Sequence record: NC_061451.1 | Strand: one strand, 5' to 3' | Length of the DNA stretch: 64,000 nucleotides | Shown: positions 1-64,000 of the stretch, piece by piece | Numbering within the stretch: position 1 is the stretch's first letter | Layout: the number at the start of each line of letters is the position of its first letter | Notes under the pieces: generated by a model | What the model was told of the DNA's origin: nothing | Seen by the model: only the letters and a program-made list of their open reading frames with translations | Database searches by the model: none | Made by a program: the position numbers and the translations under genes

Positions 1-1482
1 GAATCGTTCGAAGGCTTCCAGAAGATTAACGGTGCGTGGAAAGTTGAAGACGCTCCTTATCCGATTGAAGTCAATGCTGGTGGCCATGTGTATATTGGCA
101 GTGCTGAGCATCGCCAGTTCACCTTCATGCATGACACAACCGCAGAAGGTATGCGTGTACTTCGTCCTGAGTGGAACACGCTTAGCCAACTGGCTCAGTA
201 CCCTTCTGCGGAAGGTCAGTACGCTGCGATTCGTCTTGCGTCCGTCGAAGAACTCAAGCAGAACACGCCTGATCAATTCGATGCCTCCAGCAAGAACATC
301 GAGCTGGTGCTTTCTAACTGCGGTCCTGAGAAGCGTGATATTAATATCCTCTCTCATGACGGCACAACGTACACAATGCCTGCTGTGCTGATCGACGCCG
401 TTGGTCCTTACGATCACGTTGAAGACTTCGCGCATTACATTCAGGACTTCCTGAACATCGGTATCTATGCGTATGCAGACAACTCCGGTATCTGGATTCC
501 TGGTCTGGTTGAAGCTGACCTGCACAACGCTGTTGCACGCGATGCAGACTCTGGTTATCAGGGCGTTGACTTCTACGCTACCTCGCGTCAGATCAGCTAT
601 CAGATGATGGCAGTTATCTCTGACGTGTTCCCAGAGCTGACCCGCTTCGTTCTGGACTTCAATGCCAAGTACGCCGCAGAACAGGAAGACGTAGTTTATC
701 TGGCGCCTGGCTTTGACATTGCCGAAGCTATGGACGGCATTCTGCACAAAGAGATCAGCGGCTACGACGACCAATACGATCTGCTGATGCAGCAACTGGC
801 ATACGTTGAAGACTGGTTCAGTGTTGATGACCGTCTGCTGCCTGTACCGTTTACGCTGCGTGCGCTTGACAAGCAAGTTGAGTTCTGGGATGTTAACGTC
901 GATGAAACTTCCGTCGTTATCACCAACAACTTCGTTAGTCATAACAGTGACGTCCGCGTTCGTCTGGCCTCTCGCGCTGTGCCTGAAGGCTGGCCGAAAC
1001 TCAAAGACGCGCCTGGCGTTGTCGGTGAGAAGTCTGTTTCTGTTGAAGGTGGTACTGACCGCTATCGCTTCATTGCAGCCAAGACCATCAAGAACAAGAT
1101 GGGCGGTATCCCTAACCAGTTGACGTGGTTACGCCTGTGGGAAGCTGACGGTAACGGTGAAGCGCGTGGCTTTGACCCCGTGTTCGATACATGGCACTAC
1201 GTCAAAACTCTCGGCCTCGTCAACGGTACGCGCAAGTCATTCAAACTGAAAGCACCGTGCCCTGTAGCATCCGAAGTTAAGATGGATTGGGATGACTTCC
1301 GTACGCTGATCAACGGTAACAAAGAACAGATTGTTAGCGTGTGCAAAAAGCTGAAAGTCAAACCTGTATCTCTGCGTCTGTGGGCGTTCAAGTTCGTGCA
1401 GTCCCAGAAAGGCAAAGATATGTTGAAAGCGTCGATCAGTAAGTCCGTTAAGAACGTTAACGACGACGAAGACGACGATTAA
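1..1482 (+). CDS. Hypothetical protein, 5'-truncated by window edge
   Basis: Frame +1 is open from base 1 (ESFEGFQKING...) into the listed 88..1482 ORF; strongly biased codons; acidic DDEDDD end. Confidence 0.8.
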   Translation, partial: ESFEGFQKINGAWKVEDAPYPIEVNAGGHVYIGSAEHRQFTFMHDTTAEGMRVLRPEWNTLSQLAQYPSAEGQYAAIRLASVEELKQNTPDQFDASSKNIELVLSNCGPEKRDINILSHDGTTYTMPAVLIDAVGPYDHVEDFAHYIQDFLNIGIYAYADNSGIWIPGLVEADLHNAVARDADSGYQGVDFYATSRQISYQMMAVISDVFPELTRFVLDFNAKYAAEQEDVVYLAPGFDIAEAMDGILHKEISGYDDQYDLLMQQLAYVEDWFSVDDRLLPVPFTLRALDKQVEFWDVNVDETSVVITNNFVSHNSDVRVRLASRAVPEGWPKLKDAPGVVGEKSVSVEGGTDRYRFIAAKTIKNKMGGIPNQLTWLRLWEADGNGEARGFDPVFDTWHYVKTLGLVNGTRKSFKLKAPCPVASEVKMDWDDFRTLINGNKEQIVSVCKKLKVKPVSLRLWAFKFVQSQKGKDMLKASISKSVKNVNDDEDDD

Positions 1483-1489
1483 TTAACTC

Positions 1490-1507
1490 GCGGTCCTTCG
1501 GGGCCGC
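1490..1507 (+). repeat. GC hairpin GCGGTCCTTCGGGGCCGC, identical to 50376-50393
   Basis: Exact 18-bp match read from sequence; cTTCGg loop; no U-tract follows. Confidence 0.75.
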
Positions 1508-1526
1508 CCTCTACCCGGAGAAAGAG

Positions 1527-1910
1527 ATGCGTACTCTGATTCATACCGCAGACGTAACCAATCTGTCTGTGCTGGAACTGGAAGAAGGCTCTGTAGCAAA
1601 GCCTGTTACTCCAAATCTGATTTCTGATCTCAAAGAGCTGCTGTCACGCGAAAACCTGAGCCAGAACATTCGCCACGTTGTGTTCATCTCTGCTGATCAG
1701 GTCGGCGTATTCACCGAAGCTGAGATGATCAACTACTTCGACCCAATCGAGCAGGTGTCTGAAATCAACGCAGGCAATATCGGTACTGTGCTGGCTATGC
1801 AGGTTATTCGTGTCGATGACAAGACTAATCTGATCGCAGTGGCTGGTGTCACTGATGTGGAAGAAGGCGTTACTATCAACGAGTTCAACGCATCGCCTGT
1901 AAATCTGTAA
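1527..1910 (+). CDS. Hypothetical protein
   Basis: 127 aa ORF with GGAG upstream; no family recognised. Confidence 0.8.
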   Translation: MRTLIHTADVTNLSVLELEEGSVAKPVTPNLISDLKELLSRENLSQNIRHVVFISADQVGVFTEAEMINYFDPIEQVSEINAGNIGTVLAMQVIRVDDKTNLIAVAGVTDVEEGVTINEFNASPVNL

Positions 1911-1980
1911 ATAAAACAAGTGAGGGCAATCGTGTCCTCACTTAACTCACTCTGATAGGGCATTGACCCAGGAGATAAAC

Positions 1981-2703
1981 ATGACAATCAAATTTGTCGA
2001 AGTACCGAACATTAGTATGTTCGAGGGTCTGGTGCATGGCGCCAACCGACACGCACAAAACGCCAACATCGGCGGCAAGGCTCGTTACGCATTCTACGTG
2101 GATGTGACAGAAGCTGCGGCAGAAGCTGCACTGTATTCAATGTTGCGCAAGAAGGCACACGCAGATGTTAGAGCTGTGGGCTACTCTGTTTCTCATACTG
2201 TTCGCGGTATGACTCAACCTAAAGAGATTCCTGTTTTCTTGTCGGACAATTTGTCTCACATATCATTGGATTCTTTGAAACAAAATTTATGTGAGTTGCT
2301 TCGTGCGCTGTGTCGTTCAGCCGCCAGCTCGGATAGCAATATCATTCTGTATTACCAAAAGGACATGGCTTTCATCAAAAGCAAAATGTTCGATTGGGTT
2401 CTTGAAAGCAAGTTAAGCAGACCTTCAAAAGTAGACTGCGAACTGTATGTTCGTTCCTCAAACATTGATCTTAACGTCCTTCTTAATATCGTTAGAGATC
2501 ACGATTATATCGGACACTTTGCATCTAGCATACCACAAGAGATTACAATAGGCTCTGATGCGAGTGCCATAGATGCCGTCAAGTTATGTGACACAGCCGA
2601 CGTACTGGCTGCTCAAGGCCGCAAAGTGCATCTGTGCAATGACATTTACCGCAAAGCGGTGTCTATCTCCTTTGCCGACGGTATTCCGCGTAATCAACTG
2701 TAA
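1981..2703 (+). CDS. Hypothetical protein
   Basis: ATG at 1981 follows GGAG; no family recognised. Confidence 0.75.
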   Translation: MTIKFVEVPNISMFEGLVHGANRHAQNANIGGKARYAFYVDVTEAAAEAALYSMLRKKAHADVRAVGYSVSHTVRGMTQPKEIPVFLSDNLSHISLDSLKQNLCELLRALCRSAASSDSNIILYYQKDMAFIKSKMFDWVLESKLSRPSKVDCELYVRSSNIDLNVLLNIVRDHDYIGHFASSIPQEITIGSDASAIDAVKLCDTADVLAAQGRKVHLCNDIYRKAVSISFADGIPRNQL

Positions 2704-2791
2704 ACCAAACACATTGCTGTGTGTAGTCTTTGGCCAAACTTAGGCTCGGGAGTCCAGGACGGGCTCCCATTTTTATTTCGGAGACAGAACA

Positions 2792-3856
2792 GTGACTGAC
2801 ATTAGAAGCAAAACAGCCTACGAATATCTGCACGACACCTATCTTGAAAACAATTTCTTTGTTGGCGTTCCTCGATCTAAACTCACAGCAAAGTTTCAAG
2901 AGTACCTGAAGACAACTAACGGTAGGCTGCATCGTCACGGTCTTCCTCTCGCTGACTTTATGACGTGGGCCAACATGCGCCCTGAGATTAAAAAGGGCGA
3001 ACAGCAATTTGATGCCGTCATGAGACTGCACAAACTTTCTTTTGATGCGGCCGCTGTGTACACACAATTCGTATGGTCGTTTACCAAAGGTGTGTTCAAG
3101 ATCGATCAAGAGATATGGAAACATCTTGCAGAGGGTGAGCCACCCAAGATACTTCCCTCAGATACGCTCAAGCGTTTGCCTAACTGGTCACAGTGGTTAG
3201 ATACGTCATTGAGAATGGTCCGTCACGATAGCGCCAGTGACACGCTGTTTGCTTTGACCACTGAAGGCTTCTGGTCAACGTATTTGTGCTATGATCATCA
3301 AAACAGAACGCACATGTTCCTCGTAGCGCCTACCGTTATGCAGATAGGCAAAGATAGTTTCATCGCAACCACTCTGGTTATGTTTGACATAACAAAAGAC
3401 CATGAGATGGAAGACAACATGGATTGGCAAATCACCGCCACATCAACTGACGGTCAAACTTCCGTACGCTTTACGAAAGAGCATGAAACGTACGGCAAGA
3501 TACTTGACGGTTTGGTTAGTGCTTGGATTGATTCTGCTGTCAATGCGTTGTTGTTCGTCGCTTCATCCGTTGATAACGTTTATAAAGGAGGTGTAAAGGG
3601 AATCGTCCCACGCAAACAAGGTAAGACGTTCAAAGTTCTACCAATACGTGACGTGCGTGTATGGCATGTAGGTTCAGAGTTGCTTAACGAGATACGCCAG
3701 TATGAATCTGATGTAGCCTCAGAGAGTTCTCAGAATCGCCGTGCTCACATTCGTCGTGGTCATTATCATAACTACTGGTATGGCCCGCGTGATGGTGAAC
3801 GTGTTCTAAAAGCCAAATGGCTTCCACCGTGTGTCGTTCGAGGCACCGCAGAGTAA
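2792..3856 (+). CDS. AcrVA2/FinQ-family protein
   Basis: C-terminal RAHIRRGHYHNYWYG...KWLP matches recalled AcrVA2 RPHIRRGHWHGYWQG...RWQP; also W..TKGVFKIDQEI, LKRLPNW, EGFW, VGSELLNEIRQY in the same order. Confidence 0.75.
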   Translation: MTDIRSKTAYEYLHDTYLENNFFVGVPRSKLTAKFQEYLKTTNGRLHRHGLPLADFMTWANMRPEIKKGEQQFDAVMRLHKLSFDAAAVYTQFVWSFTKGVFKIDQEIWKHLAEGEPPKILPSDTLKRLPNWSQWLDTSLRMVRHDSASDTLFALTTEGFWSTYLCYDHQNRTHMFLVAPTVMQIGKDSFIATTLVMFDITKDHEMEDNMDWQITATSTDGQTSVRFTKEHETYGKILDGLVSAWIDSAVNALLFVASSVDNVYKGGVKGIVPRKQGKTFKVLPIRDVRVWHVGSELLNEIRQYESDVASESSQNRRAHIRRGHYHNYWYGPRDGERVLKAKWLPPCVVRGTAE

Positions 3857-3905
3857 TCACAATCAACCTTATCTTCCACAAAGGCGTTTAGCCTAGGAGA
3901 ATCTT

Positions 3906-4664
3906 ATGTCCCGTGTACAAACGTTGTTCATCCCTGAAGTTGAACGTTTTGAAGCGTATGTTAAGTCGTTGCTGCACATGGCACGCACGCTAGATAACAG
4001 CGGTCGTCAATACAACCGCACGAAACATGTCGTCGTCGTTGGCTCAACAACTCGCATAGTCGAAGCCTACGTCAAAACAACAATCGGCTCTAACACAGTT
4101 CCAGATGGCGTTTTCTGCCTCGGACTGAACCAAGCGCCTGACCTCTATAAGAAGTATGACTTCGGCTCTGCTCATGTTGTACTGATGTTCGATCTGATGT
4201 ATACGTCGGAGAGCGCAATCAACTCACTCGCCCACAGACTGTTTGATATTATCCTGACGCTCAAGCAGCGACCAGAAGATAAAGAACTGAAAAACCTTCC
4301 GATACATATCGTCGGTCAGAACTGGAAGGTGTGGGATGCTATGATGGAGTCGGGTGCAGGCAATGCAGCAAACTACGAATGCTATTCTAAGGGATTGCAG
4401 TTTGCACCCAATCAAACTTTCGAAACAGCCTCATGCATCACGTTTGATCAGCTACTCACGCAGGACCCGAACACTTACGCCAAGCACGACATTTCGATTG
4501 GCCGAGAGTTCACCGTGATTGATCATGCTACGCTGATTCAAAAACTCCATAACATCAAATGGGTGTTGCAGTCAGGCCAGACACAACACAAACTCATCCT
4601 CGACCACGCGTTTCAGCGCATTTTGTTCGAGCAATATCTCTGCTATGAGTTTCAGGGTCTTTAA
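3906..4664 (+). CDS. Hypothetical protein
   Basis: 252 aa ORF, GGAG RBS; no family recognised. Confidence 0.8.
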   Translation: MSRVQTLFIPEVERFEAYVKSLLHMARTLDNSGRQYNRTKHVVVVGSTTRIVEAYVKTTIGSNTVPDGVFCLGLNQAPDLYKKYDFGSAHVVLMFDLMYTSESAINSLAHRLFDIILTLKQRPEDKELKNLPIHIVGQNWKVWDAMMESGAGNAANYECYSKGLQFAPNQTFETASCITFDQLLTQDPNTYAKHDISIGREFTVIDHATLIQKLHNIKWVLQSGQTQHKLILDHAFQRILFEQYLCYEFQGL

Positions 4665-4738
4665 GAATAATCTTAGTCCGCTAACTAATTTAAAAACGTT
4701 GGCAAGTAGTGCTGACGTCTAGTTATCGGAGACATAAC

Positions 4739-5002
4739 GTGTACGAACGTAGCCTCGTGCGATTGAAGTACCACGCCAGAGCAAACCTCTGGTATAATAA
4801 TACAGAACACGCTTGCAGTGAGCGGAAGGCTACTAATGTGCAATGTGAACAATTCTTGGAAGCAACCAAGAACTGTCGCTCTGTGCAGGAGTCGCCTAGT
4901 GTTGTTTCTTTCTACTCAGGAGCCGAGCTTGTTGGTCAAGCAATATGGCAGCATGATGCAGACAGTGACAGCACACTTCAATTCCGGCTTCTACTTGCGT
5001 AA
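4739..5002 (+). CDS. Possible small hypothetical protein
   Basis: GTG at 4739 follows GGAGA; fills an otherwise empty gap. Confidence 0.4.
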   Translation: MYERSLVRLKYHARANLWYNNTEHACSERKATNVQCEQFLEATKNCRSVQESPSVVSFYSGAELVGQAIWQHDADSDSTLQFRLLLA

Positions 5003-5066
5003 CATCCTAAAGGGCTTTCAGATACCTCTGGCGGCCCTTTATCATTTCAATACACGGAGAAAGCCA

Positions 5067-5333
5067 ATGTCTGTTCAGATTCAACTGTCCGAGAAAAACC
5101 TCGACGATATTATGCAGCACTCCACCAGCCGCATCAGCCTGTCTGAGTTGAATGCGCGTCTGGCGCAAGATGAAATCATCATGCAGAACGTGCTGGTGGA
5201 ACGCCCTGTAGGCGCCGGTGTGCCTATCACTGTCGTGCGTGATATTGTTGATCGCTATCTGGAGCTGATTCGCAATCCAGGTCCGATTGACGGTCAATGG
5301 CAGCCGCAAGAATACGCTATCGTGCAATACTGA
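5067..5333 (+). CDS. Hypothetical protein
   Basis: ATG at 5067 after GGAGA, within listed 4818..5333 ORF. Confidence 0.7.
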   Translation: MSVQIQLSEKNLDDIMQHSTSRISLSELNARLAQDEIIMQNVLVERPVGAGVPITVVRDIVDRYLELIRNPGPIDGQWQPQEYAIVQY

Positions 5334-5407
5334 TCTCATGGGTGCCTTAGGGCGCCCATATTCGTTTATATGCTAATTTCTACCTACATTCAACTAGGAG
5401 AGACAGC

Positions 5408-6067
5408 ATGAAAATATTCGTTTCGCTGTCGGCCCCACAAAAACAAAAAGAACCGCCGATTGTAACTGAATCTGATCAAAAGAATCCTCGCGTAAACGAT
5501 AACAGCAAACTCGGTCAAGTGTTTGATGTGTTCGTGCTCCAGCAAATGTCCTATCTCGATATGAAAGAGATTCGTGGCTCTGCTGGTCCAAAATACGCGC
5601 AGGTTATTGCCGACTGGCTTAACAGCCAACGCAGTATCGACAATAAGTTCCGTGTGTCTAAGCGCAGTAAGATCTCTATTGCTGTCAAGAACACTCAACA
5701 GCTTGCCGCTCGCTATACGGACATTTACCTGTTGAGTCCTGAGAGCAATAAAGAGCGTTCGTGGTTGCTTAAAGGCGAAGGCCCACAAGGCAACAACAAG
5801 ACGATTGAGATTGGTCGTAATCTCTTATTAGACGTCCTATATGCTTCTGCTCTGACGTTGCTTGGTGCACACCTCGTAACAGAAGAATGGCCAGGCAACA
5901 GCACGTATGATCAAGTGTTGTTTGAAATGGACAAGCGAAGCAAACGTGGTAAAAGGATTGGTAAGCGCTACCCACGCATTGCCAAAGAAAATGAAAACAC
6001 ACTAATCACGATGATGCAGGACGGGTTGTCTATTGCAGAAATCACCGATTGGGTTCTGAAACAGTAA
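5408..6067 (+). CDS. Hypothetical protein
   Basis: 219 aa ORF, GGAG RBS. Confidence 0.75.
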   Translation: MKIFVSLSAPQKQKEPPIVTESDQKNPRVNDNSKLGQVFDVFVLQQMSYLDMKEIRGSAGPKYAQVIADWLNSQRSIDNKFRVSKRSKISIAVKNTQQLAARYTDIYLLSPESNKERSWLLKGEGPQGNNKTIEIGRNLLLDVLYASALTLLGAHLVTEEWPGNSTYDQVLFEMDKRSKRGKRIGKRYPRIAKENENTLITMMQDGLSIAEITDWVLKQ

Positions 6068-6076
6068 GAGGAATCT

Positions 6077-6889
6077 ATGTCACTCGTAAAACTTCAAGGC
6101 GTCCCGTCCTTGTCCGCGCCTACCAAGGCCCAGAAAGATGCAGCTATCTATATGTTTGGCTCTAAAGGCCATTCTATCGTTGCTGTGTTGGATAAATTCA
6201 GTCGTGCCAAAGAAGTGCGTGCACCGCATCTCGATGGCCTGTTGAAGCTGATGAAGGAAGGCGAAGATGATGAGATCATCAAATTCGTTTCATCTGCTGC
6301 TGGTAAGAAAGCTCTGGCTAACGCGAAAGCATTCGCCGTTGCAAAGACACTGACCGCAAGCATCAAAGCGCTTAAACTGATTCGCGTTCCGATGAAGTGG
6401 ATCGACGGTCACTCGGATGTTGCTGCTGCACGCAACGAAGAAACCAAAGAGATTCGCGCACGCAAGACTGCTGGCAATCGTCCTGAAAAGCCTATCAAGC
6501 TCGATAACCCGCAAGCGCCTGCGCCTGTTACTCCTAAGGCCAAGCCTGTTCACATCCCGTCTGGCAAGTCTGCTGATACGCTGGTGGATGAGATGGGCGA
6601 TATTCCTGCGCGTAAGATCTCAGGCAAGAGTATGCAACAGCGTGAGGAATATTTGAATGCTCTGGGCTTCGTTATCCAGCGCAATATTCCGCGTGCAAAA
6701 GTCAACGTCTCTGCTGACAGCGTTATGGTAACTAAAGGCTCCAAGATTTATACCATTGCACTGACGCCACAAGCGTGGACGCTGCAAGAAGGTGTGACTA
6801 AGAAGCCTAAGCGCATCGGCACAACGTTCGACGTTGTTTCCATACTGTCTGCGATTGATTCTTCCTTCGCGCCTGTACTGATGAAGTAA
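6077..6889 (+). CDS. Lys/Ala/Pro-rich basic hypothetical protein
   Basis: 270 aa, GAGG RBS, central KPIK/APAPVTPKAKP linker. Confidence 0.8.
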   Translation: MSLVKLQGVPSLSAPTKAQKDAAIYMFGSKGHSIVAVLDKFSRAKEVRAPHLDGLLKLMKEGEDDEIIKFVSSAAGKKALANAKAFAVAKTLTASIKALKLIRVPMKWIDGHSDVAAARNEETKEIRARKTAGNRPEKPIKLDNPQAPAPVTPKAKPVHIPSGKSADTLVDEMGDIPARKISGKSMQQREEYLNALGFVIQRNIPRAKVNVSADSVMVTKGSKIYTIALTPQAWTLQEGVTKKPKRIGTTFDVVSILSAIDSSFAPVLMK

Positions 6890-6893
6890 CAAC

Positions 6894-6922
6894 AAAAGGG
6901 TGGCCTAAGGGTCGCCCTTTTT
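6894..6922 (+). terminator. Intrinsic terminator
   Basis: AAAAGGGTGGCC-TAA-GGGTCGCCCTTTTT stem with U-tract after stop codon. Confidence 0.8.
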
Positions 6923-7144
6923 CGATCTATTTGCGTGCCAATCGTAAATAACCTTTCCTCTGCGTTGCCTCTCCTACTCCTGCCTCGACGCCCACACGCT
7001 GCATACTCATTCCATTTGTCTCTACTAACTCTGGCTCTAACTCAAAACCTGCCTCAGTTTCCTGCTAACCTGATCGCTAATTCCTATCTGCAAGCCAAGT
7101 TCTTGCATACGCAAATTTGCTATTAGGTTAAGAGGAATATTCCC

Positions 7145-8983
7145 ATGATTGAAGTAAACTGTTTCGCAGATTTACGCACTACCGCTCCAGCAAAGGCTGG
7201 CGACATGGCGTTACTGAAACGTTACTATGACAAAGACAGTTCGTTTCGTGGGGGCGGCTACTTCATCGGCTTTCCGCAGACAAAAGATCTGCCCGCAGAT
7301 GATGGTGGTATCACGGCAGTAGATGCAAACAAAAGTTTCTTCTGGAAGCGTGTTGTGAATGACCCAGAAGAGATTAACCTGTTCCACTTCGGTGGTCGCT
7401 GCGACGGTAAGACAGATGACAGTGACGCGTTCCTGCGTAACTTCATGTGGACGTGTAAGTCTGCTGACGGTAACGACACTATAGGTGTGCGCTTCCCAAC
7501 AGGCACAACGTTGATCAACCCTATCGATCTTACGCACTTGGGTGAGATACCTGTGTTCGCTATCTATGGTGACACACGTTCTGATAAGGGCTGGCGTCCT
7601 CGTGTCAAGCTGATCAGTAACCAAGGCGAAGCTACTGTATTCAAGTTCAATGCACGCCGCACTATTGTTCGTGGTCTGAACTGGAATGGTCAGTGCTATC
7701 CTGTGAAGGACGGCAAGAAGGTAGACGTGTCCACGATCGTGGGTGCTGTCATGCCTGAGCAGCGTTCAAACAATCAGATCTTCCTTGAGAACATCTGTAC
7801 TATGGGTCAGTACATTGGCGTACAGTGCTTCCGTGCTGAGAGCAACGGCGGATCTGCATTGAAGTTCCAAGACACCATCGATACTTCTATCACAGAGATC
7901 TACGGCAGCAAGAGCTATGGTGCTGTGATTGAAGCCAAGTGGTCGAACACAGTGCAGGCCGGCTGGAACCACTCGACTGCTGTGCGCTTAGAGAACGGTA
8001 ACTTCCAGTACGGCTACGGCCCTGCTGTGTTAGACATGCCGCGTATGACTCAGGCGTTCATGAAGAACGTCTGGATTGAACACACGCGCTTCCCAGGTAA
8101 TATGAACGATGGTCAATGGGTGCTTGAAGGTAACTCGATTGAGAGTTCTGACAACCCACTCAATCTGGCCAACACTCGTTGCGTGATCAATGGCTACTAC
8201 TTCCAAGGCGTTGGTACAATGAACTTGGAACGTGCATCAAGCCCTGACAACTGGCTGAGTGGCTACGAGCGCGGCAGCATTCGTACTGAGACGTACGGTA
8301 TCATCATGACCGATTCCTGCTTCCGCGCAGGCTACTACACGGGTTATAAGATTACCAACAATACAGATCAGGACAAATGGTTCTATCTGGGCAGCTACTC
8401 ATTCCCGAAAGTGAATCAAGTGTGGCAGATTGAACTGCTGGGTACTGCACCAAACGTTGTACCGAACACGAAGCTGCAACAGCCTACGCAGATGGACGGC
8501 ATGGGTCGTCGTGTTATCACAATGCAACGCTGCATTTCACCGCAGAAGAAAGTGTATGCCGATATGCACATGGAAGGAACGGACGCAATCGCCGATGTTG
8601 TGTACCAGCGCCTGTGGGAAGACTACGGCAAGGTGTGGGTTAAGCTGAAAGCCAACAGTGGTGATACTATCTTCAACCTGACCACCACTGGTCCAACTCG
8701 TTTCGAAGCAGGTGTTTGTACGTTGTTCAGCGACGGTCCAATTGAATGCGTGGATCCCGTTCTGACCGAGATGACCACCAGTGTCGAAAAGAATCAGAAG
8801 GACTATGCGCGACCTCAGGCTCGTTTCAGTTTGCACAATGGCCTTGCAGGTGTAGGCGCAAACGAGCAGGGTCTCATCACTATTCAAACCAAAGACGCTA
8901 CAGCACCGAAAGATACCACTAAGCCTGCTGGCTATGTGAGTGTCAATATCAACGGTGTTGATCGTCTCTTGCCTTACTACTAA
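7145..8983 (+). CDS. amsF: AmsF/WceF-like exopolysaccharide-modifying protein (tailspike-like beta-helix), lacking N-terminal export signal and head-binding domain
   Basis: Motifs match recalled Erwinia AmsF/Pantoea WceF: GGGYF, FHFGGRCDGKTDDS, FP.GT, WNHSTAVRLEN, WIEH, QARFSLHNGLAGVGANEQG, KPAGYVSVNING...LPYY. Confidence 0.85.
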   Translation: MIEVNCFADLRTTAPAKAGDMALLKRYYDKDSSFRGGGYFIGFPQTKDLPADDGGITAVDANKSFFWKRVVNDPEEINLFHFGGRCDGKTDDSDAFLRNFMWTCKSADGNDTIGVRFPTGTTLINPIDLTHLGEIPVFAIYGDTRSDKGWRPRVKLISNQGEATVFKFNARRTIVRGLNWNGQCYPVKDGKKVDVSTIVGAVMPEQRSNNQIFLENICTMGQYIGVQCFRAESNGGSALKFQDTIDTSITEIYGSKSYGAVIEAKWSNTVQAGWNHSTAVRLENGNFQYGYGPAVLDMPRMTQAFMKNVWIEHTRFPGNMNDGQWVLEGNSIESSDNPLNLANTRCVINGYYFQGVGTMNLERASSPDNWLSGYERGSIRTETYGIIMTDSCFRAGYYTGYKITNNTDQDKWFYLGSYSFPKVNQVWQIELLGTAPNVVPNTKLQQPTQMDGMGRRVITMQRCISPQKKVYADMHMEGTDAIADVVYQRLWEDYGKVWVKLKANSGDTIFNLTTTGPTRFEAGVCTLFSDGPIECVDPVLTEMTTSVEKNQKDYARPQARFSLHNGLAGVGANEQGLITIQTKDATAPKDTTKPAGYVSVNINGVDRLLPYY

Positions 8984-8988
8984 CAGAC

Positions 8989-9007
8989 GAGGGGCGCAAT
9001 GCCCCTC
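8989..9007 (+). terminator. Hairpin/terminator after amsF-like gene
   Basis: GAGGGGC-GCAAT-GCCCCTC perfect stem. Confidence 0.55.
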
Positions 9008-9068
9008 AACTAAGTCAAATCTCTGTACTCTCCCTAACTCAAATAAGATACGCCGCACAGCGTACTAT

Positions 9069-9122
9069 GCACTAATAAGGTCAAAATGACCATTCTCTGC
9101 TATATGCTGCCTATGCTATAAT
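9069..9122 (+). promoter_or_regulatory. Bipartite phage promoter copy 1
   Basis: GCACTAATAAGGTCAAAAT box; TGcTATAAT at 9114-9122; 33 nt from hexamer to -10. Confidence 0.75.
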
Positions 9123-9168
9123 AGTTGCGAGCGCATTGCTCAATACAATCATGCTGAGGAGCATAACA

Positions 9169-9510
9169 ATGAACGCATCTACTTTCGATTTTTCTATCAT
9201 CTGCACCGAGAGCTTCAACATTAATGAGCTGAACAAAATCGCCGTTGAGCTGAACAAGCTGATCACTAACTCGCAGATCAAAATTGAAGCCGCAGAGCTT
9301 GATGATGAAGGCACAGAGTGCATTCTTCTGGCTATCGGCCTCGATGAAGACGGCGAAGAGACTGGCGAGAACGGCTACTCCCTGCATCTGGACAACGGCG
9401 ACTATCAGATCGTATATCTCGGTGTGCCGCATCCTGACTTCGATAAGCACGAACTTGCGACCAGTGACTTCGAGTTGTTCATCAAATCAGTCAACGGCCT
9501 TGAGTTCTAA
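9169..9510 (+). CDS. Acidic hypothetical protein
   Basis: ATG 9169 after GAGGAG. Confidence 0.75.
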   Translation: MNASTFDFSIICTESFNINELNKIAVELNKLITNSQIKIEAAELDDEGTECILLAIGLDEDGEETGENGYSLHLDNGDYQIVYLGVPHPDFDKHELATSDFELFIKSVNGLEF

Positions 9511-9530
9511 TCACTAATCTGGAGTCCAGT

Positions 9531-9884
9531 ATGCGCCCTAACGCCGCAGCACATCTCGCCGCATCTCTTGCCTTGTTTGCGAAACGTAACCGTAGAGCAA
9601 AATTCACTATCTCTACAAAATCGATAATTCAAGCGACTGATATGGGGACTGGTGCCTATATACCTGATCTATTCATTATGCAATTAGACCTAGAGTTGCG
9701 TCTACGTGGTTACATCCTGATTAAACAGGAGGAGACAAACTACATGATAATGAAAGCTAGACCCCGCAATCATGGCCTTCGCATTTCTTCAAATCATATA
9801 GATGAATATATGAACCTGCCTCTTGAAGTAGTCGATCTTCAACTCTCTGAGACGTTGGACACAGAAGACACAGAAGAAGACTAA
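9531..9884 (+). CDS. Hypothetical protein
   Basis: 117 aa ORF, GGAG RBS. Confidence 0.7.
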   Translation: MRPNAAAHLAASLALFAKRNRRAKFTISTKSIIQATDMGTGAYIPDLFIMQLDLELRLRGYILIKQEETNYMIMKARPRNHGLRISSNHIDEYMNLPLEVVDLQLSETLDTEDTEED

Positions 9885-9936
9885 CACTAATCTGGCAGAA
9901 ATCGCCGTTGTGTTTAGACGCTCAACGGCATACTAT
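9885..9936 (+). promoter_or_regulatory. Bipartite phage promoter copy 2
   Basis: CACTAATCTGGCAGAAAT box; TACTAT at 9931; 32-nt spacing. Confidence 0.6.
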
Positions 9937-9985
9937 TATGTCTCTAGCGCAATGACGCGCTACAACAACGAAAGAGAGAAACAAC

Positions 9986-10240
9986 ATGAGCGAAGACGTT
10001 AAAGTAACAATCGATTTAGTAGCTGACTTTGTATCACGCACCGAAGTTGTGTTTGAAGATGGTCAATCATCTAATGACTGGCTCGCGCCGTATGATCTGC
10101 GCCTGAACGTAACTGAGCCGCAAGGGCCGAACGGCTACCCCGAAGTTGAAATCGTTGGCCAGCGCGATAACGTCTTGCGCTTCTTTGATGAGCAGATGCC
10201 TGATAGCGACATTACAGAAGACTCGCTTGAATCTGCCTAA
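9986..10240 (+). CDS. Small acidic hypothetical protein
   Basis: 84 aa ORF followed by terminator. Confidence 0.75.
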   Translation: MSEDVKVTIDLVADFVSRTEVVFEDGQSSNDWLAPYDLRLNVTEPQGPNGYPEVEIVGQRDNVLRFFDEQMPDSDITEDSLESA

Positions 10241-10255
10241 GCAACAAACAACACT

Positions 10256-10277
10256 GTGGCGTTACGGCGCCACTTTT
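10256..10277 (+). terminator. Intrinsic terminator
   Basis: GTGGCG-TTACGG-CGCCAC-TTTT. Confidence 0.7.
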
Positions 10278-10299
10278 CTATTTCTGATCTGAGGTCAAT

Positions 10300-10839
10300 A
10301 TGAAACAAAAATTCTTATTCTTGCGCATGAGCCGACACGAGCTGAATCAGCATTTGTTTTTACTTCGTGGCATGAGCCGTGAGCGTCTTGAATCATTCAC
10401 TGGCATTATCGCCGTTGTCAAAGACGATACGACGATGGCGAACATCGATGATACTGACCTGTATTATTTCAGCGAAGTAACAGCCGAAGAGACAACATCA
10501 GAGACGCAACAAACCTGGTGGAACCTGATTCATTACTACGACAATCAGATTGCTATCGGCTCACTCCCACGTATAGAGCCGCTGCTGCCTGACGATTTAG
10601 TTGAGCGCATCAAAACAACTCGCAGCAATCGCTTCTACTACGAGTTCGATACGCAAATGCCAGAAGTATTGGCCACTGTTGATCTTGACCTACACTTCTT
10701 ACCGTCTGCCGCTCAGCCTCGTGTGAAGAAGCCTAAAGAAGAACAGCCAGAAGTTAATCCCCTGGCCGCATACACAGTCGAACAACTGTGTGCCGAACTA
10801 CGTACTCGCCTGAGTGCAAAAATCACTATCGAATTTTAA
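10300..10839 (+). CDS. Hypothetical protein
   Basis: 179 aa, GAGG RBS. Confidence 0.75.
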   Translation: MKQKFLFLRMSRHELNQHLFLLRGMSRERLESFTGIIAVVKDDTTMANIDDTDLYYFSEVTAEETTSETQQTWWNLIHYYDNQIAIGSLPRIEPLLPDDLVERIKTTRSNRFYYEFDTQMPEVLATVDLDLHFLPSAAQPRVKKPKEEQPEVNPLAAYTVEQLCAELRTRLSAKITIEF

Positions 10840-10856
10840 TCAACTAGCACAGGGAC

Positions 10857-11486
10857 GTGCCTCTAACTGAGATCAAAACTATGTTCACCAAAGCATTCTT
10901 CTTCAAAACTAACTACTCTGTATTGGCCGAAGGTGAGTTCGCGCTGCCTGTTGACTCACTGACCTCTCTCGTCAACTCGCGTATTTTCATCTGCATCACA
11001 GAAGACAACCTGCGCTTCGCACTGACCAACATCACTGTGCAGCCGATTCGCAATGGCTTCTTGCGCGTTGGCTTCGAGCCGAAGACTGACGTGAATGCAA
11101 TCACTACTCCAATCATCACGCCTAAAACGATGTGGAGCGAGTATGATTTTGATGCGTGCAGTGTCGAAAACATTCCGTCATTCAATATCAGTACGCATGA
11201 AGACAAGAACAACGAACAACTGATTGCACTGTCATATGACCTTCGTATGGCTCTCATGCATTATCGTGAAGGCATGTACTGCGTGACCGACATCGTTTTG
11301 CGTCTGCATGAACACGGCATTTTCGTTGTAGATATTGATCAGAATCTCAAGGTTGCTCTCTCGCCTATCGCCGTGCTTAGCGAACGACCTACACATGCGA
11401 TTAGTCTGAGCAAAGACAACGGCGTGCTGTCCCGCATTGATGACTTCGAGCTGCCTGATCTCGCTAAACTGATCGTCCTACTGTAA
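10857..11486 (+). CDS. Hypothetical protein
   Basis: 209 aa; start may be the ATG at 10881. Confidence 0.7.
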   Translation: MPLTEIKTMFTKAFFFKTNYSVLAEGEFALPVDSLTSLVNSRIFICITEDNLRFALTNITVQPIRNGFLRVGFEPKTDVNAITTPIITPKTMWSEYDFDACSVENIPSFNISTHEDKNNEQLIALSYDLRMALMHYREGMYCVTDIVLRLHEHGIFVVDIDQNLKVALSPIAVLSERPTHAISLSKDNGVLSRIDDFELPDLAKLIVLL

Positions 11487-11498
11487 ACAAACAACTCT

Positions 11499-11522
11499 AG
11501 CCTCGCATCGTGCGGGGCTTTC
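11499..11522 (+). terminator. Intrinsic terminator
   Basis: AGCCTCGCA-TCG-TGCGGGGCT-TT. Confidence 0.6.
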
Positions 11523-11538
11523 TGCTTTGGAGAATACC

Positions 11539-11799
11539 ATGTATCAATATGACCGCGATGAATTGAATGACCTGCCGCTTGACGTGCTGCATGGCGAAGC
11601 TGAAAAGCGTGGCTTGCTCGCTGACCTGGAAGACGATGATGATTGTCCTGACCGTGCAGTGCTGGTGGGCATGATCATTGATGATCAGAACGAGCGCAAT
11701 GCCGAAAACGAAGAGGAAGAGCAGCGCCGTCAGATGCAAGATGACGCTGACGATCACCGTCGCATGTTAGACGAACGCGACGGCTCAGACGACTGCTAA
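11539..11799 (+). CDS. Small acidic protein with HEH/Rho-N-like module
   Basis: LNDLPLDVLHGEAEKRGL...DRAVLVGMIID; ATG 11539 after GGAG. Confidence 0.7.
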   Translation: MYQYDRDELNDLPLDVLHGEAEKRGLLADLEDDDDCPDRAVLVGMIIDDQNERNAENEEEEQRRQMQDDADDHRRMLDERDGSDDC

Positions 11800-11800
11800 C

Positions 11801-12139
11801 ATGCTATACTCTGGGCAGCAATACGATACACTCAGTCCTGACCAGTTGAATGAGTGTTTCAATCTGATTGAAAGTTGCATGGTGGCCTCTGGCTGTCGTG
11901 GCTTTCAAATAGTGTTATCACCATCTGGTCATGGCGATTGTCGTAGCGTCGTCCACATTCAGCACCCACAGTATGCAGGTCACATTGAGTTCCCCTCAGT
12001 TGACCGTGATACTTTTCGTGTGACTCTCGTCGCAACACGCGGTTGCTATGACAGCCGCACCGTGTTCGTACCAAATTCAGATACAGCCTATTCAGTGATA
12101 GGTCTGTATCTCTCAAACTTTATAGGGGCTACAAAATGA
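11801..12139 (+). CDS. Hypothetical protein
   Basis: Coupled ORF in gene array. Confidence 0.65.
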   Translation: MLYSGQQYDTLSPDQLNECFNLIESCMVASGCRGFQIVLSPSGHGDCRSVVHIQHPQYAGHIEFPSVDRDTFRVTLVATRGCYDSRTVFVPNSDTAYSVIGLYLSNFIGATK

Positions 12140-12480
12140 AACGCCGCATTATTCGTATCGATCAGTCAGAGTTCAACGGTGAAGCGCTTGTCTTCCCACC
12201 ATCATTCAACATCACCGGCATTGACGTTGTGGTGCTTGTGACCGTGAAGCACGAAGATTTCGGTGGCTTGAAGTTTCAAGATACCTATCGTGTGAACGAA
12301 CTACGTGTAAGCGAACATACAAATCCCCTGCGTCAGGAGATTGAGATCGTAGAGTACAGCAAACTGCCGAACGATGAAGCAATCTTCACACGACTACTCG
12401 ACGTTGATTATTTCGACGACGACATTGCAGAGCGTGACCTGCGTCTGTACGATGCACCGACCACAATCGTCACTGCGTAA
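12136..12480 (+). CDS. Hypothetical protein
   Basis: Overlapping start/stop coupling. Confidence 0.7.
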   Translation: MKRRIIRIDQSEFNGEALVFPPSFNITGIDVVVLVTVKHEDFGGLKFQDTYRVNELRVSEHTNPLRQEIEIVEYSKLPNDEAIFTRLLDVDYFDDDIAERDLRLYDAPTTIVTA

Positions 12481-12488
12481 TAATCTTT

Positions 12489-12515
12489 AGGGCTGCCATC
12501 TTGGTGGCCCTTTTT
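12489..12515 (+). terminator. Intrinsic terminator
   Basis: AGGGCTGCCA-TCT-TGGTGGCCCT-TTTT. Confidence 0.75.
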
Positions 12516-12563
12516 GTTTTCTGTAAACTACACGCACAATCCCAACAATGCGAGAACGCACAG

Positions 12564-12938
12564 ATGCCAAAGCGCCGCTTTTATTTGATGTTCTTTATCA
12601 GTCAGGCAGAACTCGACGCCAAGACTTTCTATCAACACAACATGCGCATCCTGACAACGATACGCCGCACACGCTGCATTTTCCTTGTGGTAAGAGAGAC
12701 TGGTGAAGTCTATGTGCCAGGCAGCGCCGTGTATCAGTCTGCAATCGAAGAAGATCTAACGCAGATGGTCTTTGACGATCTGCACAAGGCCACCGAGTCT
12801 GTGAATGCGGTTGAGTCCTTTGCTCAAGCCATCGCAGTAAACAAAAACGATAAGACAGTTCGCTACTGCGGCCGCAATCCAGAAGTGAGTGTCGTCTTCT
12901 TTGATCGCATGTTCACGAAAGTGGAGGTTCATCTATGA
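12564..12938 (+). CDS. Hypothetical protein
   Basis: Within listed 12501..12938; start uncertain (12564 or 12588). Confidence 0.65.
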   Translation: MPKRRFYLMFFISQAELDAKTFYQHNMRILTTIRRTRCIFLVVRETGEVYVPGSAVYQSAIEEDLTQMVFDDLHKATESVNAVESFAQAIAVNKNDKTVRYCGRNPEVSVVFFDRMFTKVEVHL

Positions 12939-13210
12939 GTTACGATCCACCAAAGCCAACTACGTCTCTTGGCGCTTCTCTTGCTTCGCGTTGTGCTCAT
13001 TCCACCAGAGAGAAAGCGAACAAGACGCGCAAGAAATACCCCGCGACAAAGACTGTGGTTGCTACACTGACAGCACCTATGCACGCTGCTGTGCAACGTC
13101 TCGCTAACAGTCGCGGCCTGTCTATTCAGAAGTGTCTGGTGCGTATGCTTGAAGCCGAGTTGGCGAAAGAGGGTATCACTTACGCTAAAGAACAGGACGA
13201 AGACGAATGA
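12935..13210 (+). CDS. Ribbon-helix-helix (CopG/Arc-like) DNA-binding protein
   Basis: KTVVATLTAPMHAAVQRLANSRGLSIQKCLVRMLE fits the RHH strand-helix-helix pattern. Confidence 0.55.
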   Translation: MSYDPPKPTTSLGASLASRCAHSTREKANKTRKKYPATKTVVATLTAPMHAAVQRLANSRGLSIQKCLVRMLEAELAKEGITYAKEQDEDE

Positions 13211-13842
13211 AACGTTTAGGTACAGTCATGGCGTTAGGTCTAAAAGACAAAGCGCCAAAGAACACTGACCTCGACATTACGCCCGTTTCGAAAGATGCAG
13301 AATGGGGCTCTTTGAGTCCCTTTCACTTGGGGCCATGTCGAAGCGCAGATGGTATTATGTTCCACAACTTCGAAAATCTCTGGCAGTATAGCAAGGTCTA
13401 CGAAGAACATTTGGAGAACACAAACCTCATCCTCGCTGGAGAGATAAACGCTGATTGGTATCAGTGGCATCTTAAAGGTGCAAGATCAAAACAGGCGCAT
13501 CGCTATCCTATGGGAAAAGGCCAGAAGGCTTTATTCTCCAAATGGGGCGACTTGCGCCTTTCGTACATTCCCGCACGTAAACAGATTTATGTTCCAGGCT
13601 ATGCCGAGCTACTTCTGCCTCAAAAGAAATTCAAACAACTCCTTAAGCAATACAAGGACGGCGCCAACATAATCGTCAGGGACTACGACACCTACGATCT
13701 GCTGAAAGCCTATCCCAATTCTAATCGCATGTGGCTTGATGCTCTCAATAACCCAAACGCCAAGTTCGGTCACAGTTTCGTGATCGCCCTTGCTCTCATA
13801 CTGCACGACAGACCTCTATGGTACAATCAATGGGTGATATAA
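13207..13842 (+). CDS. Conserved viral protein, possibly NADAR-like
   Basis: LSPFHLGP...NFENLWQYSKVY...ARKQIY...KFGH resembles the NADAR LSNF...EH.YQA.K layout; distant. Confidence 0.4.
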   Translation: MKRLGTVMALGLKDKAPKNTDLDITPVSKDAEWGSLSPFHLGPCRSADGIMFHNFENLWQYSKVYEEHLENTNLILAGEINADWYQWHLKGARSKQAHRYPMGKGQKALFSKWGDLRLSYIPARKQIYVPGYAELLLPQKKFKQLLKQYKDGANIIVRDYDTYDLLKAYPNSNRMWLDALNNPNAKFGHSFVIALALILHDRPLWYNQWVI

Positions 13843-14141
13843 TCTACGAATGGGTCCACGACCTTGAAGGTAACGAAAGTCAGAATCTGCCTATCTTGCC
13901 TCCAGACATTTATGCGTATGTGCGCGATGCCGTCACTGGCGCACGTACCCCAATCAACTTTGAAGGCCGCACCGAGTTACAGCGTCAAGACAAGAAAGTC
14001 ATAGGCGTTGTCTATTGGTCTAATCGAGCTAATCTGATTTCATGGACGGGCGTCGAGCGCTTTCGTTTTACGCTGTATGTAGTACGTGCCGCACATAAGT
14101 CAAATGAGCAACATGAGGAAGCTCAAGTCTGCACTAATTAG
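13830..14141 (+). CDS. Hypothetical protein
   Basis: ORF overlapping upstream stop. Confidence 0.6.
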   Translation: MGDIIYEWVHDLEGNESQNLPILPPDIYAYVRDAVTGARTPINFEGRTELQRQDKKVIGVVYWSNRANLISWTGVERFRFTLYVVRAAHKSNEQHEEAQVCTN

Positions 14142-14183
14142 GCTGAAATAGCTATCGCGCATAATACGCTCCTGTGCTATACT
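14131..14183 (+). promoter_or_regulatory. Bipartite phage promoter copy 3
   Basis: GCACTAATTAGGCTGAAAT; TGcTATACT, -10 at 14178; 32-nt spacing. Confidence 0.7.
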
Positions 14184-14228
14184 CATAGACGAAGCAACAC
14201 ATAATCTATTCACGCTAAGGAGCGTATT

Positions 14229-14660
14229 ATGACTATCAACAAGTTTGACTTTCAAACACTGACTACTCCAGAACAATGGTCTTCCGCTGCTTGGGGTTTC
14301 TATCGTGACTTCGCAGATCGTTTGCGTGATACTATCGGCCGCGATGATCTTTACTTCGACATTGAAGTTGATGGTGGCAGCGATAGCGACCAAGTTGCCG
14401 AAGAGATGGTCGATGATGGTGTGATTCATTTACTCATCTCGTACAAAAACGAAGATGAAGATTTCATTAACGCCAAAGGCGTCTGGCTGTTCCAAGTCAC
14501 TTACCCAACAGAAAGTGATATTGACGGTGAGTGGTCTAACCGCTTCGTGGTCGATGTGCAGACCGTTGATATGGAAATCTTAGAGCTGGTGGACTTTGAT
14601 AACGGCCACCCACGTTTGCTTGAAGATATTGCAGCGCGGGTTAATCACTGGTTAGTGTAA
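14229..14660 (+). CDS. Acidic hypothetical protein
   Basis: 143 aa, AAGGAG RBS. Confidence 0.8.
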   Translation: MTINKFDFQTLTTPEQWSSAAWGFYRDFADRLRDTIGRDDLYFDIEVDGGSDSDQVAEEMVDDGVIHLLISYKNEDEDFINAKGVWLFQVTYPTESDIDGEWSNRFVVDVQTVDMEILELVDFDNGHPRLLEDIAARVNHWLV

Positions 14661-14725
14661 TTGCTTGCGGGTCTTTTACGAAGGGCCCGTCGTCAACAAC
14701 ACAAACCTGTTCTAAGGAGAACAAC

Positions 14726-15043
14726 ATGTCATCATTAGTTAAACTGCAATTCATCTTTCCAGAACTGACCTCAGTTACTGTAACTGTTTCTGATTCTGAC
14801 ATTCCTCGCTATCTCAATATTGCAGCGGGCGCAGAAGTAACATACGAAGGCGAGACGGCGCTGGAGCGTATTACTGACGTAAACCTGCTGCGCAATCTTC
14901 TCGTGGTTGATCGTAAAATCCTAGAGATGTTGCTTGAGCGTCACAACAGCGCAAACGTTTCTAGTGAAATCGCTCACGCTGTAGACCAGATCAAGTTTGT
15001 GCCTAATCGAGGCCTAAAGTTAATCGTCAATCGTTACCGCTGA
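14726..15043 (+). CDS. Hypothetical protein, paralogue of 15108..15425
   Basis: Shared FIFPE, GETA, LL.RH and G..L....R motifs; both 105 aa. Confidence 0.8.
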   Translation: MSSLVKLQFIFPELTSVTVTVSDSDIPRYLNIAAGAEVTYEGETALERITDVNLLRNLLVVDRKILEMLLERHNSANVSSEIAHAVDQIKFVPNRGLKLIVNRYR

Positions 15044-15107
15044 GATTTGTGAAGGGCATTTGCGAGTGCTCTTTGAAAATCCTAAACCCTAAGCTGAGGA
15101 GCTTAAC
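15036..15107 (+). repeat. Duplicated intergenic element (second copy 15418-15490)
   Basis: ACCGCT.AGATTTGTGAAGGGCATT...GAGTGCTCTTTGAAAATC in both copies. Confidence 0.85.
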
Positions 15108-15425
15108 ATGTCATCATCTACTGAATTTCATTTCATCTTTCCAGAGTCAACCACTCTTATCGTTACTGTGGGTAACGGCATCGTCCCTGAGTATATGGGC
15201 ATCCCTGCTAATCAAGAAACCCACCTGACGGGTGAGACTGCATTCAACTTTATGCAGAACTCTAACATCGTGGGCGTTATGAATCGTTTTGATCAGTCGC
15301 TTCTCAATCTGCTTATTGATCGCCATGAGCAGAACGAAGAAGAGGAGAGTGCGTTGCGTCAAGCACACATGCAGAAGCACACGAAGAACTTCGGCGTGTA
15401 TCTGCTGATTAAACATCACCGCTAA
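15108..15425 (+). CDS. Hypothetical protein, paralogue of 14726..15043
   Basis: See partner; GAGGAG RBS. Confidence 0.8.
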   Translation: MSSSTEFHFIFPESTTLIVTVGNGIVPEYMGIPANQETHLTGETAFNFMQNSNIVGVMNRFDQSLLNLLIDRHEQNEEEESALRQAHMQKHTKNFGVYLLIKHHR

Positions 15426-15490
15426 GATTTGTGAAGGGCATTCGTTGCTGAGTGCTCTTTGAAAATCAACCCTGTTCTGAGGAGAACAAT

Positions 15491-15901
15491 ATGAAACATG
15501 CACAACCTGGCTCTGTATACACCCTGCGTGAAATGTTGACTGAACTGAGTCTGCGCGACACGCCGAATCTTGGCTTCACTCCTGTTTCTGTGCGCTATCC
15601 AGAAACGAAGGAGATTCGCCAGCAGACGGTTCAGGATTCGCATCTGACCGAAGAAGAAATGCTCGCTCTTCCTGGCTGGGCAGAAACGAAGTGGCGCTAC
15701 ATTCGTGAAACCCATGAGTGGATCCCTGTGTTCGTCGCTGTTGACAATGCAGAGATTGAAGCGCTGTGTGTTATCGAACCCTACACGGACCGCTACTTCC
15801 GTAATGAGGGTATCATGCACGTTTACCCACGCGGCGTTGAGCGTGCGCAGCATAAAGCGTATGACCCAGAAACGCACGGCACACTGGTTAAAGTGGCCTA
15901 A
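15491..15901 (+). CDS. Hypothetical protein
   Basis: ATG 15491 after GAGGAG. Confidence 0.8.
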   Translation: MKHAQPGSVYTLREMLTELSLRDTPNLGFTPVSVRYPETKEIRQQTVQDSHLTEEEMLALPGWAETKWRYIRETHEWIPVFVAVDNAEIEALCVIEPYTDRYFRNEGIMHVYPRGVERAQHKAYDPETHGTLVKVA

Positions 15902-15915
15902 GCACAAACTACCTC

Positions 15916-15937
15916 AAGCGGCTTACGGGCCGCTTTT
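15916..15937 (+). terminator. Intrinsic terminator
   Basis: AAGCGGCT-TACG-GGCCGCTT-TT. Confidence 0.7.
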
Positions 15938-15958
15938 CTTAAACATCAGGAGTCTATC

Positions 15959-16480
15959 ATGAAAACCACCGACGTAGTTCATATCGCTCATCACCTCATG
16001 ACCCATCTCGCATCAGCTCGTCTCATCAGTGCATTGACTTTCATCGGTCAGGACGCTGTGCGTTTCAAAGTTGGTTCGCAGACGTTTGACGTTCGTGGTC
16101 GTCACCCAAGCTTCATCGTTCATCAAGTTGAAGGTGGCTGCTTATGTGCAGACGCAGACTCTGCCGAGATCGAAGCGCAGTTGAACGGTGACCCAATATC
16201 TAGTATGCGTGATCAACTGCCTCATCCTGAGAACGTGCAATCTGCCATCATCGATCACGTCAACTCCATGCCAGACAAAGACGTGCAGAACTTTAGCGAG
16301 CATCAGGGTGGCCCAGACATGGACACGATGTTTGAGCAGCGTCTGTGGTTGAAGAACTGGTTGATTAGTCGTTCAATCGTACTCGCCGACATGCTCGACA
16401 TTGTTGCGTTTCTTGAAGGCACTGAGCGCCGTAACTCACTGGCTATGGCAATTGAACTCAACAAAGGGAAACGCGCATGA
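15959..16480 (+). CDS. Hypothetical protein
   Basis: 173 aa, AGGAG RBS. Confidence 0.75.
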   Translation: MKTTDVVHIAHHLMTHLASARLISALTFIGQDAVRFKVGSQTFDVRGRHPSFIVHQVEGGCLCADADSAEIEAQLNGDPISSMRDQLPHPENVQSAIIDHVNSMPDKDVQNFSEHQGGPDMDTMFEQRLWLKNWLISRSIVLADMLDIVAFLEGTERRNSLAMAIELNKGKRA

Positions 16481-16977
16481 ACTTTGTACGCAGACTTAAA
16501 GCAATCGACCAGTTGCCGTTAATCACTGGTCAGTATTACAATGCGCAAGCCATGGCAGAACAATCAGCATTCGGCTCGTGTGCGTTTCATATAACTGATC
16601 GTGTGGAGCTTGACGGCATCTCGATGTATATTCGTTTCCGCGCCAATCAGCAACGTCTGTGGATGCATCCTGTTTTGATACTCGCATCAATCGACATTGA
16701 ACATCAGGGCTGCGGTATCTTCACTGAACTTCTCGCAGAAGCCCAACGCGTATGTCGTGAGAACAAGTGGGTGCTGCAAATTGAGAACGTGCTTGAGCAA
16801 CGCTTCCGCCGTTTCCTGTTTGATCGTTCATTCGAAACTATCGGCGTTGATAAAGATTGTGCGCACGGTAGCATGTTCTGGTTCTTTGATGAGAAGATCA
16901 AAGAGAGCGCAACGCAGTTCCAAGCGATGGAAGAAAACATCCGAGAACGCGCCGCAGCACAGAAGGCAACAACATGA
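16477..16977 (+). CDS. GNAT-family acetyltransferase-like protein
   Basis: ILASIDIEHQGCGIFTELL resembles GNAT motif A; followed by LQIENV...FRRFL...F. Confidence 0.55.
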   Translation: MNFVRRLKAIDQLPLITGQYYNAQAMAEQSAFGSCAFHITDRVELDGISMYIRFRANQQRLWMHPVLILASIDIEHQGCGIFTELLAEAQRVCRENKWVLQIENVLEQRFRRFLFDRSFETIGVDKDCAHGSMFWFFDEKIKESATQFQAMEENIRERAAAQKATT

Positions 16978-17441
16978 ACATTCCATGGTACATGATGTTT
17001 GCCATTGGCTGTGTGCCTCTTTTCTTCTGCTATGTGACTATGCCGTGGTTTCGCGCTGCTGTCAAAAGACGGTTGCTGTTTAAACCTCGTGACTACGATT
17101 CGGTGCAGGAGATCTTAGACACAGGCATACCACCTGAGATCTCTATCGAATGCTTGCAGGCTAGCTATCGCAGCAACATGCCTGCCAAGTACGCGCAGCA
17201 CATCGACTTCTATCCGCACAAGGAAGGCATCGTGTGTTGTCGCATGAAGTACGACGAGCAATTCCCAATCGCTCGCATATTTAATGGTGTACTCGTCGCA
17301 AACATCGGACTGCTTGCTCTGCCTAGCAAGAAGATGCCGCGCATCACCATTAACTATTCCACTTATCAAGTCACGGACTTTGATAGTGATAATGAGTACC
17401 TGCACATTTATCTTCAACATAAGGAAGGCAAGCATGAATAA
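16974..17441 (+). CDS. Protein with N-terminal transmembrane segment
   Basis: Hydrophobic IPWYMMFAIGCVPLFFCYVTMPWF followed by basic residues. Confidence 0.7.
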   Translation: MNIPWYMMFAIGCVPLFFCYVTMPWFRAAVKRRLLFKPRDYDSVQEILDTGIPPEISIECLQASYRSNMPAKYAQHIDFYPHKEGIVCCRMKYDEQFPIARIFNGVLVANIGLLALPSKKMPRITINYSTYQVTDFDSDNEYLHIYLQHKEGKHE

Positions 17442-18486
17442 CGAATCTGCAATGATCGACGAAGACGTTCTCGAATGGCTCGAAGACCTGACCCGTCATA
17501 AGTTGCTGGACGTGATTGGCTTAATCAACAATCTGATTTTCGTCCATCGTCCTGTTCTCGATCTGCCGACGCTCGGTACAGACGAAGATGTAGCTGCACT
17601 GTCGCACGCTGACCTGACAACGTTGTTCCGTCTGGTTGCACCTGAATGCTCTGTTGATACAAACACGCTGAGCAATCTACAACTGCTTGGGCTTATGCTC
17701 AATCAGAAAGGCGTTGTTGTGTTCTCGCTGCCAAACAACAACAGCCCTATTCTAACTGCCCGTACGTTCAACGTGCCTAATAAGCCGCAGCGCTTGAACC
17801 CAGCCTCTTCTAAGGGTGAGATTGCTACTGCTGTTAGCGCGTGGCTGTTCGGACTGTTCCCGCTTGAGCTGCGTTCTGATCAAAACGACATGCCGCGGGA
17901 GAACGGCCTGTACCTTGCCAAAGACGAGCATGAGCAGATTCGTTTCGGGCGTTTGTTCCGTAACGGCGCAGAAGGTGATGGCTGGACTTTCTGCGAAAGC
18001 TATTCTGATGCTACAGCTACTTACTGGCATCACAGCGATTCACCTGTGGACGACGAACTGCCTATGAGTTTGCTGCATAGCTGGCTGCAAGTCTCCGCAA
18101 CAACTTCACCAAACGAAGTGCATAACGAAAACGTCAGTGTGCTGGTAACTGACTCGCAGCGCATCTTTGCTTTCCTGCGTAGCCTGAGTCAACACGTTAA
18201 AGCTGAGCTGGTGGCCAACTTTGATGGTGTGCTTAATTCAACACATACCAGTGTTGAATCCATCGGGCGTCTGACGCGTGCTGACTGGACAGCCGCTGCC
18301 GTAGCAGTAGCAGATGATAAAGACATGAAGGACGGACTTGGCTCATGGGAAGAGCACAGCGCGTGGGATTGTTTCGTGGCTACGCTACAAAGTCTACGCT
18401 TCAATTTTGATACACGGGAATTCGACCCGATGTATGACTATGGGAAACACGACAATGAGACCGATATTGATCGAGGAGACGAATAA
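17434..18486 (+). CDS. Hypothetical protein
   Basis: ATG 17434 overlaps upstream stop; within listed 17284..18486. Confidence 0.75.
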   Translation: MNNESAMIDEDVLEWLEDLTRHKLLDVIGLINNLIFVHRPVLDLPTLGTDEDVAALSHADLTTLFRLVAPECSVDTNTLSNLQLLGLMLNQKGVVVFSLPNNNSPILTARTFNVPNKPQRLNPASSKGEIATAVSAWLFGLFPLELRSDQNDMPRENGLYLAKDEHEQIRFGRLFRNGAEGDGWTFCESYSDATATYWHHSDSPVDDELPMSLLHSWLQVSATTSPNEVHNENVSVLVTDSQRIFAFLRSLSQHVKAELVANFDGVLNSTHTSVESIGRLTRADWTAAAVAVADDKDMKDGLGSWEEHSAWDCFVATLQSLRFNFDTREFDPMYDYGKHDNETDIDRGDE

Positions 18487-18493
18487 ACTAAGG

Positions 18494-18673
18494 ATGGCCT
18501 ACGCACTGACTGCAATATTTCTATCTTGGCTTGAGCTGAGCATTGCAGTTCGGTATCTCGACTATACACAGATTTTTGATGCGCTGATCATTCTGGTTAG
18601 CGGTGTGAATCTGGTGATTGCTTTTATCTCGTCACTTGATGAGGTAGACCATATCTTTTCGTGGGAAGATTAA
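18494..18673 (+). CDS. Small membrane protein
   Basis: Two hydrophobic stretches; AAGG RBS. Confidence 0.6.
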   Translation: MAYALTAIFLSWLELSIAVRYLDYTQIFDALIILVSGVNLVIAFISSLDEVDHIFSWED

Positions 18674-18674
18674 A

Positions 18675-18881
18675 ATGAAAGACATTGTGCTACACACAGC
18701 CCTTTTATTGACCATGATCGTTGTTAGCTTTTTGACTCTCCACTACATTCGCTTCCTGAGTCTGGGCTACTATATGCTGATCACTATGACAGCATTCGTA
18801 CTGGCAGTCTATGCGTGCAAACGTCTCGCATCTGTCGTATCTAAAAATCGTTTTAACAAAGTGAGAATCAATCGTGGCTAA
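18675..18881 (+). CDS. Small membrane protein (2 TM, basic C-tail)
   Basis: Two hydrophobic helices then KRLASVVSKNRFNK. Confidence 0.65.
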   Translation: MKDIVLHTALLLTMIVVSFLTLHYIRFLSLGYYMLITMTAFVLAVYACKRLASVVSKNRFNKVRINRG

Positions 18882-19419
18882 ATCTTTCGGTGTGTACCTG
18901 ACGTTCATTCTGCGCCATCGCCCGCAAGACATTGGCCTTGCAATGGACACTCAGGGTTGGGTATCAGTTCCTGACTTGCTCGAACGTGCTCAATATAAGA
19001 AGCAGCCAATCACGTTAGAGATGTTGCGTGAAGAAGTTGCTACTGACGGTAAAGGCCGCTTCCAGTTCAACGCTGCCCACTCTCGCATTCGTTGTGTGCA
19101 GGGACATTCAGTTGAGCATGTGATTCTTAATCTAAAGCCGTACACAAATCACAATGACCCGCTGTATCACGGAACGGCCAGCAAGAACGTTGCGTCTATT
19201 CTTGCGCAGGGAATTCTTCGCGGTAAACGTAAACACGTCCACATCGCAACCAACACCGCTACTGCTAAGCAAGTTGGTCAGCGTCACGGTGAACCTGTTG
19301 TGTTTGAGATCGACACGTATGCCATGATTACTCACGGCTATAAGTTCGAACAAGCCGAGAACGGTGTGATTCTTACCGAGCACGTCCCATCCCGATATCT
19401 AAGGTTGGTAGAGTTATGA
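18874..19419 (+). CDS. kptA: RNA 2'-phosphotransferase (Tpt1/KptA)
   Basis: ILRH, GWV, KGRF, IRCVQGHS, LYHGT, R.HVH, NGV.LT..VP..YL signature motifs. Confidence 0.95.
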   Translation: MAKSFGVYLTFILRHRPQDIGLAMDTQGWVSVPDLLERAQYKKQPITLEMLREEVATDGKGRFQFNAAHSRIRCVQGHSVEHVILNLKPYTNHNDPLYHGTASKNVASILAQGILRGKRKHVHIATNTATAKQVGQRHGEPVVFEIDTYAMITHGYKFEQAENGVILTEHVPSRYLRLVEL

Positions 19420-19823
19420 CTGAACAACGAATGAGTTATTGCGGTTCACGTTACATCCGTACATCTTCCGGCAAGTGGTATTTGCTTTTCGAACGAGCAG
19501 CCTGCTTGTGCATCAATCGTCATGGTACCCAGTACTGGCGAGCAGGTACGCAAGTGTGGAAGGATGTGTCTCTCTCAACTCGCGCCACTTTGGAGAACGA
19601 GTTTATCAGTCGTACCCGCAAAGATTTCAGGGAGTCGAAGTCTGCGTACAGCAGATGGGGCAAGGTGATTCGTACACTCATTCTAGGTGCAGGCACTAAC
19701 GAGCATATCCACGATTTAGCGTCGATTCTTGAGTCGCTGAGACAGACGCATATAGGGCGCAAGCAACAGCAACTGCGCACTACATTGGATGAAATAGCTA
19801 TTCAGTCAAGAACTACCCTGTGA
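19416..19823 (+). CDS. Hypothetical protein
   Basis: Coupled ORF. Confidence 0.65.
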   Translation: MTEQRMSYCGSRYIRTSSGKWYLLFERAACLCINRHGTQYWRAGTQVWKDVSLSTRATLENEFISRTRKDFRESKSAYSRWGKVIRTLILGAGTNEHIHDLASILESLRQTHIGRKQQQLRTTLDEIAIQSRTTL

Positions 19824-19829
19824 TATAAT
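19777..19829 (+). promoter_or_regulatory. Bipartite phage promoter copy 4
   Basis: GCACTACATTGGATGAAAT; TGaTATAAT, -10 at 19824; 32-nt spacing. Confidence 0.75.
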
Positions 19830-19880
19830 AGCAGCGAACGCTAAACAGTTTCGTTTAGCTACTTACATGAGGATATGTAT

Positions 19881-19982
19881 ATGATTAACAACTACTGCCC
19901 GTTTCGCGCTGTGATGTACCACGCTTCAATCATCCTTCTCGCCATTTGCTCTGGCGTTGTTTTAGCCCACGCACATTTCTGA
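19881..19982 (+). CDS. 33-aa hydrophobic mini-protein (below ORF-track cutoff)
   Basis: MINNYCPFRAVMYHASIILLAICSGVVLAHAHF; GAGGA RBS; first ORF after promoter 4. Confidence 0.5.
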   Translation: MINNYCPFRAVMYHASIILLAICSGVVLAHAHF

Positions 19983-19989
19983 GGTTATC

Positions 19990-20235
19990 ATGCAAGAGAT
20001 AGAAATTCACGGCGAAGTTGAGATCGCCGACCTCATTGATAGCGAGTCAGTGACTAAGGCAATCGAACGTTTTCAACAAAACCCAACCGAACATAATCGT
20101 GTTCGTATGATCGTGGCAATCTCTGAACATGCTTACGATGAAATGGGAATCACTGTTGATATTTGTGGTAATTCAGATAGCGAGGAAGAAAATCATGATG
20201 CGCAACTTCACAGCAATCCTGCCAGTAACCTGTAA
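19990..20235 (+). CDS. Hypothetical protein
   Basis: GAGG RBS, 81 aa. Confidence 0.65.
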   Translation: MQEIEIHGEVEIADLIDSESVTKAIERFQQNPTEHNRVRMIVAISEHAYDEMGITVDICGNSDSEEENHDAQLHSNPASNL

Positions 20236-21334
20236 TGCCGATTGTTCATTCTGCCCTGAGAAAGAAATGGAGCAGAAAGCTACGAACCGCCAGTGGCTGA
20301 CTAATCTCATTGCGCAGATTAATGATCATGCGGGTGAGTTCGACCACGTTTCTATTTCCGGCGGTGAACCTACGCTCAAGCCAAAGTTCCTGTTTGAAGT
20401 GATCGATGCGATTCGCACTCAAACGGATATCGATAAAGTTGGACTCACGTCAAATGGTCGCTTCCTGAATAAGCAAGACAGCATCTTCCAGTTCCTTGAT
20501 CTGAACACAGACGACATGCTGGAAAGCAAGCTGTCCCATCTGAATATCAGCCGTCATTCATTCGACGATGCCAAGAACAACGAGATCATGAAAGTGCGTT
20601 ACACGTACACGCTTGATGACCTCGTGAAGTTTAGACGTCAACTCGGCACAAAGCTGAGCTTCCACATTAACTTTGTTATCAACGAGCACAACATCGATAA
20701 CATTGAGTGGGAGTTTGCCCAGGCTAATCGATTCATGATGGAGAACCCGTGGATCGATGTAGTGTTCCGCGTTGACTATGCGAACGAAAAGCTGAATCGT
20801 CGTCTGCGTCGTTACGGCCTGTCTGTGCAAGCGTGGCGTGATGCAACTCGCGGCTCTATTCGTGAAGAACGCATAGCGCGTGAGAATCTGAAAAAGAAAC
20901 CCAAACTCGTTCAGTTGTTTGATGGCGTGTTCAGCGGCACAACACAGGACAATGACGGTACATTTACCGATGCGTGTCCAAGCTGTTTCGTACATCGCAG
21001 CCAGAAGATTCATAACAACCACGCGTGGCTCAAAGCATCCTCGTACGAACCGAACGTAGACGAAGAGGAATACACTGAGTACGTGTTCCACATGGACGGT
21101 GAGCTTTACTACGACTGGTCGCGTGCTGAGCCTGTGCCTGACGTAGAGAAGAAACCACGCAAACACAAAGCCATTCGCATTGTCCAGAGAGAAGTGGAAG
21201 AAGATGATATGGATGAAGACATTCCTGCATCTTCTCGTATGGGTTGTCAGTATAGAACTGTCGGATGTTCTTACGGTGAATCAGAATCTGCTGGTGGCTG
21301 CTCATTTAGAACTACTGGCAGCTGTAGCTTTTAA
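20195..21334 (+). CDS. Radical SAM enzyme with C-terminal Cys/aromatic repeat tail
   Basis: CNADCSFC (CxxxCxxC), SISGGEPT, GLTSNG, LNISRH, CPSC; start at ATG 20195 after GAGG. Confidence 0.9.
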   Translation: MMRNFTAILPVTCNADCSFCPEKEMEQKATNRQWLTNLIAQINDHAGEFDHVSISGGEPTLKPKFLFEVIDAIRTQTDIDKVGLTSNGRFLNKQDSIFQFLDLNTDDMLESKLSHLNISRHSFDDAKNNEIMKVRYTYTLDDLVKFRRQLGTKLSFHINFVINEHNIDNIEWEFAQANRFMMENPWIDVVFRVDYANEKLNRRLRRYGLSVQAWRDATRGSIREERIARENLKKKPKLVQLFDGVFSGTTQDNDGTFTDACPSCFVHRSQKIHNNHAWLKASSYEPNVDEEEYTEYVFHMDGELYYDWSRAEPVPDVEKKPRKHKAIRIVQREVEEDDMDEDIPASSRMGCQYRTVGCSYGESESAGGCSFRTTGSCSF

Positions 21335-21347
21335 TTAAGGAAAGATT

Positions 21348-21584
21348 ATGTCAGATCCAAAACCAAAACCAGAAGTAACAAAAGCTGATCTCCAACATCT
21401 GCTGCACGTAGCAGGTGCGTATGAAGGCAACGACCGCCATCGCTGGTACGCAATGTTCGTCGTGCTCAAACTGAAACGTCAGATGGACGGTCAGAACCTG
21501 CCTCGCTCTTGTGCTCATATTACGCATGAGAGCCAAGACTACGAGATCGAAGAGGCTTGCTACAAGCTGGGGTATTTATCATGA
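21348..21584 (+). CDS. Hypothetical protein
   Basis: AAGG RBS. Confidence 0.65.
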   Translation: MSDPKPKPEVTKADLQHLLHVAGAYEGNDRHRWYAMFVVLKLKRQMDGQNLPRSCAHITHESQDYEIEEACYKLGYLS

Positions 21585-21946
21585 AAGAGCGCCGTAACTA
21601 TTACTGGGATAGCCCGTTCTATTACGGGCTGATACTCTGGCGTAAGCGTATGCGCAATGTCGTGCTGTTTCTGATTGCTATCTTAATCTATCATGGCACG
21701 CACGCACCTGCCGTTGAGAACATGTGGATGTGGACAGGCACTATCTTCGGCATTCTCTTTCTCGTCTGCTATATCAAGATGTGGGAATACGAGCGCATGA
21801 TTCTCGAAGCTATGGGGCCGCTGAATAATAACTGCGTTATCGGTGCTCTTAACTTTGAGAGTCTTGAGCGCCGCCATGCTGTTTGGTATCGGAAGAAATT
21901 TAAATCCGAACCACCTAAGACTAACACGTATTCGAGGGAAAACTAA
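21581..21946 (+). CDS. Membrane protein (2 TM)
   Basis: VVLFLIAILIY and WMWTGTIFGILFLVCY helices. Confidence 0.7.
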   Translation: MKERRNYYWDSPFYYGLILWRKRMRNVVLFLIAILIYHGTHAPAVENMWMWTGTIFGILFLVCYIKMWEYERMILEAMGPLNNNCVIGALNFESLERRHAVWYRKKFKSEPPKTNTYSREN

Positions 21947-22308
21947 TGCCACGTATGTTCACACAAACTCATCGCAACAAATATAAACTGACCGAAGCTG
22001 ATGCAGACTATCACGGTGATGCCTGCGAAGCTGTCTACCTTGAAGGTATGGAGTTACTCAAAGAGCTTCACTATCTGAAAGGGCTTCTGCATGATCGTCA
22101 CATTGCAGAAAAGCCGATGCCCATTCCTCCTGAGTCTAAGCGTTGGTCAAAGTGGATGGCTTGCACGAAAATGTCACAGCTTGATGTGCGCTCCACTGAC
22201 CGTCTGCGCAAGCGCTATCGTCGTGTCATGGAAGAACTCAAGATTGCCCGCGTGTCTTATACGTTGCTGCACACGGCACGACATGCACCGGCGGTCGAGG
22301 TTAAGTAA
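21946..22308 (+). CDS. Hypothetical protein
   Basis: TAATG coupling. Confidence 0.7.
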   Translation: MPRMFTQTHRNKYKLTEADADYHGDACEAVYLEGMELLKELHYLKGLLHDRHIAEKPMPIPPESKRWSKWMACTKMSQLDVRSTDRLRKRYRRVMEELKIARVSYTLLHTARHAPAVEVK

Positions 22309-22589
22309 TGCAGTTTACTTCAAAAGAAGAAATAGACGAAACGTATGCAATGGTTGTTCATGCCATGCTGGCCGCCCTTGTGCCTGACGATACTCGCACA
22401 AAAGACCAACGCGTTCTCGACTACGTGGCGAAGCACTTAGCGCCCAATAACATTTTTGACAGGGATCTGTTTAGCATTACATTTGAACATCGGTTCAAGT
22501 TTCAAACAACACACAGGATGATGCGCAATGCTAAAGTGAGCGGCGCACCTTTTCTATATCTAAAGCAGGCTCATAGCCTAAAGAATTGA
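22308..22589 (+). CDS. Hypothetical protein
   Basis: TAATG coupling. Confidence 0.65.
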   Translation: MQFTSKEEIDETYAMVVHAMLAALVPDDTRTKDQRVLDYVAKHLAPNNIFDRDLFSITFEHRFKFQTTHRMMRNAKVSGAPFLYLKQAHSLKN

Positions 22590-22599
22590 GGTTAGTATC

Positions 22600-22863
22600 A
22601 TGGCAGTAGGTTTCGCCAAAGATGATGACGTGTCCAACACCGTCGAAACAAACGTGCTGAATGAAATCGACCGCGCTCGTTCTGAGTTGCGTGGCGCTGG
22701 TAGTTCGCATTGTATCAACCCTGACTGTGGTGCAGAGATTCCACTCATGCGCCGCGTAGCAATGCCGAACGCTCGCTACTGCGTTAGCTGTCAAGCACAC
22801 CACGACGGTACGCCGACTGCTGGCTACAATCGTCGTGGTTCCAAAGATTCTCAACTGAGGTAG
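22600..22863 (+). CDS. DksA/TraR-family C4 zinc-finger protein
   Basis: CINPDCGAEIPLMRRVAMPNARYCVSCQ; N-terminus MAVGFAKDD; short TraR/YbiI-like size. Confidence 0.9.
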   Translation: MAVGFAKDDDVSNTVETNVLNEIDRARSELRGAGSSHCINPDCGAEIPLMRRVAMPNARYCVSCQAHHDGTPTAGYNRRGSKDSQLR

Positions 22864-22868
22864 AAACT

Positions 22869-23177
22869 ATGTTAAGCAAACTTTGGGCTGCCTTAGGGAT
22901 AACTTATCCGTCAGTCGATAGCGCCCTACTCAAGAATGCAAAGTGTGTGCGTATAGGTCAGGACGGCTACTGCATTCGCTCTGCTTCTGGTTTTGCAGAA
23001 GCACTTACCCATCATATGGCCCGAGACTATGTTACTTTGGCCTCTGACACTGAGGCTAGAAAGAAGATTGTTGACCGAGCACAGTCTTTGACATACCCAT
23101 GCGTTGTTTGGTTCACTGGTCATGATTTTAATTCTATGTCTGTGGGTGATCCAAACATGGCCTACCCGGTACAATAG
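22869..23177 (+). CDS. Hypothetical protein
   Basis: ORF in array. Confidence 0.6.
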   Translation: MLSKLWAALGITYPSVDSALLKNAKCVRIGQDGYCIRSASGFAEALTHHMARDYVTLASDTEARKKIVDRAQSLTYPCVVWFTGHDFNSMSVGDPNMAYPVQ

Positions 23178-23196
23178 AAAACACGTGGAGAATAAA

Positions 23197-23337
23197 ATGT
23201 CCGAACCAGACAGAGAGAGTGAAGTACCTTGTGCGCGATGCACTAAGCCCACACCTGTTGTTGATTTGGGTGGGCCTTACGGTGATCTGTGTGATGACTG
23301 TGTAACGCTGATGCGTGAAGAACAGGAGGAAGAATGA
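23197..23337 (+). CDS. Small CxxC...CxxC zinc-finger protein
   Basis: CARC...CDDC; ATG 23197 after GGAG. Confidence 0.6.
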   Translation: MSEPDRESEVPCARCTKPTPVVDLGGPYGDLCDDCVTLMREEQEEE

Positions 23338-23516
23338 AACTGTCCGAATCTGAGTTAGAGTCTTTGCGTTTTCGTATGCGTCTGCGTGAGCAACCCAAGC
23401 CGATGCCTGACACGCACAAAATGCCAGACAAGAAGTTTGACAGTCATAAGCTGGACAAGTCCACTGATATGACGCTCGGCGATGTTCGCCACCACTTCCC
23501 TCCAAAAGGAAATTGA
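23334..23516 (+). CDS. Small hypothetical protein
   Basis: ATGA coupling, GGAGG RBS. Confidence 0.55.
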   Translation: MKLSESELESLRFRMRLREQPKPMPDTHKMPDKKFDSHKLDKSTDMTLGDVRHHFPPKGN

Positions 23517-23517
23517 A

Positions 23518-23850
23518 ATGGAAGAGATTCTTGATGTTGACAGCAAGATGTATGCTGTCTATGACGGTCACGTTGTTACCAACTATCATCATGAAGGTAG
23601 CGGCGTGATGTACATCGAAGACAGCTTCTGGCTCAGCTTGAATCTGCGCGATGATCTTTTCCCTGCGCCTGCAACTCGTTTGGCGCATTACAAAAACATA
23701 CACACTCGTTCTATTGATCGCGTCCGTGTTAGCACCCTTCAGGATATACGCGAATCCTTGTATAAGGTTCGTCACTATATTCGTTGGTTCGAGTATATCT
23801 CCGAAGATAAGCTGCAAGGTTTGCAGCACCTGTTCCGCGAACCTGATTAA
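23518..23850 (+). CDS. Hypothetical protein
   Basis: ATG 23518 after AAGG. Confidence 0.65.
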   Translation: MEEILDVDSKMYAVYDGHVVTNYHHEGSGVMYIEDSFWLSLNLRDDLFPAPATRLAHYKNIHTRSIDRVRVSTLQDIRESLYKVRHYIRWFEYISEDKLQGLQHLFREPD

Positions 23851-23947
23851 AGGTAACGCTCATGTGTTTGCTAGTCAATTTCCTCAAGGACGAGGGTACG
23901 ATGCGTATCTGTAAACGTATACAACAACCCAACTAAAGGTAGCGATC

Positions 23948-24313
23948 ATGATTTCTCGAATCAGTAATCTCCTCTTTGCCGAATCAATGTCCGTTGAGCA
24001 GTTAGCGCAGGCATTGCGTATTGAAAACTTCAACGCGACTGTTCGTGGTGAGTTCAAGTTGGTTGCTGGCACTAACTCCAGTGGCTATATTACTTCTGCA
24101 CTGTCAGGCCCTGTCGAAGTGCTGCGCGACCTGAAAGGCGTTCAGACTTTGAAAGATGCAGGATTCTCTGACCCTGACATTGCACTCGCTCTCGGCATCG
24201 ACCGTTTGCGTCTCAAGAAAGTTTATAACGAGGCACGCAAGAGCAACAAGAAGCCTGTTGAGCCGGCTCCAGTGCAGCGTACCTCTAAAGCAATTTCACT
24301 CGACGATCTGTAA
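23948..24313 (+). CDS. Putative HTH DNA-binding protein
   Basis: LKDAGFSDPDIALALGIDRLRLKKVY fits an HTH pattern. Confidence 0.5.
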   Translation: MISRISNLLFAESMSVEQLAQALRIENFNATVRGEFKLVAGTNSSGYITSALSGPVEVLRDLKGVQTLKDAGFSDPDIALALGIDRLRLKKVYNEARKSNKKPVEPAPVQRTSKAISLDDL

Positions 24314-24323
24314 GGAAACAATC

Positions 24324-25028
24324 ATGACAAGTAAATTTGAAAAGTCGGATGCATCTACTCGCCGCGCCGAACTGCTGGTACTGATGTGTGAGATCTACAC
24401 GTCATTGCGTGACCAGTCGTTGTCTGAGTCAGAGACAAAAGCCTTTGCGTTGTTCAAAGACATTATGGATTTGGCTGACGTGCGCACAGTCGATGCCGTG
24501 TTTTCTGAAATCGAACACGAACTGGATCCTAAAGTTGAAGGTCTGCTGAATTATGTCCACAGAACGTTTATGCTGCATGACACTCTGTGCAAAGCTGAGG
24601 CAGAAGCCGCAGCAAAACTCAAAGCTGAGGAGGCGCGTGAGCATGTACGCAAACACACGTACAAGCCTCCTGTGGAAAAGCTCATTAGTAAAGAGCAGAT
24701 AACCGAACTGTGTGCAGGCCTGACTGCATACGTTGAACGCGAAGATGTTCGACCTAAAGTCAACGTCGATCTTATCGATGATATCCTCGAATCGTTGGAC
24801 AAGAACTACACGTTCATCGACACGCTCGACCTGTCCAATCACCTTGAAGGTGAAGATCTGAAAACTGCCGTCAAGCTGATTGAAGACGCAGTGACCGAGA
24901 GCCACCAACCACTGAAAGAAGTCATGGACACTATCTGGTGCCACATGGCTAAACGCGATTTGCCTGCCGTTGACTTCTTTGACCAATACGGCAATGCCGA
25001 AGATGAGAACTATGCACTTGCACCTTAA
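24324..25028 (+). CDS. Helical hypothetical protein
   Basis: ATG 24324 after AAGG. Confidence 0.75.
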   Translation: MTSKFEKSDASTRRAELLVLMCEIYTSLRDQSLSESETKAFALFKDIMDLADVRTVDAVFSEIEHELDPKVEGLLNYVHRTFMLHDTLCKAEAEAAAKLKAEEAREHVRKHTYKPPVEKLISKEQITELCAGLTAYVEREDVRPKVNVDLIDDILESLDKNYTFIDTLDLSNHLEGEDLKTAVKLIEDAVTESHQPLKEVMDTIWCHMAKRDLPAVDFFDQYGNAEDENYALAP

Positions 25029-25209
25029 ACGTTATTGGCGGGCACTCATTGTGTTGCTCGTCGTTTTCATCATTAGTTGTTTGCTGCCCATTCTTGAAGT
25101 GCGCAACCCAACACTGACTCTTATCGTGGTCGTGATTGTTGCCTGCTACTTCATTGCAGTCTGGGCATACAAACCTGTTAAAGCAATTAAGGAAGAGTTG
25201 GATGACTAG
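25012..25209 (+). CDS. Small membrane protein (2 TM)
   Basis: ALIVLLVVFIISCLL and LTLIVVVIVACYFIAVW. Confidence 0.65.
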   Translation: MHLHLKRYWRALIVLLVVFIISCLLPILEVRNPTLTLIVVVIVACYFIAVWAYKPVKAIKEELDD

Positions 25210-25759
25210 TCGTAAGAACGAGGTCAAGTTGACTGACGCTGAGATAGCCGCAGGCGCACGGCAGATACTTGAGATGCTGGTTAGTATGCGTCTCAGTGCG
25301 CATCATCAGGATGTCGGCTATGAAACGCTGTACACCGATTCTTTGGGTGAGACGCAGGGCGGTTGGTACGTAGCATTCGACAGCATGAGCCGTACTCGAC
25401 TCAAAGAATCCAAAGCTGTATCGTGGCGCAACGTTGGCATGGTCTCTGGTGATTCGCTCGAAGATGTTCTCACAACGCTACGAACGCTCCGCCGCGATAT
25501 GTCCAATCGCGTACATGCGCCCACACCAGAAGAACGTGAGCGCGTACTCAACTTGCGTGATAGCAACATACGCAACGCACTGACTAAGTTCCACAAGGGT
25601 GAGTCGCTGTCTGATGGTGAACTCAACCTGAGCATTAAGCATTTTCAGTCGTTAGAGAATGCGCTTCGCGTAGATGAGTTGTTGCAACTTGCAGCACCCT
25701 ACATTACTCAGAATCTCAACGTGCTCTTAGGATATAAAGAAGCACGCCGTCGCAAATAA
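25202..25759 (+). CDS. Hypothetical protein
   Basis: ATG 25202 overlapping upstream stop. Confidence 0.7.
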   Translation: MTSRKNEVKLTDAEIAAGARQILEMLVSMRLSAHHQDVGYETLYTDSLGETQGGWYVAFDSMSRTRLKESKAVSWRNVGMVSGDSLEDVLTTLRTLRRDMSNRVHAPTPEERERVLNLRDSNIRNALTKFHKGESLSDGELNLSIKHFQSLENALRVDELLQLAAPYITQNLNVLLGYKEARRRK

Positions 25760-25764
25760 CAATC

Positions 25765-25796
25765 GGGAGATCCCTAACAAGGGGTTTCCCTTTTTG
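25765..25796 (+). terminator. Intrinsic terminator
   Basis: GGGAGATCCC-TAACAA-GGGGTTTCCC-TTTTT. Confidence 0.7.
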
Positions 25797-25815
25797 CATT
25801 TCTGGAGCAAATTTT

Positions 25816-26796
25816 ATGCGTTTTGGTTTCGCCTGCAAACTGCTTGATGACAACGGTAAACAACCGTACACGAACAAGAGCCTGAGCTATGCTCACTTCT
25901 CCAAGCTGTCTCAGACAGAGCAGCAAGAAAAGCTGGTGCTCGTCGTCACACACAATCTGACCTCGTTACTTGAGATGATCAGACACGTTGGTCGTCTGCG
26001 TACAGACTTGCGCATGTTTCGAATCACAAGCGAGCTACTTCCGCTGTTCACGCACCCGATGGTCACACGCATGTATCTCCAAACACACATGACCAAACTG
26101 ACAGACACGATGTTGGCAACATGTGGTGCAGCGGCTAGACGTCTTGGTGTTCGACTGTCATTCCACCCTGGTCAGTTTACCGTGCTTGCGTCTGACCGAC
26201 CCGACGTTATGCTCAACTCGATTAACGAAATGGAATATCACGCCTACTGTGCGCAGGCTATGGGCTACGGTCGTAAGTTCCAAGATTTCAAAATCAACAT
26301 TCATTTGAGTGGTCGTCGTGGTGCCACAGGTTTCAGAGACGCCTACTCTCGTCTAAGCGATCATTGTCGCAAGATGATCACGGTAGAGAATGACGAGTAC
26401 ACTTCCTCGATCGAGGATTGTCTTGAGCTTGCCGACATTTGTCCTGTTGTTCTCGACATTCACCATCACTGGGTAATGACTAACGAATACATTCAGCCGA
26501 CCGATGATCGTGTTCAACGTGTCATTGACTCGTGGCGAGGCGTTCGCCCTGTTGCGCATTACTCTGTGTCACGCCCAGAGTTCATACCGTCTACAGGTCT
26601 GCCTGATCAGAACAAGCTAGAAGCAAAGTCTGCCTCGCTGCGTGCTCATTCTGACTACTACCACAATGACAGCGTAAACGAGTGGGCCCTCAGCTTCGAG
26701 CAATTCGACCTGATGTGCGAGTCTAAAGCGAAGAATCTAGCACGCACGAAACTAGCCCTTTTTAAGGGCAACTCTGCACAAATATGGTCAAAATAA
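25816..26796 (+). CDS. uvsE: UV DNA damage endonuclease (UVDE)
   Basis: GFACK, MFRITS, RLSFHPGQF, INIH, VENDE, VLDIHHHW, AHYS, AHSDY, MCESKAKNLA motifs. Confidence 0.95.
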   Translation: MRFGFACKLLDDNGKQPYTNKSLSYAHFSKLSQTEQQEKLVLVVTHNLTSLLEMIRHVGRLRTDLRMFRITSELLPLFTHPMVTRMYLQTHMTKLTDTMLATCGAAARRLGVRLSFHPGQFTVLASDRPDVMLNSINEMEYHAYCAQAMGYGRKFQDFKINIHLSGRRGATGFRDAYSRLSDHCRKMITVENDEYTSSIEDCLELADICPVVLDIHHHWVMTNEYIQPTDDRVQRVIDSWRGVRPVAHYSVSRPEFIPSTGLPDQNKLEAKSASLRAHSDYYHNDSVNEWALSFEQFDLMCESKAKNLARTKLALFKGNSAQIWSK

Positions 26797-26829
26797 GGCT
26801 TGTTTTAGAAGGTGCCCCTATGATACACT
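26776..26829 (+). promoter_or_regulatory. Bipartite phage promoter copy 5
   Basis: GCACAAATATGGTCAAAAT; TGaTACACT, -10 at 26824; 33-nt spacing. Confidence 0.75.
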
Positions 26830-26880
26830 GATTACGAGCACTGTATGCTCGTTTCTACTGATTCAAGAGGATAAGACAAT

Positions 26881-27177
26881 ATGTTCATTACAACTCTAAA
26901 CGCAAACACTGCGAAACCTGCACCGAAAGCAATCAACCACATGAACCTCGACCTTGCACCTTCTGGTCGCATTTCTTGTGTCTGGCCTGGCGCACTCGAT
27001 GTTCCTGCGAACATCAAACGTTTCTGCCGTGCTTGTGAAATCATTACCGACCTTGACCCATGTATGCGTCTTCGTTTCAAAGGTCGTCGCTCTGACGTTC
27101 TGGCGCTCATTACCAAGATCGCTCCTGACAACCCTGACCTCGCAGCGCGAATTGCGGGCACTATCACTGAGGCTTAA
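26881..27177 (+). CDS. Hypothetical protein
   Basis: GAGG RBS; first gene after promoter 5. Confidence 0.75.
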   Translation: MFITTLNANTAKPAPKAINHMNLDLAPSGRISCVWPGALDVPANIKRFCRACEIITDLDPCMRLRFKGRRSDVLALITKIAPDNPDLAARIAGTITEA

Positions 27178-27178
27178 A

Positions 27179-27442
27179 ATGAAAATCCCCTGTCTGAATG
27201 CTGTGTATGGTATTACGAACACCAATACTCCACTCGTGGATAAACGCGGCTTTCGTTGTATTGAATCGAAATATGTTGACGGAACGGAGGTTAGATTACA
27301 ACGACAAGCCCATGACATTCATGAACGTGTGGTAGTGGCCTATGACCAGTATGGTCGTGCAGTGTATGGAACACTGACTCCGCCCGCATCGTTCGAAGTG
27401 CGTGACAGCAAGGAAAGCGACCAATATAACAAGGCGCCCTAG
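27179..27442 (+). CDS. Hypothetical protein
   Basis: ATG 27179 right after upstream stop. Confidence 0.6.
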   Translation: MKIPCLNAVYGITNTNTPLVDKRGFRCIESKYVDGTEVRLQRQAHDIHERVVVAYDQYGRAVYGTLTPPASFEVRDSKESDQYNKAP

Positions 27443-27520
27443 CAAGCTCACAACGAAGCCATAGAATGAATACTAAGAAGTCTAACAATTCATGCGCTGA
27501 CCTACTCGTGGGGTGTCAAA

Positions 27521-27898
27521 ATGATCGTAGTATGTAACTCTTCAAAGGAATTTTCTGTTGAACGTTTGAAACACGGGGACGCATTTGTATTCGGCAAGAC
27601 GCGAATGCTTCTGCGAGCGGACTATCTGATACTAACAGATAAGCACAATGCTTTTTACGTGGTTCGCAAATCTGATGTTGTTTGGGCTCCCGAATTAACT
27701 GGCGCTACGCACATGATTAAGATCAGGGCGTATGCCCAGATTAAGCCGTTCGAACTCCATGCAGCATGTCCACAGTTCAATGGTCGTGTTTACGGAACAA
27801 TCGCTTTCCGTAACCCACACTTTGAACATAGAATGAATACACTTCGTTATAGTGAGACAATCTTTGGAGGTCAACATGGCACGGTATCATGTGTTTAG
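27521..27898 (+). CDS. Hypothetical protein
   Basis: 125 aa ORF. Confidence 0.6.
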   Translation: MIVVCNSSKEFSVERLKHGDAFVFGKTRMLLRADYLILTDKHNAFYVVRKSDVVWAPELTGATHMIKIRAYAQIKPFELHAACPQFNGRVYGTIAFRNPHFEHRMNTLRYSETIFGGQHGTVSCV

Positions 27899-28124
27899 TG
27901 CAGAAAGCAAATACTACGGCGAAGCATACGAGGGAACGCACTTAAAAGCGATTGACCTCGGGTACCCAGTTACCCACGCCGAGTTTAAAAATTTCGAGAG
28001 TGCTAAGGAATGCGCAGATAAGTTACATGAGGTTTGCGATATGGGCTGGATTGTATACAACGCTTTTTCAGAAGTACCTGTATACGACAGCCGCACTATT
28101 GAAGGTGAGTCTGTAAATAACTAA
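27876..28124 (+). CDS. Hypothetical protein
   Basis: ATG 27876 after GGAGG. Confidence 0.7.
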   Translation: MARYHVFSAESKYYGEAYEGTHLKAIDLGYPVTHAEFKNFESAKECADKLHEVCDMGWIVYNAFSEVPVYDSRTIEGESVNN

Positions 28125-28195
28125 CAGACGACCTTGCATCTTCCGTGTGATGCTTACGGGCGTCACGCACATTCACTGTGATAATGAGGTTCAAA

Positions 28196-28711
28196 ATGAA
28201 ATACGCTTCAATCGTTCTTGCTACTCTGCTTGCCACTTCTTTCGCTGCGTCTGCCGCTAACTATAAAGCACCAGCGCCTGTTAAGGGTATGCAGTCTAGC
28301 GGTATGCACATCGATGATCAACTGGACGATAGCTGCCAGACCAAACTGTCTCAAGCCATCGACTTGCGCGACTCTGTTGTTGACTTCACTGTTAGTCGCA
28401 ATCAGATTGATACTGTGGCCGCTTGGCCGCTTGTGTGTTCCCCAACAGTCGAAGCAAAGACTGTTAGTGTTGAGCGTATGGGTTCTGACCTGACGATCAC
28501 TTACGTTAACAACGACGACACGCTGCACCCGCTGACTCTGACATTGCAGCGTGTTGAATCTGAATCCGAAGATGACGCACCAGCGTATCAGATCGTCCAA
28601 GTAGGCGACATGAACGCAATGGGTTATCAAGAGCAGGCTGACGTTAAAGATTGGCTGCTGGACTGTTACGCTGCTACGTTGCAGACTGGCATTCCACTGA
28701 GCATGAACTAA
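28196..28711 (+). CDS. Secreted/periplasmic protein with Sec signal peptide
   Basis: MKYASIVLATLLATSFAASA (A-x-A cleavage site); two Cys pairs. Confidence 0.75.
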   Translation: MKYASIVLATLLATSFAASAANYKAPAPVKGMQSSGMHIDDQLDDSCQTKLSQAIDLRDSVVDFTVSRNQIDTVAAWPLVCSPTVEAKTVSVERMGSDLTITYVNNDDTLHPLTLTLQRVESESEDDAPAYQIVQVGDMNAMGYQEQADVKDWLLDCYAATLQTGIPLSMN

Positions 28712-28989
28712 TGCAGCACCGTCGTAAAGTAAAGGCCGAGTCAAAGCAACGTTCAATACCCGAAGACTGGCCTGTATTCAAAGACATGTTGCTGACGTTG
28801 CGCATCGCTGTACTCACGGACGAGAAACCTCACGCTAAACTGCGTGCGCTTGCTCTCCAATGGTATACAGATGGGAAGTATCGTAACCCTGTCTGTGATT
28901 CTGTTCTGCTTAGGTTGACCGCTGAGAAACGACCTAAGCAAACTCTTGATCAATTGATCACTCTCTATAACTTTCTTGAGGAAGAATAA
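28711..28989 (+). CDS. Basic hypothetical protein
   Basis: TAATG coupling. Confidence 0.65.
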   Translation: MQHRRKVKAESKQRSIPEDWPVFKDMLLTLRIAVLTDEKPHAKLRALALQWYTDGKYRNPVCDSVLLRLTAEKRPKQTLDQLITLYNFLEEE

Positions 28990-28991
28990 AA

Positions 28992-30203
28992 ATGGCTATC
29001 ATTTCCGCAGAAGAACAAGCGCGTCTGGACTCACTTGCTGCTATCGTAGCTAAGATGTGGGCACAAGGCGGCCCTGCTGTGCGTGATGCTCTGCGCTACG
29101 TTGCTAACCAAATGCTGAGCGACGAGCATTCATTCCTGTACGAAGAAGTGCCTGGTGTAACGCCTGACATTGAATCTGTCTACCACCATCTGAGCGATTT
29201 GCCACTGACGGGTATGACCCGCATCGTGCGCAATCCTGACTTGATCAGCTCGCTTGAAGATCTGATGAACAAAAACGAGCGTGAGATCTTCGGCTCTGCC
29301 GTACGTAACAGCGCGTACACTATGTTCAAACTTTTACCGCAGAATGAAACCTCGGTGTTCTGCCATCCAGGTAAAGGTGCTACCTCTCGCACCCAGCCGC
29401 GTCAGGTCGCTGAAAGACTGCATCGCGGTTTAAGCTACATGTTGTCCGTGCGCGGTCTGGACGCGTATATCAAAAAGGCTGATAATCAGATTCGCTCTTA
29501 CGGGCATACTCGCCTAGCCTCTCTGGTAATCGCAGTCGCAGTCAAAGGCGAACGCAGTGTTGCTACTCGCATCGTACCTCTGTGGCGTATGGACGATCAC
29601 ACGGAAGAGGTAGGCACGATTGAACTTGATCAGGATATCCCGAACGATCAGCCCGCTTACTCAACTGCGGTAGAAACCGATAGTCAGGTTTGGCAGAAGT
29701 TCGATGCAGAACACCTTATCGCTATCCTGCTCAAGCATGAGAATCATAGCGCGTCTAAGTTACGTGGCATGGACCGCGAAGAATTAGACGATACCTATGA
29801 AGCCTTCGTTGATGACTATCTTGACGACAACCAAGATGAGGAAGAAGATGAAGGGTGGGACGAAGAAGAGGATGAAGACGAAGAAGATGCCTTCTGTCCT
29901 GAAATCCCTTCGCGCCTAGCTCTGCCTATTGAACTGCCTATTGTTAATCTCGAACGTCCGAAGTTGGACATTCGTCCAGGTATGCGTTTGAAGACCAAAA
30001 AGCCTAAACAGTCTCATATTCAGAATATTCTGATTGATCCAGTTTGGCACGCAGTTGACCTACAAGACGAGAACAATATTCATTATTTCAGTGTGTCTAT
30101 TGTTGCCCGTGATACTGTCGGTCATAAGGCTATTTCAGCTTCGCCGCTTGAAGCACTGACTATCTCCAACGTGCTGATGCAGATCGCTGAAACTAACACT
30201 TAA
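28992..30203 (+). CDS. Protein with HEH-like module and acidic linker
   Basis: FDAEHLIAILLKH...KLRGMDREELDDTY followed by poly-D/E. Confidence 0.75.
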   Translation: MAIISAEEQARLDSLAAIVAKMWAQGGPAVRDALRYVANQMLSDEHSFLYEEVPGVTPDIESVYHHLSDLPLTGMTRIVRNPDLISSLEDLMNKNEREIFGSAVRNSAYTMFKLLPQNETSVFCHPGKGATSRTQPRQVAERLHRGLSYMLSVRGLDAYIKKADNQIRSYGHTRLASLVIAVAVKGERSVATRIVPLWRMDDHTEEVGTIELDQDIPNDQPAYSTAVETDSQVWQKFDAEHLIAILLKHENHSASKLRGMDREELDDTYEAFVDDYLDDNQDEEEDEGWDEEEDEDEEDAFCPEIPSRLALPIELPIVNLERPKLDIRPGMRLKTKKPKQSHIQNILIDPVWHAVDLQDENNIHYFSVSIVARDTVGHKAISASPLEALTISNVLMQIAETNT

Positions 30204-30248
30204 CTGGACAAAACAGCGCTTCTTAACGAGGCGCTTTTCTGCTATAAT
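30197..30248 (+). promoter_or_regulatory. Bipartite phage promoter copy 6
   Basis: CACTTAACTGGACAAAAC; TGcTATAAT, -10 at 30243; 32-nt spacing. Confidence 0.8.
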
Positions 30249-30314
30249 AGCAGCTAGAGCATAAGCTCTCACGTTTGCATTTACTATACGTTAAATACGG
30301 GAACCTCACATATT

Positions 30315-30617
30315 ATGGCACGTAACATTTCACGCAAGAAAGCGCTCGACCTGATGGCAAAAACTTACAACGAAAAACATCCAGAGTATTTGCCGCGCCT
30401 CATGAAAGAGGACATGAATGCGAAAGACCTGTTCGAATTCCGTGAAGATGTTGTAGCTCAAATTCAGGCAGGTTTGAATCCTGCGAAAGTTGTTGATGAT
30501 ATGATCGACAACGCAATACGCGTCACCACGATGCGCCGCCGTATGAGCAATGATTATAATCCGAAAATCTCCGACGTTCTTACCGATGAACTGCGTGAGG
30601 AACTTCGTAAACTCTAA
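30315..30617 (+). CDS. Hypothetical protein
   Basis: 100 aa ORF. Confidence 0.7.
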   Translation: MARNISRKKALDLMAKTYNEKHPEYLPRLMKEDMNAKDLFEFREDVVAQIQAGLNPAKVVDDMIDNAIRVTTMRRRMSNDYNPKISDVLTDELREELRKL

Positions 30618-30626
30618 GGAATAAAA

Positions 30627-31187
30627 ATGAAAAACTACGGTTACTTCTTTATCCTGAATCACATCGCACTCGCCGTAGATAGCGCCAGCAAGGAAGCTGG
30701 CTTTAAAGATTTGGTTGAGCTGGACATGTTCAATCGCGCTTCTGTTTTAGTTGTAGCTGACGCCGAGCCAAGGGGACGTCAGATTGCAAACGATTTGACC
30801 GCTGCACTTTATCCACGAGCGGCTGATTGTGTGCCAACAGTTGAGCAACGCATGATGTTAGTGCAAGCTCTGCATGATGCCGAAATCGAAAAGATTCTTG
30901 GCAACATCCGCTTCTTCGTACCGCACGCTCACACGCGAGAAGATTTGATTTCGCGTTTCGGCTTTTACGTGGAGAACGATCAGCCTGCGCTGTTTATGCC
31001 GTACTACATGCGAAAGCATATTCTCAGTGATACCGCTGTGTTCTGCGAGGGGCGTCTGACTTCATTCAGAGACGCTTGCTCTAACGGAACTGTCACTGAG
31101 AACATCCGTGACTACGGCCTATTGACTGCGCAAGCGTACGGAAAAGACAACGTGCCTGAAATGTATCAGGACCTGCCTTTGTTTTAA
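30627..31187 (+). CDS. Hypothetical protein
   Basis: AAGG RBS. Confidence 0.75.
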   Translation: MKNYGYFFILNHIALAVDSASKEAGFKDLVELDMFNRASVLVVADAEPRGRQIANDLTAALYPRAADCVPTVEQRMMLVQALHDAEIEKILGNIRFFVPHAHTREDLISRFGFYVENDQPALFMPYYMRKHILSDTAVFCEGRLTSFRDACSNGTVTENIRDYGLLTAQAYGKDNVPEMYQDLPLF

Positions 31188-31198
31188 GGAGACACCTC

Positions 31199-31666
31199 AT
31201 GGGTGTAGTTAACGGTATCAGTTCAACTAAGTTCCCGCGTCGAGGGCGGGACGAAGGTCTGACAGTCATTCTTCGTCGTCGCTGGGGATTGTACCCAGCG
31301 GTTATTGTTCGTCAAGATCACGGCGAACCCAACAACACGATTCATCGCATCGAGGCTAAAGCGCTACCCAAGCGCTTCTTTGATGGCAGTCATGAACTCT
31401 ATGTTGCTGAGTATTATCAAACGAACTTCCCTAAAGACACTCCCATCTGCGCTGCTGGTGAAGTTGAAGGTCTGTTCGTTGAGATTGTATTCGACCATGA
31501 CGTTCGCAACAAGTGCGAAGGCATCTGTGTGACCGATCGCGGTATGCAGAAAATCTTTTTGATCACGACAGGTCAACACGAAGGTCGTTACGTCACTGAG
31601 GCCGAGTGTGATTACAAAGTCAAACCTAAACTTGTAAAGGATAATAGAGATGACAGTAACATCTGA
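31199..31666 (+). CDS. Hypothetical protein, apparent internal duplication of a small beta domain
   Basis: Two FP...(E)GL.V...G..V.D units; ends GRYVTEAECDY. Confidence 0.7.
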   Translation: MGVVNGISSTKFPRRGRDEGLTVILRRRWGLYPAVIVRQDHGEPNNTIHRIEAKALPKRFFDGSHELYVAEYYQTNFPKDTPICAAGEVEGLFVEIVFDHDVRNKCEGICVTDRGMQKIFLITTGQHEGRYVTEAECDYKVKPKLVKDNRDDSNI

Positions 31667-31955
31667 ACACTCAACAACATCTAGCTGCAAGCGTGCGACT
31701 ACAGGTCTGGGTCGTTTGACTAGCGGTGATCAGTTCTTCCTGTCGCTGGCCATCACTGGTTCTAAGACAGGCGAAGATGCAGGCTTCATTGATTCCGTTC
31801 GTGATCTGCACAAGCACATCGCTGCGTTTGCAGCAAAGCATGAGGTTACGCAAGTGACCGCGTTTCTTGGACATAACGTTATGTCCGACGCCGAGTACAC
31901 GTTAGAGTTCAACGTGTCTCAAGTATTCACACTCAAAAAAGAAAGGACGTATTAA
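31650..31955 (+). CDS. Hypothetical protein
   Basis: Coupled ORF. Confidence 0.6.
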   Translation: MTVTSEHSTTSSCKRATTGLGRLTSGDQFFLSLAITGSKTGEDAGFIDSVRDLHKHIAAFAAKHEVTQVTAFLGHNVMSDAEYTLEFNVSQVFTLKKERTY

Positions 31956-32500
31956 TGGAATTTCAAATTAAGCCAGACTTGCAGACCTACCCAAATTTCA
32001 TTCTGCCCAAGCGCGGCTCTGCTCAGGCGGCGGGCCTCGACCTGTTTGCGCAGGAAGATATGATCTTCACTGAAACCACTGAGCTGTTTAATCTGGGCTT
32101 CCGCGCCGCTGTGCCTGAAGGCTACGTTGCCTTAATCGTACCGCGCTCTGGCTTGGGTGCTAAGTTCAACATGCAACTGTCAAACACGATGGGCGTTATC
32201 GATAGCGACTATCGCGGTGATTGGATGGCAGCTTTCCATCTGGGCGGTAAAGGCACTCAAGCTGATACGCTGCCGCCATACGGTCAGTATCAGAAAGAGT
32301 TCTATCATCACGGCAGTGAGCTGTGGGAAAAAGCGAATCAAAACGAAGCGCCTATGCTCCTAGTTCCTAAAGGTGATGCGTTTGCACAGGTGCTGTTCTT
32401 TGAAGTACCGTTGATGCAAGTGACTCTGGTCGACGAGCTGCCTGAAACAGAGCGTGGTGAAGGTGGTTTCGGTTCTACCACTAAGTCGCAAAGTGCCTGA
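31955..32500 (+). CDS. dut: dUTPase (trimeric)
   Basis: All five motifs: AGLDL, PRSGL, GVIDSDYRG, AQVL, RGEGGFGST. Confidence 0.95.
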   Translation: MEFQIKPDLQTYPNFILPKRGSAQAAGLDLFAQEDMIFTETTELFNLGFRAAVPEGYVALIVPRSGLGAKFNMQLSNTMGVIDSDYRGDWMAAFHLGGKGTQADTLPPYGQYQKEFYHHGSELWEKANQNEAPMLLVPKGDAFAQVLFFEVPLMQVTLVDELPETERGEGGFGSTTKSQSA

Positions 32501-32708
32501 TTACCTTATCTTCATCTTGATCGCCTACTACATTGTAGGCTTCATGCAGTTTATGCGTGAAGTGTTCAGTTCTAAACTGAGTGAGAGCGAACGCTTGGCT
32601 GTCATTAAAGAAGATGAGGACACTCCAACGTCCGTAGTTTGGGCGCAGGCATTTAAGCTGATGTTATACGTTCTGTTCATTCACATACCAATGTGGATAT
32701 TCAGATAA
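32493..32708 (+). CDS. Small membrane protein
   Basis: YLIFILIAYYIVGFM and LMLYVLFIHIPMWIF. Confidence 0.55.
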   Translation: MPDYLIFILIAYYIVGFMQFMREVFSSKLSESERLAVIKEDEDTPTSVVWAQAFKLMLYVLFIHIPMWIFR

Positions 32709-32718
32709 CGTCAATCGT

Positions 32719-32742
32719 TAGGTCCTTGCGGGGACCTATTTT
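32719..32742 (+). terminator. Intrinsic terminator
   Basis: TAGGTCC-TTGCG-GGGACCTA-TTTT. Confidence 0.7.
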
Positions 32743-32759
32743 ATCGTAATATAAACACT

Positions 32760-33080
32760 ATGAGCAAAAAGAAACCGCAGTACATTCTGCCTCGTGAGCG
32801 TCCTACGCGCTTGCCAAATCTGCGTGCTTATCTGATGCATCTGGCACGCAACCCAAACAAACATCGTGCCGTCCTTGAGATGCATTGCAATGCAGCGCTG
32901 GCCCAGCTGCGTAAAGATCGTTTCTTTCTTGGCAGACTGTTTGCTCATAAGGTGTATACGAAGTCGAGCAAGGTCGCATACACAATAGTATGGATTGACC
33001 CGTACAACTACGATTGCCTTGTTCTAAATCATATAAAAAGGAGAGTAGAGTTTAAAAACCTTTACGGCCTGATTCTTTGA
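32760..33080 (+). CDS. Basic hypothetical protein
   Basis: 106 aa ORF. Confidence 0.6.
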   Translation: MSKKKPQYILPRERPTRLPNLRAYLMHLARNPNKHRAVLEMHCNAALAQLRKDRFFLGRLFAHKVYTKSSKVAYTIVWIDPYNYDCLVLNHIKRRVEFKNLYGLIL

Positions 33081-33113
33081 TTAGGTCCTAGCGCCTTCAC
33101 ACTAGGAGACACA

Positions 33114-33794
33114 ATGACTATTCTTATTTCTAACCGCACCGACGAGGTGATTCGCCAACTCAACGTAGCTATCTGGTCAAGCGTTCTATTCGGACTCATT
33201 GTACTTGCATCAATTCTGGTGCAGCCGAATGCAACAGCCAGCGTCTCTACGGGCCCTGATAACGTTATCGATATGTCCTCAACAACTTCACTCGATCCCT
33301 CCAATCGTGTGGCAAGAGAATACAAGGAGATTGCAAAGACGCTAGTTGTGCAAGACGAGCGAAGGCCCTCGCGTTCTGTTACGAGAGAGCGCCTCCGACA
33401 ATTGTACTCGCATCTACCGCACCCCAATGATTTAGGCAGGCAGATTGATTTGGCCGCTGCAAAGTATGCAGTGGACGCAAAGCTGATTCTTTCCATTTGC
33501 GTTTCCGAGTCGCATCTTCGTGCTAAAGTCAGAAACAAGTCTGGTGCAACAGGTATCTGCCAAGTAATGGCTAAGATGCATGGGCATTCAGCAAAAGACC
33601 TCCTCGATTATCGTATCAACATTGATGCGGCAACGAAGATAATTGCAGATCTTAATAAACAGTGTCGTGGTCGTACTGCTTGTGTTATTCAAGCGTACAA
33701 CACAGGCTGGGGAGCATATTCGAAGGGTGCCCGTGCACCGCAATACTTGGCTAAAGTTAGATCAGAGATGCGCAAGCACCCATCATCATCCTAA
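33114..33794 (+). CDS. Lytic transglycosylase (SLT/GH23) with N-terminal membrane anchor
   Basis: VSES catalytic Glu, GATGICQVM, NIDAA, AYNTG; TM VAIWSSVLFGLIVLASILV. Confidence 0.9.
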   Translation: MTILISNRTDEVIRQLNVAIWSSVLFGLIVLASILVQPNATASVSTGPDNVIDMSSTTSLDPSNRVAREYKEIAKTLVVQDERRPSRSVTRERLRQLYSHLPHPNDLGRQIDLAAAKYAVDAKLILSICVSESHLRAKVRNKSGATGICQVMAKMHGHSAKDLLDYRINIDAATKIIADLNKQCRGRTACVIQAYNTGWGAYSKGARAPQYLAKVRSEMRKHPSSS

Positions 33795-33807
33795 AGAGGA
33801 CATAATA

Positions 33808-34461
33808 ATGAGCACCGCCAACATCGCAGACTTGTACAAAATGCAGTTCCAGATTCTCAAACCACTTTCGCCTCGCCAAGAGTACGCACTGATTGTGCTA
33901 CATGCTTCCGCGACCGAAGATGACGTTCGTGGTCTGGCCGAAGTTGTTGTTCGTGATTACCCGCACGTTGCGCGTCTGTATGATGCGTTTGCTGCTGCGA
34001 CTGAGTACGGTGATAACTCTGTACCGTTCATCATTCCAGTATCAAACAGTGAGCACGTCACCGAAGAGATTTACGCTATCGTTGATCACTCACTCGTCGT
34101 TGCGCCAAGTCTGCGCCAACTTTTGGAGCAAGCCCTTGAGCGTGTTCAATACATGCCAGAGACTGCTGACGAAAGACGTTTCGTAATTGAACGCGAACCC
34201 CTGACTATGGGCTGGTTCATTGATTGTGTCCTTGACGCGTACAACTGTGGTCAACTGCCTATGGCTGTTCGTCCATCGAAAGCGCAACAAGAAATGCGTA
34301 ACGAAAACCTGCTGTCGTTCAATCAGCTCCGTGATGCTGATATGTTCAGCGGCGAGATCGACTACACGCAAGCCTTACAGCCAAGTATGCAAGCGCGTCA
34401 CATTGCAGCTAAGCTGATCGCACGTCTGCAAAACAGCAAGCGTGCCGTAACTGTTAACTAA
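33808..34461 (+). CDS. Hypothetical protein
   Basis: ATG 33808 after GAGG. Confidence 0.75.
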   Translation: MSTANIADLYKMQFQILKPLSPRQEYALIVLHASATEDDVRGLAEVVVRDYPHVARLYDAFAAATEYGDNSVPFIIPVSNSEHVTEEIYAIVDHSLVVAPSLRQLLEQALERVQYMPETADERRFVIEREPLTMGWFIDCVLDAYNCGQLPMAVRPSKAQQEMRNENLLSFNQLRDADMFSGEIDYTQALQPSMQARHIAAKLIARLQNSKRAVTVN

Positions 34462-34467
34462 CAACTC

Positions 34468-34495
34468 GGGAGACCTTAACTGGTTTCCCTTTTTA
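34468..34495 (+). terminator. Intrinsic terminator
   Basis: GGGAGACC-TTAACT-GGTTTCCC-TTTT. Confidence 0.65.
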
Positions 34496-34525
34496 CTTTC
34501 TCGCTGAATTTTTAAGGAAATTCCA

Positions 34526-35671
34526 ATGACTAATTCATCTCTGCCTTTCGTTTCTTGGTTCGAACGTGACAACTACTTTGATGACATGATTGAGCGTCTC
34601 GACCTCAAACGTCTCTGGGGCTATGTTGAAAAGAACAACGTGGTCAACAAGACTAAATACAATCTGCCTAACCTCACTGCCTACCACACCACCGAGCACA
34701 TGAAAGAAGTTGCGTGCATTGCGTCCTCTCTACTGCACCGCGAGTCGAACCACGACTGGCAGATTCGTCTGATGGAATATCCGTTAGTCGTCGCGTGCCT
34801 TTTCCACGATATGAATCACAGTCTGGGTAAATATACTGATGACGTGAACATCAACCATGCGCTCGTTGCGTTTAATGACTATCTTAATACCAAAGATGAG
34901 AATCAGGGCAACGACAAGCTGCTGTTTGAATATCGCGATCAGATCTGTGCACTGATTCGTTGCACCCAATTCCCGTTCCATGACTCACGCAAGCCAACTA
35001 ACCTGATGGAACGCTGCATTCGTGATGCGGACATTTTATACGGCCTGCAGGATGACGCAATGCCTGCTGTTGTGATTGGTCTACTGGATGAAGTGAACGT
35101 TCGTTTGGCTCCAGAAAGCAAATACTCCACCGCACAGTGGGTGGCAGGTCGCATTGAGTTCCTGTTGTCGTGCGAGATGTTCACCGAAACTGCTAACAAA
35201 ATCTTCTGCGATGCTCTTAGCACCAACAGCCCGAACTATCACGGTAATGTGCTGCAATCTTTCCTTGAGATGAAAGTGCGGCTGATCGATGTTCGTGCAG
35301 ATAAGCTACGTGGTGGTGATGTTATCTGGACAGACACAGAGAACGACTCAGCCTATCGTCCACGCCAAATCAGAAACATCGGCAACGAAGCGCTGCCAGA
35401 CGTTAACGTGTATTTCACTGACGGTCAGGCTTGCGGCTATCGTAGCGGGGAGACCGTTCAGTTGCTGCCTAACACTGAGATGGTGAAGCTCGAAGACATT
35501 GTAGTTGGCGACATTATTCTTGAGCCTGCACAGGGTGAAGTGAAGCGCGATCTGCATCGCATCGTAAACATCGCTAACGGTGGCCTGCATGAAAGCGTGC
35601 TCTATCTCGAAAATGGCGGTGTGTTTACGTCAGCGCCCAAAGGCCGTGTCTGTCGTGTAGTCAGCAAATAA
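34526..35671 (+). CDS. HD-domain phosphohydrolase with two C-terminal beta repeats
   Basis: YH...H, ACLFHD, IRDAD; C-terminal ADKLRGGDVI and LEDIVVGDII repeats. Confidence 0.8.
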   Translation: MTNSSLPFVSWFERDNYFDDMIERLDLKRLWGYVEKNNVVNKTKYNLPNLTAYHTTEHMKEVACIASSLLHRESNHDWQIRLMEYPLVVACLFHDMNHSLGKYTDDVNINHALVAFNDYLNTKDENQGNDKLLFEYRDQICALIRCTQFPFHDSRKPTNLMERCIRDADILYGLQDDAMPAVVIGLLDEVNVRLAPESKYSTAQWVAGRIEFLLSCEMFTETANKIFCDALSTNSPNYHGNVLQSFLEMKVRLIDVRADKLRGGDVIWTDTENDSAYRPRQIRNIGNEALPDVNVYFTDGQACGYRSGETVQLLPNTEMVKLEDIVVGDIILEPAQGEVKRDLHRIVNIANGGLHESVLYLENGGVFTSAPKGRVCRVVSK

Positions 35672-35716
35672 CTGGACGAAATAAGGCTACTCTGCTTAGG
35701 CTGCTTATGCTATAAT
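35664..35716 (+). promoter_or_regulatory. Bipartite phage promoter copy 7
   Basis: GCAAATAACTGGACGAAAT; TGcTATAAT, -10 at 35711; 32-nt spacing. Confidence 0.8.
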
Positions 35717-35758
35717 ATGCGTGAGCAGTCATTTATCATATTCTCAAGGGAGAAACGT

Positions 35759-36433
35759 ATGTACAGATCATTCAATCCAGATATGACAGGCAAGTTTTTC
35801 GTAATCGAACACAGCTTTAAAATTCAAAACATCTTTTGGATGGGCTTCAAAACGATTGATGGCAGAGAAATCATTTTGCCTATTCCTGCACGTGACGCAC
35901 AGAGTGGTTATCGTGTTGGCCGAGAAGCGGCCTTCCCTGTAATTCGCTCCAACATTAATACGAACGCTGACCCAGATTCAGACGTCTTGTTCGAACATAC
36001 GGTAGGCATCTTGCATATGCGAGCACGCCGTTTCGAAACTCAGATCATGACGCGCACTGCCGTCTCTTATACTGGCTTGCTGCCTGACGTCCGTATGGCA
36101 AAAGAGGGCGAGCGCTATGTTACGCCTCTTAATTCGTTTGAAGGTCCTCTTATTCCTGCACTGAGTCGTCGTCTTACTCATTTCTGCGAAGAAACGCCGA
36201 TGCTGCACAGTTCTTTCCTTGAGACGTTCTCTGACGAAGAGTGGTCGAAACTGAAAGCCGCACCTGTATCAATCAATGATTGGCATAGTGTTTCTAACTC
36301 TATTCGTGAGGGTAAGCTAAAGCCTACAGTTAATATCCCAGACTTCTATCTGTCTACCCGTAAAGAAGATACGACAATACCGTCAGACGTTATCGAATAT
36401 TACGCCGAAGCTAACGCACGAGGTGACATATAG
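35759..36433 (+). CDS. Hypothetical protein
   Basis: ATG 35759 after GGGAG. Confidence 0.7.
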   Translation: MYRSFNPDMTGKFFVIEHSFKIQNIFWMGFKTIDGREIILPIPARDAQSGYRVGREAAFPVIRSNINTNADPDSDVLFEHTVGILHMRARRFETQIMTRTAVSYTGLLPDVRMAKEGERYVTPLNSFEGPLIPALSRRLTHFCEETPMLHSSFLETFSDEEWSKLKAAPVSINDWHSVSNSIREGKLKPTVNIPDFYLSTRKEDTTIPSDVIEYYAEANARGDI

Positions 36434-36666
36434 TGAGCAACGTCATACATCAAACGTCCGAGACTGTCTTCTACGTTCTTGGTGCTGTAACCCTTCTTGC
36501 TCACCTTGTGGGCTTCGTTAAGAACTGGCTCAAGATTCATGAGATGCGCCAGAAGCGCCGCGATAGACTCGCAAAAGCTAAAACTCCGCACGAAAAGATG
36601 CAACGCCGTCTGGGTAAAGCTCGGCGCGATGCTCTGCTTTATAAACCTCGCAAAGTAAGGAATTGA
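36433..36666 (+). CDS. Small membrane-anchored basic protein
   Basis: TM VFYVLGAVTLLAHLVGFV then R/K-rich tail. Confidence 0.6.
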   Translation: MSNVIHQTSETVFYVLGAVTLLAHLVGFVKNWLKIHEMRQKRRDRLAKAKTPHEKMQRRLGKARRDALLYKPRKVRN

Positions 36667-36668
36667 TT

Positions 36669-36971
36669 ATGTCTTCTGATTTACGCCGCAAGCTCATGGC
36701 TGTGCTTGACAAGATGTTTGAGCACAAGTCTGAAAACAATCTCGCAGACGACACGGCCTACTCCGTACCTCGTTCTGAGTTCTCTATGATTGCACCTGAG
36801 AGTGCTGCTGAGAAATGCGCGGTCATTACAGAGATTCTGCGTGACGGCCACATCATCAATCTGTACGGTCCGTATGCCGTTACTGTTAGTCGTGATAGTG
36901 AAGGCCAACAGGTGTTTGTGTTCGTCCGCGTTCCAGACTATCAAGACATTGTTGCTGTGGAGAAACTGTGA
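36669..36971 (+). CDS. Hypothetical protein
   Basis: AAGG RBS. Confidence 0.7.
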   Translation: MSSDLRRKLMAVLDKMFEHKSENNLADDTAYSVPRSEFSMIAPESAAEKCAVITEILRDGHIINLYGPYAVTVSRDSEGQQVFVFVRVPDYQDIVAVEKL

Positions 36972-37519
36972 TGGAACAGATCGACATGTTCTACCAAGAT
37001 CAGCCTCAGCAAACAACAACGCGTGCTGAATACTATAACCCGCACATCTCAGAAGAAGATCGTCTTCGCCAGTGGCGTTATGTGCAAGCTGCATTCGGTG
37101 GCGGTCCTGCAGGTAGTCCTATTCGTGTTGAGAAGATGCCGAAAGACATTACCAACATTCATGAGTTCATCATTGTGCCTAACGAGAAACAGCGTAAGGA
37201 AATGAATGAACTCATGGGAGATCCCCAAGACCCGTCCGACCAGAAGTATCTGACGATGCTGTACACGTACACGACAAAAGTCGGTATGATGGTACGCTCG
37301 TTCCAAGAGCTGGCTGAACGTGGTGGCCCTATGGGTTGTCTCAACGTGTTCACTACAACGAACATCTATGAGTCTCGCCTGCTTGTGTTCTGGAATAAGA
37401 ACCCTCTCGAAGATCAAGAGGAGTACACACAGTGGCTTGACCACATTCGCGGAAACTTCAACAAGAAGTCCCGACGCTTCTATGAGATTTCCTCAGAGCG
37501 TGAACTTTACTCAGCATAA
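36968..37519 (+). CDS. Hypothetical protein
   Basis: GTGA coupling. Confidence 0.7.
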   Translation: MMEQIDMFYQDQPQQTTTRAEYYNPHISEEDRLRQWRYVQAAFGGGPAGSPIRVEKMPKDITNIHEFIIVPNEKQRKEMNELMGDPQDPSDQKYLTMLYTYTTKVGMMVRSFQELAERGGPMGCLNVFTTTNIYESRLLVFWNKNPLEDQEEYTQWLDHIRGNFNKKSRRFYEISSERELYSA

Positions 37520-37556
37520 TTCATTTTGGCCTTGCGGGGCCAATTAGGAGAACATC

Positions 37557-38948
37557 ATGATTTTCGATCTGCGCAAAAGTTTGGCCATGGTTCGTACCGT
37601 AATCGATGACCAAGTAATCTATAACTTCTACAACATGATTGGCCGCGATATGCAACTGCCCGGTACTACTCTCAAAGAGATTATCGACGTGCAGCGTAAG
37701 GGCGAACTGTGCACCAACATCATGTGGGGTACTCAGAAGATGGAGTATCGCACACTCAGATTCGATGAGCGTGGTGATCTTCTCTTAGACGTGACCGTTG
37801 GTCCGCATTGCTACGCACGGCTCTCTTACGATCAGATTGAACACTATGGGCGCAAAGAGTTTAAGGCTATTAACTGCATCGAGATCGATAGCTACCTCGC
37901 CCGTGACATTAGAGCGCATCTTCGCGCAGTGGGCCAAACTGAGCCTAAGCTCGAATGGTATGACAACGTGTCGGATGATGAACTGAAGGACGCTCTACTT
38001 TCAGTTGGTCACATGGGACCTCTGGCTTATGAAGGTAAATCTCGTAACCAGTTAGAGGACATGTTTGAGAAATTCCAGCGTAAGCACGATGCAGAATACA
38101 AGTACACGCACGCGCATATTGGCTTAGACCCAGACGAAAAGCTGCCTGCTGATTTGTATGAAGATGAGGCACGCTCAATCACTCGTCGTTCTTTTGCTCC
38201 TCAGAAGACTGTCGATATGATGATCACTGAGATCTCAAACGTGATGCGCATGTTCGATATCTGGGATTCAGCGCCGACATCCGAGACGCATGAGTGGTCA
38301 ATGCAGGAGGCGTACATGGCCTTCTATAACAGCTTAGTGATTGATAGCGATGGCAGCCGTCTGCGTGAACTGAAAGATAATCCACAGTTCGCTATCAACT
38401 TCATCTACGGCATGGCGGCAGACCTGAATTGGATTCACATCAACGAGATGACCGAAGACTATCGTGGCTCGGTTGTGAATCGCATCCTGCAGGAGATTGC
38501 TGTTGAGATCAGCACCTCTGATGATTACTGCACGACGGAGCACGGCATCGCTCTTATTAAGAAAGAAGAAGAGACAGAAGAAGAGGAGGAGGATGCTTCT
38601 GAGCCCGTCTCCATCGAAAAGAAAAAGAAGAAAGGCTTCCCGGATATTCGCTCAGTAGAAGAGGTGAACTATGACGCACTGCATATCATCGAGATTACAT
38701 ACAAACTGCCCAAGCAGCCTAAGCTGCGCACTAAGCTAGACGTACTGCAATCTCGTGAGTGCTATCTTGAGCACTTCTTCGGTTGTTTGAAAGAAAATGA
38801 TTGGCATAGATTAGACAATATCACTAATCTTGACCTGCGCCGTATTGTTGGTGCTGTTACTAAATCTAATGGTGGTAGATTCAGCCACAACGCCCTGTTA
38901 AACATAATTAAACGTGCAGCTAAGAAACTGGCTGCCACTGAGTTCTAA
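37557..38948 (+). CDS. Hypothetical protein with HEH-like module
   Basis: YDNVSDDELKDALLSVG...GKSRNQLEDMF; AGGAG RBS. Confidence 0.8.
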   Translation: MIFDLRKSLAMVRTVIDDQVIYNFYNMIGRDMQLPGTTLKEIIDVQRKGELCTNIMWGTQKMEYRTLRFDERGDLLLDVTVGPHCYARLSYDQIEHYGRKEFKAINCIEIDSYLARDIRAHLRAVGQTEPKLEWYDNVSDDELKDALLSVGHMGPLAYEGKSRNQLEDMFEKFQRKHDAEYKYTHAHIGLDPDEKLPADLYEDEARSITRRSFAPQKTVDMMITEISNVMRMFDIWDSAPTSETHEWSMQEAYMAFYNSLVIDSDGSRLRELKDNPQFAINFIYGMAADLNWIHINEMTEDYRGSVVNRILQEIAVEISTSDDYCTTEHGIALIKKEEETEEEEEDASEPVSIEKKKKKGFPDIRSVEEVNYDALHIIEITYKLPKQPKLRTKLDVLQSRECYLEHFFGCLKENDWHRLDNITNLDLRRIVGAVTKSNGGRFSHNALLNIIKRAAKKLAATEF

Positions 38949-38981
38949 CCGCTATTATACCTAACATTGTAGGGAACCAAA

Positions 38982-39404
38982 ATGAATTTCAATCCAAACA
39001 TCATTGTTGTTGATCGTGTTGTTGTCATGGCCACCAAAGAGACCACAGACAAGTGGGCTGTTGCTGCAAAGCAAGATCGTGACAACGCACAGTTCGGTAT
39101 GGCTTTATTGCACGCGGAGCTTCAACGCAAAATCAGTAGCACGCTGCGTAACGCCAACCCTGAATCGATGTTCCGTCCAGAGATATTCTGGGCGGACTAC
39201 GGCCCGCTCTCCGTTAGCGGCTTCATGTATATTGAGAGCAGTGCGGACGAAGAAGTGTTGAATCAGGCAGATGACCGCGATTACCTGTGCCATCTTGAAG
39301 CGATCAAAAACATCGCCGCATCTATGGGACACACCGTTGTTATTCAGCGTGTGAAAGCCCAGTTCCCTATTGTTGATACTCGCGTACCTGTTGCTTATGC
39401 CTAA
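38982..39404 (+). CDS. Hypothetical protein
   Basis: 140 aa ORF. Confidence 0.7.
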   Translation: MNFNPNIIVVDRVVVMATKETTDKWAVAAKQDRDNAQFGMALLHAELQRKISSTLRNANPESMFRPEIFWADYGPLSVSGFMYIESSADEEVLNQADDRDYLCHLEAIKNIAASMGHTVVIQRVKAQFPIVDTRVPVAYA

Positions 39405-39414
39405 GAGGTGACCT

Positions 39415-39711
39415 ATGTCTGAACAAACTCAATTGCCTGGCCAAGTCGTTATCGTTTGTGTTATGCAGGAATCTGATTCTTTCATGGGTCAGAAGTTTGA
39501 TGGCTATGTGTACTTGCTTAATCCAGAACACAAAGAGATGTTTGAACGTCACCTGCAGGCGCACAAAAGTCGTGAGAACTATTCACACATTATCAGCCAC
39601 GCTAATCACTATATAACTAGCACGGGCTTCGATGCGCTTCATGCTGCTATACGCAAAGATGCAAACAGACCCTGGCTGTGGTCAGATACTGATTACACGA
39701 TAACTGCATAA
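39415..39711 (+). CDS. Hypothetical protein
   Basis: GAGGTG RBS. Confidence 0.7.
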   Translation: MSEQTQLPGQVVIVCVMQESDSFMGQKFDGYVYLLNPEHKEMFERHLQAHKSRENYSHIISHANHYITSTGFDALHAAIRKDANRPWLWSDTDYTITA

Positions 39712-39758
39712 ATCTGGACAAAATAGAGGTAGCTAGAAAAAGCTGCCCCTGATATACT
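39706..39758 (+). promoter_or_regulatory. Bipartite phage promoter copy 8
   Basis: GCATAAATCTGGACAAAAT; TGaTATACT, -10 at 39753; 32-nt spacing. Confidence 0.8.
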
Positions 39759-39811
39759 AAAAGCGTAGCTTGTGCTGCGCTTTTTTACTTTCTGTCTGAG
39801 GAGACAACAAA

Positions 39812-40267
39812 ATGAAACCAATCAAAGCAACTGAGGCTGATAAAGCGCTTCAAAACGAATGTATGGACGCTGTTGCTCAGTGTATTATCCTGAACACACC
39901 CGACTGGCGCGATGTAGCGATTGCAGGTTTGCGCCTGTATCTGGTTGCAGCAAAGATGAGCGGCGCGGAAATCCCGTGTATGCAATTCGAACATAACGGC
40001 AAGCCGTGCCGTTTGTCGTTCAAGATGAACCTTGTTGATGAAGGCGAAGAGTTCACTCCGAACGAAGTGAACCAAGCGCACCAGCAAGAAATGATCGAAT
40101 GCATTCTTGCTAAGACCGAAGCGCTCGGCGGTTACAGTTACTTTGATTTGTTCGTTTGCTCAGGCCGCCTATTTATGATTGGCTTCGACGGTATGGCCGA
40201 CACCGTTCCTGCTCTGATGTTCCGCTCAGACAAAAAGAACTACCGCGTTAACTTGATCAACGGATAA
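39812..40267 (+). CDS. Hypothetical protein
   Basis: GAGGAG RBS. Confidence 0.75.
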   Translation: MKPIKATEADKALQNECMDAVAQCIILNTPDWRDVAIAGLRLYLVAAKMSGAEIPCMQFEHNGKPCRLSFKMNLVDEGEEFTPNEVNQAHQQEMIECILAKTEALGGYSYFDLFVCSGRLFMIGFDGMADTVPALMFRSDKKNYRVNLING

Positions 40268-40270
40268 GCT

Positions 40271-40453
40271 GTGAAGACCACCAACGACCTGATTAAAGAA
40301 TTAAAGCAACATCGTGTTATCATCATTGAAGAACACGACAAGCATATTCTGCCTGACCTGACATTCGCCCTGAGTTGCTTATGCATCGATCATACTAAGC
40401 GTGTGGTCGAAACAAAGCGTAGTGCTCAGGCAACCAAAATCAAACTCGCATGA
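40271..40453 (+). CDS. Small hypothetical protein
   Basis: Fills gap in array. Confidence 0.5.
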   Translation: MKTTNDLIKELKQHRVIIIEEHDKHILPDLTFALSCLCIDHTKRVVETKRSAQATKIKLA

Positions 40454-40460
40454 GGTTACT

Positions 40461-40898
40461 ATGAAATTTGATCAAGCACCAACGAAAGCACAACTCGTGC
40501 TGCTGGCCCTCGCTCTCGAATCCGTTCTCCTCTCTATGGAGAAAACGTTTATCAACCGTAATCTGCTGGAGCAGTTACTTGCGAAGTACGGCATCTCGTT
40601 TAACGATCTGAAAGAGTTGCGAGAGTACGGCGAAAAGCATTCCGCCATCGGTACCAGCGTTGCTCAAGTTATGGAGATAGCTGCCTTGCATGTGGCTCAT
40701 CTGAAAACAGAACCTGTGCCTGAATACAGTCAAGACGACCTTGATCTAATTCGCGTAGAATACGAGCCAATCGATACGTCTGTCCTACGCCAGGGCGCTG
40801 TGAATGATGGGGTTATCACAGTGCAGCAAGCAGCCACTTTTGAGCGCGATCAGATACTGACTGCTATTCTTGAGTACCGACTGCGCTCAGAAGCATAA
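40461..40898 (+). CDS. Hypothetical protein
   Basis: ATG 40461 after GAGG. Confidence 0.7.
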   Translation: MKFDQAPTKAQLVLLALALESVLLSMEKTFINRNLLEQLLAKYGISFNDLKELREYGEKHSAIGTSVAQVMEIAALHVAHLKTEPVPEYSQDDLDLIRVEYEPIDTSVLRQGAVNDGVITVQQAATFERDQILTAILEYRLRSEA

Positions 40899-40945
40899 AT
40901 CTGGACAAAATCGTGGTTGTAGCAAAAACCGTCCTATGTTATAAT
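40893..40945 (+). promoter_or_regulatory. Bipartite phage promoter copy 9
   Basis: GCATAAATCTGGACAAAAT; TGtTATAAT, -10 at 40940; 32-nt spacing. Confidence 0.85.
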
Positions 40946-41002
40946 AGAGATGTAGCGTAGACGTGAGGTATGCGCTATAAATTGAATGACGCGTTTTTGC
41001 TT

Positions 41003-41036
41003 GACTGTAAGGTAGCGGTATCTTACAGTCCTTTTT
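41003..41036 (+). terminator. Conserved hairpin plus U-tract (copy A)
   Basis: GACTGTAAG/CTTACAGTC stem then CTTTTT; homologous to 42057-42091. Confidence 0.7.
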
Positions 41037-41154
41037 CAAGTGGCTTCGAAGTTTGAGGCTTCTTGCGAAAGGTCAAATGTACCTTTGAGCGTTTTCGGAT
41101 TTACGCGGTTTTCACCGACTGCGCTCTCACTTTAAACCGCAAAGGAAATACATC

Positions 41155-41976
41155 ATGCCAGAAGCACGCAAACCTCGCCCAGCTGATCGTTTCGCTAAAG
41201 CCCGTGCAGAGAAAAACTCACCGGAGCGTCAAGATGCGGCAGCCCAGCGCACGTATAAAGACACTCCGCCTAAATCTGTTCAGGTGAAACTTGATGCTGT
41301 GGCAGCTTCTAAGAAGAAAGTTTCTCGCGGCCCCAAGGCCTCTCGTCCACGTCAGTCGCCTGCTGTTGACGCAGCACCAAAGCCTCGCATTCGTGATGAG
41401 GAACGTGTGTACAATCTCGTACACATGATTCTCTCTGCGTGGAAAGCCGATGCAGAAAACGCGGCAGCAAGTGTGGGAATCATTAAAGTGTCTCGTCGTA
41501 AGATTGAGGGTGCGTTACGCGATCTCAAGAATACGCGCTTCACTAAAATCCCAGGCTTAATCAATGACGTGCTTGTCTACAATGAACTGGTAGCTGAGTT
41601 CGGACAGTGGGTGTACGTCGAGCACGACAGTCCTGATTGGATTTTTGTGCGCCTGCCTGAAAACAGCACGCCTGTGATTCGCGCTGACATTAGCTATGCC
41701 AAGACGGGTGAAACTTCCACGTCTGTTTCGACTTCTAGTGAAGTTCTGCTGAAAGATCTTAGCGAAGACGAAGAAGATGAGATCCCCGAGAATGTCGAGT
41801 ACGACGATGCGGACGAGACTGACGAAGACGAAGAGGAGCCGTATGACTACAGCGCTTGGTCTCTGCGTGACCTGCAGGAGTATGCGAAGCGCTATGACTT
41901 CTTGCAGCCCGACACTGAGGGGTTTGATGATCGCGAGAAGTTGATAGCAGCCATCGAGCTGGGGGAACAGCACTAA
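41155..41976 (+). CDS. Basic N-terminus, acidic linker, C-terminal HEH-like module
   Basis: YSAWSLRDLQEYAKRYDFL...DREKLIAAIE. Confidence 0.8.
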   Translation: MPEARKPRPADRFAKARAEKNSPERQDAAAQRTYKDTPPKSVQVKLDAVAASKKKVSRGPKASRPRQSPAVDAAPKPRIRDEERVYNLVHMILSAWKADAENAAASVGIIKVSRRKIEGALRDLKNTRFTKIPGLINDVLVYNELVAEFGQWVYVEHDSPDWIFVRLPENSTPVIRADISYAKTGETSTSVSTSSEVLLKDLSEDEEDEIPENVEYDDADETDEDEEEPYDYSAWSLRDLQEYAKRYDFLQPDTEGFDDREKLIAAIELGEQH

Positions 41977-42030
41977 GCACAAATATGGACAAAATAGTGG
42001 TAGCATCTAAAGCATGACCTGTGCTACACT
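41977..42030 (+). promoter_or_regulatory. Bipartite phage promoter copy 10
   Basis: GCACAAATATGGACAAAAT; TGcTACACT, -10 at 42025; 33-nt spacing. Confidence 0.8.
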
Positions 42031-42036
42031 ATAGAT

Positions 42037-42091
42037 CGAATGCCTTGTAGTTTTTTGACTGTGAGTTACTTTCCGGCTCACAGTCCTTTTT
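42037..42091 (+). ncRNA. Candidate short RNA from promoter 10 ending at hairpin copy B
   Basis: No ORF between promoters 10 and 11; GACTGTGAG/CTCACAGTC stem plus U-tract. Confidence 0.4.
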
Positions 42092-42149
42092 AAAGTGCTC
42101 TCCCAAGAACGCTTTAAAAAGCACAGACTGCCTGCGCTTTTGATAGACA

Positions 42150-42202
42150 GCATAAATCTGGACAAAATCATGGTTGTATCAGAATGCTGCCTGTCATACA
42201 CT
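42150..42202 (+). promoter_or_regulatory. Bipartite phage promoter copy 11
   Basis: GCATAAATCTGGACAAAAT; TACACT at 42197; 32-nt spacing. Confidence 0.8.
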
Positions 42203-42263
42203 TTAATGAGTCGAGCAATAGTGCTCGCAACAAACTAAATCCCAATACTGAGGAGTATTACAC

Positions 42264-43853
42264 ATGGCACGTTTCGAAACTAACACTAACCTGGTTGGCA
42301 AAACTATCGTCCTGCTGAACGGCACCAAAGCGAAGATTGAAGACGCTATCGTTTCTGGCTACAAAGTGAAAGGCCAGACCAAGCGCATCGCAACCCGTGA
42401 CGTTATCAAAGAGGGTGCGCACTTTAAAGAAATCGAGCGCACGCCGCTGAGCCAGCTGGAAGATACTGGTGAAGGTTATGTGAAGTTGAAAGAAGCCAAA
42501 GCTGCTTCTAAGAAAGCGCCTGCGAAAGACGCTAAAGCTACTGGCAAAAAAGCTGCGGCAAAAGACAAGCCTGCTAAGACCAGCAAAAAAGCTGCCGCTA
42601 AAGATAAGCCAGCGAAAGAGCAAGAGCCGAAAGTTCGCCGTAAGTCTGCGAAAGAGCAGGGCAACGATTATCAGGAACTCGCGCAGGCTATCATCAAAGG
42701 CGGTCGCCGTGCAGCGCCAGTTGAAATTGACAGCGTAGACGAAGCGCTGACCGATGCAATCGCTAAGCGTCTGACCGCTGTTGTCGAATCGTCTGAGATT
42801 GCGAAACTCGCCGCTGATAACAAAACGCCGATCGCTAACGCACTGACCGTAACTTACGGTGCTGAGTTTGCGACTGATGCAAACGTTGTGCAGATTACGC
42901 TGAACCTGCAATACGCTAAGCCGACTGCTGTTGAGTCTGCCGCTCCTACTCTGGAGAATGCCGAAGCAATCGCAATGCGTGCTGCTAAAATGGCCGCGCC
43001 GAAAGTGAGCGCTAAACTCAAGAAGGCAGTGCGTGAAGCATTCGATATTGAAACAGACCTTGAGCTGGGTACTGTGATTATGTCAGGCGATGATCAATTC
43101 GCTTACTACGGCGAAAGCGCGAAGCACGCTGGCAAAGCGCTGCTGTATGTTGTCGAAACTGACAAGTTCAAATCTGTCTTGGCCTCTACTCTGACCGACT
43201 ACGAACTGCCTGCTGATGAAGAAGCTGAGGCAGAAGAAGAGGAGGAAGAAGAAGAGGAGGAAGAAGAACCCGCTGATGACTTCGACGACGAAGAGGAAGA
43301 AGATGCGGACGATGCAGATGATGCCGACGATGCTGATGGCGACGACGACGAATTCCAGTACGTTGCTGTAGGCGATGAACACTTTGCTCTGGTCAACAAA
43401 AAGATCACAGCCAAGTATCACGATGCACTGGCTGAGCAATTCGGCGTTAGCACCGAAGCGCTGGTCCCAGGCTTAGTGTTGACCAACGGCGAGATCACTT
43501 TCGCTTATCTGGGCAACGATAGCAAAGGCGGCCTGCTCGTTATCGACCTCGACGACGATGCGGACGAAGACGACAACGTTCTGGTCTACCCGAAAGCCGA
43601 CGTTAAATCTCTGACCGACTTCTCTCCTGTGCTGGGTGATGCAGATGAAGAAGACGCAGACGATGCAGAAGAGACCGACGAAGAAGACGAAGATCAGGAC
43701 GACGACTTCGAATTTGACGATGCGCCGACTGCCGACCTCGAAGATCTGTCCGACGATGAGCTGCGTGACCGCGCTGTTGAGATGGGCCTGACCACTGTAC
43801 GCAAAGCTGACAAAATGAACGCCAAGCAACTGCGTGCGCTGCTGTCTGAATAA
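42264..43853 (+). CDS. Multi-domain protein: beta N-domain, Lys/Ala tract, poly-acidic tracts, C-terminal HEH-like module
   Basis: KKAPAKDAK tract; E/D runs; LEDLSDDELRDRAVEMGL...KMNAKQLRALL. Confidence 0.85.
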   Translation: MARFETNTNLVGKTIVLLNGTKAKIEDAIVSGYKVKGQTKRIATRDVIKEGAHFKEIERTPLSQLEDTGEGYVKLKEAKAASKKAPAKDAKATGKKAAAKDKPAKTSKKAAAKDKPAKEQEPKVRRKSAKEQGNDYQELAQAIIKGGRRAAPVEIDSVDEALTDAIAKRLTAVVESSEIAKLAADNKTPIANALTVTYGAEFATDANVVQITLNLQYAKPTAVESAAPTLENAEAIAMRAAKMAAPKVSAKLKKAVREAFDIETDLELGTVIMSGDDQFAYYGESAKHAGKALLYVVETDKFKSVLASTLTDYELPADEEAEAEEEEEEEEEEEEPADDFDDEEEEDADDADDADDADGDDDEFQYVAVGDEHFALVNKKITAKYHDALAEQFGVSTEALVPGLVLTNGEITFAYLGNDSKGGLLVIDLDDDADEDDNVLVYPKADVKSLTDFSPVLGDADEEDADDAEETDEEDEDQDDDFEFDDAPTADLEDLSDDELRDRAVEMGLTTVRKADKMNAKQLRALLSE

Positions 43854-43876
43854 GTAACCTGTAGTTCTGAATACAT

Positions 43877-43894
43877 GCGGCTCGAAAGGGCCGC
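43877..43894 (+). other. GC hairpin related to 1490/50376 hairpins
   Basis: GCGGCTC-GAAA-GGGCCGC preceded by ACAT, as at 50372. Confidence 0.55.
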
Positions 43895-43928
43895 ACACTG
43901 ACAACAAAGTTGATTGAGGAATCACATT

Positions 43929-45215
43929 ATGTCAAACGCAAACAAAATTCTGCTTAACGCTCGTGTACGCCGCTTAGACGGTACTGTTACTTACATCAAC
44001 AAAGTGAATGCTAACGGTTATAGCACCGATGCGAAAGGCCCGCAGATTCCTGTCAAGCGCATTGTGTTTGCAGGCAAGATGCTGAAAGAGATTGAACAGC
44101 CCTTTGAGAAAGGCGAGCACGTCATTGTGCAGGGCGTTGCAGTGAAGCTGAACAAGCGCCAGCAACGTGAGCTTGCTGATGGCACTCTCGATGAGAAAGC
44201 GCTGCGTCCTGAGTTCGGTAAGCTGGCAGTGATTGACCCTGATACAGGCAAAGCAACTGACGGCAAGAAAGTGAAGCCAACCAAGTCTGATGCTAAAGCC
44301 CCGAAAGCTGGCGCGAAAGCAAGTCTGAAAGCAACGCGTGAGCACAACAAAGAGCCGAAGCGCAGTCGCAAACAGCACAAAGCTGAAACGAACGATCTCA
44401 AAGACAGTCTGGACATTATCGACGAACGCAAATCACCGAAAGCGTCTCTGATTGAACGTCTGGATGCAGCAATCGCCGAAGCGAAAACGAAAGCACGCCG
44501 TAAGCTGTTAGCCGAAACGTTCGACATGGACTGGGCTGATATTAAAAAGCATGGCGGTGCAGGTATCGTTAAGCAGCACGGCCGCAAGAACGCCCAGAAG
44601 TTTATTGATCGTCAGACAGTGCAGGTCGATAGCACAACGTTCATCAAACAAATGCCAGCGCCGCTCAAGCGTCTTATTCAGGACACTGAGTTGCGTCTCA
44701 ATCAAAAGCAGATTGAGCAAGTGCTTGGTGCGCTGGGGCTTGATACGCAATTCTACGCAGTCGCCGTGCAGGAGCTGCTGGGCAAACTCAAACTGTCCAT
44801 AGGCGGTCGCGTGATCGAAGGCGAAGTTGTTCGAAAGGAGAACACGCCGAAGCCAAAAAGGTTCGTACACGCTGAGGCGCTATATGCAGACAAGAAAGAA
44901 GCGAAACGCCGCGTAAGCAAAATGAAATATGCGCTGCTGATTCCGCCTACGAAAGGTCTGCCTGCGTTACGCATCCATCAGGCAGAGGCAAAGCAGTCAC
45001 TCGCCGTTCTGCTGCACCTGAAGCCTGGGAACATCAAGCGTGGTCTGCTTGCGTATGACAACAAAGGCCGTGAGTATATGTATGTCGCTTGCGATATGAC
45101 GGGCCCTGTGTTCATCGATAAAGATAGCAACGAACTGGCGTTCACGTATGCCAATCTGATCGATAACTTCAAACTCAAAGCGCAGCCTGTGTCTGAACTG
45201 GACGTGGCCGTATGA
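43929..45215 (+). CDS. Basic protein sharing an N-terminal domain with 42264..43853
   Basis: L.GT...I.....GY.....I....V...G...KEIE in both. Confidence 0.8.
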   Translation: MSNANKILLNARVRRLDGTVTYINKVNANGYSTDAKGPQIPVKRIVFAGKMLKEIEQPFEKGEHVIVQGVAVKLNKRQQRELADGTLDEKALRPEFGKLAVIDPDTGKATDGKKVKPTKSDAKAPKAGAKASLKATREHNKEPKRSRKQHKAETNDLKDSLDIIDERKSPKASLIERLDAAIAEAKTKARRKLLAETFDMDWADIKKHGGAGIVKQHGRKNAQKFIDRQTVQVDSTTFIKQMPAPLKRLIQDTELRLNQKQIEQVLGALGLDTQFYAVAVQELLGKLKLSIGGRVIEGEVVRKENTPKPKRFVHAEALYADKKEAKRRVSKMKYALLIPPTKGLPALRIHQAEAKQSLAVLLHLKPGNIKRGLLAYDNKGREYMYVACDMTGPVFIDKDSNELAFTYANLIDNFKLKAQPVSELDVAV

Positions 45216-45598
45216 GAACTGAAATCATCGTAGCGGGAGTTCTCTCTCAACTTTACACGCGGCTGATTACGGCCGCTATAATGAAAGCGCATGTGTATTA
45301 CTCAGACCTTGCGCCGGTGGTATTCGGTGTGCAGCTTACCAAAGTCGGTAAGTCGCAGTATCAAGCGCTGTGGGATTTAGTAGCGCTGACGATGCAGATG
45401 GACCACGCACACGGCCGACCGCCTGTTGCTGCTCTGTATGTGTCTCGCGCTAATGCATCAAAACGACCGCCGCAAGCATTCTTCGCTGAATACGAGCGGC
45501 TAACTGGTAAGCGACTCAATGACGACGACTGGGAAGAGTTAGTCGATGAAGTATGGGCAGCTTACTCTCCACCAGAAATCTGTCAGGAGCCGACATGA
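45212..45598 (+). CDS. Hypothetical protein
   Basis: YYSDLA...DHAHGRPPVAALYVS...FF...W motif; family not named. Confidence 0.65.
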   Translation: MRTEIIVAGVLSQLYTRLITAAIMKAHVYYSDLAPVVFGVQLTKVGKSQYQALWDLVALTMQMDHAHGRPPVAALYVSRANASKRPPQAFFAEYERLTGKRLNDDDWEELVDEVWAAYSPPEICQEPT

Positions 45599-46053
45599 AG
45601 AAGTTGAAAGCCGTAAAGGTTAAAATTAGCCGCGGTGGTTATAAGCCTTCTTCTAAGGAAGAGGCAAAGAAGCTGGTGGCAGAGTTTCTGCTCGGCACCA
45701 TCGGCATTAGCCCAACGCAAGTCAGTCAACAACTGCTGTTGAATATCACGAACTACAACTATTTGACCTCTGTTGCGTATTCTGGACGTTCTACAGATTA
45801 CAGCCAGGCGGCAGCGCACAAAACTGTAAAAGAACTAAATGAATTTTGTCGAAAGCATAAAATTCAACTGGGCTTGCTAATTATGCCCCACACGTCGGCG
45901 TCTGAATATGATGGTGACGTAATTGTTGCAATCCCGTGGGAGCATGTTAAGAACAATCCGCAAATCCAGTCTGCCGTTAATTCTCTGTTTGAATCGGTTG
46001 AAGCAGACGGCTACCCACAGTATGTGACTGATGCTAAAACAGTAGAGGGATAA
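45595..46053 (+). CDS. Hypothetical protein
   Basis: ATG 45595 after AGGAG. Confidence 0.7.
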   Translation: MKKLKAVKVKISRGGYKPSSKEEAKKLVAEFLLGTIGISPTQVSQQLLLNITNYNYLTSVAYSGRSTDYSQAAAHKTVKELNEFCRKHKIQLGLLIMPHTSASEYDGDVIVAIPWEHVKNNPQIQSAVNSLFESVEADGYPQYVTDAKTVEG

Positions 46054-46054
46054 G

Positions 46055-47335
46055 ATGTTCTACGACTATGTATTCAACTTCGACGAGCGCCAGACGCTAC
46101 TGTCGTTAGCGGAATCCAAGTATCTTCTTAAACGGGACATTCCCGAGTATCTTAAAAAGTCCAAACACGCAATTGAGATTCGTCACACTGTGACCAATCG
46201 TGGACGCGAGCGCCGCTCAGGAACAATAACAACTCCTATCGTGCCGCGTATTCACACCCGTGATGTTATGCGCTTGCTTGATGATATTCGTGACAACGCG
46301 ACTTACAGCTCCTGCCAAAGTCTCGCTGAACTGTTTGAATTGGGCTTGGGCGTTCCGCGCCAGAAAGATATTGCTACTTACCTTCATGCTTATTCGCGTG
46401 AGCACGATAAGAAAGGTATCGGTATCAAGTATATCCGCAAGCTGGTGGTTGATTATCATCGTAAGCACCGTCGTAGTATGGCGGGCAGTCGCTGGTTAAT
46501 GCCTGCTGCTTACACGGCCAATCTGCTGAACATGCAGAACTTCATTCATCTGAAAGAAGACGGCTACAAGGGTAAAGTCAAAACGCCAGACGGCATCCCT
46601 GTAGTCTTGATTTACCAGAGCACTGAATACGCGACTGGCGAGTTTACTCTGTGTGACGCATTCATGATTAGTCCGATGGGATATCCAATGCCGTTCGCAC
46701 AGATTGCGCTGCGTCCCGAGTTCAAGGCTGTGCCTAAAACGTTTTGCTCCCAAGCTCTGCGTGGCAAAGGCATGTACTCAATGGTTCTCGGTATGATTTA
46801 CTGGGAGAAAGGTGATTCAGTCGAATTGACACGCGAAGTCATGGAGATTGATGACAACCAGTATCTCACGTTGCTCGATGATGAACGTTATGCTGACCGC
46901 CGCTCTGATGAATATTCAGCGATGCTGGTCAAGCGTGAAGAGTTCCGTCGCAATCGTGACAAGTGGCAGTCAGTGATTGATAAGTACGGCCAGACAGTTC
47001 GAACCCTCAAGCCTGAGATTAGCGCTCGTCTTGATCGTGCTCGTCAGTTCTTCTACGACCGCTCCGAGTTCCTGAAAGAGTTCGAGTCTCAGGAGAAGCG
47101 TGAGAACACCCGCGCATCAAAACGTTTTGCTGTAGCGTCTGCGATGTTTGCTGCGATTGACTGTGGGACAATTGCTGATCGTCAGACCTACCTTGCAGTG
47201 AGCACAAAGATTGATAAAGTGCATGACATTCTCGGTAAGTGGGGATTCAACACTGTAAAATCTGTTAATGCTAGTTTGAAGAAGTCTCTTTTAACCTATG
47301 ACGAATCAGGCGTATCTCGCGTCTGGTCACTATAA
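46055..47335 (+). CDS. Hypothetical protein with one Sel1-like repeat
   Basis: CQSLAELFELGLGVPRQKDIATYLH. Confidence 0.7.
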   Translation: MFYDYVFNFDERQTLLSLAESKYLLKRDIPEYLKKSKHAIEIRHTVTNRGRERRSGTITTPIVPRIHTRDVMRLLDDIRDNATYSSCQSLAELFELGLGVPRQKDIATYLHAYSREHDKKGIGIKYIRKLVVDYHRKHRRSMAGSRWLMPAAYTANLLNMQNFIHLKEDGYKGKVKTPDGIPVVLIYQSTEYATGEFTLCDAFMISPMGYPMPFAQIALRPEFKAVPKTFCSQALRGKGMYSMVLGMIYWEKGDSVELTREVMEIDDNQYLTLLDDERYADRRSDEYSAMLVKREEFRRNRDKWQSVIDKYGQTVRTLKPEISARLDRARQFFYDRSEFLKEFESQEKRENTRASKRFAVASAMFAAIDCGTIADRQTYLAVSTKIDKVHDILGKWGFNTVKSVNASLKKSLLTYDESGVSRVWSL

Positions 47336-47356
47336 CCCTTATCTGAGGAGATAAAC

Positions 47357-50300
47357 ATGTCCGAGAACAATCAAAGCGGAGCTACTCGCTTCGGCACAGA
47401 AGTGCAGGCCGGCATCGCAGAAGCGCAACGCCGTGCTAACTCTGCTGAGAGTGGCAAGCTGAACAAATGCACGATCATCGTGCTGACTTCGATTGACGCC
47501 AACCAGCGTTACTCTTATCTGTCCGCAGACGAACAACTGCGCGAAGAACTGGTGCGTGGTAAAGTAATCAATCGTCTGCCTGATCTGTTAGAGCGTGCTG
47601 GTGGTAATACCGCTGCTGACAATAACAGCGCGTTCCACATCCTGCATCCAAACAACGGTGTGCCTACCTCGATCGATGCTCGCATCAAAGTGGGCGAAGG
47701 CAATGCGGTCATTCTGTCATATACTGTAAACAAAGCAGTGACAGAGATGCACGGTAGCTTATCGCTTGCTCTGTTTGCATCTGGCGCCGAAGACTTAAAT
47801 GATCTGGCCGCTGATTTCGGTATTCACGCAATTGCGATTGTTGAAGAATCGAAAGCCGCTGAGTTCATCAAAGGACTTGAAGCTCAGGTGGAAGCGTTGA
47901 ATATTGTAAATCTCACTAGCATTGATGATTCTAACGATTCGTTAGACCTGCCAGTGATTGACTTCGCTGCATTAGCGGGCAATCCTACAACAGTGCTTAC
48001 GGGCGCTGTGCGTACCTTCATCATGCAATCAATCAGCGGCGAAGTCTTCGCTGCAATCCCTAATAACGGAGAACTGAACGTGAAAAACGATAACGTGGCT
48101 CAGCCTGCTGACCTGGAAGAAGACTTCGACAACAATGATGAGATTGTTGATCAGAACGGCGGCGAAGGCGAAGTTACTGGCGAAGAGCTGCTGGGCTACA
48201 AAGCAGAAAATCTTTCGCTTGACCAAATGCGTAGTGCGCTTGAAGCGATCAACTACGACCTGTCTGAAATGACGGAAGAAGCAATCCGTGAAGCGTTCGA
48301 AACTGAACAGAACCTTTACCTGGGTGGCGGCGATGATGAATCTTCCGAAGAAGAGGAAGATGAAGACGCCACTGATGTTGACAGCGACGAAGAAGAAGAG
48401 GAAGAAGACGAGGAGTTCGATGCTCCTGCGTATCTGGCTCAAGCGCTCGCTGCTGAAAACTTTAGCCGTAGCGATCTGAAACTGCTGGTCAAGTCGCAAG
48501 ACCTGAAAGTGATGAAGAACGACACTCCTGAAACTCTGGTGCAGAAGCTGCTGGACCTGGTGCAGGACGCATCGTCTGATGAAGTGTTCGAACTGATCAC
48601 TGTGTTCGTTGAACTGCTGGACGAGCACGGCGTTGAGTGTGACGCGCTGCGTGCTACCATCGCTGAGGATGAAAGCGATGAAGACGAAGAAGAGGACGGC
48701 GAAGACGAAGACGCCGATGAAGATGGCGACGACGAAGAAGAGGAAGATGAAGAGGAGTCTGATGAAGACGAATCTGAAACCGAATCTGACGACGAACCTG
48801 CAACGCTGTTTTCTGCCTCTGACGTTACTGATCCTCTCGACTACTTCCAGTTCGAAGGTGGTGACCTGACTCACGAACAACGCGCCGCTGCCGTACAGGC
48901 GATGGGTTCAAGCACTGTTGGTCTGAACATCGTTCAGGTCATGAAAGCGTTCAATCAAATCCGTTCACAGTCTAACGCGATTGACATTGCCGCTGATGAA
49001 GCCGACTCTGCGCTGTACGACATGCTGACTGCGCTGCCGTATGCAACGCTGCTGAGCTTCGCTCAAGAGATTGAGCTGGACGTTGACGGCGAAGAGTCTG
49101 CCGAAGATCTCGTCACTTTGCTGATGGACGAATCTACTGCCGACAGCGATACGCTGAAAGCGCTGGCGTATGTGTTTGAAACCTACGGCGGCCTGGGTGT
49201 TGAAGCAGATGATATCCTGCTGATGGACTGGCATGAAGCGCTGGCGCTGGTTATTCCTGTGTATGCATCGTCAGACGAAGTTGAGTCCGATGCAGAAGAA
49301 GACGAAGACGAAGACGTTATCGCTGATGAAGATTCGTCTAACGCTAACCTGAAGTTCCTGAAATCTGTTGACGTCAACAACCCTGTCGGCCCGATGCTCG
49401 AAGTTGATATGGACCGCACTCTGGTTATCAACTACACCTTCACTGACGGTAACACTTACCGCGATGTGCAAGATGAGCTGGCTGATATCGGTGGCGTTAA
49501 CTACCGCTTCCCGTTCAATCTGGGCAAAGCTGGTAAAGCAAACAAGAGCAGCGCGCCTGGTAGCCTGATTGCTCCTGCTGAACATCTGATCGCAATGTTA
49601 GACCGCGCTGGTACTACTCGCTTCTTAGCTGACCCGAACACCTTCGATGTTGGTGTGTGGGCAGAATCTCTGGAGCGTATGCTGAACGCAGAAATCGCTA
49701 ACAATCTGTATGCTGGTCGCATTGAAGACGGCGCTGACCCGCAGCAAGCTGGCATCGTAGTCGGTGACTTCATCGATGAAGACGAGCAAGCAGAAGTTGC
49801 TGACCTCGGCCTGCTGGATGAAGATGAGCTGGAAGCGTACACTGGTGATCATCTGCCGATTGCAAGCCTGTACAATGCGCAAGCCCGCGTACGTCCAGTC
49901 AACGTCGATAGCTCTTACGTTGCACTGAGCACCGTAGTGCTGAACGTTGCAGTCCCTGGCTTCTGGTGTGACTCTGATGTTGGCCGTCTGGTGCAAGCGT
50001 GTGTTAATCGCGTAATCAGCCTGGCAGAAAGCGTTGAAGGCATCAAAGTGTACGCAGGCTTCACTCTGGAATCTGCTGCGCTGCTGAACAACGGTCGCCT
50101 GTACGAAGTTGTTGGTGCGCTGCGTGAGATGGACGGTGTGCAGTCTTACTCCGCCGCAGACGCTGCTAACTTCTCAGAAGCGGAAGACATTATCGAAGTA
50201 GCGTCTTCTATCGATGATCGTGACCTGCCGTTCACTGTACTGGCAAGCGGCCTGTCTGGCGCAACGTTTGAAAACGGCGGTGACCTGACCGTGCTGGTTC

Positions 50301-50368
50301 CGTGCTCTGTCTTCGACGAAGAAGAAGATGAGTCCGAAGAGGACGAGTCAGAAGAAGACGAAGAGTAA
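47357..50368 (+). CDS. 1003-aa highly acidic protein with three HEH-like modules
   Basis: Long D/E tracts; AENLSLDQMRSAL, AENFSRSDLKLLV...PETLVQKLL, LPYATLLSFAQEIEL...AEDLVTLL; GAGGAG RBS. Confidence 0.85.
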   Translation: MSENNQSGATRFGTEVQAGIAEAQRRANSAESGKLNKCTIIVLTSIDANQRYSYLSADEQLREELVRGKVINRLPDLLERAGGNTAADNNSAFHILHPNNGVPTSIDARIKVGEGNAVILSYTVNKAVTEMHGSLSLALFASGAEDLNDLAADFGIHAIAIVEESKAAEFIKGLEAQVEALNIVNLTSIDDSNDSLDLPVIDFAALAGNPTTVLTGAVRTFIMQSISGEVFAAIPNNGELNVKNDNVAQPADLEEDFDNNDEIVDQNGGEGEVTGEELLGYKAENLSLDQMRSALEAINYDLSEMTEEAIREAFETEQNLYLGGGDDESSEEEEDEDATDVDSDEEEEEEDEEFDAPAYLAQALAAENFSRSDLKLLVKSQDLKVMKNDTPETLVQKLLDLVQDASSDEVFELITVFVELLDEHGVECDALRATIAEDESDEDEEEDGEDEDADEDGDDEEEEDEEESDEDESETESDDEPATLFSASDVTDPLDYFQFEGGDLTHEQRAAAVQAMGSSTVGLNIVQVMKAFNQIRSQSNAIDIAADEADSALYDMLTALPYATLLSFAQEIELDVDGEESAEDLVTLLMDESTADSDTLKALAYVFETYGGLGVEADDILLMDWHEALALVIPVYASSDEVESDAEEDEDEDVIADEDSSNANLKFLKSVDVNNPVGPMLEVDMDRTLVINYTFTDGNTYRDVQDELADIGGVNYRFPFNLGKAGKANKSSAPGSLIAPAEHLIAMLDRAGTTRFLADPNTFDVGVWAESLERMLNAEIANNLYAGRIEDGADPQQAGIVVGDFIDEDEQAEVADLGLLDEDELEAYTGDHLPIASLYNAQARVRPVNVDSSYVALSTVVLNVAVPGFWCDSDVGRLVQACVNRVISLAESVEGIKVYAGFTLESAALLNNGRLYEVVGALREMDGVQSYSAADAANFSEAEDIIEVASSIDDRDLPFTVLASGLSGATFENGGDLTVLVPCSVFDEEEDESEEDESEEDEE

Positions 50369-50375
50369 TTGACAT

Positions 50376-50393
50376 GCGGTCCTTCGGGGCCGC
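50376..50393 (+). repeat. GC hairpin identical to 1490-1507
   Basis: Exact 18-bp match. Confidence 0.75.
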
Positions 50394-50419
50394 AATCTTT
50401 CTCAACAGGAACTGTCTAA

Positions 50420-51241
50420 ATGTCAGAACAAGTTGACCACGCAACTAACATCATTAAGATGGTTAGTGACCGTGATGCTAAGATTAGCGAGCTGTCTGTT
50501 ACGGCAAACGAGCTGCAAGGTCAGGTGAATGACTATGCTGCCGAACTCGCCGCATCTGCTGTGCGTGAAACTGCATTGCGTTTGAAGCTACGTTCTCAAG
50601 AGCGCCAGACGAATACCGATTTAGTTCGTCTGGAAACTCGCACGAAAGAGCTGGTGGATATTTCAAACACTCAGATGGCCGAAAGTAACGAGCTTAAAGC
50701 ACGCGTTGAAGAAATGAACGCTAAGCTGGCGCAAGTTGACCCGATGCCGTTCGTGCTGCATCTGGTTGCTGTGCAAGCCGCATCTGTGTTCTCGTACATG
50801 GTGCAGTCGTTTGCTCATGCTCATGTTAACCAGCGCACCAACGATACCACACGCACACTCAGTGCTCTGATGGTAGGCGAAACAGCGCGGCGTTATCAGT
50901 CTTTCGAAAAGACCATCGCTCGTTACTGCAACTCGATTGGCGCTGAACGTCCGAAAGCAAATGATGTGCGTAACGCTTTCCCTGACTTCATGCGTAATGA
51001 AGCTGATTTATTCTGTAAAGACCCGAAGTACAGTCACGATTGCATGGCGTTAGCTGCTATGCTTAATCTGCCTCGTACATCGTGGATGTATCGAAAGTCT
51101 CTGGACGCCGTAAACCACTTCGCGTGGATTGCAGCTTTCGAAGGCAGTCCTCAAGAGTTTGAGTCAGATTCAGATTACAACGAATTATACGTTAACTCGC
51201 TTATCGATATTGCAAGCGCGTTAATCGGGCAAAACTTTTAA
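50420..51241 (+). CDS. Protein with N-terminal coiled coil
   Basis: Heptad-rich first ~105 aa. Confidence 0.75.
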   Translation: MSEQVDHATNIIKMVSDRDAKISELSVTANELQGQVNDYAAELAASAVRETALRLKLRSQERQTNTDLVRLETRTKELVDISNTQMAESNELKARVEEMNAKLAQVDPMPFVLHLVAVQAASVFSYMVQSFAHAHVNQRTNDTTRTLSALMVGETARRYQSFEKTIARYCNSIGAERPKANDVRNAFPDFMRNEADLFCKDPKYSHDCMALAAMLNLPRTSWMYRKSLDAVNHFAWIAAFEGSPQEFESDSDYNELYVNSLIDIASALIGQNF

Positions 51242-51286
51242 TCTGTAAAACTTCCCTGTGATTTATTCTGTAAACACTAATTGAAG
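51242..51286 (+). promoter_or_regulatory. Paired TCTGTAAA boxes upstream of 51337 gene
   Basis: AATCTGTAAAACT...TCTGTAAACACTAATTGAAG; repeated at 51922-52000. Confidence 0.55.
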
Positions 51287-51336
51287 TTCGCAACGGGCAA
51301 AAGCCCAAATCGAAAAATTAACGGAGTTCCACTACA

Positions 51337-51906
51337 ATGGCAAAAGCTACTAAGTCAACTAACCTGGTTCCTACCCTGGTTTCTCGCATCGCTAAAAAGT
51401 CTGGCTCTATCGGTACTTCGAAAGCAAAAGCAACTGACCTGCCGCATGACATTCTGATCGAATCTCAGCACGTTGTCGAAATCATCGGTTATATCACTGA
51501 CCGTTCTGCGAACCACGTTACTCTGCGTCACAAAAAAGGCCACGGTTCTTCTTCTCAGATCGTTTCAACCTTCGGCCCGGGTCAACTGCTGACCGTTCTG
51601 GGTGAAGCTGGTTCACACGGTTCTGTGCGTGCGCTGATTACTGCTCCGGTCTGCGAACTGAAAGGCTTCACCATTAAGTATGACGGCGATACCATCATCG
51701 CTACTTCTATCGAAACTGGCGAAGTGATTCACGTTAACACCCAGCTGGCCGGTCACACCGTTCGCGCTACTGTGAACGAAACTGCCGCCGCTAAGAAATA
51801 CGGCACGCCTGCTCCAGGCAAAGGCAAGAAAGATGCTAAGCCTGCTAAAGCAGACAAAGCAGCGAAAGGCGGTAAGAAAAAGAAAGGTAGCGACGAAGAC
51901 TTTTAA
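51337..51906 (+). CDS. Basic protein with Lys/Ala tail ending SDEDF
   Basis: Host-optimal codons; KADKAAKGGKKKKGSDEDF C-terminus. Confidence 0.85.
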   Translation: MAKATKSTNLVPTLVSRIAKKSGSIGTSKAKATDLPHDILIESQHVVEIIGYITDRSANHVTLRHKKGHGSSSQIVSTFGPGQLLTVLGEAGSHGSVRALITAPVCELKGFTIKYDGDTIIATSIETGEVIHVNTQLAGHTVRATVNETAAAKKYGTPAPGKGKKDAKPAKADKAAKGGKKKKGSDEDF

Positions 51907-51921
51907 TCGCTGATCTGAAAA

Positions 51922-52000
51922 TCTGTAAAAACTGATTATGCAGAGCAACAAAAAATAAAGTTGCTCTGCCGTTAAACGAATCTGTAAACATTAATTGAAG
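51922..52000 (+). promoter_or_regulatory. Paired TCTGTAAA boxes flanking a perfect hairpin
   Basis: TCTGTAAAAACT, GCAGAGCAAC/GTTGCTCTGC stem, TCTGTAAACATTAATTGAAG. Confidence 0.55.
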
Positions 52001-52036
52001 CAAGTCGCTTCTCATCCCATACAGGAAATAAAAACC

Positions 52037-52789
52037 ATGGCTAAATCTGCTAAAGTAACCGTAACCGTCGCACAGAAAGTTCTGGCTCAGATGCTGGGTG
52101 TTGTTGTAGCGAACGCAAGCGAGAAAGAACTCGTTGCGATTCTGTCTGACCTGGGCCTGACTGTTGCTGCGAAAGGTAAAGGTGCTAAAGCTGAGAAAGC
52201 TGCGAAAGGCGGCAAGAAAGCTAAAGCCGCTACCGTTGCTCAGATCGTTAAGGCCGTTGAAGAAGAGGAAGCTATCTCCCTCGACGGCGTGAGTGAAGAT
52301 GACCTGCGTGCTGCGGTCGTCAAAGCTAAGCTGGCTAAGGCCAACAAAGCTAAAGCGCTGGACGAAGAGGAGTTGACTGAACTCCTGACCGACGCAATGG
52401 GTGCCGAGTCTGATGAAGACGAGGAAGAGGACGAAGAAGAAGAGGACGAAGACGAGGACGAAGACGACTCGGACGACGAAGACGAAGATGAAGACGACGA
52501 GGACTCAGATGATGAAGATGAGGAGGAGGAAGACGAAGACGAGGATGAAGATGAGGACGAAGATGAAGATCTCGACCTCGACGGCCTCGACGAAGACGAA
52601 CTCCGCGCCCTCGTGATCGACAACAAGCTGGCCACTAAGGCCAAAGCTAAAAAGATGGACGAAGACGAACTTCGTGAACTGTGTGAATCCCACTTCGGCG
52701 GCGACGATGAAGACGAAGACGAAGATGAGGACGAAGACGATGAAGACTTCGACGACGAAGACGAAGACGAAGACGAAGACGACGAATAA
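52037..52789 (+). CDS. Charge-blocked protein: basic tract, two HEH-like modules, long poly-D/E tracts
   Basis: LDGVSEDDLRAAVV...LDEEELTELL and LDGLDEDELRALVI...MDEDELRELC; ATG 52037. Confidence 0.85.
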   Translation: MAKSAKVTVTVAQKVLAQMLGVVVANASEKELVAILSDLGLTVAAKGKGAKAEKAAKGGKKAKAATVAQIVKAVEEEEAISLDGVSEDDLRAAVVKAKLAKANKAKALDEEELTELLTDAMGAESDEDEEEDEEEEDEDEDEDDSDDEDEDEDDEDSDDEDEEEEDEDEDEDEDEDEDLDLDGLDEDELRALVIDNKLATKAKAKKMDEDELRELCESHFGGDDEDEDEDEDEDDEDFDDEDEDEDEDDE

Positions 52790-53002
52790 GTCCTGATCTG
52801 CCGCTGCCCTGCAAGACTAATGAGTGTCTGCGCAGGGCAAGAAATATTCGAAAAATAGTTCGAATTATTTCGCAAAAAGTTTGAAAAATTCCTGTCGTTG
52901 TTTATTGCACATAGTAATATTCGACTACAGGAATTAAACCTGAAAAATTTTACTTTTATCCAACGCGACGAGTCGCACACAATAAATTCACGGAGTATTA
53001 CG

Positions 53003-53515
53003 ATGACTAAGAAAATCATTTCTGGCCTGAACAAAAACCTGAAAGCTATCGCTAAATCAGAAGCTGCCCTGGCCAAAACTGTTGTTGCTACCAACAAAGA
53101 GATCGAAAACCTGGGTTCACAGCGTGCTGGTATCGAAGCGCAGATCGCTGAACTGTCTGGCGTTGCTGCTCCTGCCAAAGCTGATAAAAAAGCTAAAGGC
53201 GCGAAAGCAGAAAAAGCGGCCAAGCCTGCTAAAGCTGAAAAAGCAGCTAAAGCCGGTAAGAAAGAAAAAGCTGCTAAAGCTGAAAAGCCTGCCAAAGCTG
53301 ATAAAAAAGCTAAAGGCGCGAAAGCGGATAAAGCTGCTAAGCCTGCCAAAGCTGAAAAAGCTGGCAAGAAAGAAAAAGCTGCTACCAAGCCTGCTAAAGC
53401 TGATAAAAAAGCTAAAGGCGCCAAGGCCGACAAAGCTGCTAAAGGCGGTAAAGCTGACAAAGCCGGTAAGAAAAAGAAAGCGCAGTCTGATGACTTCGAA
53501 TTCGAAATGGAATAA
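53003..53515 (+). CDS. Histone H1/AlgP-like Lys-Ala-Pro protein with N-terminal coiled coil
   Basis: PAKADKKAKGAKA repeats; ends DDFEFEME; ATG 53003 after GGAG. Confidence 0.8.
   Translation: MTKKIISGLNKNLKAIAKSEAALAKTVVATNKEIENLGSQRAGIEAQIAELSGVAAPAKADKKAKGAKAEKAAKPAKAEKAAKAGKKEKAAKAEKPAKADKKAKGAKADKAAKPAKAEKAGKKEKAATKPAKADKKAKGAKADKAAKGGKADKAGKKKKAQSDDFEFEME
53171..53430 (+). repeat. Coding tandem repeat (3 units of ~102-117 bp)
   Basis: CCTGC(C/T)AAAGCTGATAAAAAAGCTAAAGGCGC at 53171, 53288, 53390. Confidence 0.85.
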
Positions 53516-53612
53516 GCAAGCGGTCGCATAGCGCGATAACTTGATCGAGAGGGCAGCGCTGACGGGCGTTTGCCCTCTTGTCGTATCTATCTCATTTTCG
53601 AGGCTCTTTAAA

Positions 53613-54098
53613 ATGTCCAAACAAGAAGTATTCAACAGGCTTGATGATCTTCACTCCAAAGAACGTGAGCGTATCAAACAAGCCAAGCAAGGCCCCTCCT
53701 ATTTCGAACTGACGAACCTGCGTATTGAAGCAGCCGCTCGTCTAGCTCGTGCTCTCCAAACTCTCAAAGCCGCAAACGTTGTTGGTAACGTTGAAGGTGT
53801 CTCTCTGCAGGAAGATGCGCTTGAAGTCGCTCAAGCCTACTGGACTGCTATCTTAGATGGCTTAACCCCTGTAGTAGTTGATGACTCGCCTATGCGCAAG
53901 CTGCTTGCTGGTATGCCTGCATGTATCGAAGCCTTCCGTGTTGTCGTAATGGAAAGCGCTATGCGTGAACATCTGGTCGTTCAATGCAATGCGATTGCAG
54001 ATGACATTAAGGGCTTCCCGCAACTGACTGGGCATGTTCTGCCTACTATTCAACACACCTGCGAAGAGGGGTGCAACTGTGGCTCAATCACTGAGTGA
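53613..54098 (+). CDS. Hypothetical protein
   Basis: ATG 53613 after GAGG. Confidence 0.7.
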   Translation: MSKQEVFNRLDDLHSKERERIKQAKQGPSYFELTNLRIEAAARLARALQTLKAANVVGNVEGVSLQEDALEVAQAYWTAILDGLTPVVVDDSPMRKLLAGMPACIEAFRVVVMESAMREHLVVQCNAIADDIKGFPQLTGHVLPTIQHTCEEGCNCGSITE

Positions 54099-54849
54099 GA
54101 AGATTAACCGTTACTTCAATCTGATGGAGGACATCCGTGCTGAGATGTTCCGTGTGATTGATGTATCTGACCGTTACTTCGGTATCGTTAGTTTCAACAC
54201 TAACATGCAGGCACTGCAAACCACACTGGTGAGCAAGTCCACCCTGATGGAAGTTAAGCTGCTTGAGGGTATCACTGGTGCGGAGCTGATTGCGTTTGGC
54301 AATATGGTTCACACTGTAGAGCAATGGGTTGCTGGTGGCATGAAGGGTGCTTTCCCTATCGAGCAGACCAAAGACGTGTATGCCAAATATCGCGCTGCTA
54401 CCTCAGATGAACCACAGGCACAAAGTGAACCTGAGCCTGCTAATACCCCGCAGCCTGATGCTGATGAGTTAGACAGCCAGGAACTGGACAATATCAAAGT
54501 TCAACTTCTGTCCTTCGATGACTCTGAACTGATCGACCATGCCGCTCAGTTTAAACTTGGGACGCGTACACGCCTGAGAAGAATGAGCCGAGACGATCTG
54601 CTGGACATGCTGTTTGACCATCACGGTATCTATGCAGAAAACGACCAGCGCCGTAATGAAAGTGTTGCAGACTGGTTAGAACGTATACCTCTTGATGATG
54701 CGCTCCGTGAAGTCGACCGCATAGATGATAGCAGTGTACTTGATCACGTTGCGGACGCTATGAGCGTTATGACGGGTGTCAATGACGCTGTGACGCGAGC
54801 GCGTATTAAGCAGGCTCTGAAAGAGCTACACACTAAGCCCGCGCAGTAA
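54079..54849 (+). CDS. Protein with HEH-like module
   Basis: LLSFDDSELIDHAAQFKLGTRTRLRRMSRDDLLDML; likely GTG start 54079. Confidence 0.75.
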   Translation: MAQSLSEKINRYFNLMEDIRAEMFRVIDVSDRYFGIVSFNTNMQALQTTLVSKSTLMEVKLLEGITGAELIAFGNMVHTVEQWVAGGMKGAFPIEQTKDVYAKYRAATSDEPQAQSEPEPANTPQPDADELDSQELDNIKVQLLSFDDSELIDHAAQFKLGTRTRLRRMSRDDLLDMLFDHHGIYAENDQRRNESVADWLERIPLDDALREVDRIDDSSVLDHVADAMSVMTGVNDAVTRARIKQALKELHTKPAQ

Positions 54850-54865
54850 GTCAAATTTGTCTCTA

Positions 54866-54918
54866 CACTAAGCTGGACAGATCGTGGGTAGCGTCTGACG
54901 CTCTGCCTATGTTATAAT
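54866..54918 (+). promoter_or_regulatory. Bipartite phage promoter copy 12 (upstream of topoisomerase)
   Basis: CACTAAGCTGGACAGATC; TGtTATAAT, -10 at 54913; 33-nt spacing. Confidence 0.75.
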
Positions 54919-54989
54919 ACATATAGGACAAGTAGTGTCTGAATATGCTAATATCGAGTGGTCAACGCTACTCATTAGGAGAAACGAAA

Positions 54990-57014
54990 ATGGCGAAAAC
55001 GCCTAAAGCCGCAAAAGTCAAAAAGGGTGACGGCTCCCAAGATGGCTTCACTATCGCAGAAGGCCTCGACGGTATAAGATTGAATCCCGGCATGTACATG
55101 GGTCAACAGGGCGCGGACATGGCGTATCGCGCTGTGAAAGAACCTGTGGACAATGACTACGATGAATACATCGCAGGTCGTAACAAGTTGATCGAAGTGG
55201 TCATTGATTACGATAGCGACCTGAACATCGTAGCTGACCAAGCAGGCGGCATTCCTACCGACTTCAAGAAACTGAAAGACGGTACGAAAGAAACGATCAT
55301 GACCGCAGCGTTTAGCCGTGTTCATGCGGGTGGTAAATTCAACGATCAGGCATATAAGACCTCTGCTGGTACACACGGTGTAGGTGTAGCTGCACTGAAC
55401 GCAATCTCCAGTCAGTTGCGTGTGTGGTCAATGTACAAAGGCAGTTGCGCTTATCAGATGTGGCAATGCGGCGAAGTCAAGTCTGGCAAAGACCCTAAGA
55501 AAGTCAAGACCATCGACAAAGACGTTATGAGCCTGTTGCGCGATAAGAAGCACAGCAAGTACGGTACTGTGGTAGCGTGGACGCTTGACCAGACCGTTGT
55601 GTCTGCTGATGCACAGCGTGGTAAGAAGCTGCCTAAGAACTACCGTCACGCTGCTCCTAATCCAGCTCAGCTTGGCGAGTGGCTGCGTAACATGTCAATG
55701 CTCAACCCAGGCCTTGAGATTCGCCTGACGTTGATCAAGAAGGGCAAGCGCAAAGAGTTCACGTTCATCAACAAGAAAGACCTGAACTATGTTGTGAAGA
55801 CTATGTGTGAAGAACGCGAGCTGGGTACTGTCGGCAAGCCGTTCATCTTCAAGTCTGACAATATCACGGCTGCGCTCGTCTGGACAGATCATGCAGACAC
55901 CGACAACTTCCTCAGTTTCGTTAACACCAGCCCAACAGTTGACGGCGGGTGGCATGTAGTAGGTTTCCGTGATGCTCTGTTTGATGCAATCAAGCCGTTC
56001 ATGAAAGAACCGAAAGGTAAGGGCAAGAAAAAGCAGGGCTTCAAACAAGAAGACTTGTTGATTGGCCTGACCGGTATGTTCGACTGGCGTATGCACGGTG
56101 CTCAATACACCTCGCAGGTAAAAGACAAGCTGGCCAGCCGCGTCGAGAAAGACGTGTACGAAATGCTGAAAGATGCTTTCGTGAAATACTTCAAGGACAA
56201 TAAGAAGGTCGCTACGACAATCATCAAACGTGCCGAAGCGATGAACAAGGGACGTGAAGAACTCAGCGCTGTCGTTAAGTCTATGGCTGACACGAAGAAG
56301 AAGCTGAAAGGTAACGCACTGCCTGCCGACCTCGTTGTCGCAAACAAGTGTAAGCCGCATGAGCGCGAGCTTGTCGTGGTGGAAGGGGATTCTGCTGGTG
56401 GTACTGCGAAAGATGCGCGTAACCCTGACTATCAGGAAGTTATGAAAGCTGGTGGTAAGCCGCTGAACGGTCTGAAAGCAAGTCTGGCTGACGTGCTCAA
56501 GCACAAAGAAGTGCAGGGTATGCTGGTGAGTATCGGTGCTGACCTGAAATCACTTGACCCGAAAGCAGAAGCGCCAAAGTTGAGCACGAAGAATCTGCGT
56601 ATCGGCAACATCCTGTTCCTTGCTGATGCTGACCCCGATGGCTTCCACATCAACGTGCTGTTCCTCGGCGTTATCTATCGCTTGCTGCCTGACTTGATGA
56701 AAGAAGGCCGTGTGTGGATTGTTGATGCACCGCTGTACAACGTTATTCATCAAGGCAAACACTACGGTGGTATGACGTTTGAAGAATGCCGTGCTAAAGC
56801 GCCGTCTGCTGTAAAAGACAAAGACATTGTACGCGCCAAAGGTTGGGGTGAAGTTGAACCTGACGTGCTTGAAGCAATCGCGTTCAATCCGAAAACTCGT
56901 CGTCTCATTCGTGTTAACCCGTTTGAGAACGTCGAGCAGGAACGTTTCTTTAGAGGTGTAGTTGCAGAAGATGCAGTTCACCGTCGTCGCTTGCTCGGTC
57001 TGGAGGCAGCATGA
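54990..57014 (+). CDS. gyrB: Type IIA DNA topoisomerase B subunit (GyrB/ParE-like: GHKL ATPase plus TOPRIM)
   Basis: IRLNPGMY, EPVDN..DE, HAGGKF, GTHGVGV, VEGDSA, DADPDG.HI, KGWGE; ATG 54990 after AGGAG. Confidence 0.92.
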   Translation: MAKTPKAAKVKKGDGSQDGFTIAEGLDGIRLNPGMYMGQQGADMAYRAVKEPVDNDYDEYIAGRNKLIEVVIDYDSDLNIVADQAGGIPTDFKKLKDGTKETIMTAAFSRVHAGGKFNDQAYKTSAGTHGVGVAALNAISSQLRVWSMYKGSCAYQMWQCGEVKSGKDPKKVKTIDKDVMSLLRDKKHSKYGTVVAWTLDQTVVSADAQRGKKLPKNYRHAAPNPAQLGEWLRNMSMLNPGLEIRLTLIKKGKRKEFTFINKKDLNYVVKTMCEERELGTVGKPFIFKSDNITAALVWTDHADTDNFLSFVNTSPTVDGGWHVVGFRDALFDAIKPFMKEPKGKGKKKQGFKQEDLLIGLTGMFDWRMHGAQYTSQVKDKLASRVEKDVYEMLKDAFVKYFKDNKKVATTIIKRAEAMNKGREELSAVVKSMADTKKKLKGNALPADLVVANKCKPHERELVVVEGDSAGGTAKDARNPDYQEVMKAGGKPLNGLKASLADVLKHKEVQGMLVSIGADLKSLDPKAEAPKLSTKNLRIGNILFLADADPDGFHINVLFLGVIYRLLPDLMKEGRVWIVDAPLYNVIHQGKHYGGMTFEECRAKAPSAVKDKDIVRAKGWGEVEPDVLEAIAFNPKTRRLIRVNPFENVEQERFFRGVVAEDAVHRRRLLGLEAA

Positions 57015-57268
57015 TGTTCAACAACGCAAAATGGTCTGACGGTACGATGCTACGTTTTCTCGATATGCCTGACGTCCAGCATCCGCCAATGACCGAAGAA
57101 CAACACAAGCAGTATGAGGCGTTAATGGCAAAAGGTCGTGAGTTGTCGAAAAACGTTACTGTATCTGCATTCAGTGTAGTTGACGGTAAGCCTGCTAAGC
57201 GTGTGCAGGTGCAGATGAGTCGCACAACTCTCGATAAGATTAATGCGATGCACTCAGGAGATCAGTAA
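57011..57268 (+). CDS. Small protein, paralogue of 57268..57507
   Basis: FLDMPDVQHPPMTEEQH. Confidence 0.65.
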   Translation: MMFNNAKWSDGTMLRFLDMPDVQHPPMTEEQHKQYEALMAKGRELSKNVTVSAFSVVDGKPAKRVQVQMSRTTLDKINAMHSGDQ

Positions 57269-57507
57269 TGCTCAAGGGTAAGAAAGTCAACCAAGCACCG
57301 TCGCGTGCTGCACGAATCTTTCCTGTAGTCGCTGGTACAGAGCACTGGCATATCCCGTTGTTCGATATGCCTGACATTCACATCAATATGAGCGAGGAGC
57401 AGAAAGCTCGTCTTGATTCTGCTATGGCTAACGTCAAGCAACACATTAAAGATAGCCCGTACAACGGGAAGCGATTCTTTACTATGCCTGGAGATGCTCA
57501 TGAATAA
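57268..57507 (+). CDS. Small protein, paralogue of 57011..57268
   Basis: LFDMPDIHINMSEEQK. Confidence 0.65.
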   Translation: MLKGKKVNQAPSRAARIFPVVAGTEHWHIPLFDMPDIHINMSEEQKARLDSAMANVKQHIKDSPYNGKRFFTMPGDAHE

Positions 57508-57739
57508 GTTCCAGCGTCACATTAAATCTCTGCCCGAATCTGGTGCCAGCTTTCAGCAAGCAGCACCGCTCGGCCGTACTGTCGTAACACATTCAGCGGG
57601 TATCACACGCGGTGTAACTCGCATGGCTTATCCTCAGTTGCAGCAAATCCCGCGCAACTTATCGGGCCTGAATGATGTGAACGTTCGTCGCATCGATATT
57701 AACTTGGATGAAAACGTTTTCATCCAGACGCATTCGTAA
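57500..57739 (+). CDS. Small hypothetical protein
   Basis: ATG 57500 after GGAG. Confidence 0.55.
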   Translation: MNKFQRHIKSLPESGASFQQAAPLGRTVVTHSAGITRGVTRMAYPQLQQIPRNLSGLNDVNVRRIDINLDENVFIQTHS

Positions 57740-57748
57740 GAGGCTGGC

Positions 57749-59410
57749 ATGCCAATCAAACCTAAGAAAGTCAAAGCGGCCAAAGCAGTTAAGCCTGCTA
57801 AAGCGACCGCCGTTGCAAAGCCACTTAAAGTCAAAGTGAAGTCGAAAGCCGTTTCTGTCGATGACATTAAGACGAAGAAAAAGTCGAAAGAAGTCGCCAC
57901 AGTGCAGACAGGCGCATCGCTCTATCCGATGATTGGTCAAGACGAATCGAACATTCGTGATCAGGGCCTCGCAGATTACACACGCCACGCGCTGGGTGTG
58001 TACGGTTCTTACGTTGTTGAAGACCGTGCTATCGCTGACTATCGTGATGGCCTCAAGCCTGTGCACCGTGCGCTGCTGTGGTCGTTGTCTGATCTTAACT
58101 TGCGTCCTGGCGGTGCGTTCAAGAAGTCTGCGCGTACTGTTGGTGACACGATTGGTAAGTATCACCCGCACGGCGATGCAGCCTGCTACGGCGCAATGGT
58201 AACGATTGCAAACACAGTGCCCCCAGCTGTTGCGGGTTCTGGTAACTGGGGTAGCCCTGTTGACCCTGCTGCTGCGATGCGTTATACCGAAGCGAAGATG
58301 AGTAAGTTCACGGGCACGTTCTTGCTCGACTCTGATTACTTAGAAGTTGTGCCGCGTGTGCCTAACTTCTCAAACGATCTTGAGCTGCCGCTTTACTTGC
58401 CTGCTCTGTTGCCGTACATGTTGTTCAATGGCTCTGTGCCTGCACCAGCGTACGGCGTTAAGTGTGGCAACCCGTCATTCAGCTTCACGTCCGTATCTAA
58501 AGTCGTGTGTGAGATGCTGAGCGGCAAAGAGTACACAGCGAAGACGCTGGCGAAGACGCTTGAGATTCGCCATGAGTTCGGCTGTATCGACGTTAGCTCT
58601 GACGAAGATATGTACCAGCTTATCTCAACAGGCCGTGGCAAAGTCACATACGAACCGCTGATTAAGATCGATGAGAAGTCGAAGACCATCACGATTCAAA
58701 CGTATGTGCCTGCTGGCATGTCCAATACTGCGGGTATCACTAAGAAGCTGGAGAAGATTTCTGAGTGGCCAGGCATTAGCTCCGCAGCAAACGCCAGTGG
58801 CAAGAAGAACAAGAACGCAGGTCCTTACGGTGCAGCGTTTGAGTTCCGCGTACGTGGTAGTGAAGACCAGTTGTACGAACTCGCCTCACGCATTCAGAAG
58901 GAAGTGACTGCTGGCGTCAACTACAATCTGGGCGTTACGATTCGTCGCGCCGATAAGCCGAACACCTTCAAGTATCTGAACTATCTGGATTACTTCAAGG
59001 CGTGGGTAGCGTATCGTATCAAACTCGAAACAGCCATGCTGAACAACAAGCTGGCCAAAGCAGAGAAAGCCCTGCACTTGCAGCAAGTTTATCTGTGGGC
59101 AGTTGACAACATGAAGCAACTGCTGGCAGCCTTGCCTAAAGTGTTAGTCGCAGAAGATCCAGACAAAGCGCTGGCCAAAGCGTGCAAGATTCCAGTTGAA
59201 GATGCGAAGATCATCCTCGACCGTCAAGTGCGTAAGCTCGCCAAGCTGGAACGTGGTGGTCTGATTGCCAAAATCAAAGACATTAAGGAAGAGATTGCTG
59301 GATATAAGGCAGGCTTGAAAGCGCCAGGCAAATATGCAGCACAGAGCACGGCTGCTAAAGTCAAAGCGTACATCAAATCACCTGATGATAAGCTGCCCGT
59401 AAGTCTTTGA
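57749..59410 (+). CDS. gyrA: Type IIA DNA topoisomerase A subunit (GyrA/ParC-like, no C-terminal pinwheel)
   Basis: RAIADYRDGLKPVHR, KSARTVG, KYHPHGD, AAMRYTE (catalytic Tyr). Confidence 0.92.
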   Translation: MPIKPKKVKAAKAVKPAKATAVAKPLKVKVKSKAVSVDDIKTKKKSKEVATVQTGASLYPMIGQDESNIRDQGLADYTRHALGVYGSYVVEDRAIADYRDGLKPVHRALLWSLSDLNLRPGGAFKKSARTVGDTIGKYHPHGDAACYGAMVTIANTVPPAVAGSGNWGSPVDPAAAMRYTEAKMSKFTGTFLLDSDYLEVVPRVPNFSNDLELPLYLPALLPYMLFNGSVPAPAYGVKCGNPSFSFTSVSKVVCEMLSGKEYTAKTLAKTLEIRHEFGCIDVSSDEDMYQLISTGRGKVTYEPLIKIDEKSKTITIQTYVPAGMSNTAGITKKLEKISEWPGISSAANASGKKNKNAGPYGAAFEFRVRGSEDQLYELASRIQKEVTAGVNYNLGVTIRRADKPNTFKYLNYLDYFKAWVAYRIKLETAMLNNKLAKAEKALHLQQVYLWAVDNMKQLLAALPKVLVAEDPDKALAKACKIPVEDAKIILDRQVRKLAKLERGGLIAKIKDIKEEIAGYKAGLKAPGKYAAQSTAAKVKAYIKSPDDKLPVSL

Positions 59411-59439
59411 AAATCTGTAAATAGACTATGATAAACTCT

Positions 59440-59491
59440 GCACTAAGTTGGACAGAAGCCGCTTGAGATTATTCTTAGTCTATGATATACT
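59440..59491 (+). promoter_or_regulatory. Bipartite phage promoter copy 13
   Basis: GCACTAAGTTGGACAGAAG; TGaTATACT, -10 at 59486; 31-nt spacing. Confidence 0.7.
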
Positions 59492-59765
59492 GGTACTGTT
59501 GATTGCAGACATTCTGACGAGGGTTTTCTGCAATCATGCCAGAAAGAGGAGGGTAGCGTATATAAGCAAAAGACGTAGCATAAAGTTGGGATGAAAATTC
59601 GAGCCGAAAAGGCCGGACGCTGTTTCAAGATTGACCTCTGAAACGGCAAATATTATAATCGACCTACAGAATACTAATATGTAGTTGCAGCACATTAGTT
59701 TCGACGTGTCGCTAGGGCCAAGAGTACGGTCCTCAACTCTTTTATGAGAAGTTTGGAATCCGCAA

Positions 59766-61040
59766 ATGAAAAATCAGGTACACAACCTCAAAGCTGGTTT
59801 GAACGTAGTTGTCACCTCACTGACGGAACTGCGTTCTGGAAAAAACATGAAGCGCCAGCATGTTGTTGAAGTATTAGGTCAGCCGTCTTCCGTTTTGACT
59901 GACCTCACAAAGGCATTGAAAAGTAATACCTTCAAGTCATATCCTGATGTACTCCAGTTGCGCGACTCAGTTCGTGCGACAAGCACTACCTGTCTTAACC
60001 TGTTAGAGCAAGTGGTATCACGCCGTATCAAGCCACGCGATCTGATGGAAAAACTTGGTGAAGTTGTGAAGTCGTTTGAAGCCGACGTTAAGCTGGCTGA
60101 TTCGACCCTCGGGTATCTGCCTGAATCTCGTAAGACTCTCTCGCTCGATGACGTTGAGCGCGATGCTGATGGTAAGCTGAATCTCAAATCCTTGAATGCG
60201 GTCAGTGAAAAGATCTATGAGCAAGAGACGAACGATAAGGCGATACGCAGAGAGCAACGCGAAGACGCAGCGACAGTAAAGACCAGTCGTGTGCTCCAGC
60301 GGCTCAAAGAGTCGTATGCTCACAAAGTCCCAAGAACGTTCAATAAAGCCATTCAAATAATCCAATTGCCTGTGATGGCACGATTCGGTACGCTCGCTAT
60401 GAGTCCTGAGTCGCTGTCTAAGATGGGATTCAAAATTCAAACTGCTGGTCTGCACTCCACCCCGAGTTCTGACTTAGGTATTGTCTTTGAAAACCAGTTG
60501 CTGCTTTTCTTCCGTATGTCTGATGCTAAAGGCGTTGCAGAAGAAGCTGCAAAGAAACACAAGGACCTCGATGGAACTCTCGTAGAACGCAAACGCCTCC
60601 AGAAAGAAAGAAACGCAGAACGCCGCGACATTAAAAAGCTCAATCAGCTTTTGGCGGAAAACAAGTCACTCGTAGCCAAGCGCAAAATCCGTGAACAAAT
60701 TGCGGAAGCACAAGGCAACGTTGACGACATTACTGCGACTCTTGATGACATGGACCAAAAGGTGCGCTCATCGAACTCCAAAGAGCGTGTGTATCGTCAG
60801 ATGAAAACATCAAGCGATCACGCGATGCTGGATTACCTTAACCCTATCGTCGATATGCTCAACGAGAAAAGCAGTTCAACTCTCGGTCTGTTTACTACCA
60901 TGCCGTTACGCGGTGTCATGAAAGACGCTGACGTGCATTGCGCATGGCTCATGGAACAATCAGCTATTCGACTTCTGTTGCGCCACTGTGGCGGTGACGT
61001 GAAGTTGCAGAACTGGTTCTTGCCGTGGACTAATGGCTAA
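59766..61040 (+). CDS. Coiled-coil-rich hypothetical protein
   Basis: 424 aa with charged heptad segments. Confidence 0.8.
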   Translation: MKNQVHNLKAGLNVVVTSLTELRSGKNMKRQHVVEVLGQPSSVLTDLTKALKSNTFKSYPDVLQLRDSVRATSTTCLNLLEQVVSRRIKPRDLMEKLGEVVKSFEADVKLADSTLGYLPESRKTLSLDDVERDADGKLNLKSLNAVSEKIYEQETNDKAIRREQREDAATVKTSRVLQRLKESYAHKVPRTFNKAIQIIQLPVMARFGTLAMSPESLSKMGFKIQTAGLHSTPSSDLGIVFENQLLLFFRMSDAKGVAEEAAKKHKDLDGTLVERKRLQKERNAERRDIKKLNQLLAENKSLVAKRKIREQIAEAQGNVDDITATLDDMDQKVRSSNSKERVYRQMKTSSDHAMLDYLNPIVDMLNEKSSSTLGLFTTMPLRGVMKDADVHCAWLMEQSAIRLLLRHCGGDVKLQNWFLPWTNG

Positions 61041-61572
61041 CGAAAATCGTTTACCAGCGGAAACAAAAGGTGCGTTAACACGGTGTATCATCTGCGGTCA
61101 GTTCAGTCGCGCGATTCACTACCACCATACTGTTCCCCGCTCACTGGGAGGCGAGCACTCGCTCCAAATCCCAATAGACGGTAACTGCCACACAACGCTC
61201 CATGCGAAAGCAGAAGCTGTGGTAGCGCGTTTGGCCGGTAACCGTAAACAACCAATTGGTCAGTTCTGGGACGACCCAGATGCTGAACAACGAGCTGAAA
61301 TGTGGCTAACGATTCTGGTAGATGCAATGCTTAATCCTCCAGTGCAGCCCGGACAGAAAGAAGTCCTGTTGCCGATGATTAAGGTTGATTTAGAAACCAG
61401 ACATGCGTTAGAATTGTTGAAGCGTGACACACCAGGCATAACAAACATGGGCCAAGTGTTGCGCTACTGTATTGAGACAACGTTAAAGGTTAAGGGGTTA
61501 AAAAATGGCAAATCAGAAAATCCGCACTCTGGACATCAAAGCACTCGTAAAAAGCGAGATGACCTGTGGTGA
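61033..61572 (+). CDS. HNH-motif protein with possible C-terminal RHH
   Basis: CIIC...HHTVPRSLGG...NCHTTLH; MIKVDLETRHALELLK...MGQVLRYCIE. Confidence 0.75.
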   Translation: MANENRLPAETKGALTRCIICGQFSRAIHYHHTVPRSLGGEHSLQIPIDGNCHTTLHAKAEAVVARLAGNRKQPIGQFWDDPDAEQRAEMWLTILVDAMLNPPVQPGQKEVLLPMIKVDLETRHALELLKRDTPGITNMGQVLRYCIETTLKVKGLKNGKSENPHSGHQSTRKKRDDLW

Positions 61573-62368
61573 TTGCAGAGGGTTGACGCGGGATGCGTTA
61601 TTACCTACAGCGGAAAAACCGTGTGCTACTCAAGGGCAGTTGCCAGATGCTAAGATCTGCAAACACTATCGCCCTGACAGCGCATCACTGACTACCTTAA
61701 TGTCTGAGAATGGCGATTCATTGATCGCTATGTTCAACACAGTAAAAGACTTTAGCACCAAAGACTTGCACGTTGTTGCTGGTCTGTTGTTACGTGAAGC
61801 GAAGACACGTAGCTACGGTGTGCGCATAGGTCAAGCTGTGTTCGTGCGCTATCAAGGCCGCGAGACGCGCAACTATCTCAACAACTTTATGGCAGCGCGT
61901 GTGCTTGACGTTGACGACGAAACGATTCGCCTTATTTCCGAGAAGGGTGACATTGTTCTGACTTACGCCAACACAGGGTTCTCTGGACCGTCTGTCTATT
62001 CTAAACAGCAATTCACCAAACTGCGCAAGGAGATGAAAGCCAGTGGTAAGTTGATCGATCCTGAACGTCAGATCAAGACTACGAAACGCATGTTACCTAT
62101 GGAAGACAATGTTAGCTTCTCCGCACCAAGCTCGCTCGATGGCTTCTCAATCCCGATGATGGATGAAGTTGTCAAAGGCCGTGGTGCTAAGCGTAAGGGC
62201 AAGAAGACCAACACGCTGGTGGACATTGTGAGCATGATCGATAACGGTTATGACATGGGTGCAGAGCAAGACGAGTCTGGTGTTATGTCGCTGGGCAGCA
62301 ACAGCTACAAAAACAAAGGCAAGCGCATTCAGAAGGGCGCTGTCGAACTGTCTGACCTCGAAGGTTAA
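61505..62368 (+). CDS. Protein with N-terminal Cys4 metal-binding motif
   Basis: CGDC...C...C, then a beta-rich segment GQAVFVRY...ARVLDVD. Confidence 0.7.
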   Translation: MANQKIRTLDIKALVKSEMTCGDCRGLTRDALLPTAEKPCATQGQLPDAKICKHYRPDSASLTTLMSENGDSLIAMFNTVKDFSTKDLHVVAGLLLREAKTRSYGVRIGQAVFVRYQGRETRNYLNNFMAARVLDVDDETIRLISEKGDIVLTYANTGFSGPSVYSKQQFTKLRKEMKASGKLIDPERQIKTTKRMLPMEDNVSFSAPSSLDGFSIPMMDEVVKGRGAKRKGKKTNTLVDIVSMIDNGYDMGAEQDESGVMSLGSNSYKNKGKRIQKGAVELSDLEG

Positions 62369-62409
62369 TCTGAACAATTCTACCATAATATACGATTAGG
62401 ATCTCGGAA

Positions 62410-63549
62410 ATGATCACAGAAGAAATCACTCTTAATGCTTACCTCTCACAGCGTCTGAACCTCGAAGAAGATTCAGAGCAATTCCGCCGAGTATACGCAG
62501 CCACGATCAAATATATTGGCAGCGGTTATAAGTCTATCGCAGGTTATCATCGTGACCTGCAATCCGAAGTAGATTTTAAGCAATTTGAGTTCACAGCGCC
62601 AGACTTGCGTATTGATATTTCTTCCATATGTCGTTTTACTCTCAAGCTGCGTTTCTTCGTGCTGGCTGTATGCTTGCACAAGGACCCAAAAGAGATTGTT
62701 CAAAAGTATGCAGCGTATGGTCTCTCCAAGCGTGAGGCCGTGCTTGCATGGAATACATTGTTGAAAGAAGTCGCATCCCGCACACAGATTCGTCGTATGG
62801 CCAAACAGAAGTCCAAGACTAAGGGCGGCCTTGATGTTACGATGGTTAGTAGTCGTGAGCTTCGTCTTCGCCTTGACCAGACAGCCAGCCTGTTTGCTGA
62901 ATTGCATCGCAGTGCGAAGCGTCTGGTCAGAAAGAATCTTATGTGGGTGAGCAAGAGCGAGAACATCCCTCTGCCAGATCTGACCTGTGACATTATGTGC
63001 AAGGTGCTGTTGTCGTATTATCAGTCGCTGCCTAATCGTTTCTCAGAAGCCCACCAGCTCAACTACCTGCGTGCGTCTCTGAACAACCGCATCAACAACA
63101 TGAACAACTACTACAGTGCAGACTGCCGCAAGCGTATGCACAAAGTGGGCGAAGACAAGTATGAGATTCTTGTTATGTCTGACAATCAGATGTGGCATAA
63201 TCCAGAAGATGATTCGTCTGCCTCGTATGAGGACCTGTTGGCTTCTGATGCGCGTGTTCATACCGAAGAGATGGAAAACAATCTGACTATTAATCGCCTT
63301 CTTGAGGAAGCTGAAGGCACTAAGCGCCACAAGCTGTACAGTACGGTGTTGGGCCGAGACTGTGCCGAGTTCACTGAGTATCTCCGTGACAACGGTATGC
63401 TCAAACAGACAATGACGTGTGCGACTCAATGGTTCATGGCCAAGCCCTACAAGTTCATTCGTAAGCATCTTGCGCAATGGCTTGAAGTGGCAGTTGAGAC
63501 GGTTAACGCCGGTCTGGTAACATTACGTGGTTCTTTGCAGGCAGCATGA
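62410..63549 (+). CDS. Putative divergent RNA polymerase sigma-factor-like protein
   Basis: LHRSAKRLVRK...PDLTCDIMCKVLLSYY...NYLRASLNNRINN resembles sigma70 region 2; no definitive motif. Confidence 0.5.
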   Translation: MITEEITLNAYLSQRLNLEEDSEQFRRVYAATIKYIGSGYKSIAGYHRDLQSEVDFKQFEFTAPDLRIDISSICRFTLKLRFFVLAVCLHKDPKEIVQKYAAYGLSKREAVLAWNTLLKEVASRTQIRRMAKQKSKTKGGLDVTMVSSRELRLRLDQTASLFAELHRSAKRLVRKNLMWVSKSENIPLPDLTCDIMCKVLLSYYQSLPNRFSEAHQLNYLRASLNNRINNMNNYYSADCRKRMHKVGEDKYEILVMSDNQMWHNPEDDSSASYEDLLASDARVHTEEMENNLTINRLLEEAEGTKRHKLYSTVLGRDCAEFTEYLRDNGMLKQTMTCATQWFMAKPYKFIRKHLAQWLEVAVETVNAGLVTLRGSLQAA

Positions 63550-63938
63550 GAGGTCACCAATTAGATATGCAGCAGTCAATCATCAACACTGATTTGGAGC
63601 GCTCAGCTTTCGCTCTGTTCAGCCGTTCTCAGTTAGCTGAGGACTATAAGCGTACCGTATTGTATCTCGTGTATAAGACTGTAAATCGTAATGGCATGAT
63701 GCAGGTTAATCGCCTCATCTATGAACTCGGTCAGAAGTATGAACTCAACCGCGAAGATGTTAAGTCAGCTATCGGTGCGCTCAAAGCTCCGTTCGCGTTT
63801 AACGCGCTGTCTGTGTTCGTGCCTCGTGCCGACGTTAAAACAAATCGAGTGTGTCGTACTAGCTCTAACCCTGCGATTGATAATTGGTTAGCAGAAGTAG
63901 AGCACAATTTCCCACACATCAGTCGTATGTTGCAGTAG
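63546..63938 (+). CDS. Hypothetical protein (possible winged helix)
   Basis: ATGA coupling; helix pattern NRLIYELGQKYELNREDVKSAIGAL. Confidence 0.65.
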   Translation: MRGHQLDMQQSIINTDLERSAFALFSRSQLAEDYKRTVLYLVYKTVNRNGMMQVNRLIYELGQKYELNREDVKSAIGALKAPFAFNALSVFVPRADVKTNRVCRTSSNPAIDNWLAEVEHNFPHISRMLQ

Positions 63939-63946
63939 GGGCGCAG

Positions 63947-64000
63947 ATGGAAATGTTTTCGCTTGGCCTTGAGATCAGGGCCATCCGAACTATAACTAAT
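63947..64000 (+). CDS. Start of an ORF running off the window
   Basis: ATG 63947 open to the end of the window. Confidence 0.35.
   Translation, partial: MEMFSLGLEIRAIRTITN

Follow-up and report, generated by a model that had tools for sequence, protein, structure and literature searches.

A predicted helix-extension-helix module repeated in acidic proteins of Erwinia jumbo phage pEa_SNUABM_7

The final 64 kb of the genome of Erwinia phage pEa_SNUABM_7 (NC_061451.1), a jumbo phage that infects the fire-blight bacterium and has a genome of 265.6 kb, encode acidic proteins in which a short two-helix pattern recurs. A preliminary description of this stretch, referred to below as the window, counted about ten copies. 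This raised the question of whether the copies represent one domain and what such a domain might do. All proteins named here as module carriers are annotated as hypothetical, and a literature search for them returned no publication.

Core copies of the module

Profile HMMs were built from the core copies and their orthologues and run on the ORFs from all six frames of the complete 265-kb genome. Exactly four significant copies were found, with domain E-values of about 4e-21 to 5e-12; a 1.6-kb stretch outside the scan was examined separately and contained no module copy. They are listed below together with the tracts that adjoin them.

43647..43721, plus strand: acidic tract ahead of the gp325 module, ending in the acidic-aromatic motif DDDFEFDD
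43734..43850, plus strand: core module at the gp325 C-terminus (aa 491-529), straight after the acidic tract and its motif
52277..52402, plus strand: core module a of gp333 (aa 81-122), HMM iE 3.6e-15
52403..52573, plus strand: poly-D/E linker joining the gp333 modules, seen in the sequence and differing in length among orthologues
52574..52699, plus strand: core module b of gp333 (aa 180-221), HMM iE 4.1e-21
54502..54627, plus strand: core module of gp336 (aa 142-183), HMM iE 4.8e-12

Reversed sequences used as a control gave a best E-value of only 0.37-0.8. The regular expression of the preliminary description matched gp325 at aa 492 and gp333 at aa 82 and 181, and a slightly relaxed form also matched gp336 at aa 146; the strict pattern had three matches in the real proteins versus none in 1000 per-protein shuffles. 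The HMM scan, which had been proposed as a check, thus aligned the core copies significantly, all four with E-values of 5e-12 or better, and by profile comparison they are demonstrably homologous. The count of about ten was overstated: four copies (gp325, two in gp333, gp336) are solid, two or three other sites are probable or positional relatives, and the remaining ones resemble the module at most in fold. No claimed copy beyond the four is established from its sequence.

The module is about 42 residues long and comprises two acidic amphipathic helices with a basic K-A-K-K linker between them. Its signature is [DE]-L-x-x-[LM]-[SD]-E-D-E-L-R-x-x-V-V-x-x-x-L-x-T-x-x-K-A-K-K-[LM]-D-E-D-E-L-x-x-L-L. 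Positions L12, V16, V17, L21, A28, L32, L37, L40 and L41 are fixed as hydrophobic (94-100% each). Among polar features the basic linker is the best conserved, with 48-66% K/R in its columns and an alanine conserved at 90%; the helix N-caps are 52-76% D/E. Short flanks counted in, the mean charge is about -6, so that the module is net acidic. The claim that copies lie nearly always next to D/E tracts was upheld for three of the four core copies in the window, where the 30-aa flank is 67-93% D/E, and for 66% of 50 modules of the wider family, where it is at least 40% D/E (proteome mean 14.5%). Module b of gp333 has 93% D/E tracts on either side, and the gp336 module is the sole core copy with no strong adjoining tract.

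The gp325 module (iE 4.8e-14; hhalign probability 97.7%) is kept in all orthologues, and module a of gp333 has an orthologous copy in 10 homologues. Among proteins P0001-P0012 the linker between the gp333 modules is anywhere between about 15 and about 75 residues long, and one gp333 homologue, P0010, lacks module b. A search of 1.84 billion proteins returned 31 representative clusters at E <= 1e-3, several of which carry 2-4 tandem copies.

Predicted fold and relation to known domains

A 49-aa construct of gp333 module b was modelled by AlphaFold2 with a pLDDT of 85 and a pTM of 0.62. Helices were predicted at positions 11-20, 26-31 and 34-45, giving a layout of helix, extended basic linker with a short third helix, and helix. 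In a Foldseek search of viral structures the named entries among the top 50 were Rho termination factor N-terminal domain (seven), SAP (one) and HeH/LEM (one), at TMq 0.6-0.8 and E-values of 0.6-4, none of them individually significant; this enrichment of names is qualitative. The highest TM-score in the PDB search was to 1zbh_A (3'hExo), which has an N-terminal SAP domain. The commonest sub-threshold Pfam matches were to HeH-type families, in 13 of the 50 family members (SAP 6, Ish1 3, LEM 2, Rho_N 1, HeH 1), the best being SAP at E 3.6e-4, Ish1 at 4e-4, LEM at 0.0053 and Rho_N at 0.01; the gp325 module itself matched SAP at E 0.0013 and LEM at E 0.036, likewise below threshold. No module match reached a Pfam gathering cut-off. 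In the proposed comparison with Rho_N, SAP, LEM and HeH, weak matches cluster in these families and none is significant. A PDB profile search with the module found no SAP, LEM or Rho chain. Its only match, to Nudix ADP-ribose pyrophosphatases (E 1e-4), was set aside as probably compositional. Overall, the model confidence, the Foldseek names and the Pfam trend support a helix-extension-helix (HeH)-like fold at the level of prediction, as the preliminary description had suggested for the two-helix pattern.

The closest resemblance is to several known groups. SAP domains (PF02037; SAF-A/B, Acinus, PIAS, Ku70 C-terminus) have the same arrangement of about 35-45 residues, with an amphipathic helix, an extended, conserved basic linker and a helix, and a leucine-spaced 'ELR..h...L' first helix; they are also the most frequent sub-threshold match of the family and supply the carrier, 3'hExo, with the best TM-score. 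However, the module scores 20.5 bits, under the gathering cut-off of 23.9, and its linker forms a short helix around the invariant alanine and is presumably some 3-5 residues longer. Its helices are strongly acidic and embedded in poly-D/E, whereas a SAP domain of the classical kind is eukaryotic and has a net basic charge. The phage Rho_N-like units (PF07498, 'Rho termination factor N-terminal domain-containing protein') are likewise small helical HeH units, occur widely in phage and giant-virus proteins that are otherwise uncharacterised, a setting shared by the module, and are its commonest named Foldseek neighbours (TMq 0.6-0.7 for the seven). Between the hydrophobic residue that precedes helix 2 and the first Leu/Ile of that helix, the spacing is presumably the same as in E. 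coli Rho. In contrast, the Pfam Rho_N model is touched by only the single family member noted above, and the module proteins lack the RNA-binding OB fold and ATPase domain of Rho and are therefore not Rho homologues.

LEM, HeH and Ish1 domains (PF03020, PF12949, PF10281), found in nuclear-envelope proteins, share the helix-extension-helix architecture and give weak matches, including that of the gp324 C-terminus to Ish1 described below, but all of these are sub-threshold and the module has no membrane-protein context. LEM domains bind a protein, BAF, and not DNA, and so provide a precedent for a protein ligand; BAF homologues are not known from bacteria or phages. HMGB1 and the acidic tails of the T4 gp32 and T7 gp2.5 SSBs offer an analogy in which a small nucleic-acid-binding unit adjoins long D/E runs. 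The acidic-aromatic C-terminal motifs of the module proteins are reminiscent of SSB tails, and the replication-cluster context is a further point in common. This is an analogy of architecture and not a sequence relationship: the phage tracts are much longer, and the putative binding unit is repeated and mobile between proteins. By this reading the module is a divergent HeH subfamily that is missing from the curated libraries.

Weaker sites and gain or loss of the module

The remaining sites in the window are as follows.

11566..11682, plus strand: gp261 site, claimed copy at pattern level only
29700..29786, plus strand: gp303 site (about aa 237-265), borderline claimed copy adjoining an acidic tract
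37953..38081, plus strand: gp318 aa 133-175, probable divergent HeH-like unit and the gp318 copy first claimed
38562..38597, plus strand: acidic remnant in gp318 (aa 336-347) in place of the orthologues' module and D/E tract, the cassette being deleted here
40752..40880, plus strand: gp323 C-terminus (aa 98-140), extra weak candidate not listed previously
41848..41964, plus strand: gp324 C-terminal HeH-like segment (aa 232-270), divergent or replaced module after an acidic tract
48203..48325, plus strand: gp330 site a (aa 283-323), HeH-like solely by predicted fold
48458..48562, plus strand: gp330 site b (aa 368-402), HeH-like solely by predicted fold, within a four-helix unit
49034..49132, plus strand: gp330 site c (aa 560-592), claimed copy with a helix-loop-helix pattern kept in close orthologues

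Two of these have intermediate support as relatives of the module. The gp318 segment is conserved in six orthologues and was matched by hhalign with a probability of 53.5% and a score of 28.9 (background <=17); its module HMM match was not significant. The gp324 C-terminus occupies the exact position of a canonical module in the orthologues of Alexandra, SNUABM_35 and L013 (iE 5e-19) and has a sub-threshold match to Ish1 (E 4e-4; 21.1 bits, cut-off 26.6); the module HMM did not detect it and hhalign was at background. Sites a and b of gp330 are conserved in 32 orthologues, and in a confident AlphaFold2 model each takes a helix-loop-helix form, with helices at aa 288-297 and 307-323 (pLDDT 82-87) and at aa 371-380 and 391-401 (pLDDT 90-95). 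Named viral Foldseek neighbours of the gp330 model include two SAP and three Rho termination factor entries (E 0.2-4), and hhalign of both sites against the core module was at background; the predicted resemblance is at best one of HeH-like fold. The gp323 C-terminus gave an hhalign probability of 20.8%, a score of 20.5 and an HMM iE of 0.98.

Three claimed copies were rejected as no better than chance. Site c of gp330 had no HMM or hhalign signal, and neither signal was above background for gp261. The gp303 site, which shares a second-helix 'MDxxEL' motif with relatives, gave the best non-core HMM match genome-wide (iE 0.064); its hhalign score was 28 with the first profile and 13, at background, with a broader one. 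A loosened pattern that catches five of the seven weaker sites had 56 matches versus 50.9 +/- 6.5 in shuffles, and is therefore no commoner than chance.

Comparison of orthologues shows that the module is gained and lost as a cassette. In gp318, a canonical module is found in the orthologues from Alexandra, SNUABM_35, AD1 and L013 and is absent from the window phage and Y3; the alignment gap against the first three is about 62 residues, and their inserts match the module HMM (iE about 5e-16). The gp324 C-terminal module is present in Alexandra, SNUABM_35 and L013, and AD1 has a free-standing 50-aa ORF instead. The gp336 module is found in the window phage and AD1, while the Alexandra and SNUABM_35 orthologues lack it. 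Where orthologous copies are kept, their flanking D/E tracts differ. The module has evidently been duplicated and moved among gp318, gp324, gp325, gp333 and gp336 in Alexandra/Y3-like jumbo phages, usually together with poly-D/E linkers, and these genes adjoin recombinase, SSB and topoisomerase II genes.

Gene context and possible role

The module gene block has UvsX/SSB genes on one side and three topoisomerase II genes on the other, and lies in a non-structural, plus-strand region of replication and nucleotide metabolism, with about 56 kb separating it from the structural block on the minus strand. D/E residues make up 44% of gp333 and 24% each of gp325 and gp330. Of two distant metagenomic carriers, P0014 (four modules) is encoded near DNA polymerase A, in an SSB-like slot that comes after PDDEXK_1 and AAA_24 genes, and ends in DDFEMA; P0021 (two modules) has DNA polymerase A on one side and a RecA-like gene on the other. 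Poly-acidic and poly-basic blocks alternate at the end of the phage's own SSB. Very basic K/A repeats occur within the module gene block, as tracts in gp325, gp326 and gp333 and in a candidate basic partner:

53003..53515, plus strand: gp334, coiled-coil N-terminus and histone-H1-like K/A repeats, ending in DDFEFEME

This protein belongs to phrog_38087, a family with no assigned function, and had no match in Pfam. Among 100 window proteins the DDDFEFDD motif of gp325 has a counterpart only at the C-terminus of gp334, and the acidic-aromatic motif EDFDDEDEDEDDE is present in every gp333 orthologue. The globular domains joined to the modules matched nothing known in database comparisons, and therefore no function can be borrowed from neighbours within the same protein.

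Gene context, basic linker and charge-block SSB tail fit a DNA- or replisome-associated role, and fit DNA binding and protein docking alike. A less probable alternative is that the HeH-like unit binds one common putative protein partner, as LEM does BAF, such as a basic nucleoid protein, gp334, the SSB tail or topoisomerase II, and would so recruit acidic proteins to a hub, which the preliminary description imagined as a nucleoid, replication compartment or condensate. The net acidic module with its exposed acidic helices would suit a basic protein surface, very basic K/A-repeat proteins come from the same block, and the conserved acidic-aromatic motifs (DFEF in gp325 and gp334, and that of the gp333 orthologues) resemble short linear docking motifs. 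The DDFEMA end of P0014 and its SSB-like slot point the same way. However, the top conserved polar feature is the basic linker and not an acidic or hydrophobic groove, and nucleic-acid-associated Rho_N and SAP domains predominate among the named structural neighbours. We think it unlikely that the poly-D/E tracts are DNA-mimic decoys which sequester host nucleoid proteins, restriction or other defence nucleases or RNA polymerase, with the HeH unit merely positioning them on DNA. Their extreme acidity and non-structural, plus-strand location would agree with this, and acidic disordered regions of other proteins are documented DNA mimics (PMC10987829, PMC8208478). Against it, the same proteins also bear long basic tracts, and close relatives differ freely in how long their tracts are, an argument for a function as spacer or bulk charge. 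The phage DNA mimics Ocr and Arn, moreover, are folded proteins with patterned charge, unlike homopolymeric D/E runs.

Still less probable is that the HeH proteins are packaged in the capsid alongside the genome, where they would be core or ejection proteins with the module on packaged DNA: the Foldseek neighbours include a structural protein of an ascovirus and a virion core protein of an iridovirus, but the distance from the structural block and the replication clusters around the distant homologues speak against it. It is very improbable that there is no domain at all and that helical, charged low-complexity sequence matched by chance or composition. The background-level sites, the loosened pattern equally common in shuffled proteins and the Nudix match would be expected from this. 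For the core family it is refuted by the fixed hydrophobic positions shared by the four copies and 31 clusters, the failure of reversed sequences, the absence of strict-pattern matches in shuffles, the confident AlphaFold model and the conservation of orthologous copies beside variable D/E flanks; it can be upheld only at gp261, gp303 and site c of gp330.

We infer the ligand of the module and the role of the acidic tracts as follows. The chances seem about even that HeH modules tether charge-block disordered proteins to DNA or the replisome. Each repeat unit would be an autonomously folding HeH mini-domain of the SAP/Rho-N/LEM type, whose basic linker may hold it weakly and independently of sequence on nucleic acid, by analogy with SAP domains. 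A net acidic charge is unusual for a DNA-binding domain and tells against such a tether; it would suit a basic-protein ligand equally. D/E runs beside DNA-binding domains are known to autoinhibit binding or to speed target search (PMC10250230). In the proposed tether, neighbouring D/E tracts would compete with DNA for basic surfaces, which could produce autoinhibition and faster exchange or could buffer basic partners, for example gp334 and the SSB tail with its basic blocks. Avidity summed over several modules per protein, and over several such proteins, would then keep charge-block disordered proteins, in which poly-D/E and H1-like K/A tracts are combined, at the replisome or on phage DNA as it replicates.

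Copies of the module in the window

The strict regular expression of the preliminary description matches gp325 at aa 492 and gp333 at aa 82 and aa 181; slightly relaxed, it also catches gp336 at aa 146. The strict pattern occurred in none of 1000 per-protein shuffles, and the repeated pattern reported there is thus present. An HMM seeded with these four copies and iterated on six-frame ORFs of the whole genome and seven related phage loci converged at 30 domains. Exactly four of them belong to pEa_SNUABM_7 itself, namely the gp325 C-terminus, gp333 modules a and b, and gp336, with domain E-values of 1e-14 to 2e-20 (best reversed-sequence match, 0.8). A broader HMM built from 50 non-redundant family members found the same four copies only (iE 4e-21 to 5e-12; best reversed-sequence match, 0.37), and its next match was gp303 with an iE of 0.064. 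The 1.6 kb lying outside that scan (SSB end and UvsX start) was checked separately and holds no module copy. The family is real, and on profile scores its four copies in this phage are solid.

The HMM scan proposed in the preliminary description therefore yielded four significant copies, whereas the other sites claimed there (gp261, gp303, the gp318 N-terminal site at aa 133-175, the C-terminus of the window gp324 and three sites in gp330) were at iE 0.064 or worse. The weaker sites were also analyzed with hhalign, in which the module profile was compared with ortholog-family alignments of every window protein and the background score was 17 or less. Clearly highest is the gp318 segment aa 133-175, with a score of 28.9 and a probability of 53%; the second is gp323 aa 98-140 (21% probability, score 20.5). 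The latter, at 40752-40880 of the window (…DTSVLRQGAVNDGVITVQQAATFERDQILTAIL…), is a further HeH-like (helix-extension-helix) candidate that was absent from the earlier list. The score of gp303 was 28, second-best with the first profile, and fell to background with the broader one. All three gp330 sites, gp261 and the window gp324 C-terminus were at background. When the pattern was loosened enough to catch five of the seven weaker sites, it gave 56 matches in the real proteome against 50.9 +/- 6.5 in shuffles, so pattern matching alone cannot establish these sites. About ten copies is thus an overcount for demonstrable homology.

By profile comparison the gp330 sites resemble neither the core module nor one another. 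Sites a and b are kept in 32 orthologues, the distant JA29 type included. In the model of gp330 aa 272-424 (pLDDT 82-95 outside the acidic tract) site a is predicted as helix(288-297)-loop-helix(307-323) and site b as helix(371-380)-loop-helix(391-401), and among the named viral structural neighbours are two SAP and three Rho termination factor proteins at E 0.2-4. Having such models and neighbours, yet no profile similarity, sites a and b would resemble HeH in shape only.

Predicted fold and acidic context

In the module alignment nine positions (L12, V16, V17, L21, A28, L32, L37, L40 and L41) are each 94-100% hydrophobic. The helix starts are acidic (52-76% D/E), and the linker, T-x-x-K-A-K-K, has 48-66% K/R with an alanine conserved at 90%; the net charge of the module is acidic. 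The AlphaFold2 model of gp333 module b, obtained with a 15-row alignment (pLDDT 85, pTM 0.62), predicts helices at 11-20, 26-31 (short, within the linker) and 34-45. This model would thus have the two helices and extended linker in ~35-45 residues that define HeH.

Foldseek comparison of the model with the PDB gave no match at E <= 0.001. The highest query TM-score, 0.64, was to 1zbh_A (rmsd 1.7 over 41 columns, E 4.5), the 3'hExo exonuclease, which has an N-terminal SAP domain. Among the top 50 matches to viral models (BFVD), those with names include 'Rho termination factor N-terminal domain' seven times and 'SAP domain-containing protein', 'HeH/LEM domain' and 'DNA binding protein' once each, with TMq 0.6-0.8, probability 0.4-0.97 and E 0.6-4; the enrichment of HeH-type names is qualitative. 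The 'Rho termination factor N-terminal domain' label is common among phage proteins. Sub-threshold Pfam families recurring among the 50 members were SAP (6/50), Ish1 (3), LEM (2), Rho_N (1) and HeH (1), which form one Pfam clan; no unrelated family recurred more than three times among the individual members scanned. Pfam gathering cut-offs were not reached by SAP (20.5 bits against 23.9), Ish1 (21.1 against 26.6) or LEM (14.1 for the gp325 C-terminus against 24), and family consensus sequences scored lower still, the SAP score not being raised. PDB profile searches with the module returned no SAP, LEM or Rho chains or other HeH protein. Their only match at E ~1e-4 was to residues 119-149 of Nudix ADP-ribose pyrophosphatases / methanol dehydrogenase activator; we consider it a compositional coincidence because this segment is part of the Nudix fold and not HeH.

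Mini-domains of the HeH type (SAP, LEM, Rho-N) have been described above all in proteins of eukaryotic chromatin and the nuclear envelope, and 'Rho_N-like' domains are already known in phage proteins. SAP, Rho_N and HeH domains bind nucleic acid, and LEM binds BAF. The Rho-N/SAP/LEM-type fold suggested in the preliminary description is borne out as far as the helix-linker-helix model and the HeH-type named neighbours go, but no Pfam cut-off was reached and the Foldseek E-values were 0.6-4. As a prediction, the HeH fold has good support, whereas by sequence score the module appears to belong to no curated family; it is a divergent, uncurated HeH subfamily. Its distinctive traits are a longer, structured and basic linker, a near-obligate embedding in poly-D/E, and shuffling as a cassette among several proteins.

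Three other assignments were considered and rejected. In transcription termination factor Rho the N-terminal helices are followed by a cold-shock-like OB domain for RNA binding and a RecA-type ATPase domain; no module-bearing protein matches the Rho_RNA_bind or ATPase families. An EF-hand reading of DLDLDGLDEDEL / 'DLDGLDEDEL' would need a 12-residue loop D-x-[DNS]-x-[DNS]-G with a hydrophobic residue at position 8 and Glu at 12; gp333 module b has D and L at these positions, the 'DxDG' element is missing from the gp325, gp336 and gp318-type copies, and the sole match was S_100 at chance level (E 0.38). The layout of gp333 (N-terminal helices, A/K/G hinge, acidic tail) recalls a ribosomal stalk P1/P2 / L12-like mimic, for which a Ribosomal_60s match was sought; neither the whole protein nor its isolated N-terminus has a Pfam or NCBIfam stalk match.

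The neighbourhood of long D/E tracts noted in the preliminary description was confirmed. The 30-aa flank is 67-93% D/E in three of the four window copies, and flanks with at least 40% D/E accompany 66% of the 50 modules of the wider set. As the window proteome has 14.5% D/E, modules and acidic tracts are genuinely associated.

Cassette behaviour and distant carriers

When orthologues are compared, the module is seen to come and go as a cassette. The gp318 orthologues of Alexandra, SNUABM_35, AD1 and a metagenomic phage locus (L013) have a canonical module in an acidic insert at ~aa 390-450 (iE ~5e-16); gp318 of the window and of Y3 has a ~62-residue gap at the insert site, the only remnant being 'KEEETEEEEEDA'. 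Similarly, the C-terminus of gp324 is a canonical module in the orthologues of Alexandra, SNUABM_35 and L013 (iE 5e-19), and the window gp324 has at this position a different helix-loop-helix with sub-threshold similarity to Pfam Ish1 (E 4e-4). In AD1 the gp324 orthologue terminates inside its acidic tract, and the gp324-type module is a free-standing 50-aa ORF, gp311 (6775-6927 of the AD1 locus L008). This gp311 is a natural 'module alone' protein and is itself among the Foldseek neighbours of the module (A0A384ZYQ1). In gp336 the module is present in the window and AD1 and missing in Alexandra and SNUABM_35. Orthologues of gp333 keep both modules, with a D/E linker varying from ~15 to ~75 residues, and one homologue has a single module. 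Counted per genome, Y3 has three module copies, the window four, Alexandra five and AD1 six.

The natural gp325 module, searched by tblastn against phage genomes, gave 48 records, all from the Erwinia/Dickeya group, and viral contigs searched with gp325 as query gave 599 pattern matches and no relative. Among 1.84 billion representative proteins searched with the profile, 31 clusters reached E <= 1e-3. These include orthologues of gp318, gp324, gp325 and gp333, and small acidic two-module metagenomic proteins laid out like gp333, with N-terminal helices followed by a K/G-rich tract, a module, a D/E tract and a second module. Two larger proteins, P0013 and P0014, have three or four tandem modules C-terminal to an orphan globular domain. 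No curated family covers these carriers. The P0014 gene comes after PDDEXK_1 and AAA_24 genes, with DNA polymerase A encoded nearby, and the P0021 gene lies between DNA polymerase A and RecA-like genes on a 137-kb contig; these neighbourhoods are of the same kind as the window block. The N-terminal domains of P0013 and P0014 were considered as SSBs, but they match nothing in Pfam, PDB or NCBIfam and the position of the P0014 gene is the sole support.

Two carriers are of a different character. P0019, a metagenomic protein of 285 aa, has a non-acidic relative of the module four times; at least three copies are preceded by a CGPKxGxxxRWTKxEL lead-in, and Ser-rich linkers separate the copies. As these copies are non-acidic, the fold is not tied to D/E tracts. 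P0040 (632 aa) is membrane-anchored and has about five HeH-like repeats (…LGLLTQEEIDELDTKDLKDVLKDYY…) together with an acidic tail; its central domain is of the RsgI-like anti-sigma type (Pfam RsgI_M, E 6e-23). The module may here have a cellular relative, in surroundings of quite another kind.

Genomic setting and possible function

The window is 201636-265635 of NC_061451.1 (genus Snuvirus, 265,635 bp), and its segment 42264-50368 matches Erwinia phages pEa_SNUABM_7 and pEa_SNUABM_14 at 100% identity. The phage is one of the 'hairy' jumbo myoviruses of the Lu11/PaBG/Y3/Alexandra/AD1 group (PMC7412058, PMC6143709). All window genes are on the + strand, and gp261, gp303, gp318, gp324, gp325, gp330, gp333 and gp336 are each annotated 'hypothetical protein'; no functional work on the module-bearing proteins was found in the literature. 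The block is set among replication and recombination genes, being flanked by the SSB and UvsX-like genes (gp245, gp246) and by three topoisomerase II genes (gp337, gp341, gp344).

Charge-block proteins and other features near the module (window coordinates unless stated)
53003-53515, + strand: gp334, a coiled-coil N-terminus, then histone-H1-like K/A repeats AKADKKAKGAKAEKAAKPAKAEK ~3x, end DDFEFEME
43722-43733, + strand: DFEF motif of gp325 (aa 487-490), directly before the HeH module
Record 199300-200556 (101-1357 of L020, the gp245-gp246 DNA), outside the window: gp245, gp32-like SSB
1-945: gp246, UvsX-like recombinase; the gene is record 200616-203117 (L020 1417-3918)
39714-39730, 40901-40917, 41985-42001 and 42158-42174, + strand: copies of the conserved element, all intergenic
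41003-41036 and 42057-42091: related terminator-like hairpins GACTGTnAG...CTnACAGTCCTTTTT, 3' of two element copies

Histone H1-like K/A repeats occur in gp334 and as tracts in gp325, gp326 and gp333. Among 100 window proteins the acidic-aromatic DFEF motif is found only in gp325 and gp334, and all gp333 orthologues have the invariant C-terminal ending ...EDFDDEDEDEDDE. The gp245 SSB has a C-terminal tail of ~150 aa with four alternating poly-D/E and poly-K/S blocks (...DDDEDEDDDDD...KKKKGAKGKADKKKRR...DDDDEDDDEDDEDD...KSKKSKSKSKS...), and gp246 has a K/A-rich tract at its start and NDDEDDD at its end. Charge-block tails therefore recur on the DNA-transaction proteins of this phage.

The 833-aa UvsX/RecA-like gp246 also has a 347-aa insert (aa 309-655) at the conserved RecA site 'GGxALKFY | S.VRL'. 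The first residue of the insert is Cys (CFADDTRIRT), its end reads ...VSHN, and the next residue is Ser. Judged by their residues, these junctions are those of an intein, and the insert probably contains a homing-endonuclease domain; it has no match among PDB sequences. The genes gp325 (42264-43853) and gp326 (43929-45215) are paralogues with a common N-terminal ~60-aa domain (GKTIVLLNGTKAKIE...KEGAHFKEIE vs ARVRRLDGTVTYIN...FAGKMLKEIE) followed by K/A-rich tracts, and a small beta-rich unit occurs twice within gp325 (…GTVIMSGDDQFAYYGES… / …GLVLTNGEITFAYLGND…). Neither this domain nor the beta-rich unit matches a known family.

The conserved element (CTGGACAAAAT element), CTGGACAAAATnrTGGT followed by ~30 similar bases (...CCTGTnnTAyAmT...), has four copies, upstream of gp321, gp324 and gp325 (twice). 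At two mismatches or fewer, 0.08 copies are expected by chance, and the remainder of the 265-kb genome contains only one copy with 2 mismatches, which lies in coding sequence. The element may be a local promoter or operator co-regulating these genes. A sigma-70 promoter scan of 40.3-60 kb gave 15 sites against 16.7 in shuffles, with no excess.

For the ligand of the module we infer a nucleic acid: the reading we favour is that the module would be a weak tether acting through its basic linker and made effective by multivalency. The D/E tracts could then compete within the molecule or buffer basic partners, a role documented for D/E repeats adjoining DNA-binding domains (PMC10250230). The main rival is protein docking, close to the common hub of the preliminary description, in which the module would bind a shared partner. 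It is favoured by the net negative charge of the module and by two conserved acidic-aromatic motifs, one (DFEF) common to gp325 and gp334 and the other (EDFDDEDEDEDDE) to all gp333 orthologues. Less likely are a DNA-mimic decoy and a packaged core protein; no virion proteomes of Y3, AD1 or Alexandra were found in the literature.

A more far-reaching reading, which we consider improbable, is a charge-block 'chromatin' or condensate, in which HeH anchors, H1-like proteins, poly-D/E proteins and the SSB tail would coacervate with replicating phage DNA. The HeH modules would be its multivalent anchors, the shuffled cassette serving as an address label; the other components would be the K/A-repeat proteins (gp334 and the tracts in gp325, gp326 and gp333), the poly-D/E proteins gp333 and gp330, and the alternating acidic and basic blocks of the SSB tail. 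The outcome would be a membraneless replication compartment concentrating recombinase, SSB and topoisomerase II, and this jumbo phage would build no protein-shelled nucleus. If true, this would be of high interest; if the module is only a generic weak DNA tether, the result is a useful annotation and not a new system.

The family is a clean and experimentally tractable case, the module having 42 residues, 3-6 copies per genome and visible gain and loss between orthologues. It is coupled to disordered tracts of extreme acidic and basic composition and is encoded next to genes of replication and recombination. Identification of its ligand would annotate a set of 'hypothetical' proteins throughout the Alexandra/Y3/AD1 group of jumbo phages of Erwinia and Dickeya, and in dozens of relatives from metagenomes, and would test whether phages use charge-block disordered proteins for DNA organisation.

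Follow-up and report, generated by a model that had tools for sequence, protein, structure and literature searches.

The gene at positions 20195-21334 of the window, the whole 64,000-nucleotide stretch of DNA analysed here, encodes a phage radical SAM (rSAM) enzyme that ends in a tethered module of Cys pairs, and the best reading of this module, at a probability of about one half, is that of a peptide substrate presented to the enzyme in cis. We infer both this role and the accompanying chemistry from sequences, gene neighbourhoods and predicted structures. The protein itself carries the hallmarks of the rSAM superfamily, and its module is conserved within the family, flexible and separable from the enzyme. 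More tentatively, and with slightly less confidence than in the substrate role, the protein may represent the first rSAM enzyme to carry, in cis, a ribosomally made substrate peptide of its own. It may at the same time define a widespread phage-specific system (at least 248 clusters at 50% identity), in which a minimal rSAM enzyme with neither SPASM nor RRE would act by Cys-centred radical chemistry upon the Cys pairs of a tethered module, and the phage would use the resulting cross-link or cofactor, still bound to the protein, in the cell that it infects.

The open reading frame comprises 379 residues, is free of internal stops in the translation of the window and corresponds, at 100% identity, to MPK74_gp282 (YP_010303423.1; gp282 in the following) of the Erwinia jumbo phage pEa_SNUABM_7, in whose record the product is labelled hypothetical. 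The start at 20195 is consistent with the N-termini of aligned homologues. The gene is laid out as follows.

20195..21334, + strand: whole gene gp282, rSAM enzyme plus tethered Cys module; 379 codons plus stop (open reading frame, translation, annotated CDS)
20195..20839, + strand: radical SAM core, residues 1 to ~215, a partial barrel (Pfam PF04055 at 2.4e-11, PF13353; AF2 pLDDT >90; superposition)
20231..20254, + strand: CxxxCxxC motif (C13, C17, C20), binding the [4Fe-4S] cluster for SAM cleavage (no exception among 50 aligned homologues)
20351..20371, + strand: SISGGEP, the Gly-rich SAM-binding motif of the superfamily (S53, G56, G57 and E58 invariant)
20786..20932, + strand: helical bridge from core to beta-domain, residues 198-246 (AF2 helices 198-218, 222-230, 237-246)
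20963..21124, + strand: C-terminal beta-domain, residues 257-310, the family signature (conservation; AF2)
20975-20986, + strand: CxxC of the beta-domain (C261, C264), on a hairpin, nearly invariant (conservation)
21125..21241, + strand: disordered linker, residues 311-349, basic then acidic (pLDDT drop from ~90 to <50)
21242..21274, + strand: Cys-pair unit 1, GCQYRTVGCSY (C351, C358; translation)
21275..21295, + strand: spacer GESESAG separating units 1 and 2 (translation)
21296..21331, + strand: Cys-pair unit 2, GCSFRTTGSCSF (C369, C377; translation)
21332-21334, + strand: stop codon of gp282

Membership of gp282 in the rSAM superfamily, already proposed in a preliminary description of this DNA, is borne out by a Pfam Radical_SAM match (PF04055) of 44.5 bits, against a gathering cut-off of 29.5, and by the CxxxCxxC motif at C13, C17 and C20. 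The body of the protein (residues 1 to ~320) is confidently folded in the AF2 model, in which ~195 residues of the core superpose on viperin, MoaA and SuiB (Foldseek probability 1.00) and the partial barrel is also similar to EpeE; in alignment, the SISGGEP motif coincides with the same motif of viperin and MoaA. The beta-domain is predicted to contain strands at residues 257-261, 264-268, 277-282 and 295-298 (pLDDT 81-96) and conserves E285, P286, E295, H299, D301, G302, D307, W308 and R310 in addition to C261 and C264, which are the only conserved Cys residues of the family outside the SAM cluster motif.

Within the superfamily, the family of gp282 matches no curated model. For gp282 and ten distant members, the scores for MoaA, viperin, HxsC, PqqE, YydG, PapB and other curated families are far under the respective cut-offs. 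HxsC is rejected both by its score (TIGR03977, 53.9 bits versus 267.9) and by the partner motif, which is a Cys pair and not His-Xaa-Ser, and the models of PapB, GggB, DynA, WgkB and KxxxW reach 15-30 bits versus cut-offs of 340-650. A search of PHROGs returned only generic 'radical SAM domain' families, and the C-terminal domain by itself gave no Pfam match and no match to PDB sequences at E<=10. The rSAM enzyme of thymidine hypermodification (phage M6 gp53) is spore-photoproduct-lyase-like, has a different cluster context and does not belong to the gp282 family. A SPASM/twitch domain was matched in gp282 by neither Pfam nor NCBIfam models at E<=1, and the PqqD-like Pfam match expected of an RRE is absent from the enzyme, nor did the ~15 loci inspected show a conserved third gene that could supply one; sacti-, ranthi- and cyclophane maturases typically have both a SPASM/twitch domain and an RRE.

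A search of the literature yielded no description of the family and no published function, the homologues AD1_267 and Y3_272 being mentioned solely in listings as 'Radical SAM superfamily protein'. Members of the family are essentially confined to phages, residing almost only on phage contigs, and the gene is conserved in ~47 sequenced jumbo phages of Erwinia, Dickeya and Yersinia; one relative with a single break in the gene (L040) was left out of the analysis.

The C-terminal region of gp282 reads as first described, with a basic-then-acidic linker and two units separated by GESESAG that together hold four C-x-(Y/F) motifs: Tyr or Phe is found at +2 of all four tail Cys residues (351, 358, 369 and 377), and the chain ends exactly in C-x-F (Cys-Ser-Phe). 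The preliminary description had also suggested looking among homologues for conservation of the tail and variation in repeat number, and both are found. A C-terminal extension with at least two Cys is present in 178 of the 191 relatives that have the domain anchor, the last Cys lies no more than two residues from the chain end in 157 of these 178, and the tails contain between 2 and 10 Cys at spacings of 3-17 residues, with even Cys numbers in 138 members and odd numbers in 40. Within the jumbo-phage clade (69 proteins, last 45 residues), 147 of 218 tail Cys have Tyr, Phe or Trp at +2, compared with a shuffle expectation of 16.3 (SD 3.8, maximum 30 in 2000 shuffles); the proteins are related and the counts are not independent, but the Cys-aromatic pattern exceeds chance. 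The chain end is exactly C-x-[YFW] in 39 of the 69. Tyr and Phe are used equally at +2 (73 each), which argues against a chemistry that requires the phenol group.

The motif is kept from 98% down to ~35% identity, and the residues between the motifs vary. Relative to a 98%-identical homologue, 5 of 9 substitutions fall within the 69-residue linker and tail, none of them at a Cys or aromatic position; purifying selection acts here on the motif only. C-x-(Y/F) is not the defining feature of the module and turns out to be a clade-specific variant of the family-wide motif, which is a Cys pair in a Gly/Ser-rich context, usually reading Cys-Gly and often with Cys at the chain end. At the position of the aromatic residue, Gly or Ser is found in the wider family, and the analogy with three-residue cyclophane motifs therefore rests on the variant of one clade. 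Moreover, in triceptides the cross-linked aromatic residue starts the three-residue motif, whereas in the gp282 family an invariant Cys comes first and the aromatic residue, in one clade, follows at +2.

The tethers that carry these motifs are 40-140 residues long in the family, with linkers that are highly variable in length and composition and have a Lys/Arg content of 0.20 (versus 0.12 in the body). The tail is disordered in two independent AF2 models. Searches of the tails and of the separate peptides described below against Pfam and NCBIfam gave nothing significant. Three members (P0019, P0024 and P0030) contain two Cys pairs with Lys-rich spacers of 30-40 residues between them, a layout resembling that of multi-core precursors.

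Tail-less relatives show that the enzyme and its module partner can be encoded separately. Among tail-less members of the DW type with usable flanking DNA, all eight lineages (L007, L008, L009, L010, L011/L012, L019, L023 and L025) have a separate module ORF, adjacent to the enzyme gene and on the same strand, against a background of 6 such Cys-module ORFs among 678 non-adjacent ORFs (0.9%). The separate module proteins are 29 to 93 residues long (29 in L023) and consist of a basic or coiled-coil region followed by a terminal Cys-Gly pair module; in L007, the module is found at the N-terminus of another protein. The L011 peptide gives weak bZIP and coiled-coil matches, corresponding to a helical, leader-like part. 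A precursor-like ORF thus adjoins the enzyme in the eight lineages, as is the case for peptide maturases, and the enzyme and the Cys module are probably an uncharacterised working pair, likely enzyme and substrate. Inspection of the called genes of ~15 loci revealed no conserved third gene, so that enzyme and module look self-sufficient, and no conserved protease or exporter was seen near the enzyme gene, for which reason a released natural product is not indicated. The earlier proposal of a self-modifying rSAM enzyme with its substrate in cis is supported in part: the split forms favour a peptide partner of the enzyme, and the SPASM/twitch domain and RRE typical of peptide maturases are missing.

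If the module is the substrate, the cluster on C13, C17 and C20 would cleave SAM to give a 5'-deoxyadenosyl radical, and the chain end of the module, which in gp282 is fused and comprises two Cys-pair units with four C-x-Y/F motifs at the tip of a ~40-residue disordered tether, would thread into the active site with the aid of the beta-domain bearing C261 and C264. The radical would then initiate a modification centred on the module's Cys residues, such as the formation of a thioether-type cross-link inside each Cys pair, either in cis or between subunits. The product would probably remain on the enzyme, because neither a protease nor an exporter travels with the gene. Several observations weigh against a substrate role. 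SPASM/twitch domains and the RRE, which this family lacks, are used by known Cys-cross-linking peptide maturases; among characterised proteins, those nearest to the family are nucleotide enzymes (MoaA, viperin) as much as peptide enzymes; with its substrate fused, each protein would turn over only a few times, which is costly; the even Cys numbers fit metal ligation or disulfides equally well; and the Lys-rich linkers could indicate a nucleic-acid substrate. The tail is also undocked in either AF2 model, both built without clusters or SAM, which may count in the same direction.

Known rSAM enzymes of thioether formation are among the closest known systems, as illustrated by CrpC, which installs thioether cross-links on the Cys-rich protein CrpA (PMC13692751). 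In common with these maturases (CrpC/CrpA, SkfB, CteB, PapB), the gp282 family pairs an rSAM enzyme with an adjacent Cys-rich partner in which the Cys residues are conserved, and SkfB, SuiB and anSME are among the structural matches of the family's rSAM core. Unlike them, it has no SPASM/twitch domain, no RRE and just the CxxC beyond the SAM motif, its enzyme measures ~270 residues without the tail, it is phage-borne, and the partner is usually fused. RiPP enzyme-core pairs that occur both fused and split are known from the borosins (10.1101/2021.12.24.474128), and plant BURP-domain cyclases carry fused cores (PMC10107690). The likeness to both lies in a core that is placed at the C-terminus of its own enzyme or on a separate adjacent gene and in the variable copy number of the motif, whereas a SAM methyltransferase or a Cu-dependent BURP domain is unrelated to an rSAM enzyme in class and chemistry. 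The alpha-N-methyltransferase domain that is the hallmark of borosins was not found in gp282, and the resemblance to borosins is confined to the fused/split architecture. The literature searched contained no account of a fused rSAM-core protein.

It is conceivable, albeit rather unlikely in our estimation, that the module is instead a cofactor-like arm of an enzyme that acts on another molecule, such as a nucleotide or nucleic acid, to which the MoaA/viperin-like core and the Lys-rich linkers might point, with the Cys pairs shuttling reducing equivalents, donating sulfur sacrificially or completing an auxiliary Fe-S cluster together with C261 and C264. In class Ia ribonucleotide reductase, a disordered C-terminal tail with a Cys pair a few residues from its end shuttles reducing equivalents into the active site; unlike the gp282 family, this unrelated enzyme has just one pair, is without repeats and does not occur in split form. 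The predominance of even Cys numbers (138 versus 40) fits an arm of this type, as do the Lys/Arg-enriched linkers and the nearly invariant CxxC of the C-terminal domain, which could supply two other cluster ligands, and MoaA, which has a C-terminal auxiliary cluster, is the top whole-chain match of a compact family member (TM 0.56-0.60). Genes of RNA or nucleotide enzymes are also close by in several loci (an RNA 2'-phosphotransferase in the window, Thg1 in L011, dCMP deaminase in L002 and L005), but these differ between the loci and are not conserved. Furthermore, the number and spacing of the Cys residues vary beyond what is expected of cluster ligands, an unstructured peptide of 29 residues (L023) would be an unusual redox carrier, the L007 module is positioned at the N-terminus of another protein, and the aromatic residue at +2 in one clade suggests recognition in a pocket, for which ligation has no need. 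A fixed structural cluster site, in particular, as would follow from the preliminary description's alternative of tail Cys ligating an auxiliary Fe-S cluster, is made less likely by the variation in copy number and spacing taken together with the split forms.

MoaA is the best whole-chain structural match (for the compact member) as well as the best rSAM-core sequence match, and it also has Cys residues in its C-terminal part. Its flexible C-terminal tail, which ends in two Gly residues, senses substrate binding, triggers SAM cleavage and is essential (PMC12625886). The gp282 family resembles MoaA in that the module is flexible, mostly Gly-rich and located at the extreme C-terminus, but a gating tail of this kind, closing the active site over an unrelated substrate, is improbable here. 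One short tail suffices for gating, which requires neither 2-10 Cys repeats, nor tethers of 40-140 residues, nor a separate gene; the conserved residue is Cys rather than Gly, Gly following none of the four Cys in gp282 (Q, S, S, S); the gp282 chain does not end in Gly-Gly; and a few members, among them P0130 and P0143, are otherwise intact although their chain ends are far from any Cys-Gly motif.

These differences also bear on annotation, since the phage Y3 homologue is annotated 'GTP 3',8-cyclase'. This label is wrong and should not be propagated: the MoaA models score far below their cut-offs on gp282 (TIGR02666, 44.4 bits versus 284; NF001199, 45 versus 231), the sequence alignment stops at MoaA residue 189, where the core ends, and the family tail bears Cys pairs where that of MoaA bears a terminal Gly-Gly. 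A probable further difference is that the C-terminal domain of the family conserves two Cys (CxxC) versus three in the auxiliary cluster motif of MoaA; the structural alignment spans ~305 columns, but at an rmsd of ~9 Å. Viperin, which together with the prokaryotic viperins ranks high in both the structural and the sequence matches of the ~195-residue core, is likewise distant by model scores (NF038283, 51.2 bits versus 180; TIGR04278, 26.7 versus 450), and viperins have a different C-terminal domain and no Cys tail.

We consider it very improbable that the tail is low-complexity sequence unrelated to the enzyme chemistry and serving in metal binding, localisation or packaging; its predicted disorder and the location of the gene in structural modules of some phages (adjoining tail sheath genes in L007 and, in a T4-like contig, between the genes of the prohead protease and the scaffold) would be in keeping with such a role, but the module is tied to this enzyme family, either fused or adjacent, in hundreds of clusters and diverse contexts. 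Least credible of all is a glycyl-radical site with the rSAM domain as built-in activase, since despite weak activase matches (NrdG2 1e-7, PFLA 1e-6, plus Fer4_12), Gly after Cys at 324 tail positions across the family and the reading Arg-Cys-Gly-Tyr/Phe in many tails of the jumbo clade, the activase models remain under their cut-offs, a folded glycyl-radical domain is absent, many proteins end in Cys itself, Gly follows only 95 of 218 Cys in the close clade, and gp282 contradicts the idea by its own sequence, with no Gly after any Cys.

Should the module indeed be the substrate, the family would provide a minimal peptide-modifying rSAM enzyme of ~270 residues, with a tethered substrate and neither SPASM nor RRE; nature would thereby offer a compact model in which to follow how a substrate threads and how Cys-centred radicals react, and the family would extend the fused/split enzyme-core logic of the borosins to radical SAM enzymes. 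Should the module be a redox, sulfur or Fe-S arm, the family would still represent an unusual and widespread rSAM design. For phage biology, the family amounts to hundreds of clusters that are restricted nearly entirely to phages and are in part wrongly annotated.

The two units of gp282 had been described as written in visibly different codons, and this holds for the DNA as a whole: 18 of 33 aligned nucleotides are identical between them, with no direct repeat detected, which rules out a recent duplication of the unit at the DNA level. The individual codons are less telling, as TCA and TCT are ordinary Ser codons in this genome neighbourhood and the Arg codon is AGA in both units. AGA is rare, accounting for 7% of the Arg codons in 13 neighbouring genes, and its presence in both units would fit an old common origin.

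The gene at window 20195-21334 is MPK74_gp282 of the Erwinia phage pEa_SNUABM_7 (NC_061451.1), a 265.6-kb jumbo phage of the genus Snuvirus with which the window is 100% identical (record position minus 201635 gives window position), and is annotated there as 'hypothetical protein'. It lies in a long co-directional block of small genes, most of them without annotation. Its 5' end overlaps gp281 (19990-20235) by 41 nt, and an alternative longer ORF from 20129 is also present, with the N-termini of homologues favouring the start at 20195. The translation, of 379 codons without internal stops, is that of a radical SAM (rSAM) enzyme, which matches Pfam Radical_SAM at 44.5 bits (gathering threshold 29.5) and, in addition, Fer4_12. 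It falls in no curated subfamily: scores for MoaA, viperin, HxsC, PqqE, YydG, PapB, activases and others were far under the cut-offs, both for gp282 and for ten distant members of the family, and curated models detected neither a SPASM/twitch domain nor an RRE in gp282. The distant members are without a name in any source. The 'GTP 3',8-cyclase' (MoaA) label carried by the homologue from Erwinia phage vB_EamM_Y3 (KY984068.1, 218209-219273; hit H58) is unsupported and looks over-annotated, since the family reaches about 44 bits against a MoaA cut-off of 284.

An AlphaFold2 model of gp282, calculated with 50 homologues in the input, is confident over residues 1 to ~320 (mean pLDDT 85.8) and has a helical bridge between its rSAM partial barrel and a small beta-domain, on a hairpin of which C261 and C264 are found amid the most conserved polar residues of the family. 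Residues 338-379 have pLDDT values below 50; likewise, in the model of the short-linker member P0142, the body exceeds 90 and the tail drops from 73 to 49. Structural neighbours of the gp282 model (viperin, MoaA, BlsE, SuiB and EpeE; TM 0.35-0.5) have just the core in common with it, and sequence-profile alignment to MoaA and viperin is confined to this same region. The compact P0142 model has MoaA as its top match (TM 0.56-0.60 over ~305 columns, but with an rmsd of ~9 Å), followed by SuiB, viperin, SkfB, EpeE and anSME, and the C-terminal domain by itself has no match in the PDB.

The elements of gp282 named in the preliminary description were all recovered by translation, at the same coordinates:

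Elements of gp282 (window 20195-21334, + strand)
Residues C13, C17 and C20: CxxxCxxC motif
Linker: basic, then acidic
21242-21274, +: unit 1
Between unit 1 and unit 2: spacer GESESAG
21296-21331, +: unit 2
Residues 351, 358, 369 and 377: tail Cys, each with Tyr or Phe at +2

Aligned over 33 nucleotides, the two units agree at just 18, and no direct repeat was detected in the DNA, which argues that the repeat is old and has been kept at the protein level. Arg is written AGA in both units, a codon used for 7% of the Arg residues of 13 neighbouring genes, and this shared rarity fits a common origin. Compared with a 98%-identical relative, five of the nine substitutions fall within the 69-residue linker and tail, and none affects a Cys or aromatic position, indicating selection on the motif rather than on the surrounding sequence.

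A word-indexed search returned 68 homologues, mainly on contigs of 250-330 kb and including ~47 cultured Erwinia, Dickeya and Yersinia jumbo phages. Tail conservation and variation in repeat number, the two properties that the preliminary description had proposed to examine, are both evident in this clade: nearly all of the homologues have two to six C-x-[YF] motifs at the C-terminus, preceded by a linker that varies greatly, and an aromatic residue occupies +2 for 147 of the 218 Cys that lie in the final 45 residues of 69 proteins, compared with a mean of 16.3 (maximum 30) in 2000 shuffles. The exact C-terminus is C-x-aromatic in 39 and Cys in 18 of these proteins. Tyr and Phe are equally frequent at +2 (73 each), which speaks for a role of the aromatic residue in recognition rather than in chemistry of the phenol group. 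Many jumbo-clade homologues, among them P0004-P0012, P0018 and P0020-P0027, have ~100 residues more than gp282 ahead of the conserved C-terminal domain, which ends at ~400-416 in these proteins versus 310 in gp282.

The wider family, as defined by searching 1.84 billion representative proteins exhaustively with a profile, amounts to 248 clusters at E<=1e-30 and 958 at E<=1e-10. Among 191 members that have the conserved domain as anchor, 178 have a C-terminal extension with at least two Cys and 10 have none. The Cys count is even in 138 and odd in 40; the last Cys is the final residue in 77, one residue before the chain end in 30 and two residues before it in 50. Given this position at or near the end, and the 324 cases family-wide of Gly directly after Cys, the general module is a terminal Cys pair in Gly/Ser-rich sequence, of which C-x-Tyr/Phe is the jumbo-phage-clade variant. 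Lys-rich spacers of 30-40 residues separate two Cys pairs in P0019, P0024 and P0030, marking the pair as the repeating unit. In one relative (L014), eight or more Cys-Gly motifs form an internal array, and in another (L033:3706-4719) a C-terminal CxxC...CxxC element of zinc-ribbon-like appearance replaces the Gly/Ser-rich tail. No module was seen in a divergent sister group (L048, L063, L079, L083). The rSAM gene of a metagenomic relative (L040:3944-4801) has one break and is not intact.

On the contigs of members ending right after the conserved domain, an adjacent, same-strand ORF encoding the module was found at every locus with usable flanking DNA:

Module ORFs at loci of tail-less rSAM genes
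L009: 75 aa, starting 2 nt after the rSAM stop
L011/L012: 82 aa, 3 nt after the rSAM gene
L019: 65 aa, 3 nt after the rSAM gene
L023: 29 aa, 3 nt after the rSAM gene
L008: 79 aa, second gene downstream of the rSAM gene
L010: 5'-truncated, upstream of the rSAM gene
L025: 93 aa, 13 nt upstream of the rSAM gene
L007: 217 aa with the motif N-terminal, directly upstream of the rSAM gene

Of the 678 non-adjacent ORFs in these loci, 6 (0.9%) qualify when judged likewise. The first part of the small proteins is helical or Lys/Arg-rich and precedes C-terminal Cys-Gly pairs; none matched a curated family. Because fused and split forms both occur, the tail is a partner of the enzyme in its own right rather than a fortuitous appendage. 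The same logic holds for borosins, of which fused and split versions are known (10.1101/2021.12.24.474128), and the fused architecture is shared with the plant BURP cyclases, whose cores are fused to the enzyme (PMC10107690). Heptad-like, coiled-coil-looking stretches occur in many linkers and stand-alone peptides (P0089, P0100, P0121, P0151; L011:2770-3018), the L011 peptide giving weak Pfam matches to bZIP or leucine-zipper families, and suggest oligomerisation, whereby one subunit could act on the tail of another.

The family thus conserves a flexible Cys-pair module that is separable from the enzyme, variable in copy number and placed at a chain terminus. Of the self-modifying rSAM with its substrate in cis that had been proposed, the enzyme-peptide partnership is well supported by the fused and split forms; that the enzyme has the module as its own peptide substrate is our best reading, with a probability of about one half, and both this role and the chemistry are putative. 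Aided by the CxxC beta-domain, the module would thread into the rSAM active site, where radical chemistry centred on its Cys residues would follow, possibly yielding a thioether-type link within each Cys pair, by analogy with the rSAM CrpC, which forms such links in the Cys-rich protein CrpA (PMC13692751); the modified product would remain attached to the enzyme. A more tentative possibility is a cofactor-like arm, in which the Cys pairs act as redox shuttle, sulfur donor or, with C261/C264, Fe-S ligands, and the enzyme acts on another substrate. Such an arm would suit the mostly even Cys counts, the (nearly) invariant CxxC, the MoaA/viperin-like core and the Lys-rich linkers, but sits poorly with the variable number and spacing of Cys, a split peptide as small as 29 aa (L023) and the N-terminal module of L007. 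A MoaA-like gating tail (PMC12625886) is improbable, the repeats, long tethers and separate genes being difficult to account for; a low-complexity tail of unrelated role is still less probable, and a glycyl-radical site in the tail is excluded by gp282's own sequence. Pairs of an rSAM enzyme and its cognate Cys-rich peptide are already known; new here are the fusion in cis, a minimal enzyme that lacks both SPASM and RRE, and a distribution across phages. The literature searched yielded no description of the family, nor of an rSAM fused to its own core peptide.

All contexts inspected are phage-like, and when 185,579 prokaryote species, each represented by one genome, were scanned, just six full-length copies were found, all with fused Cys-pair tails and all on 5-13 kb MAG contigs, so that the family is essentially phage-borne. 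Inspection of these contexts revealed neither a third gene nor a protease or exporter that is conserved near the rSAM gene, and its neighbours differ between loci:

Neighbours of the rSAM gene
Window: RNA 2'-phosphotransferase
L011: Thg1-like gene and two phosphatases
L002 and L005: dCMP deaminase
L007 (rSAM gene 676-1488): directly ahead of tail sheath and tube genes
T4-like JGI contig of P0162: between prohead protease and scaffold/major capsid genes

The location within structural modules in the last two raises the question of whether peptide or enzyme is present in the virion. RNA-repair genes near the rSAM gene in the window and L011 may reflect a loose association or coincidence; the one in the window, gp278 (18874-19419, +), lies four genes 5' of the rSAM gene and is Tpt1/KptA-like (PHROG 5470, E 2.6e-62). 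Also within the window, gp287 (22600-22863, +), annotated as hypothetical, is a small DksA-like zinc-finger protein (PHROG 54, E 2.8e-14).

Follow-up and report, generated by a model that had tools for sequence, protein, structure and literature searches.

Polycation/polyanion pairs are known from chromatin, where linker histone H1 is matched by prothymosin-alpha and basic nuclear proteins by nucleoplasmin, and where HMGB1 carries an acidic tail. Bacterial and phage SSBs combine a folded DNA-binding core with a disordered linker and an acidic tip with an aromatic end, and abundant phage proteins that coat DNA or are packaged are exemplified by phi29 p6 and the T4 internal proteins. A few bacteria are already known to have Lys-rich, H1-like proteins, and annotations of this kind exist for some large phages. 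Large aquatic “moraphages” carry genes annotated as Hc1-type (PMC12619734), and work cited in that paper indicates that Hc1-type proteins switch off transcription when expressed in E. coli.

Here, we analysed a window of 64 kb (64,000 nucleotides) corresponding to the end of the genome of the Erwinia jumbo phage pEa_SNUABM_7 (NC_061451.1), in which the annotated genes gp332, gp333 and gp334 (hereafter gpA, gpB and gpC) match three open reading frames for highly charged proteins. All positions refer to this window, and all features discussed lie on its plus strand. In a literature search, no description was found of a cassette pairing an H1-like protein with a dedicated polyacid and a putatively new beta-domain family.

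Architecture of the three proteins

gpC (gp334; 170 aa; nt 53003–53515; phrog_38087) consists of a 55-aa helical N-terminus, ~100 aa of K/A-rich repeats and a DDFEFEME tip, with 49/170 residues being K or R, 48/170 being A, and a net charge of +27 overall. Repeats behind a coiled coil had been predicted for this protein, and three copies of PAKADKKAKGAKA indeed follow the helical N-terminus, which is its only ordered part and yields weak coiled-coil matches; the underlying DNA has a 102-nt period (~2.5 copies) with 9-nt sub-periods within. Long low-complexity Lys/Ala repeats (plus Pro/Glu/Asp) and a codon bias implying abundance are features shared with proteins of the type of chlamydial Hc1, Pseudomonas AlgP and H1 C-terminal tails, and gpC falls within the AlgP/H1-tail type of Lys-Ala-Pro repeat, which is a compositional class and not a homology family. 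Unlike these proteins, gpC carries a coiled coil at its N-terminus and a conserved Phe-x-Phe motif in its acidic tip (F165 and F167 are invariant across five enterobacterial phages), and it is accompanied by gpA. It also differs from linker histones H1/H5 in giving no winged-helix domain match, its ordered part being the helical N-terminus. No Pfam family was matched by gpC at E ≤ 10, the linker-histone domain and PF07432 (Hc1) included, nor was PF07432 matched at this threshold by its counterparts in Pseudomonas phages Lu11 and PaBG, and a word-index search with the N-terminus (56 aa) returned no match at that database size.

The very long D/E runs expected in gpB (gp333; 250 aa; nt 52037–52789) were recovered, with D/E accounting for 110/250 residues and a net charge of -84. 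The protein is laid out as a small helical N-domain, a Lys-rich linker, three poly-D/E runs and a conserved-Phe tip, F238 being invariant across the five enterobacterial phages. A 43-aa helical module occurs in two copies (about residues 79–122 and 177–222; internal duplication z=14), and the AF2 model assigns these modules a pLDDT of 80–87 and the remainder low confidence. Both copies align with the C-terminal module of gp325 (E 1e-6 and 2e-4), a 529-aa protein of the same style as the trio (nt 42264–43853; phrog_33433; effective codon number, Nc, 38.7) that combines a stretch rich in K, A and P with acidic runs, inside which DDFDD and DDDFEFDD occur, and with this gpB-type helical module. 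The gp325 module scores 18.6 bits against SAP (PF02037), below the 23.9 cut-off (E 0.0014); the gpB modules by themselves give no match to SAP/HeH (PF02037), and a single module resembling them is present in gp336 (256 aa; nt 54079–54849; z=6.2). As in H1/prothymosin-alpha-type pairs, a basic disordered protein is encoded beside one whose D/E runs extend over tens of residues, and aromatic residues within the acidic tracts of the trio recall the anchor motifs of histone chaperones. This likeness is one of composition, however: gpB includes a basic linker as well as helical modules that are folded, and has no sequence or fold kinship to prothymosin-alpha or nucleoplasmin, the matches obtained being compositional ones to unrelated acidic proteins, and Foldseek on its model found nothing.

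gpA (gp332; 189 aa; nt 51337–51906) is matched over its full length by the phrog_22271 profile (residues 1–183, E 9.8e-79), and its family comprises 71 clusters at 50% identity. A basic N-arm (residues 1–34) precedes an all-beta core (~35–150), a disordered Lys-rich tail and an SDEDF tip. The core is modelled by AF2 with a pLDDT of ~90, and the gpA model had zero Foldseek matches to the PDB at E ≤ 0.001; from this model, the core appears to represent a new beta-domain family whose fold is without match among solved structures. Ribosomal uL6, tandem Agenet and SH3-like domains recurred as weak Foldseek matches and were rejected (TM-score ~0.15). The succession of folded core, disordered linker and acidic-aromatic tip is that of an SSB, but the core is not recognisably an OB fold, the linker is strongly basic, and the phage encodes its SSB as a separate gene (phrog_15004); neither the gpA family profile nor its members matched an SSB or OB family.

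The acidic-aromatic tails emphasised in the original prediction are present (SDEDF, DDFEFEME), and the gpB and gpC tips are conserved, with similar ends also found in Lu11, PaBG and metagenomic relatives. The gpA tip, however, is not fixed: it was found in 11/29 close homologues, and among the 71 family representatives an acidic tip with a hydrophobic end occurs in 34 (with an aromatic end in 23) and a polyacid tail in 10. Across 1504 ORF C-termini genome-wide, acidic-aromatic tips were restricted to gpA, gpB, gpC, gp008, gp061, gp233 and four doubtful ORFs whose ends are unlike true tips. None was detected in this set on polymerase or helicase genes, which leaves a docking motif common to replisome proteins unsupported.

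Pfam, NCBIfam and PHROGs searches with the trio and its neighbours returned only PHROGs of unknown function or chance-level matches, and profile searches of PDB sequences with gpA, gpB, gpC and the module alignments gave only compositional or chance matches. No recognised DNA-binding domain was found above any threshold in the three proteins. Membership in the H1, Hc1, AlgP or SSB families, as initially proposed, is hence not supported, with neither family nor fold match to sustain it, and since the trio lies outside the H1, Hc1, SSB and nucleoplasmin families, its likeness to them is compositional.

The decapeptide K-A-(D/E)-K-A-A-K-G-G-K had been reported as common to all three genes, and it does occur once per protein, in gpA, in the Lys-rich linker of gpB and in gpC (starts at nt 51847, 52187 and 53423). 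With D and E treated as equivalent, the three Lys-rich segments share a string of up to 11 aa, while 0/20000 composition-preserving shuffles exceeded 8, and the DNA of the gpA tail is 81% identical to one gpC repeat over 67 nt. Orthologues lack the exact decapeptide, however, and sharing across the trio within a genome is sporadic, amounting to 11 aa here, 18 aa in PaBG and 2–7 aa in the eight other genomes or contigs compared. Because orthologues do not keep it, the decapeptide was rejected as a conserved functional motif and is instead considered lineage-specific.

Gene order, neighbours and expression signals

Jumbo phages of Erwinia, Dickeya, Yersinia and Pseudomonas, as well as six metagenomic contigs, encode the trio in this order, whether complete, fused or reduced. 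Y3, Yoloswag, Dickeya JA11, Yersinia fHe-Yen9-02, Pseudomonas Lu11 and PaBG all have gpA, a polyacid and a coiled-coil/Lys-rich protein one after the other, as do contigs L009 and L018. A separate gpB gene is missing in some lineages: in L011, gpA and the polyacid are joined in one protein, a hybrid gpB/gpC-like protein is encoded in L017, and only gpA and gpC are present in L012. These fusion, hybrid and reduced variants point to a functional coupling of the trio, and a gpC-type gene is always accompanied by gpA and usually by a polyacid.

The cassette is located in a replication/recombination neighbourhood, 145 kb away from the head module. A gene for a GyrB-like large subunit of topoisomerase II (nt 54990–57014) starts 1.5 kb 3' of the trio, and the enterobacterial phages, as well as L009, L011, L012 and L017, have the cassette 1–4 kb 5' of such a gene; outside the two Pseudomonas phages, this held for every locus with enough flanking sequence. 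The proposed topoisomerase adjacency thus holds here, in enterobacterial phages and in distant relatives, but not within the fetched flank of two Pseudomonas phages, as no GyrB-like gene was found within the 7 kb retrieved downstream of the trio in Lu11 and PaBG. BLASTP of the flanking gp329–331 and gp335–336 against the distant loci detected no homologues. Two genes 5' of gpA, gp330 (1003 aa; nt 47357–50368) contains several poly-D/E runs, and relatives encode an acidic protein at its position. The annotated SSBs of this phage and PaBG carry a ~150-aa tail of alternating poly-D/E and poly-Lys blocks, so that the same style recurs in a genuine DNA-binding protein from this group. Poly-D/E tracts are nevertheless common in the phage proteome (e.g. 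gp149 in the head module), so that gpB is not necessarily a dedicated partner.

Codon usage was as strongly optimised as anticipated. Among window genes with at least 80 codons, to which the ranking was restricted, gpC has the lowest Nc (26.3), gpA the second lowest (36.0) and gpB the sixth lowest (39.1), compared to a window median of 50.8 and a value of 35.6 for the major head (capsid) gene. gpC and gpA are thus the two most biased of 88 window genes, level with the major capsid gene, which points to stoichiometric rather than catalytic amounts.

Each gene also has its own upstream element and 3' hairpin. The 8-mer TCTGTAAA occurs twice before gpA (nt 51242–51286; copies at 51242 and 51267, 94 and 69 nt 5' of the gpA start) and twice before gpB (nt 51922–52000; copies at 51922 and 51981), and the 20-mer around the proximal copy before gpB matches its gpA counterpart and is found nowhere else in the window (family D7). 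Its 7-mer core CTGTAAA falls within a Lu11 element annotated as “putative middle/late promoter” and lies at similar distances 5' of gpA and gpB homologues in most relatives, suggesting a promoter-like element of a phage-specific class; no copy of it precedes the major head, sheath or tube genes. Upstream of gpC, the corresponding region (nt 52889–52933) contains no TCTGTAAA, and instead displays 7-nt inverted-repeat arms (TTCCTGT/ACAGGAA) flanking a -10-like TAATAT. This region includes most of the invariant columns of the five-phage alignment, and was missed by a simple sigma-70 scan. Downstream, a 10-bp perfect hairpin follows gpA (nt 51940–51969; -16.9 kcal/mol, z -6.2), a second hairpin follows gpB (nt 52805–52839; -21.6 kcal/mol), whose arm sequences vary among aligned relatives with pairing kept, and a strong hairpin followed by a T-rich stretch lies after gpC (nt 53542–53583; -28.8 kcal/mol, z -4.7). 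Taken with the codon bias, these signals provide evidence that the trio products are likely abundant and independently expressed.

Candidate functions of the cassette

We tentatively interpret the trio as an abundant, DNA-associated polycation/polyanion system of mostly disordered proteins with segregated charges, acting on nucleic acid during intracellular phage development, a reading to which we assign a probability of roughly 40%; the “chromatin kit” originally envisaged is, in this sense, plausible. Composition and genomic context suggest that the proteins may bind and condense DNA, with gpB as a chaperone, and would be consistent with a timed interaction of gpB with gpC and gpA. In such a system, gpC would dimerise or oligomerise via its N-terminal coiled coil, and its Lys/Ala-rich tail would bind DNA non-specifically in the manner of H1/Hc1/AlgP-type tails, leading to bridged or compacted DNA, while gpA would contribute its folded beta core, which bears a conserved basic loop and has a basic arm on one side and a basic tail on the other. 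DNA would have to compete for the basic segments of gpA and gpC with polyanionic gpB and the Phe-ended acidic tips. Such competition may maintain the polycations in solution, set the timing of their binding or undo it, and dock them on a common partner. In concert with the SSB, through its charge-block tail, and with acidic proteins encoded nearby, the trio might organise replicating phage DNA beside topoisomerase II.

In favour of this reading, we counted the composition and architecture of the proteins, the kept gene order and fusion variants, GyrB-like proximity, capsid-level codon bias, the SSB charge-block tail, the absence of the PaBG homologues from virion bands, and the kinship of the gpB module with gp325 (sub-threshold SAP/LEM). 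Against it stand the lack of a DNA-binding domain, the unmatched gpA fold, the frequency of poly-D/E in the proteome, the lineages without a separate gpB, a gpC upstream element unlike those of gpA and gpB, the shallow PaBG proteome, and the absence of a GyrB-like gene from the Lu11 and PaBG flanks. Disordered Lys-rich tails, moreover, bind any polyanion, including RNA and ribosomes, which also counts against a DNA-specific reading.

T4-type heads contain basic internal proteins together with acidic core proteins, and gpA and gpC could similarly be basic internal head proteins entering with or before the DNA, with gpB as an acidic prohead counter-ion or scaffold partner displaced at DNA entry. 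Although the capsid-like codon bias, the “middle/late” annotation of the upstream element class in Lu11 and the location of gp008, with its acidic-aromatic tip, next to the portal gene would all suit packaged proteins, we consider this scenario unlikely given the distance that separates the cassette from the head module, where a different acidic protein, gp149, is encoded, and the lack of TCTGTAAA before the major structural genes named above. The PaBG homologues (gp124–126) are also outside the 14 abundant virion bands of that phage, a set comprising Coomassie-visible proteins only (PMC7412058); this virion proteome is shallow, and tryptic mapping is poorly suited to identifying proteins that are rich in lysine or acidic. 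The trio is comparable to phi29 p6 and the T4 internal proteins in being small, phage-encoded, seemingly very abundant and related to DNA through charge, but shows no PHROGs homology to them, and the PaBG proteome, the only one available for the group, offers no virion support.

It is equally doubtful that the cassette is directed at the host or its defences, with gpC, possibly expressed from a different and earlier promoter, coating and silencing the host nucleoid or shielding incoming phage DNA, and gpB serving as a DNA-mimicking sponge for host DNA-binding defence proteins or as a later neutraliser of gpC. The conserved upstream element of gpC, with a -10-like hexamer and unlike those of gpA and gpB, would suit such a role, the polyanionic charge of gpB resembles that of DNA mimics, and the transcriptional arrest attributed to Hc1-type proteins in E. 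coli (cited in PMC12619734) illustrates a possible outcome. The tight, conserved polycation-polyanion pairing and the fusions nonetheless fit a mutual interaction better, the gpC element escaped the simple sigma-70 scan, and neither Pfam nor PHROGs revealed similarity to known anti-defence proteins. Finally, a factor whose Lys-rich tails and small beta core bind rRNA or mRNA like basic-extended ribosomal proteins, favouring phage translation, is very improbable, as the weak compositional matches to ribosomal proteins are at chance level (TM-scores ~0.15) and the conserved neighbours are topoisomerase and not translation genes, even if high abundance would suit a ribosome-stoichiometric factor.

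To our knowledge, no phage-nucleus shell has been described for jumbo phages of this group. Extending the DNA-associated reading, one could speculate, at long odds, that electrostatic phase separation generates a membraneless replication compartment in these phages, in which phage DNA would condense together with gpC and gpA as polycations of capsid-level abundance, gpB, gp330 and gp325 as dedicated polyanions, and the charge-block-tailed SSB, and topoisomerase II and the replisome would become concentrated, with the Phe-containing acidic tips as a common docking signal.

Significance for jumbo phages

The interest of this cassette is increased by its capsid-like codon bias and its adjacency to topoisomerase II. 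If its proteins do organise DNA, they would constitute a phage counterpart of the eukaryotic arrangement of histones and acidic chaperones, and would offer a tractable model for polycation-polyanion regulation. Five or more genes currently annotated as “hypothetical”, yet core to a whole family of jumbo phages, would thereby gain a testable role.

Architecture and codon usage of the charged-protein trio

The window forms the final 64 kb of the record of Erwinia phage pEa_SNUABM_7 (NC_061451.1, 265,635 bp, genus Snuvirus), which nt 50400-57014 match at 100% by megablast. The cassette is formed by three genes annotated as encoding hypothetical proteins, gp332 (gpA, nt 51337-51906), gp333 (gpB, 52037-52789) and gp334 (gpC, 53003-53515). 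It is real, deeply conserved and uncharacterised, and nothing was found in the published literature on the cassette, the gpA family or the paired polyacid, i.e., the strongly D/E-rich protein exemplified by gpB. Each sequence feature given in the original prediction was confirmed. Codon optimisation is as strong as originally predicted: the effective codon number (Nc) is 26.3 for gpC, 36.0 for gpA and 39.1 for gpB, against a median of 50.8 among window genes with 80 codons or more and a value of 35.6 for the major head gene itself. With the phage's major head, sheath and tube genes taken as the codon-usage reference, gpC is the most similar of 88 window genes, gpA follows in second place and gpB comes sixth.

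gpA is predicted to comprise a basic N-terminal arm, an all-beta core (residues ~35-150, pLDDT ~90) and a disordered Lys-rich tail, and it ends in the acidic-Phe tip SDEDF. Using its model, Foldseek retrieved no solved structure at E<=0.001, and the only resemblances within a viral library were to uncharacterised proteins (from Alexandra, PaBG, Achromobacter phage Motura and two further entries). Searched by profile, 1.84 billion representatives yielded a gpA family of 71 clusters, nearly all 150-230 aa long, whose representatives carry a basic N-arm in 64 cases, a basic tail in 40, and an acidic tip with a hydrophobic last residue in 34 (aromatic in 23), while a long poly-D/E tail replaces the tip in 10; among 29 close homologues, 11 have the acidic tip.

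The long D/E runs reported for gpB were recovered (110 D/E in 250 residues, net charge -84). A small N-terminal helical region and a Lys-rich linker precede two copies of a 43-residue helical module (internal duplication, z=14), which poly-D/E runs separate and follow, and the Phe inside the acidic run of the tip is invariant across five phages. The AF2 model of gpB is confident for the helical modules only, and its Foldseek search gave no match. These modules also align to the C-terminus of gp325 (window 42264-43853, 529 aa, codon-biased with Nc 38.7) at E-values of 1e-6 and 2e-4, and gpB residues 79-119 match the gp325 PHROG. Since the C-terminal module of gp325 scores 18.6 bits against SAP, below the cut-off of 23.9, with a still weaker LEM match, a SAP-like identity of the gp325/gpB module is only a lead. 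Besides this module, gp325 contains a K/A/P-rich stretch and long acidic runs with internal, tip-like DDFDD and DDDFEFDD. In gpC, a 55-residue helical N-terminus with weak coiled-coil-type matches is followed by the repeats (three PAKADKKAKGAKA copies; 102-nt period, ~2.5 copies) and by the tip DDFEFEME, both Phe of which are invariant in five enterobacterial phages.

The Lys/Ala-rich decapeptide through which the three genes had been connected is present once in each protein (nt 51847 in gpA, 52187 in gpB and 53423 in gpC). The three Lys-rich segments share a string of up to 11 residues, whereas 20000 composition-preserving shuffles of these segments never gave one longer than 8, and at DNA level the gpA tail (51820-51886) has 81% identity with a gpC repeat segment. 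The decapeptide is not kept in the gpA, gpB and gpC orthologues compared, and identical gpA-tail/gpC-repeat strings span 11 aa in the Erwinia phage and 18 aa in PaBG, with 2-7 aa in the other eight genomes or contigs. Because orthologues lack it and long sharing is restricted to some genomes, the shared string is not a conserved motif and points instead to sporadic exchange among the tails or to a repeat unit that they have in common. The 18-residue string, identical between the gpA tail and gpC repeats of PaBG (gp126 and gp124, L008 7001-7585 and 8330-8938), differs from the one common to gpA and gpC in the Erwinia phage, which suggests that low-complexity tails may occasionally be exchanged within one genome.

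Conservation of the cassette and its genomic neighbourhood

The order of gpA, polyacid and coiled-coil/Lys-rich protein is kept in the related enterobacterial phages Y3, Yoloswag, Dickeya JA11 and Yersinia fHe-Yen9-02, as well as in two very distantly related Pseudomonas phages, Lu11 and PaBG, whose gpA shows only 27-34% identity. Metagenomic contigs with distant gpA-family members display the same module or variants of it: all three genes (L009 and L018), gpA with a polyacid (L016), gpA and gpC only (L012), a gpA-polyacid fusion whose tip resembles the one in Erwinia gpB, then a gpC-type gene (L011), or a hybrid protein in which a coiled coil and acidic-aromatic runs are joined to a Lys-rich end (L017). 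These fusions and hybrids, and a gene order conserved across very distant phages, connect the three genes with one another. Tips of the gpC type include Phe in 9 of the 10 lineages with a readable C-terminus.

The proposed adjacency to a topoisomerase gene holds for part of this range. Downstream of the cassette, a GyrB-like gene is found within 1-4 kb in L009, L011, L012, L017 and the enterobacterial phages, but none was found in the 7 kb retrieved downstream in Lu11 and PaBG. The PaBG cassette is located ~4 kb upstream of phage sigma factor and SSB genes. Inteins (Intein_splicing) interrupt two of the GyrB-like genes, L011 6691-9741, which also gives a weak HNH match, and L012 4398-6845. The 142-kb contig L011 also encodes a PC4-family (PF02229) ssDNA-binding/coactivator-like protein (3439-3714) two genes upstream of its gpA homologue. 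Two genes upstream of gpA, gp330 (window 47357-50368, 1003 aa) contains several poly-D/E runs, and acidic proteins occupy the same position in L009 (3347-4837), L012 (34-1269) and L018 (2001-3209), with no homology to gp330 detectable by BLASTP.

Transcription-unit features

Spacers upstream of gpA, gpB and gpC are unusually long (95, 130 and 213 nt), and downstream of each gene lies a stable hairpin (-16.9, -21.6 and -28.8 kcal/mol, respectively). Two copies of TCTGTAAA precede gpA and two precede gpB. This 8-mer is seen 10 times in the window versus 2.4 expected (~fourfold), on the coding strand every time, including plus-strand sites at 1904, 12520, 23908, 28110, 51242, 51267, 51922, 51981 and 59414; a further 14 sites, all co-oriented with local genes, occur in NC_061451.1 1-150000. 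Sites are mostly found in spacers or gene ends, 40-95 nt ahead of a start codon and often before codon-biased genes, with none ahead of the genes for the major head, sheath or tube proteins. A 7-mer core of TCTGTAAA lies within elements annotated as "putative middle/late promoter" in Lu11, where two such elements stand upstream of the polyacid gene, and this core recurs ahead of homologues of gpA, gpB or both, at ~-52 to -75 and ~-94 to -135, in Y3, Yoloswag, JA11, fHe-Yen9-02, Lu11, L009 and L018. It was not seen before gpC in any phage having a separate gpB; a conserved stretch upstream of gpC (window 52889-52933) carries 7-nt inverted arms flanking a -10-like TAATAT, and this different element suggests that gpC may be regulated separately from gpA and gpB. 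An extended -10-like sequence, TGTTATAAT (window 54910-54918), ~70 nt before the annotated GyrB-like gene start, hints at possible host-type promoter recognition for the topoisomerase gene.

Charge-block proteins and the putative role of the trio

When the phage's 1504 stop-to-stop ORFs were all scanned at their C-termini, acidic-aromatic tips were found only in gpA, gpB, gpC, gp008 (NC_061451.1 7831-8217, adjoining the portal gene), gp061 (37050-37157) and gp233 (193137-193601, with additional Lys-rich and acidic blocks), aside from four ORFs whose ends do not resemble true tips. Just outside the window, the annotated single-stranded DNA-binding protein gp245 (SSB, phrog_15004; NC_061451.1 199300-200556, L020:301-1557) bears a ~150-residue tail of alternating poly-D/E and poly-Lys blocks, and the PaBG SSB (L021:48-1259, minus strand) has the same type of tail, which closes with a Trp-containing acidic tip. 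Elsewhere, gp325, gp330, gp149 and several more proteins contain strongly acidic tracts. Charge-block disorder is thus conserved as a trait within this group of phages, and it is present in at least one bona fide DNA-binding protein. Within the head-gene cluster, gp149 (annotated "ATPase", NC_061451.1 108885-110957, adjoining the major head gene; 175 D/E, 89 windows with at least 9/12 D/E) is the most acidic protein and may be of a scaffold type.

We tentatively propose, with a probability of about 40%, that the trio constitutes an abundant, stoichiometric, putative nucleic-acid-associated system, in which the polycations gpC and gpA and the polyanions, gpB and the acidic tips, would balance each other near the topoisomerase. 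An association with DNA rather than with the particle is suggested by the genomic surroundings, with topoisomerase II in the Erwinia phage and the SSB and sigma factor genes in PaBG, by the charge-block style common to the trio and SSB, by the weak SAP-like signal, and by the absence of PaBG gp124-126 from the 14 abundant virion bands of that phage (PMC7412058). A role as packaged proteins is rather unlikely, a host-directed or anti-defence role equally so, and one in RNA or ribosome biology seems very remote.

The chromatin kit of the original prediction is partly supported, by its codon bias, its conserved charge-segregated architecture and its topoisomerase neighbourhood, but membership in known families failed wherever testable. 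gpC resembles H1, Hc1 and AlgP tails in composition, with no linker-histone or Hc1 profile match; gpB resembles prothymosin- or nucleoplasmin-type polyacids, with no relation to acidic chaperones found by sequence or fold search; and gpA is built as SSB is, from core, linker and acidic tip, with no OB fold found. Lys-rich histone-like genes in big phages do have precedent, as an Hc1-type "H1-like" gene is reported from large aquatic phages (PMC12619734). The cassette is best placed within the theme of Lys-rich nucleoid proteins, to which it adds a dedicated polyanion partner without precedent and a new family of beta-domain proteins.
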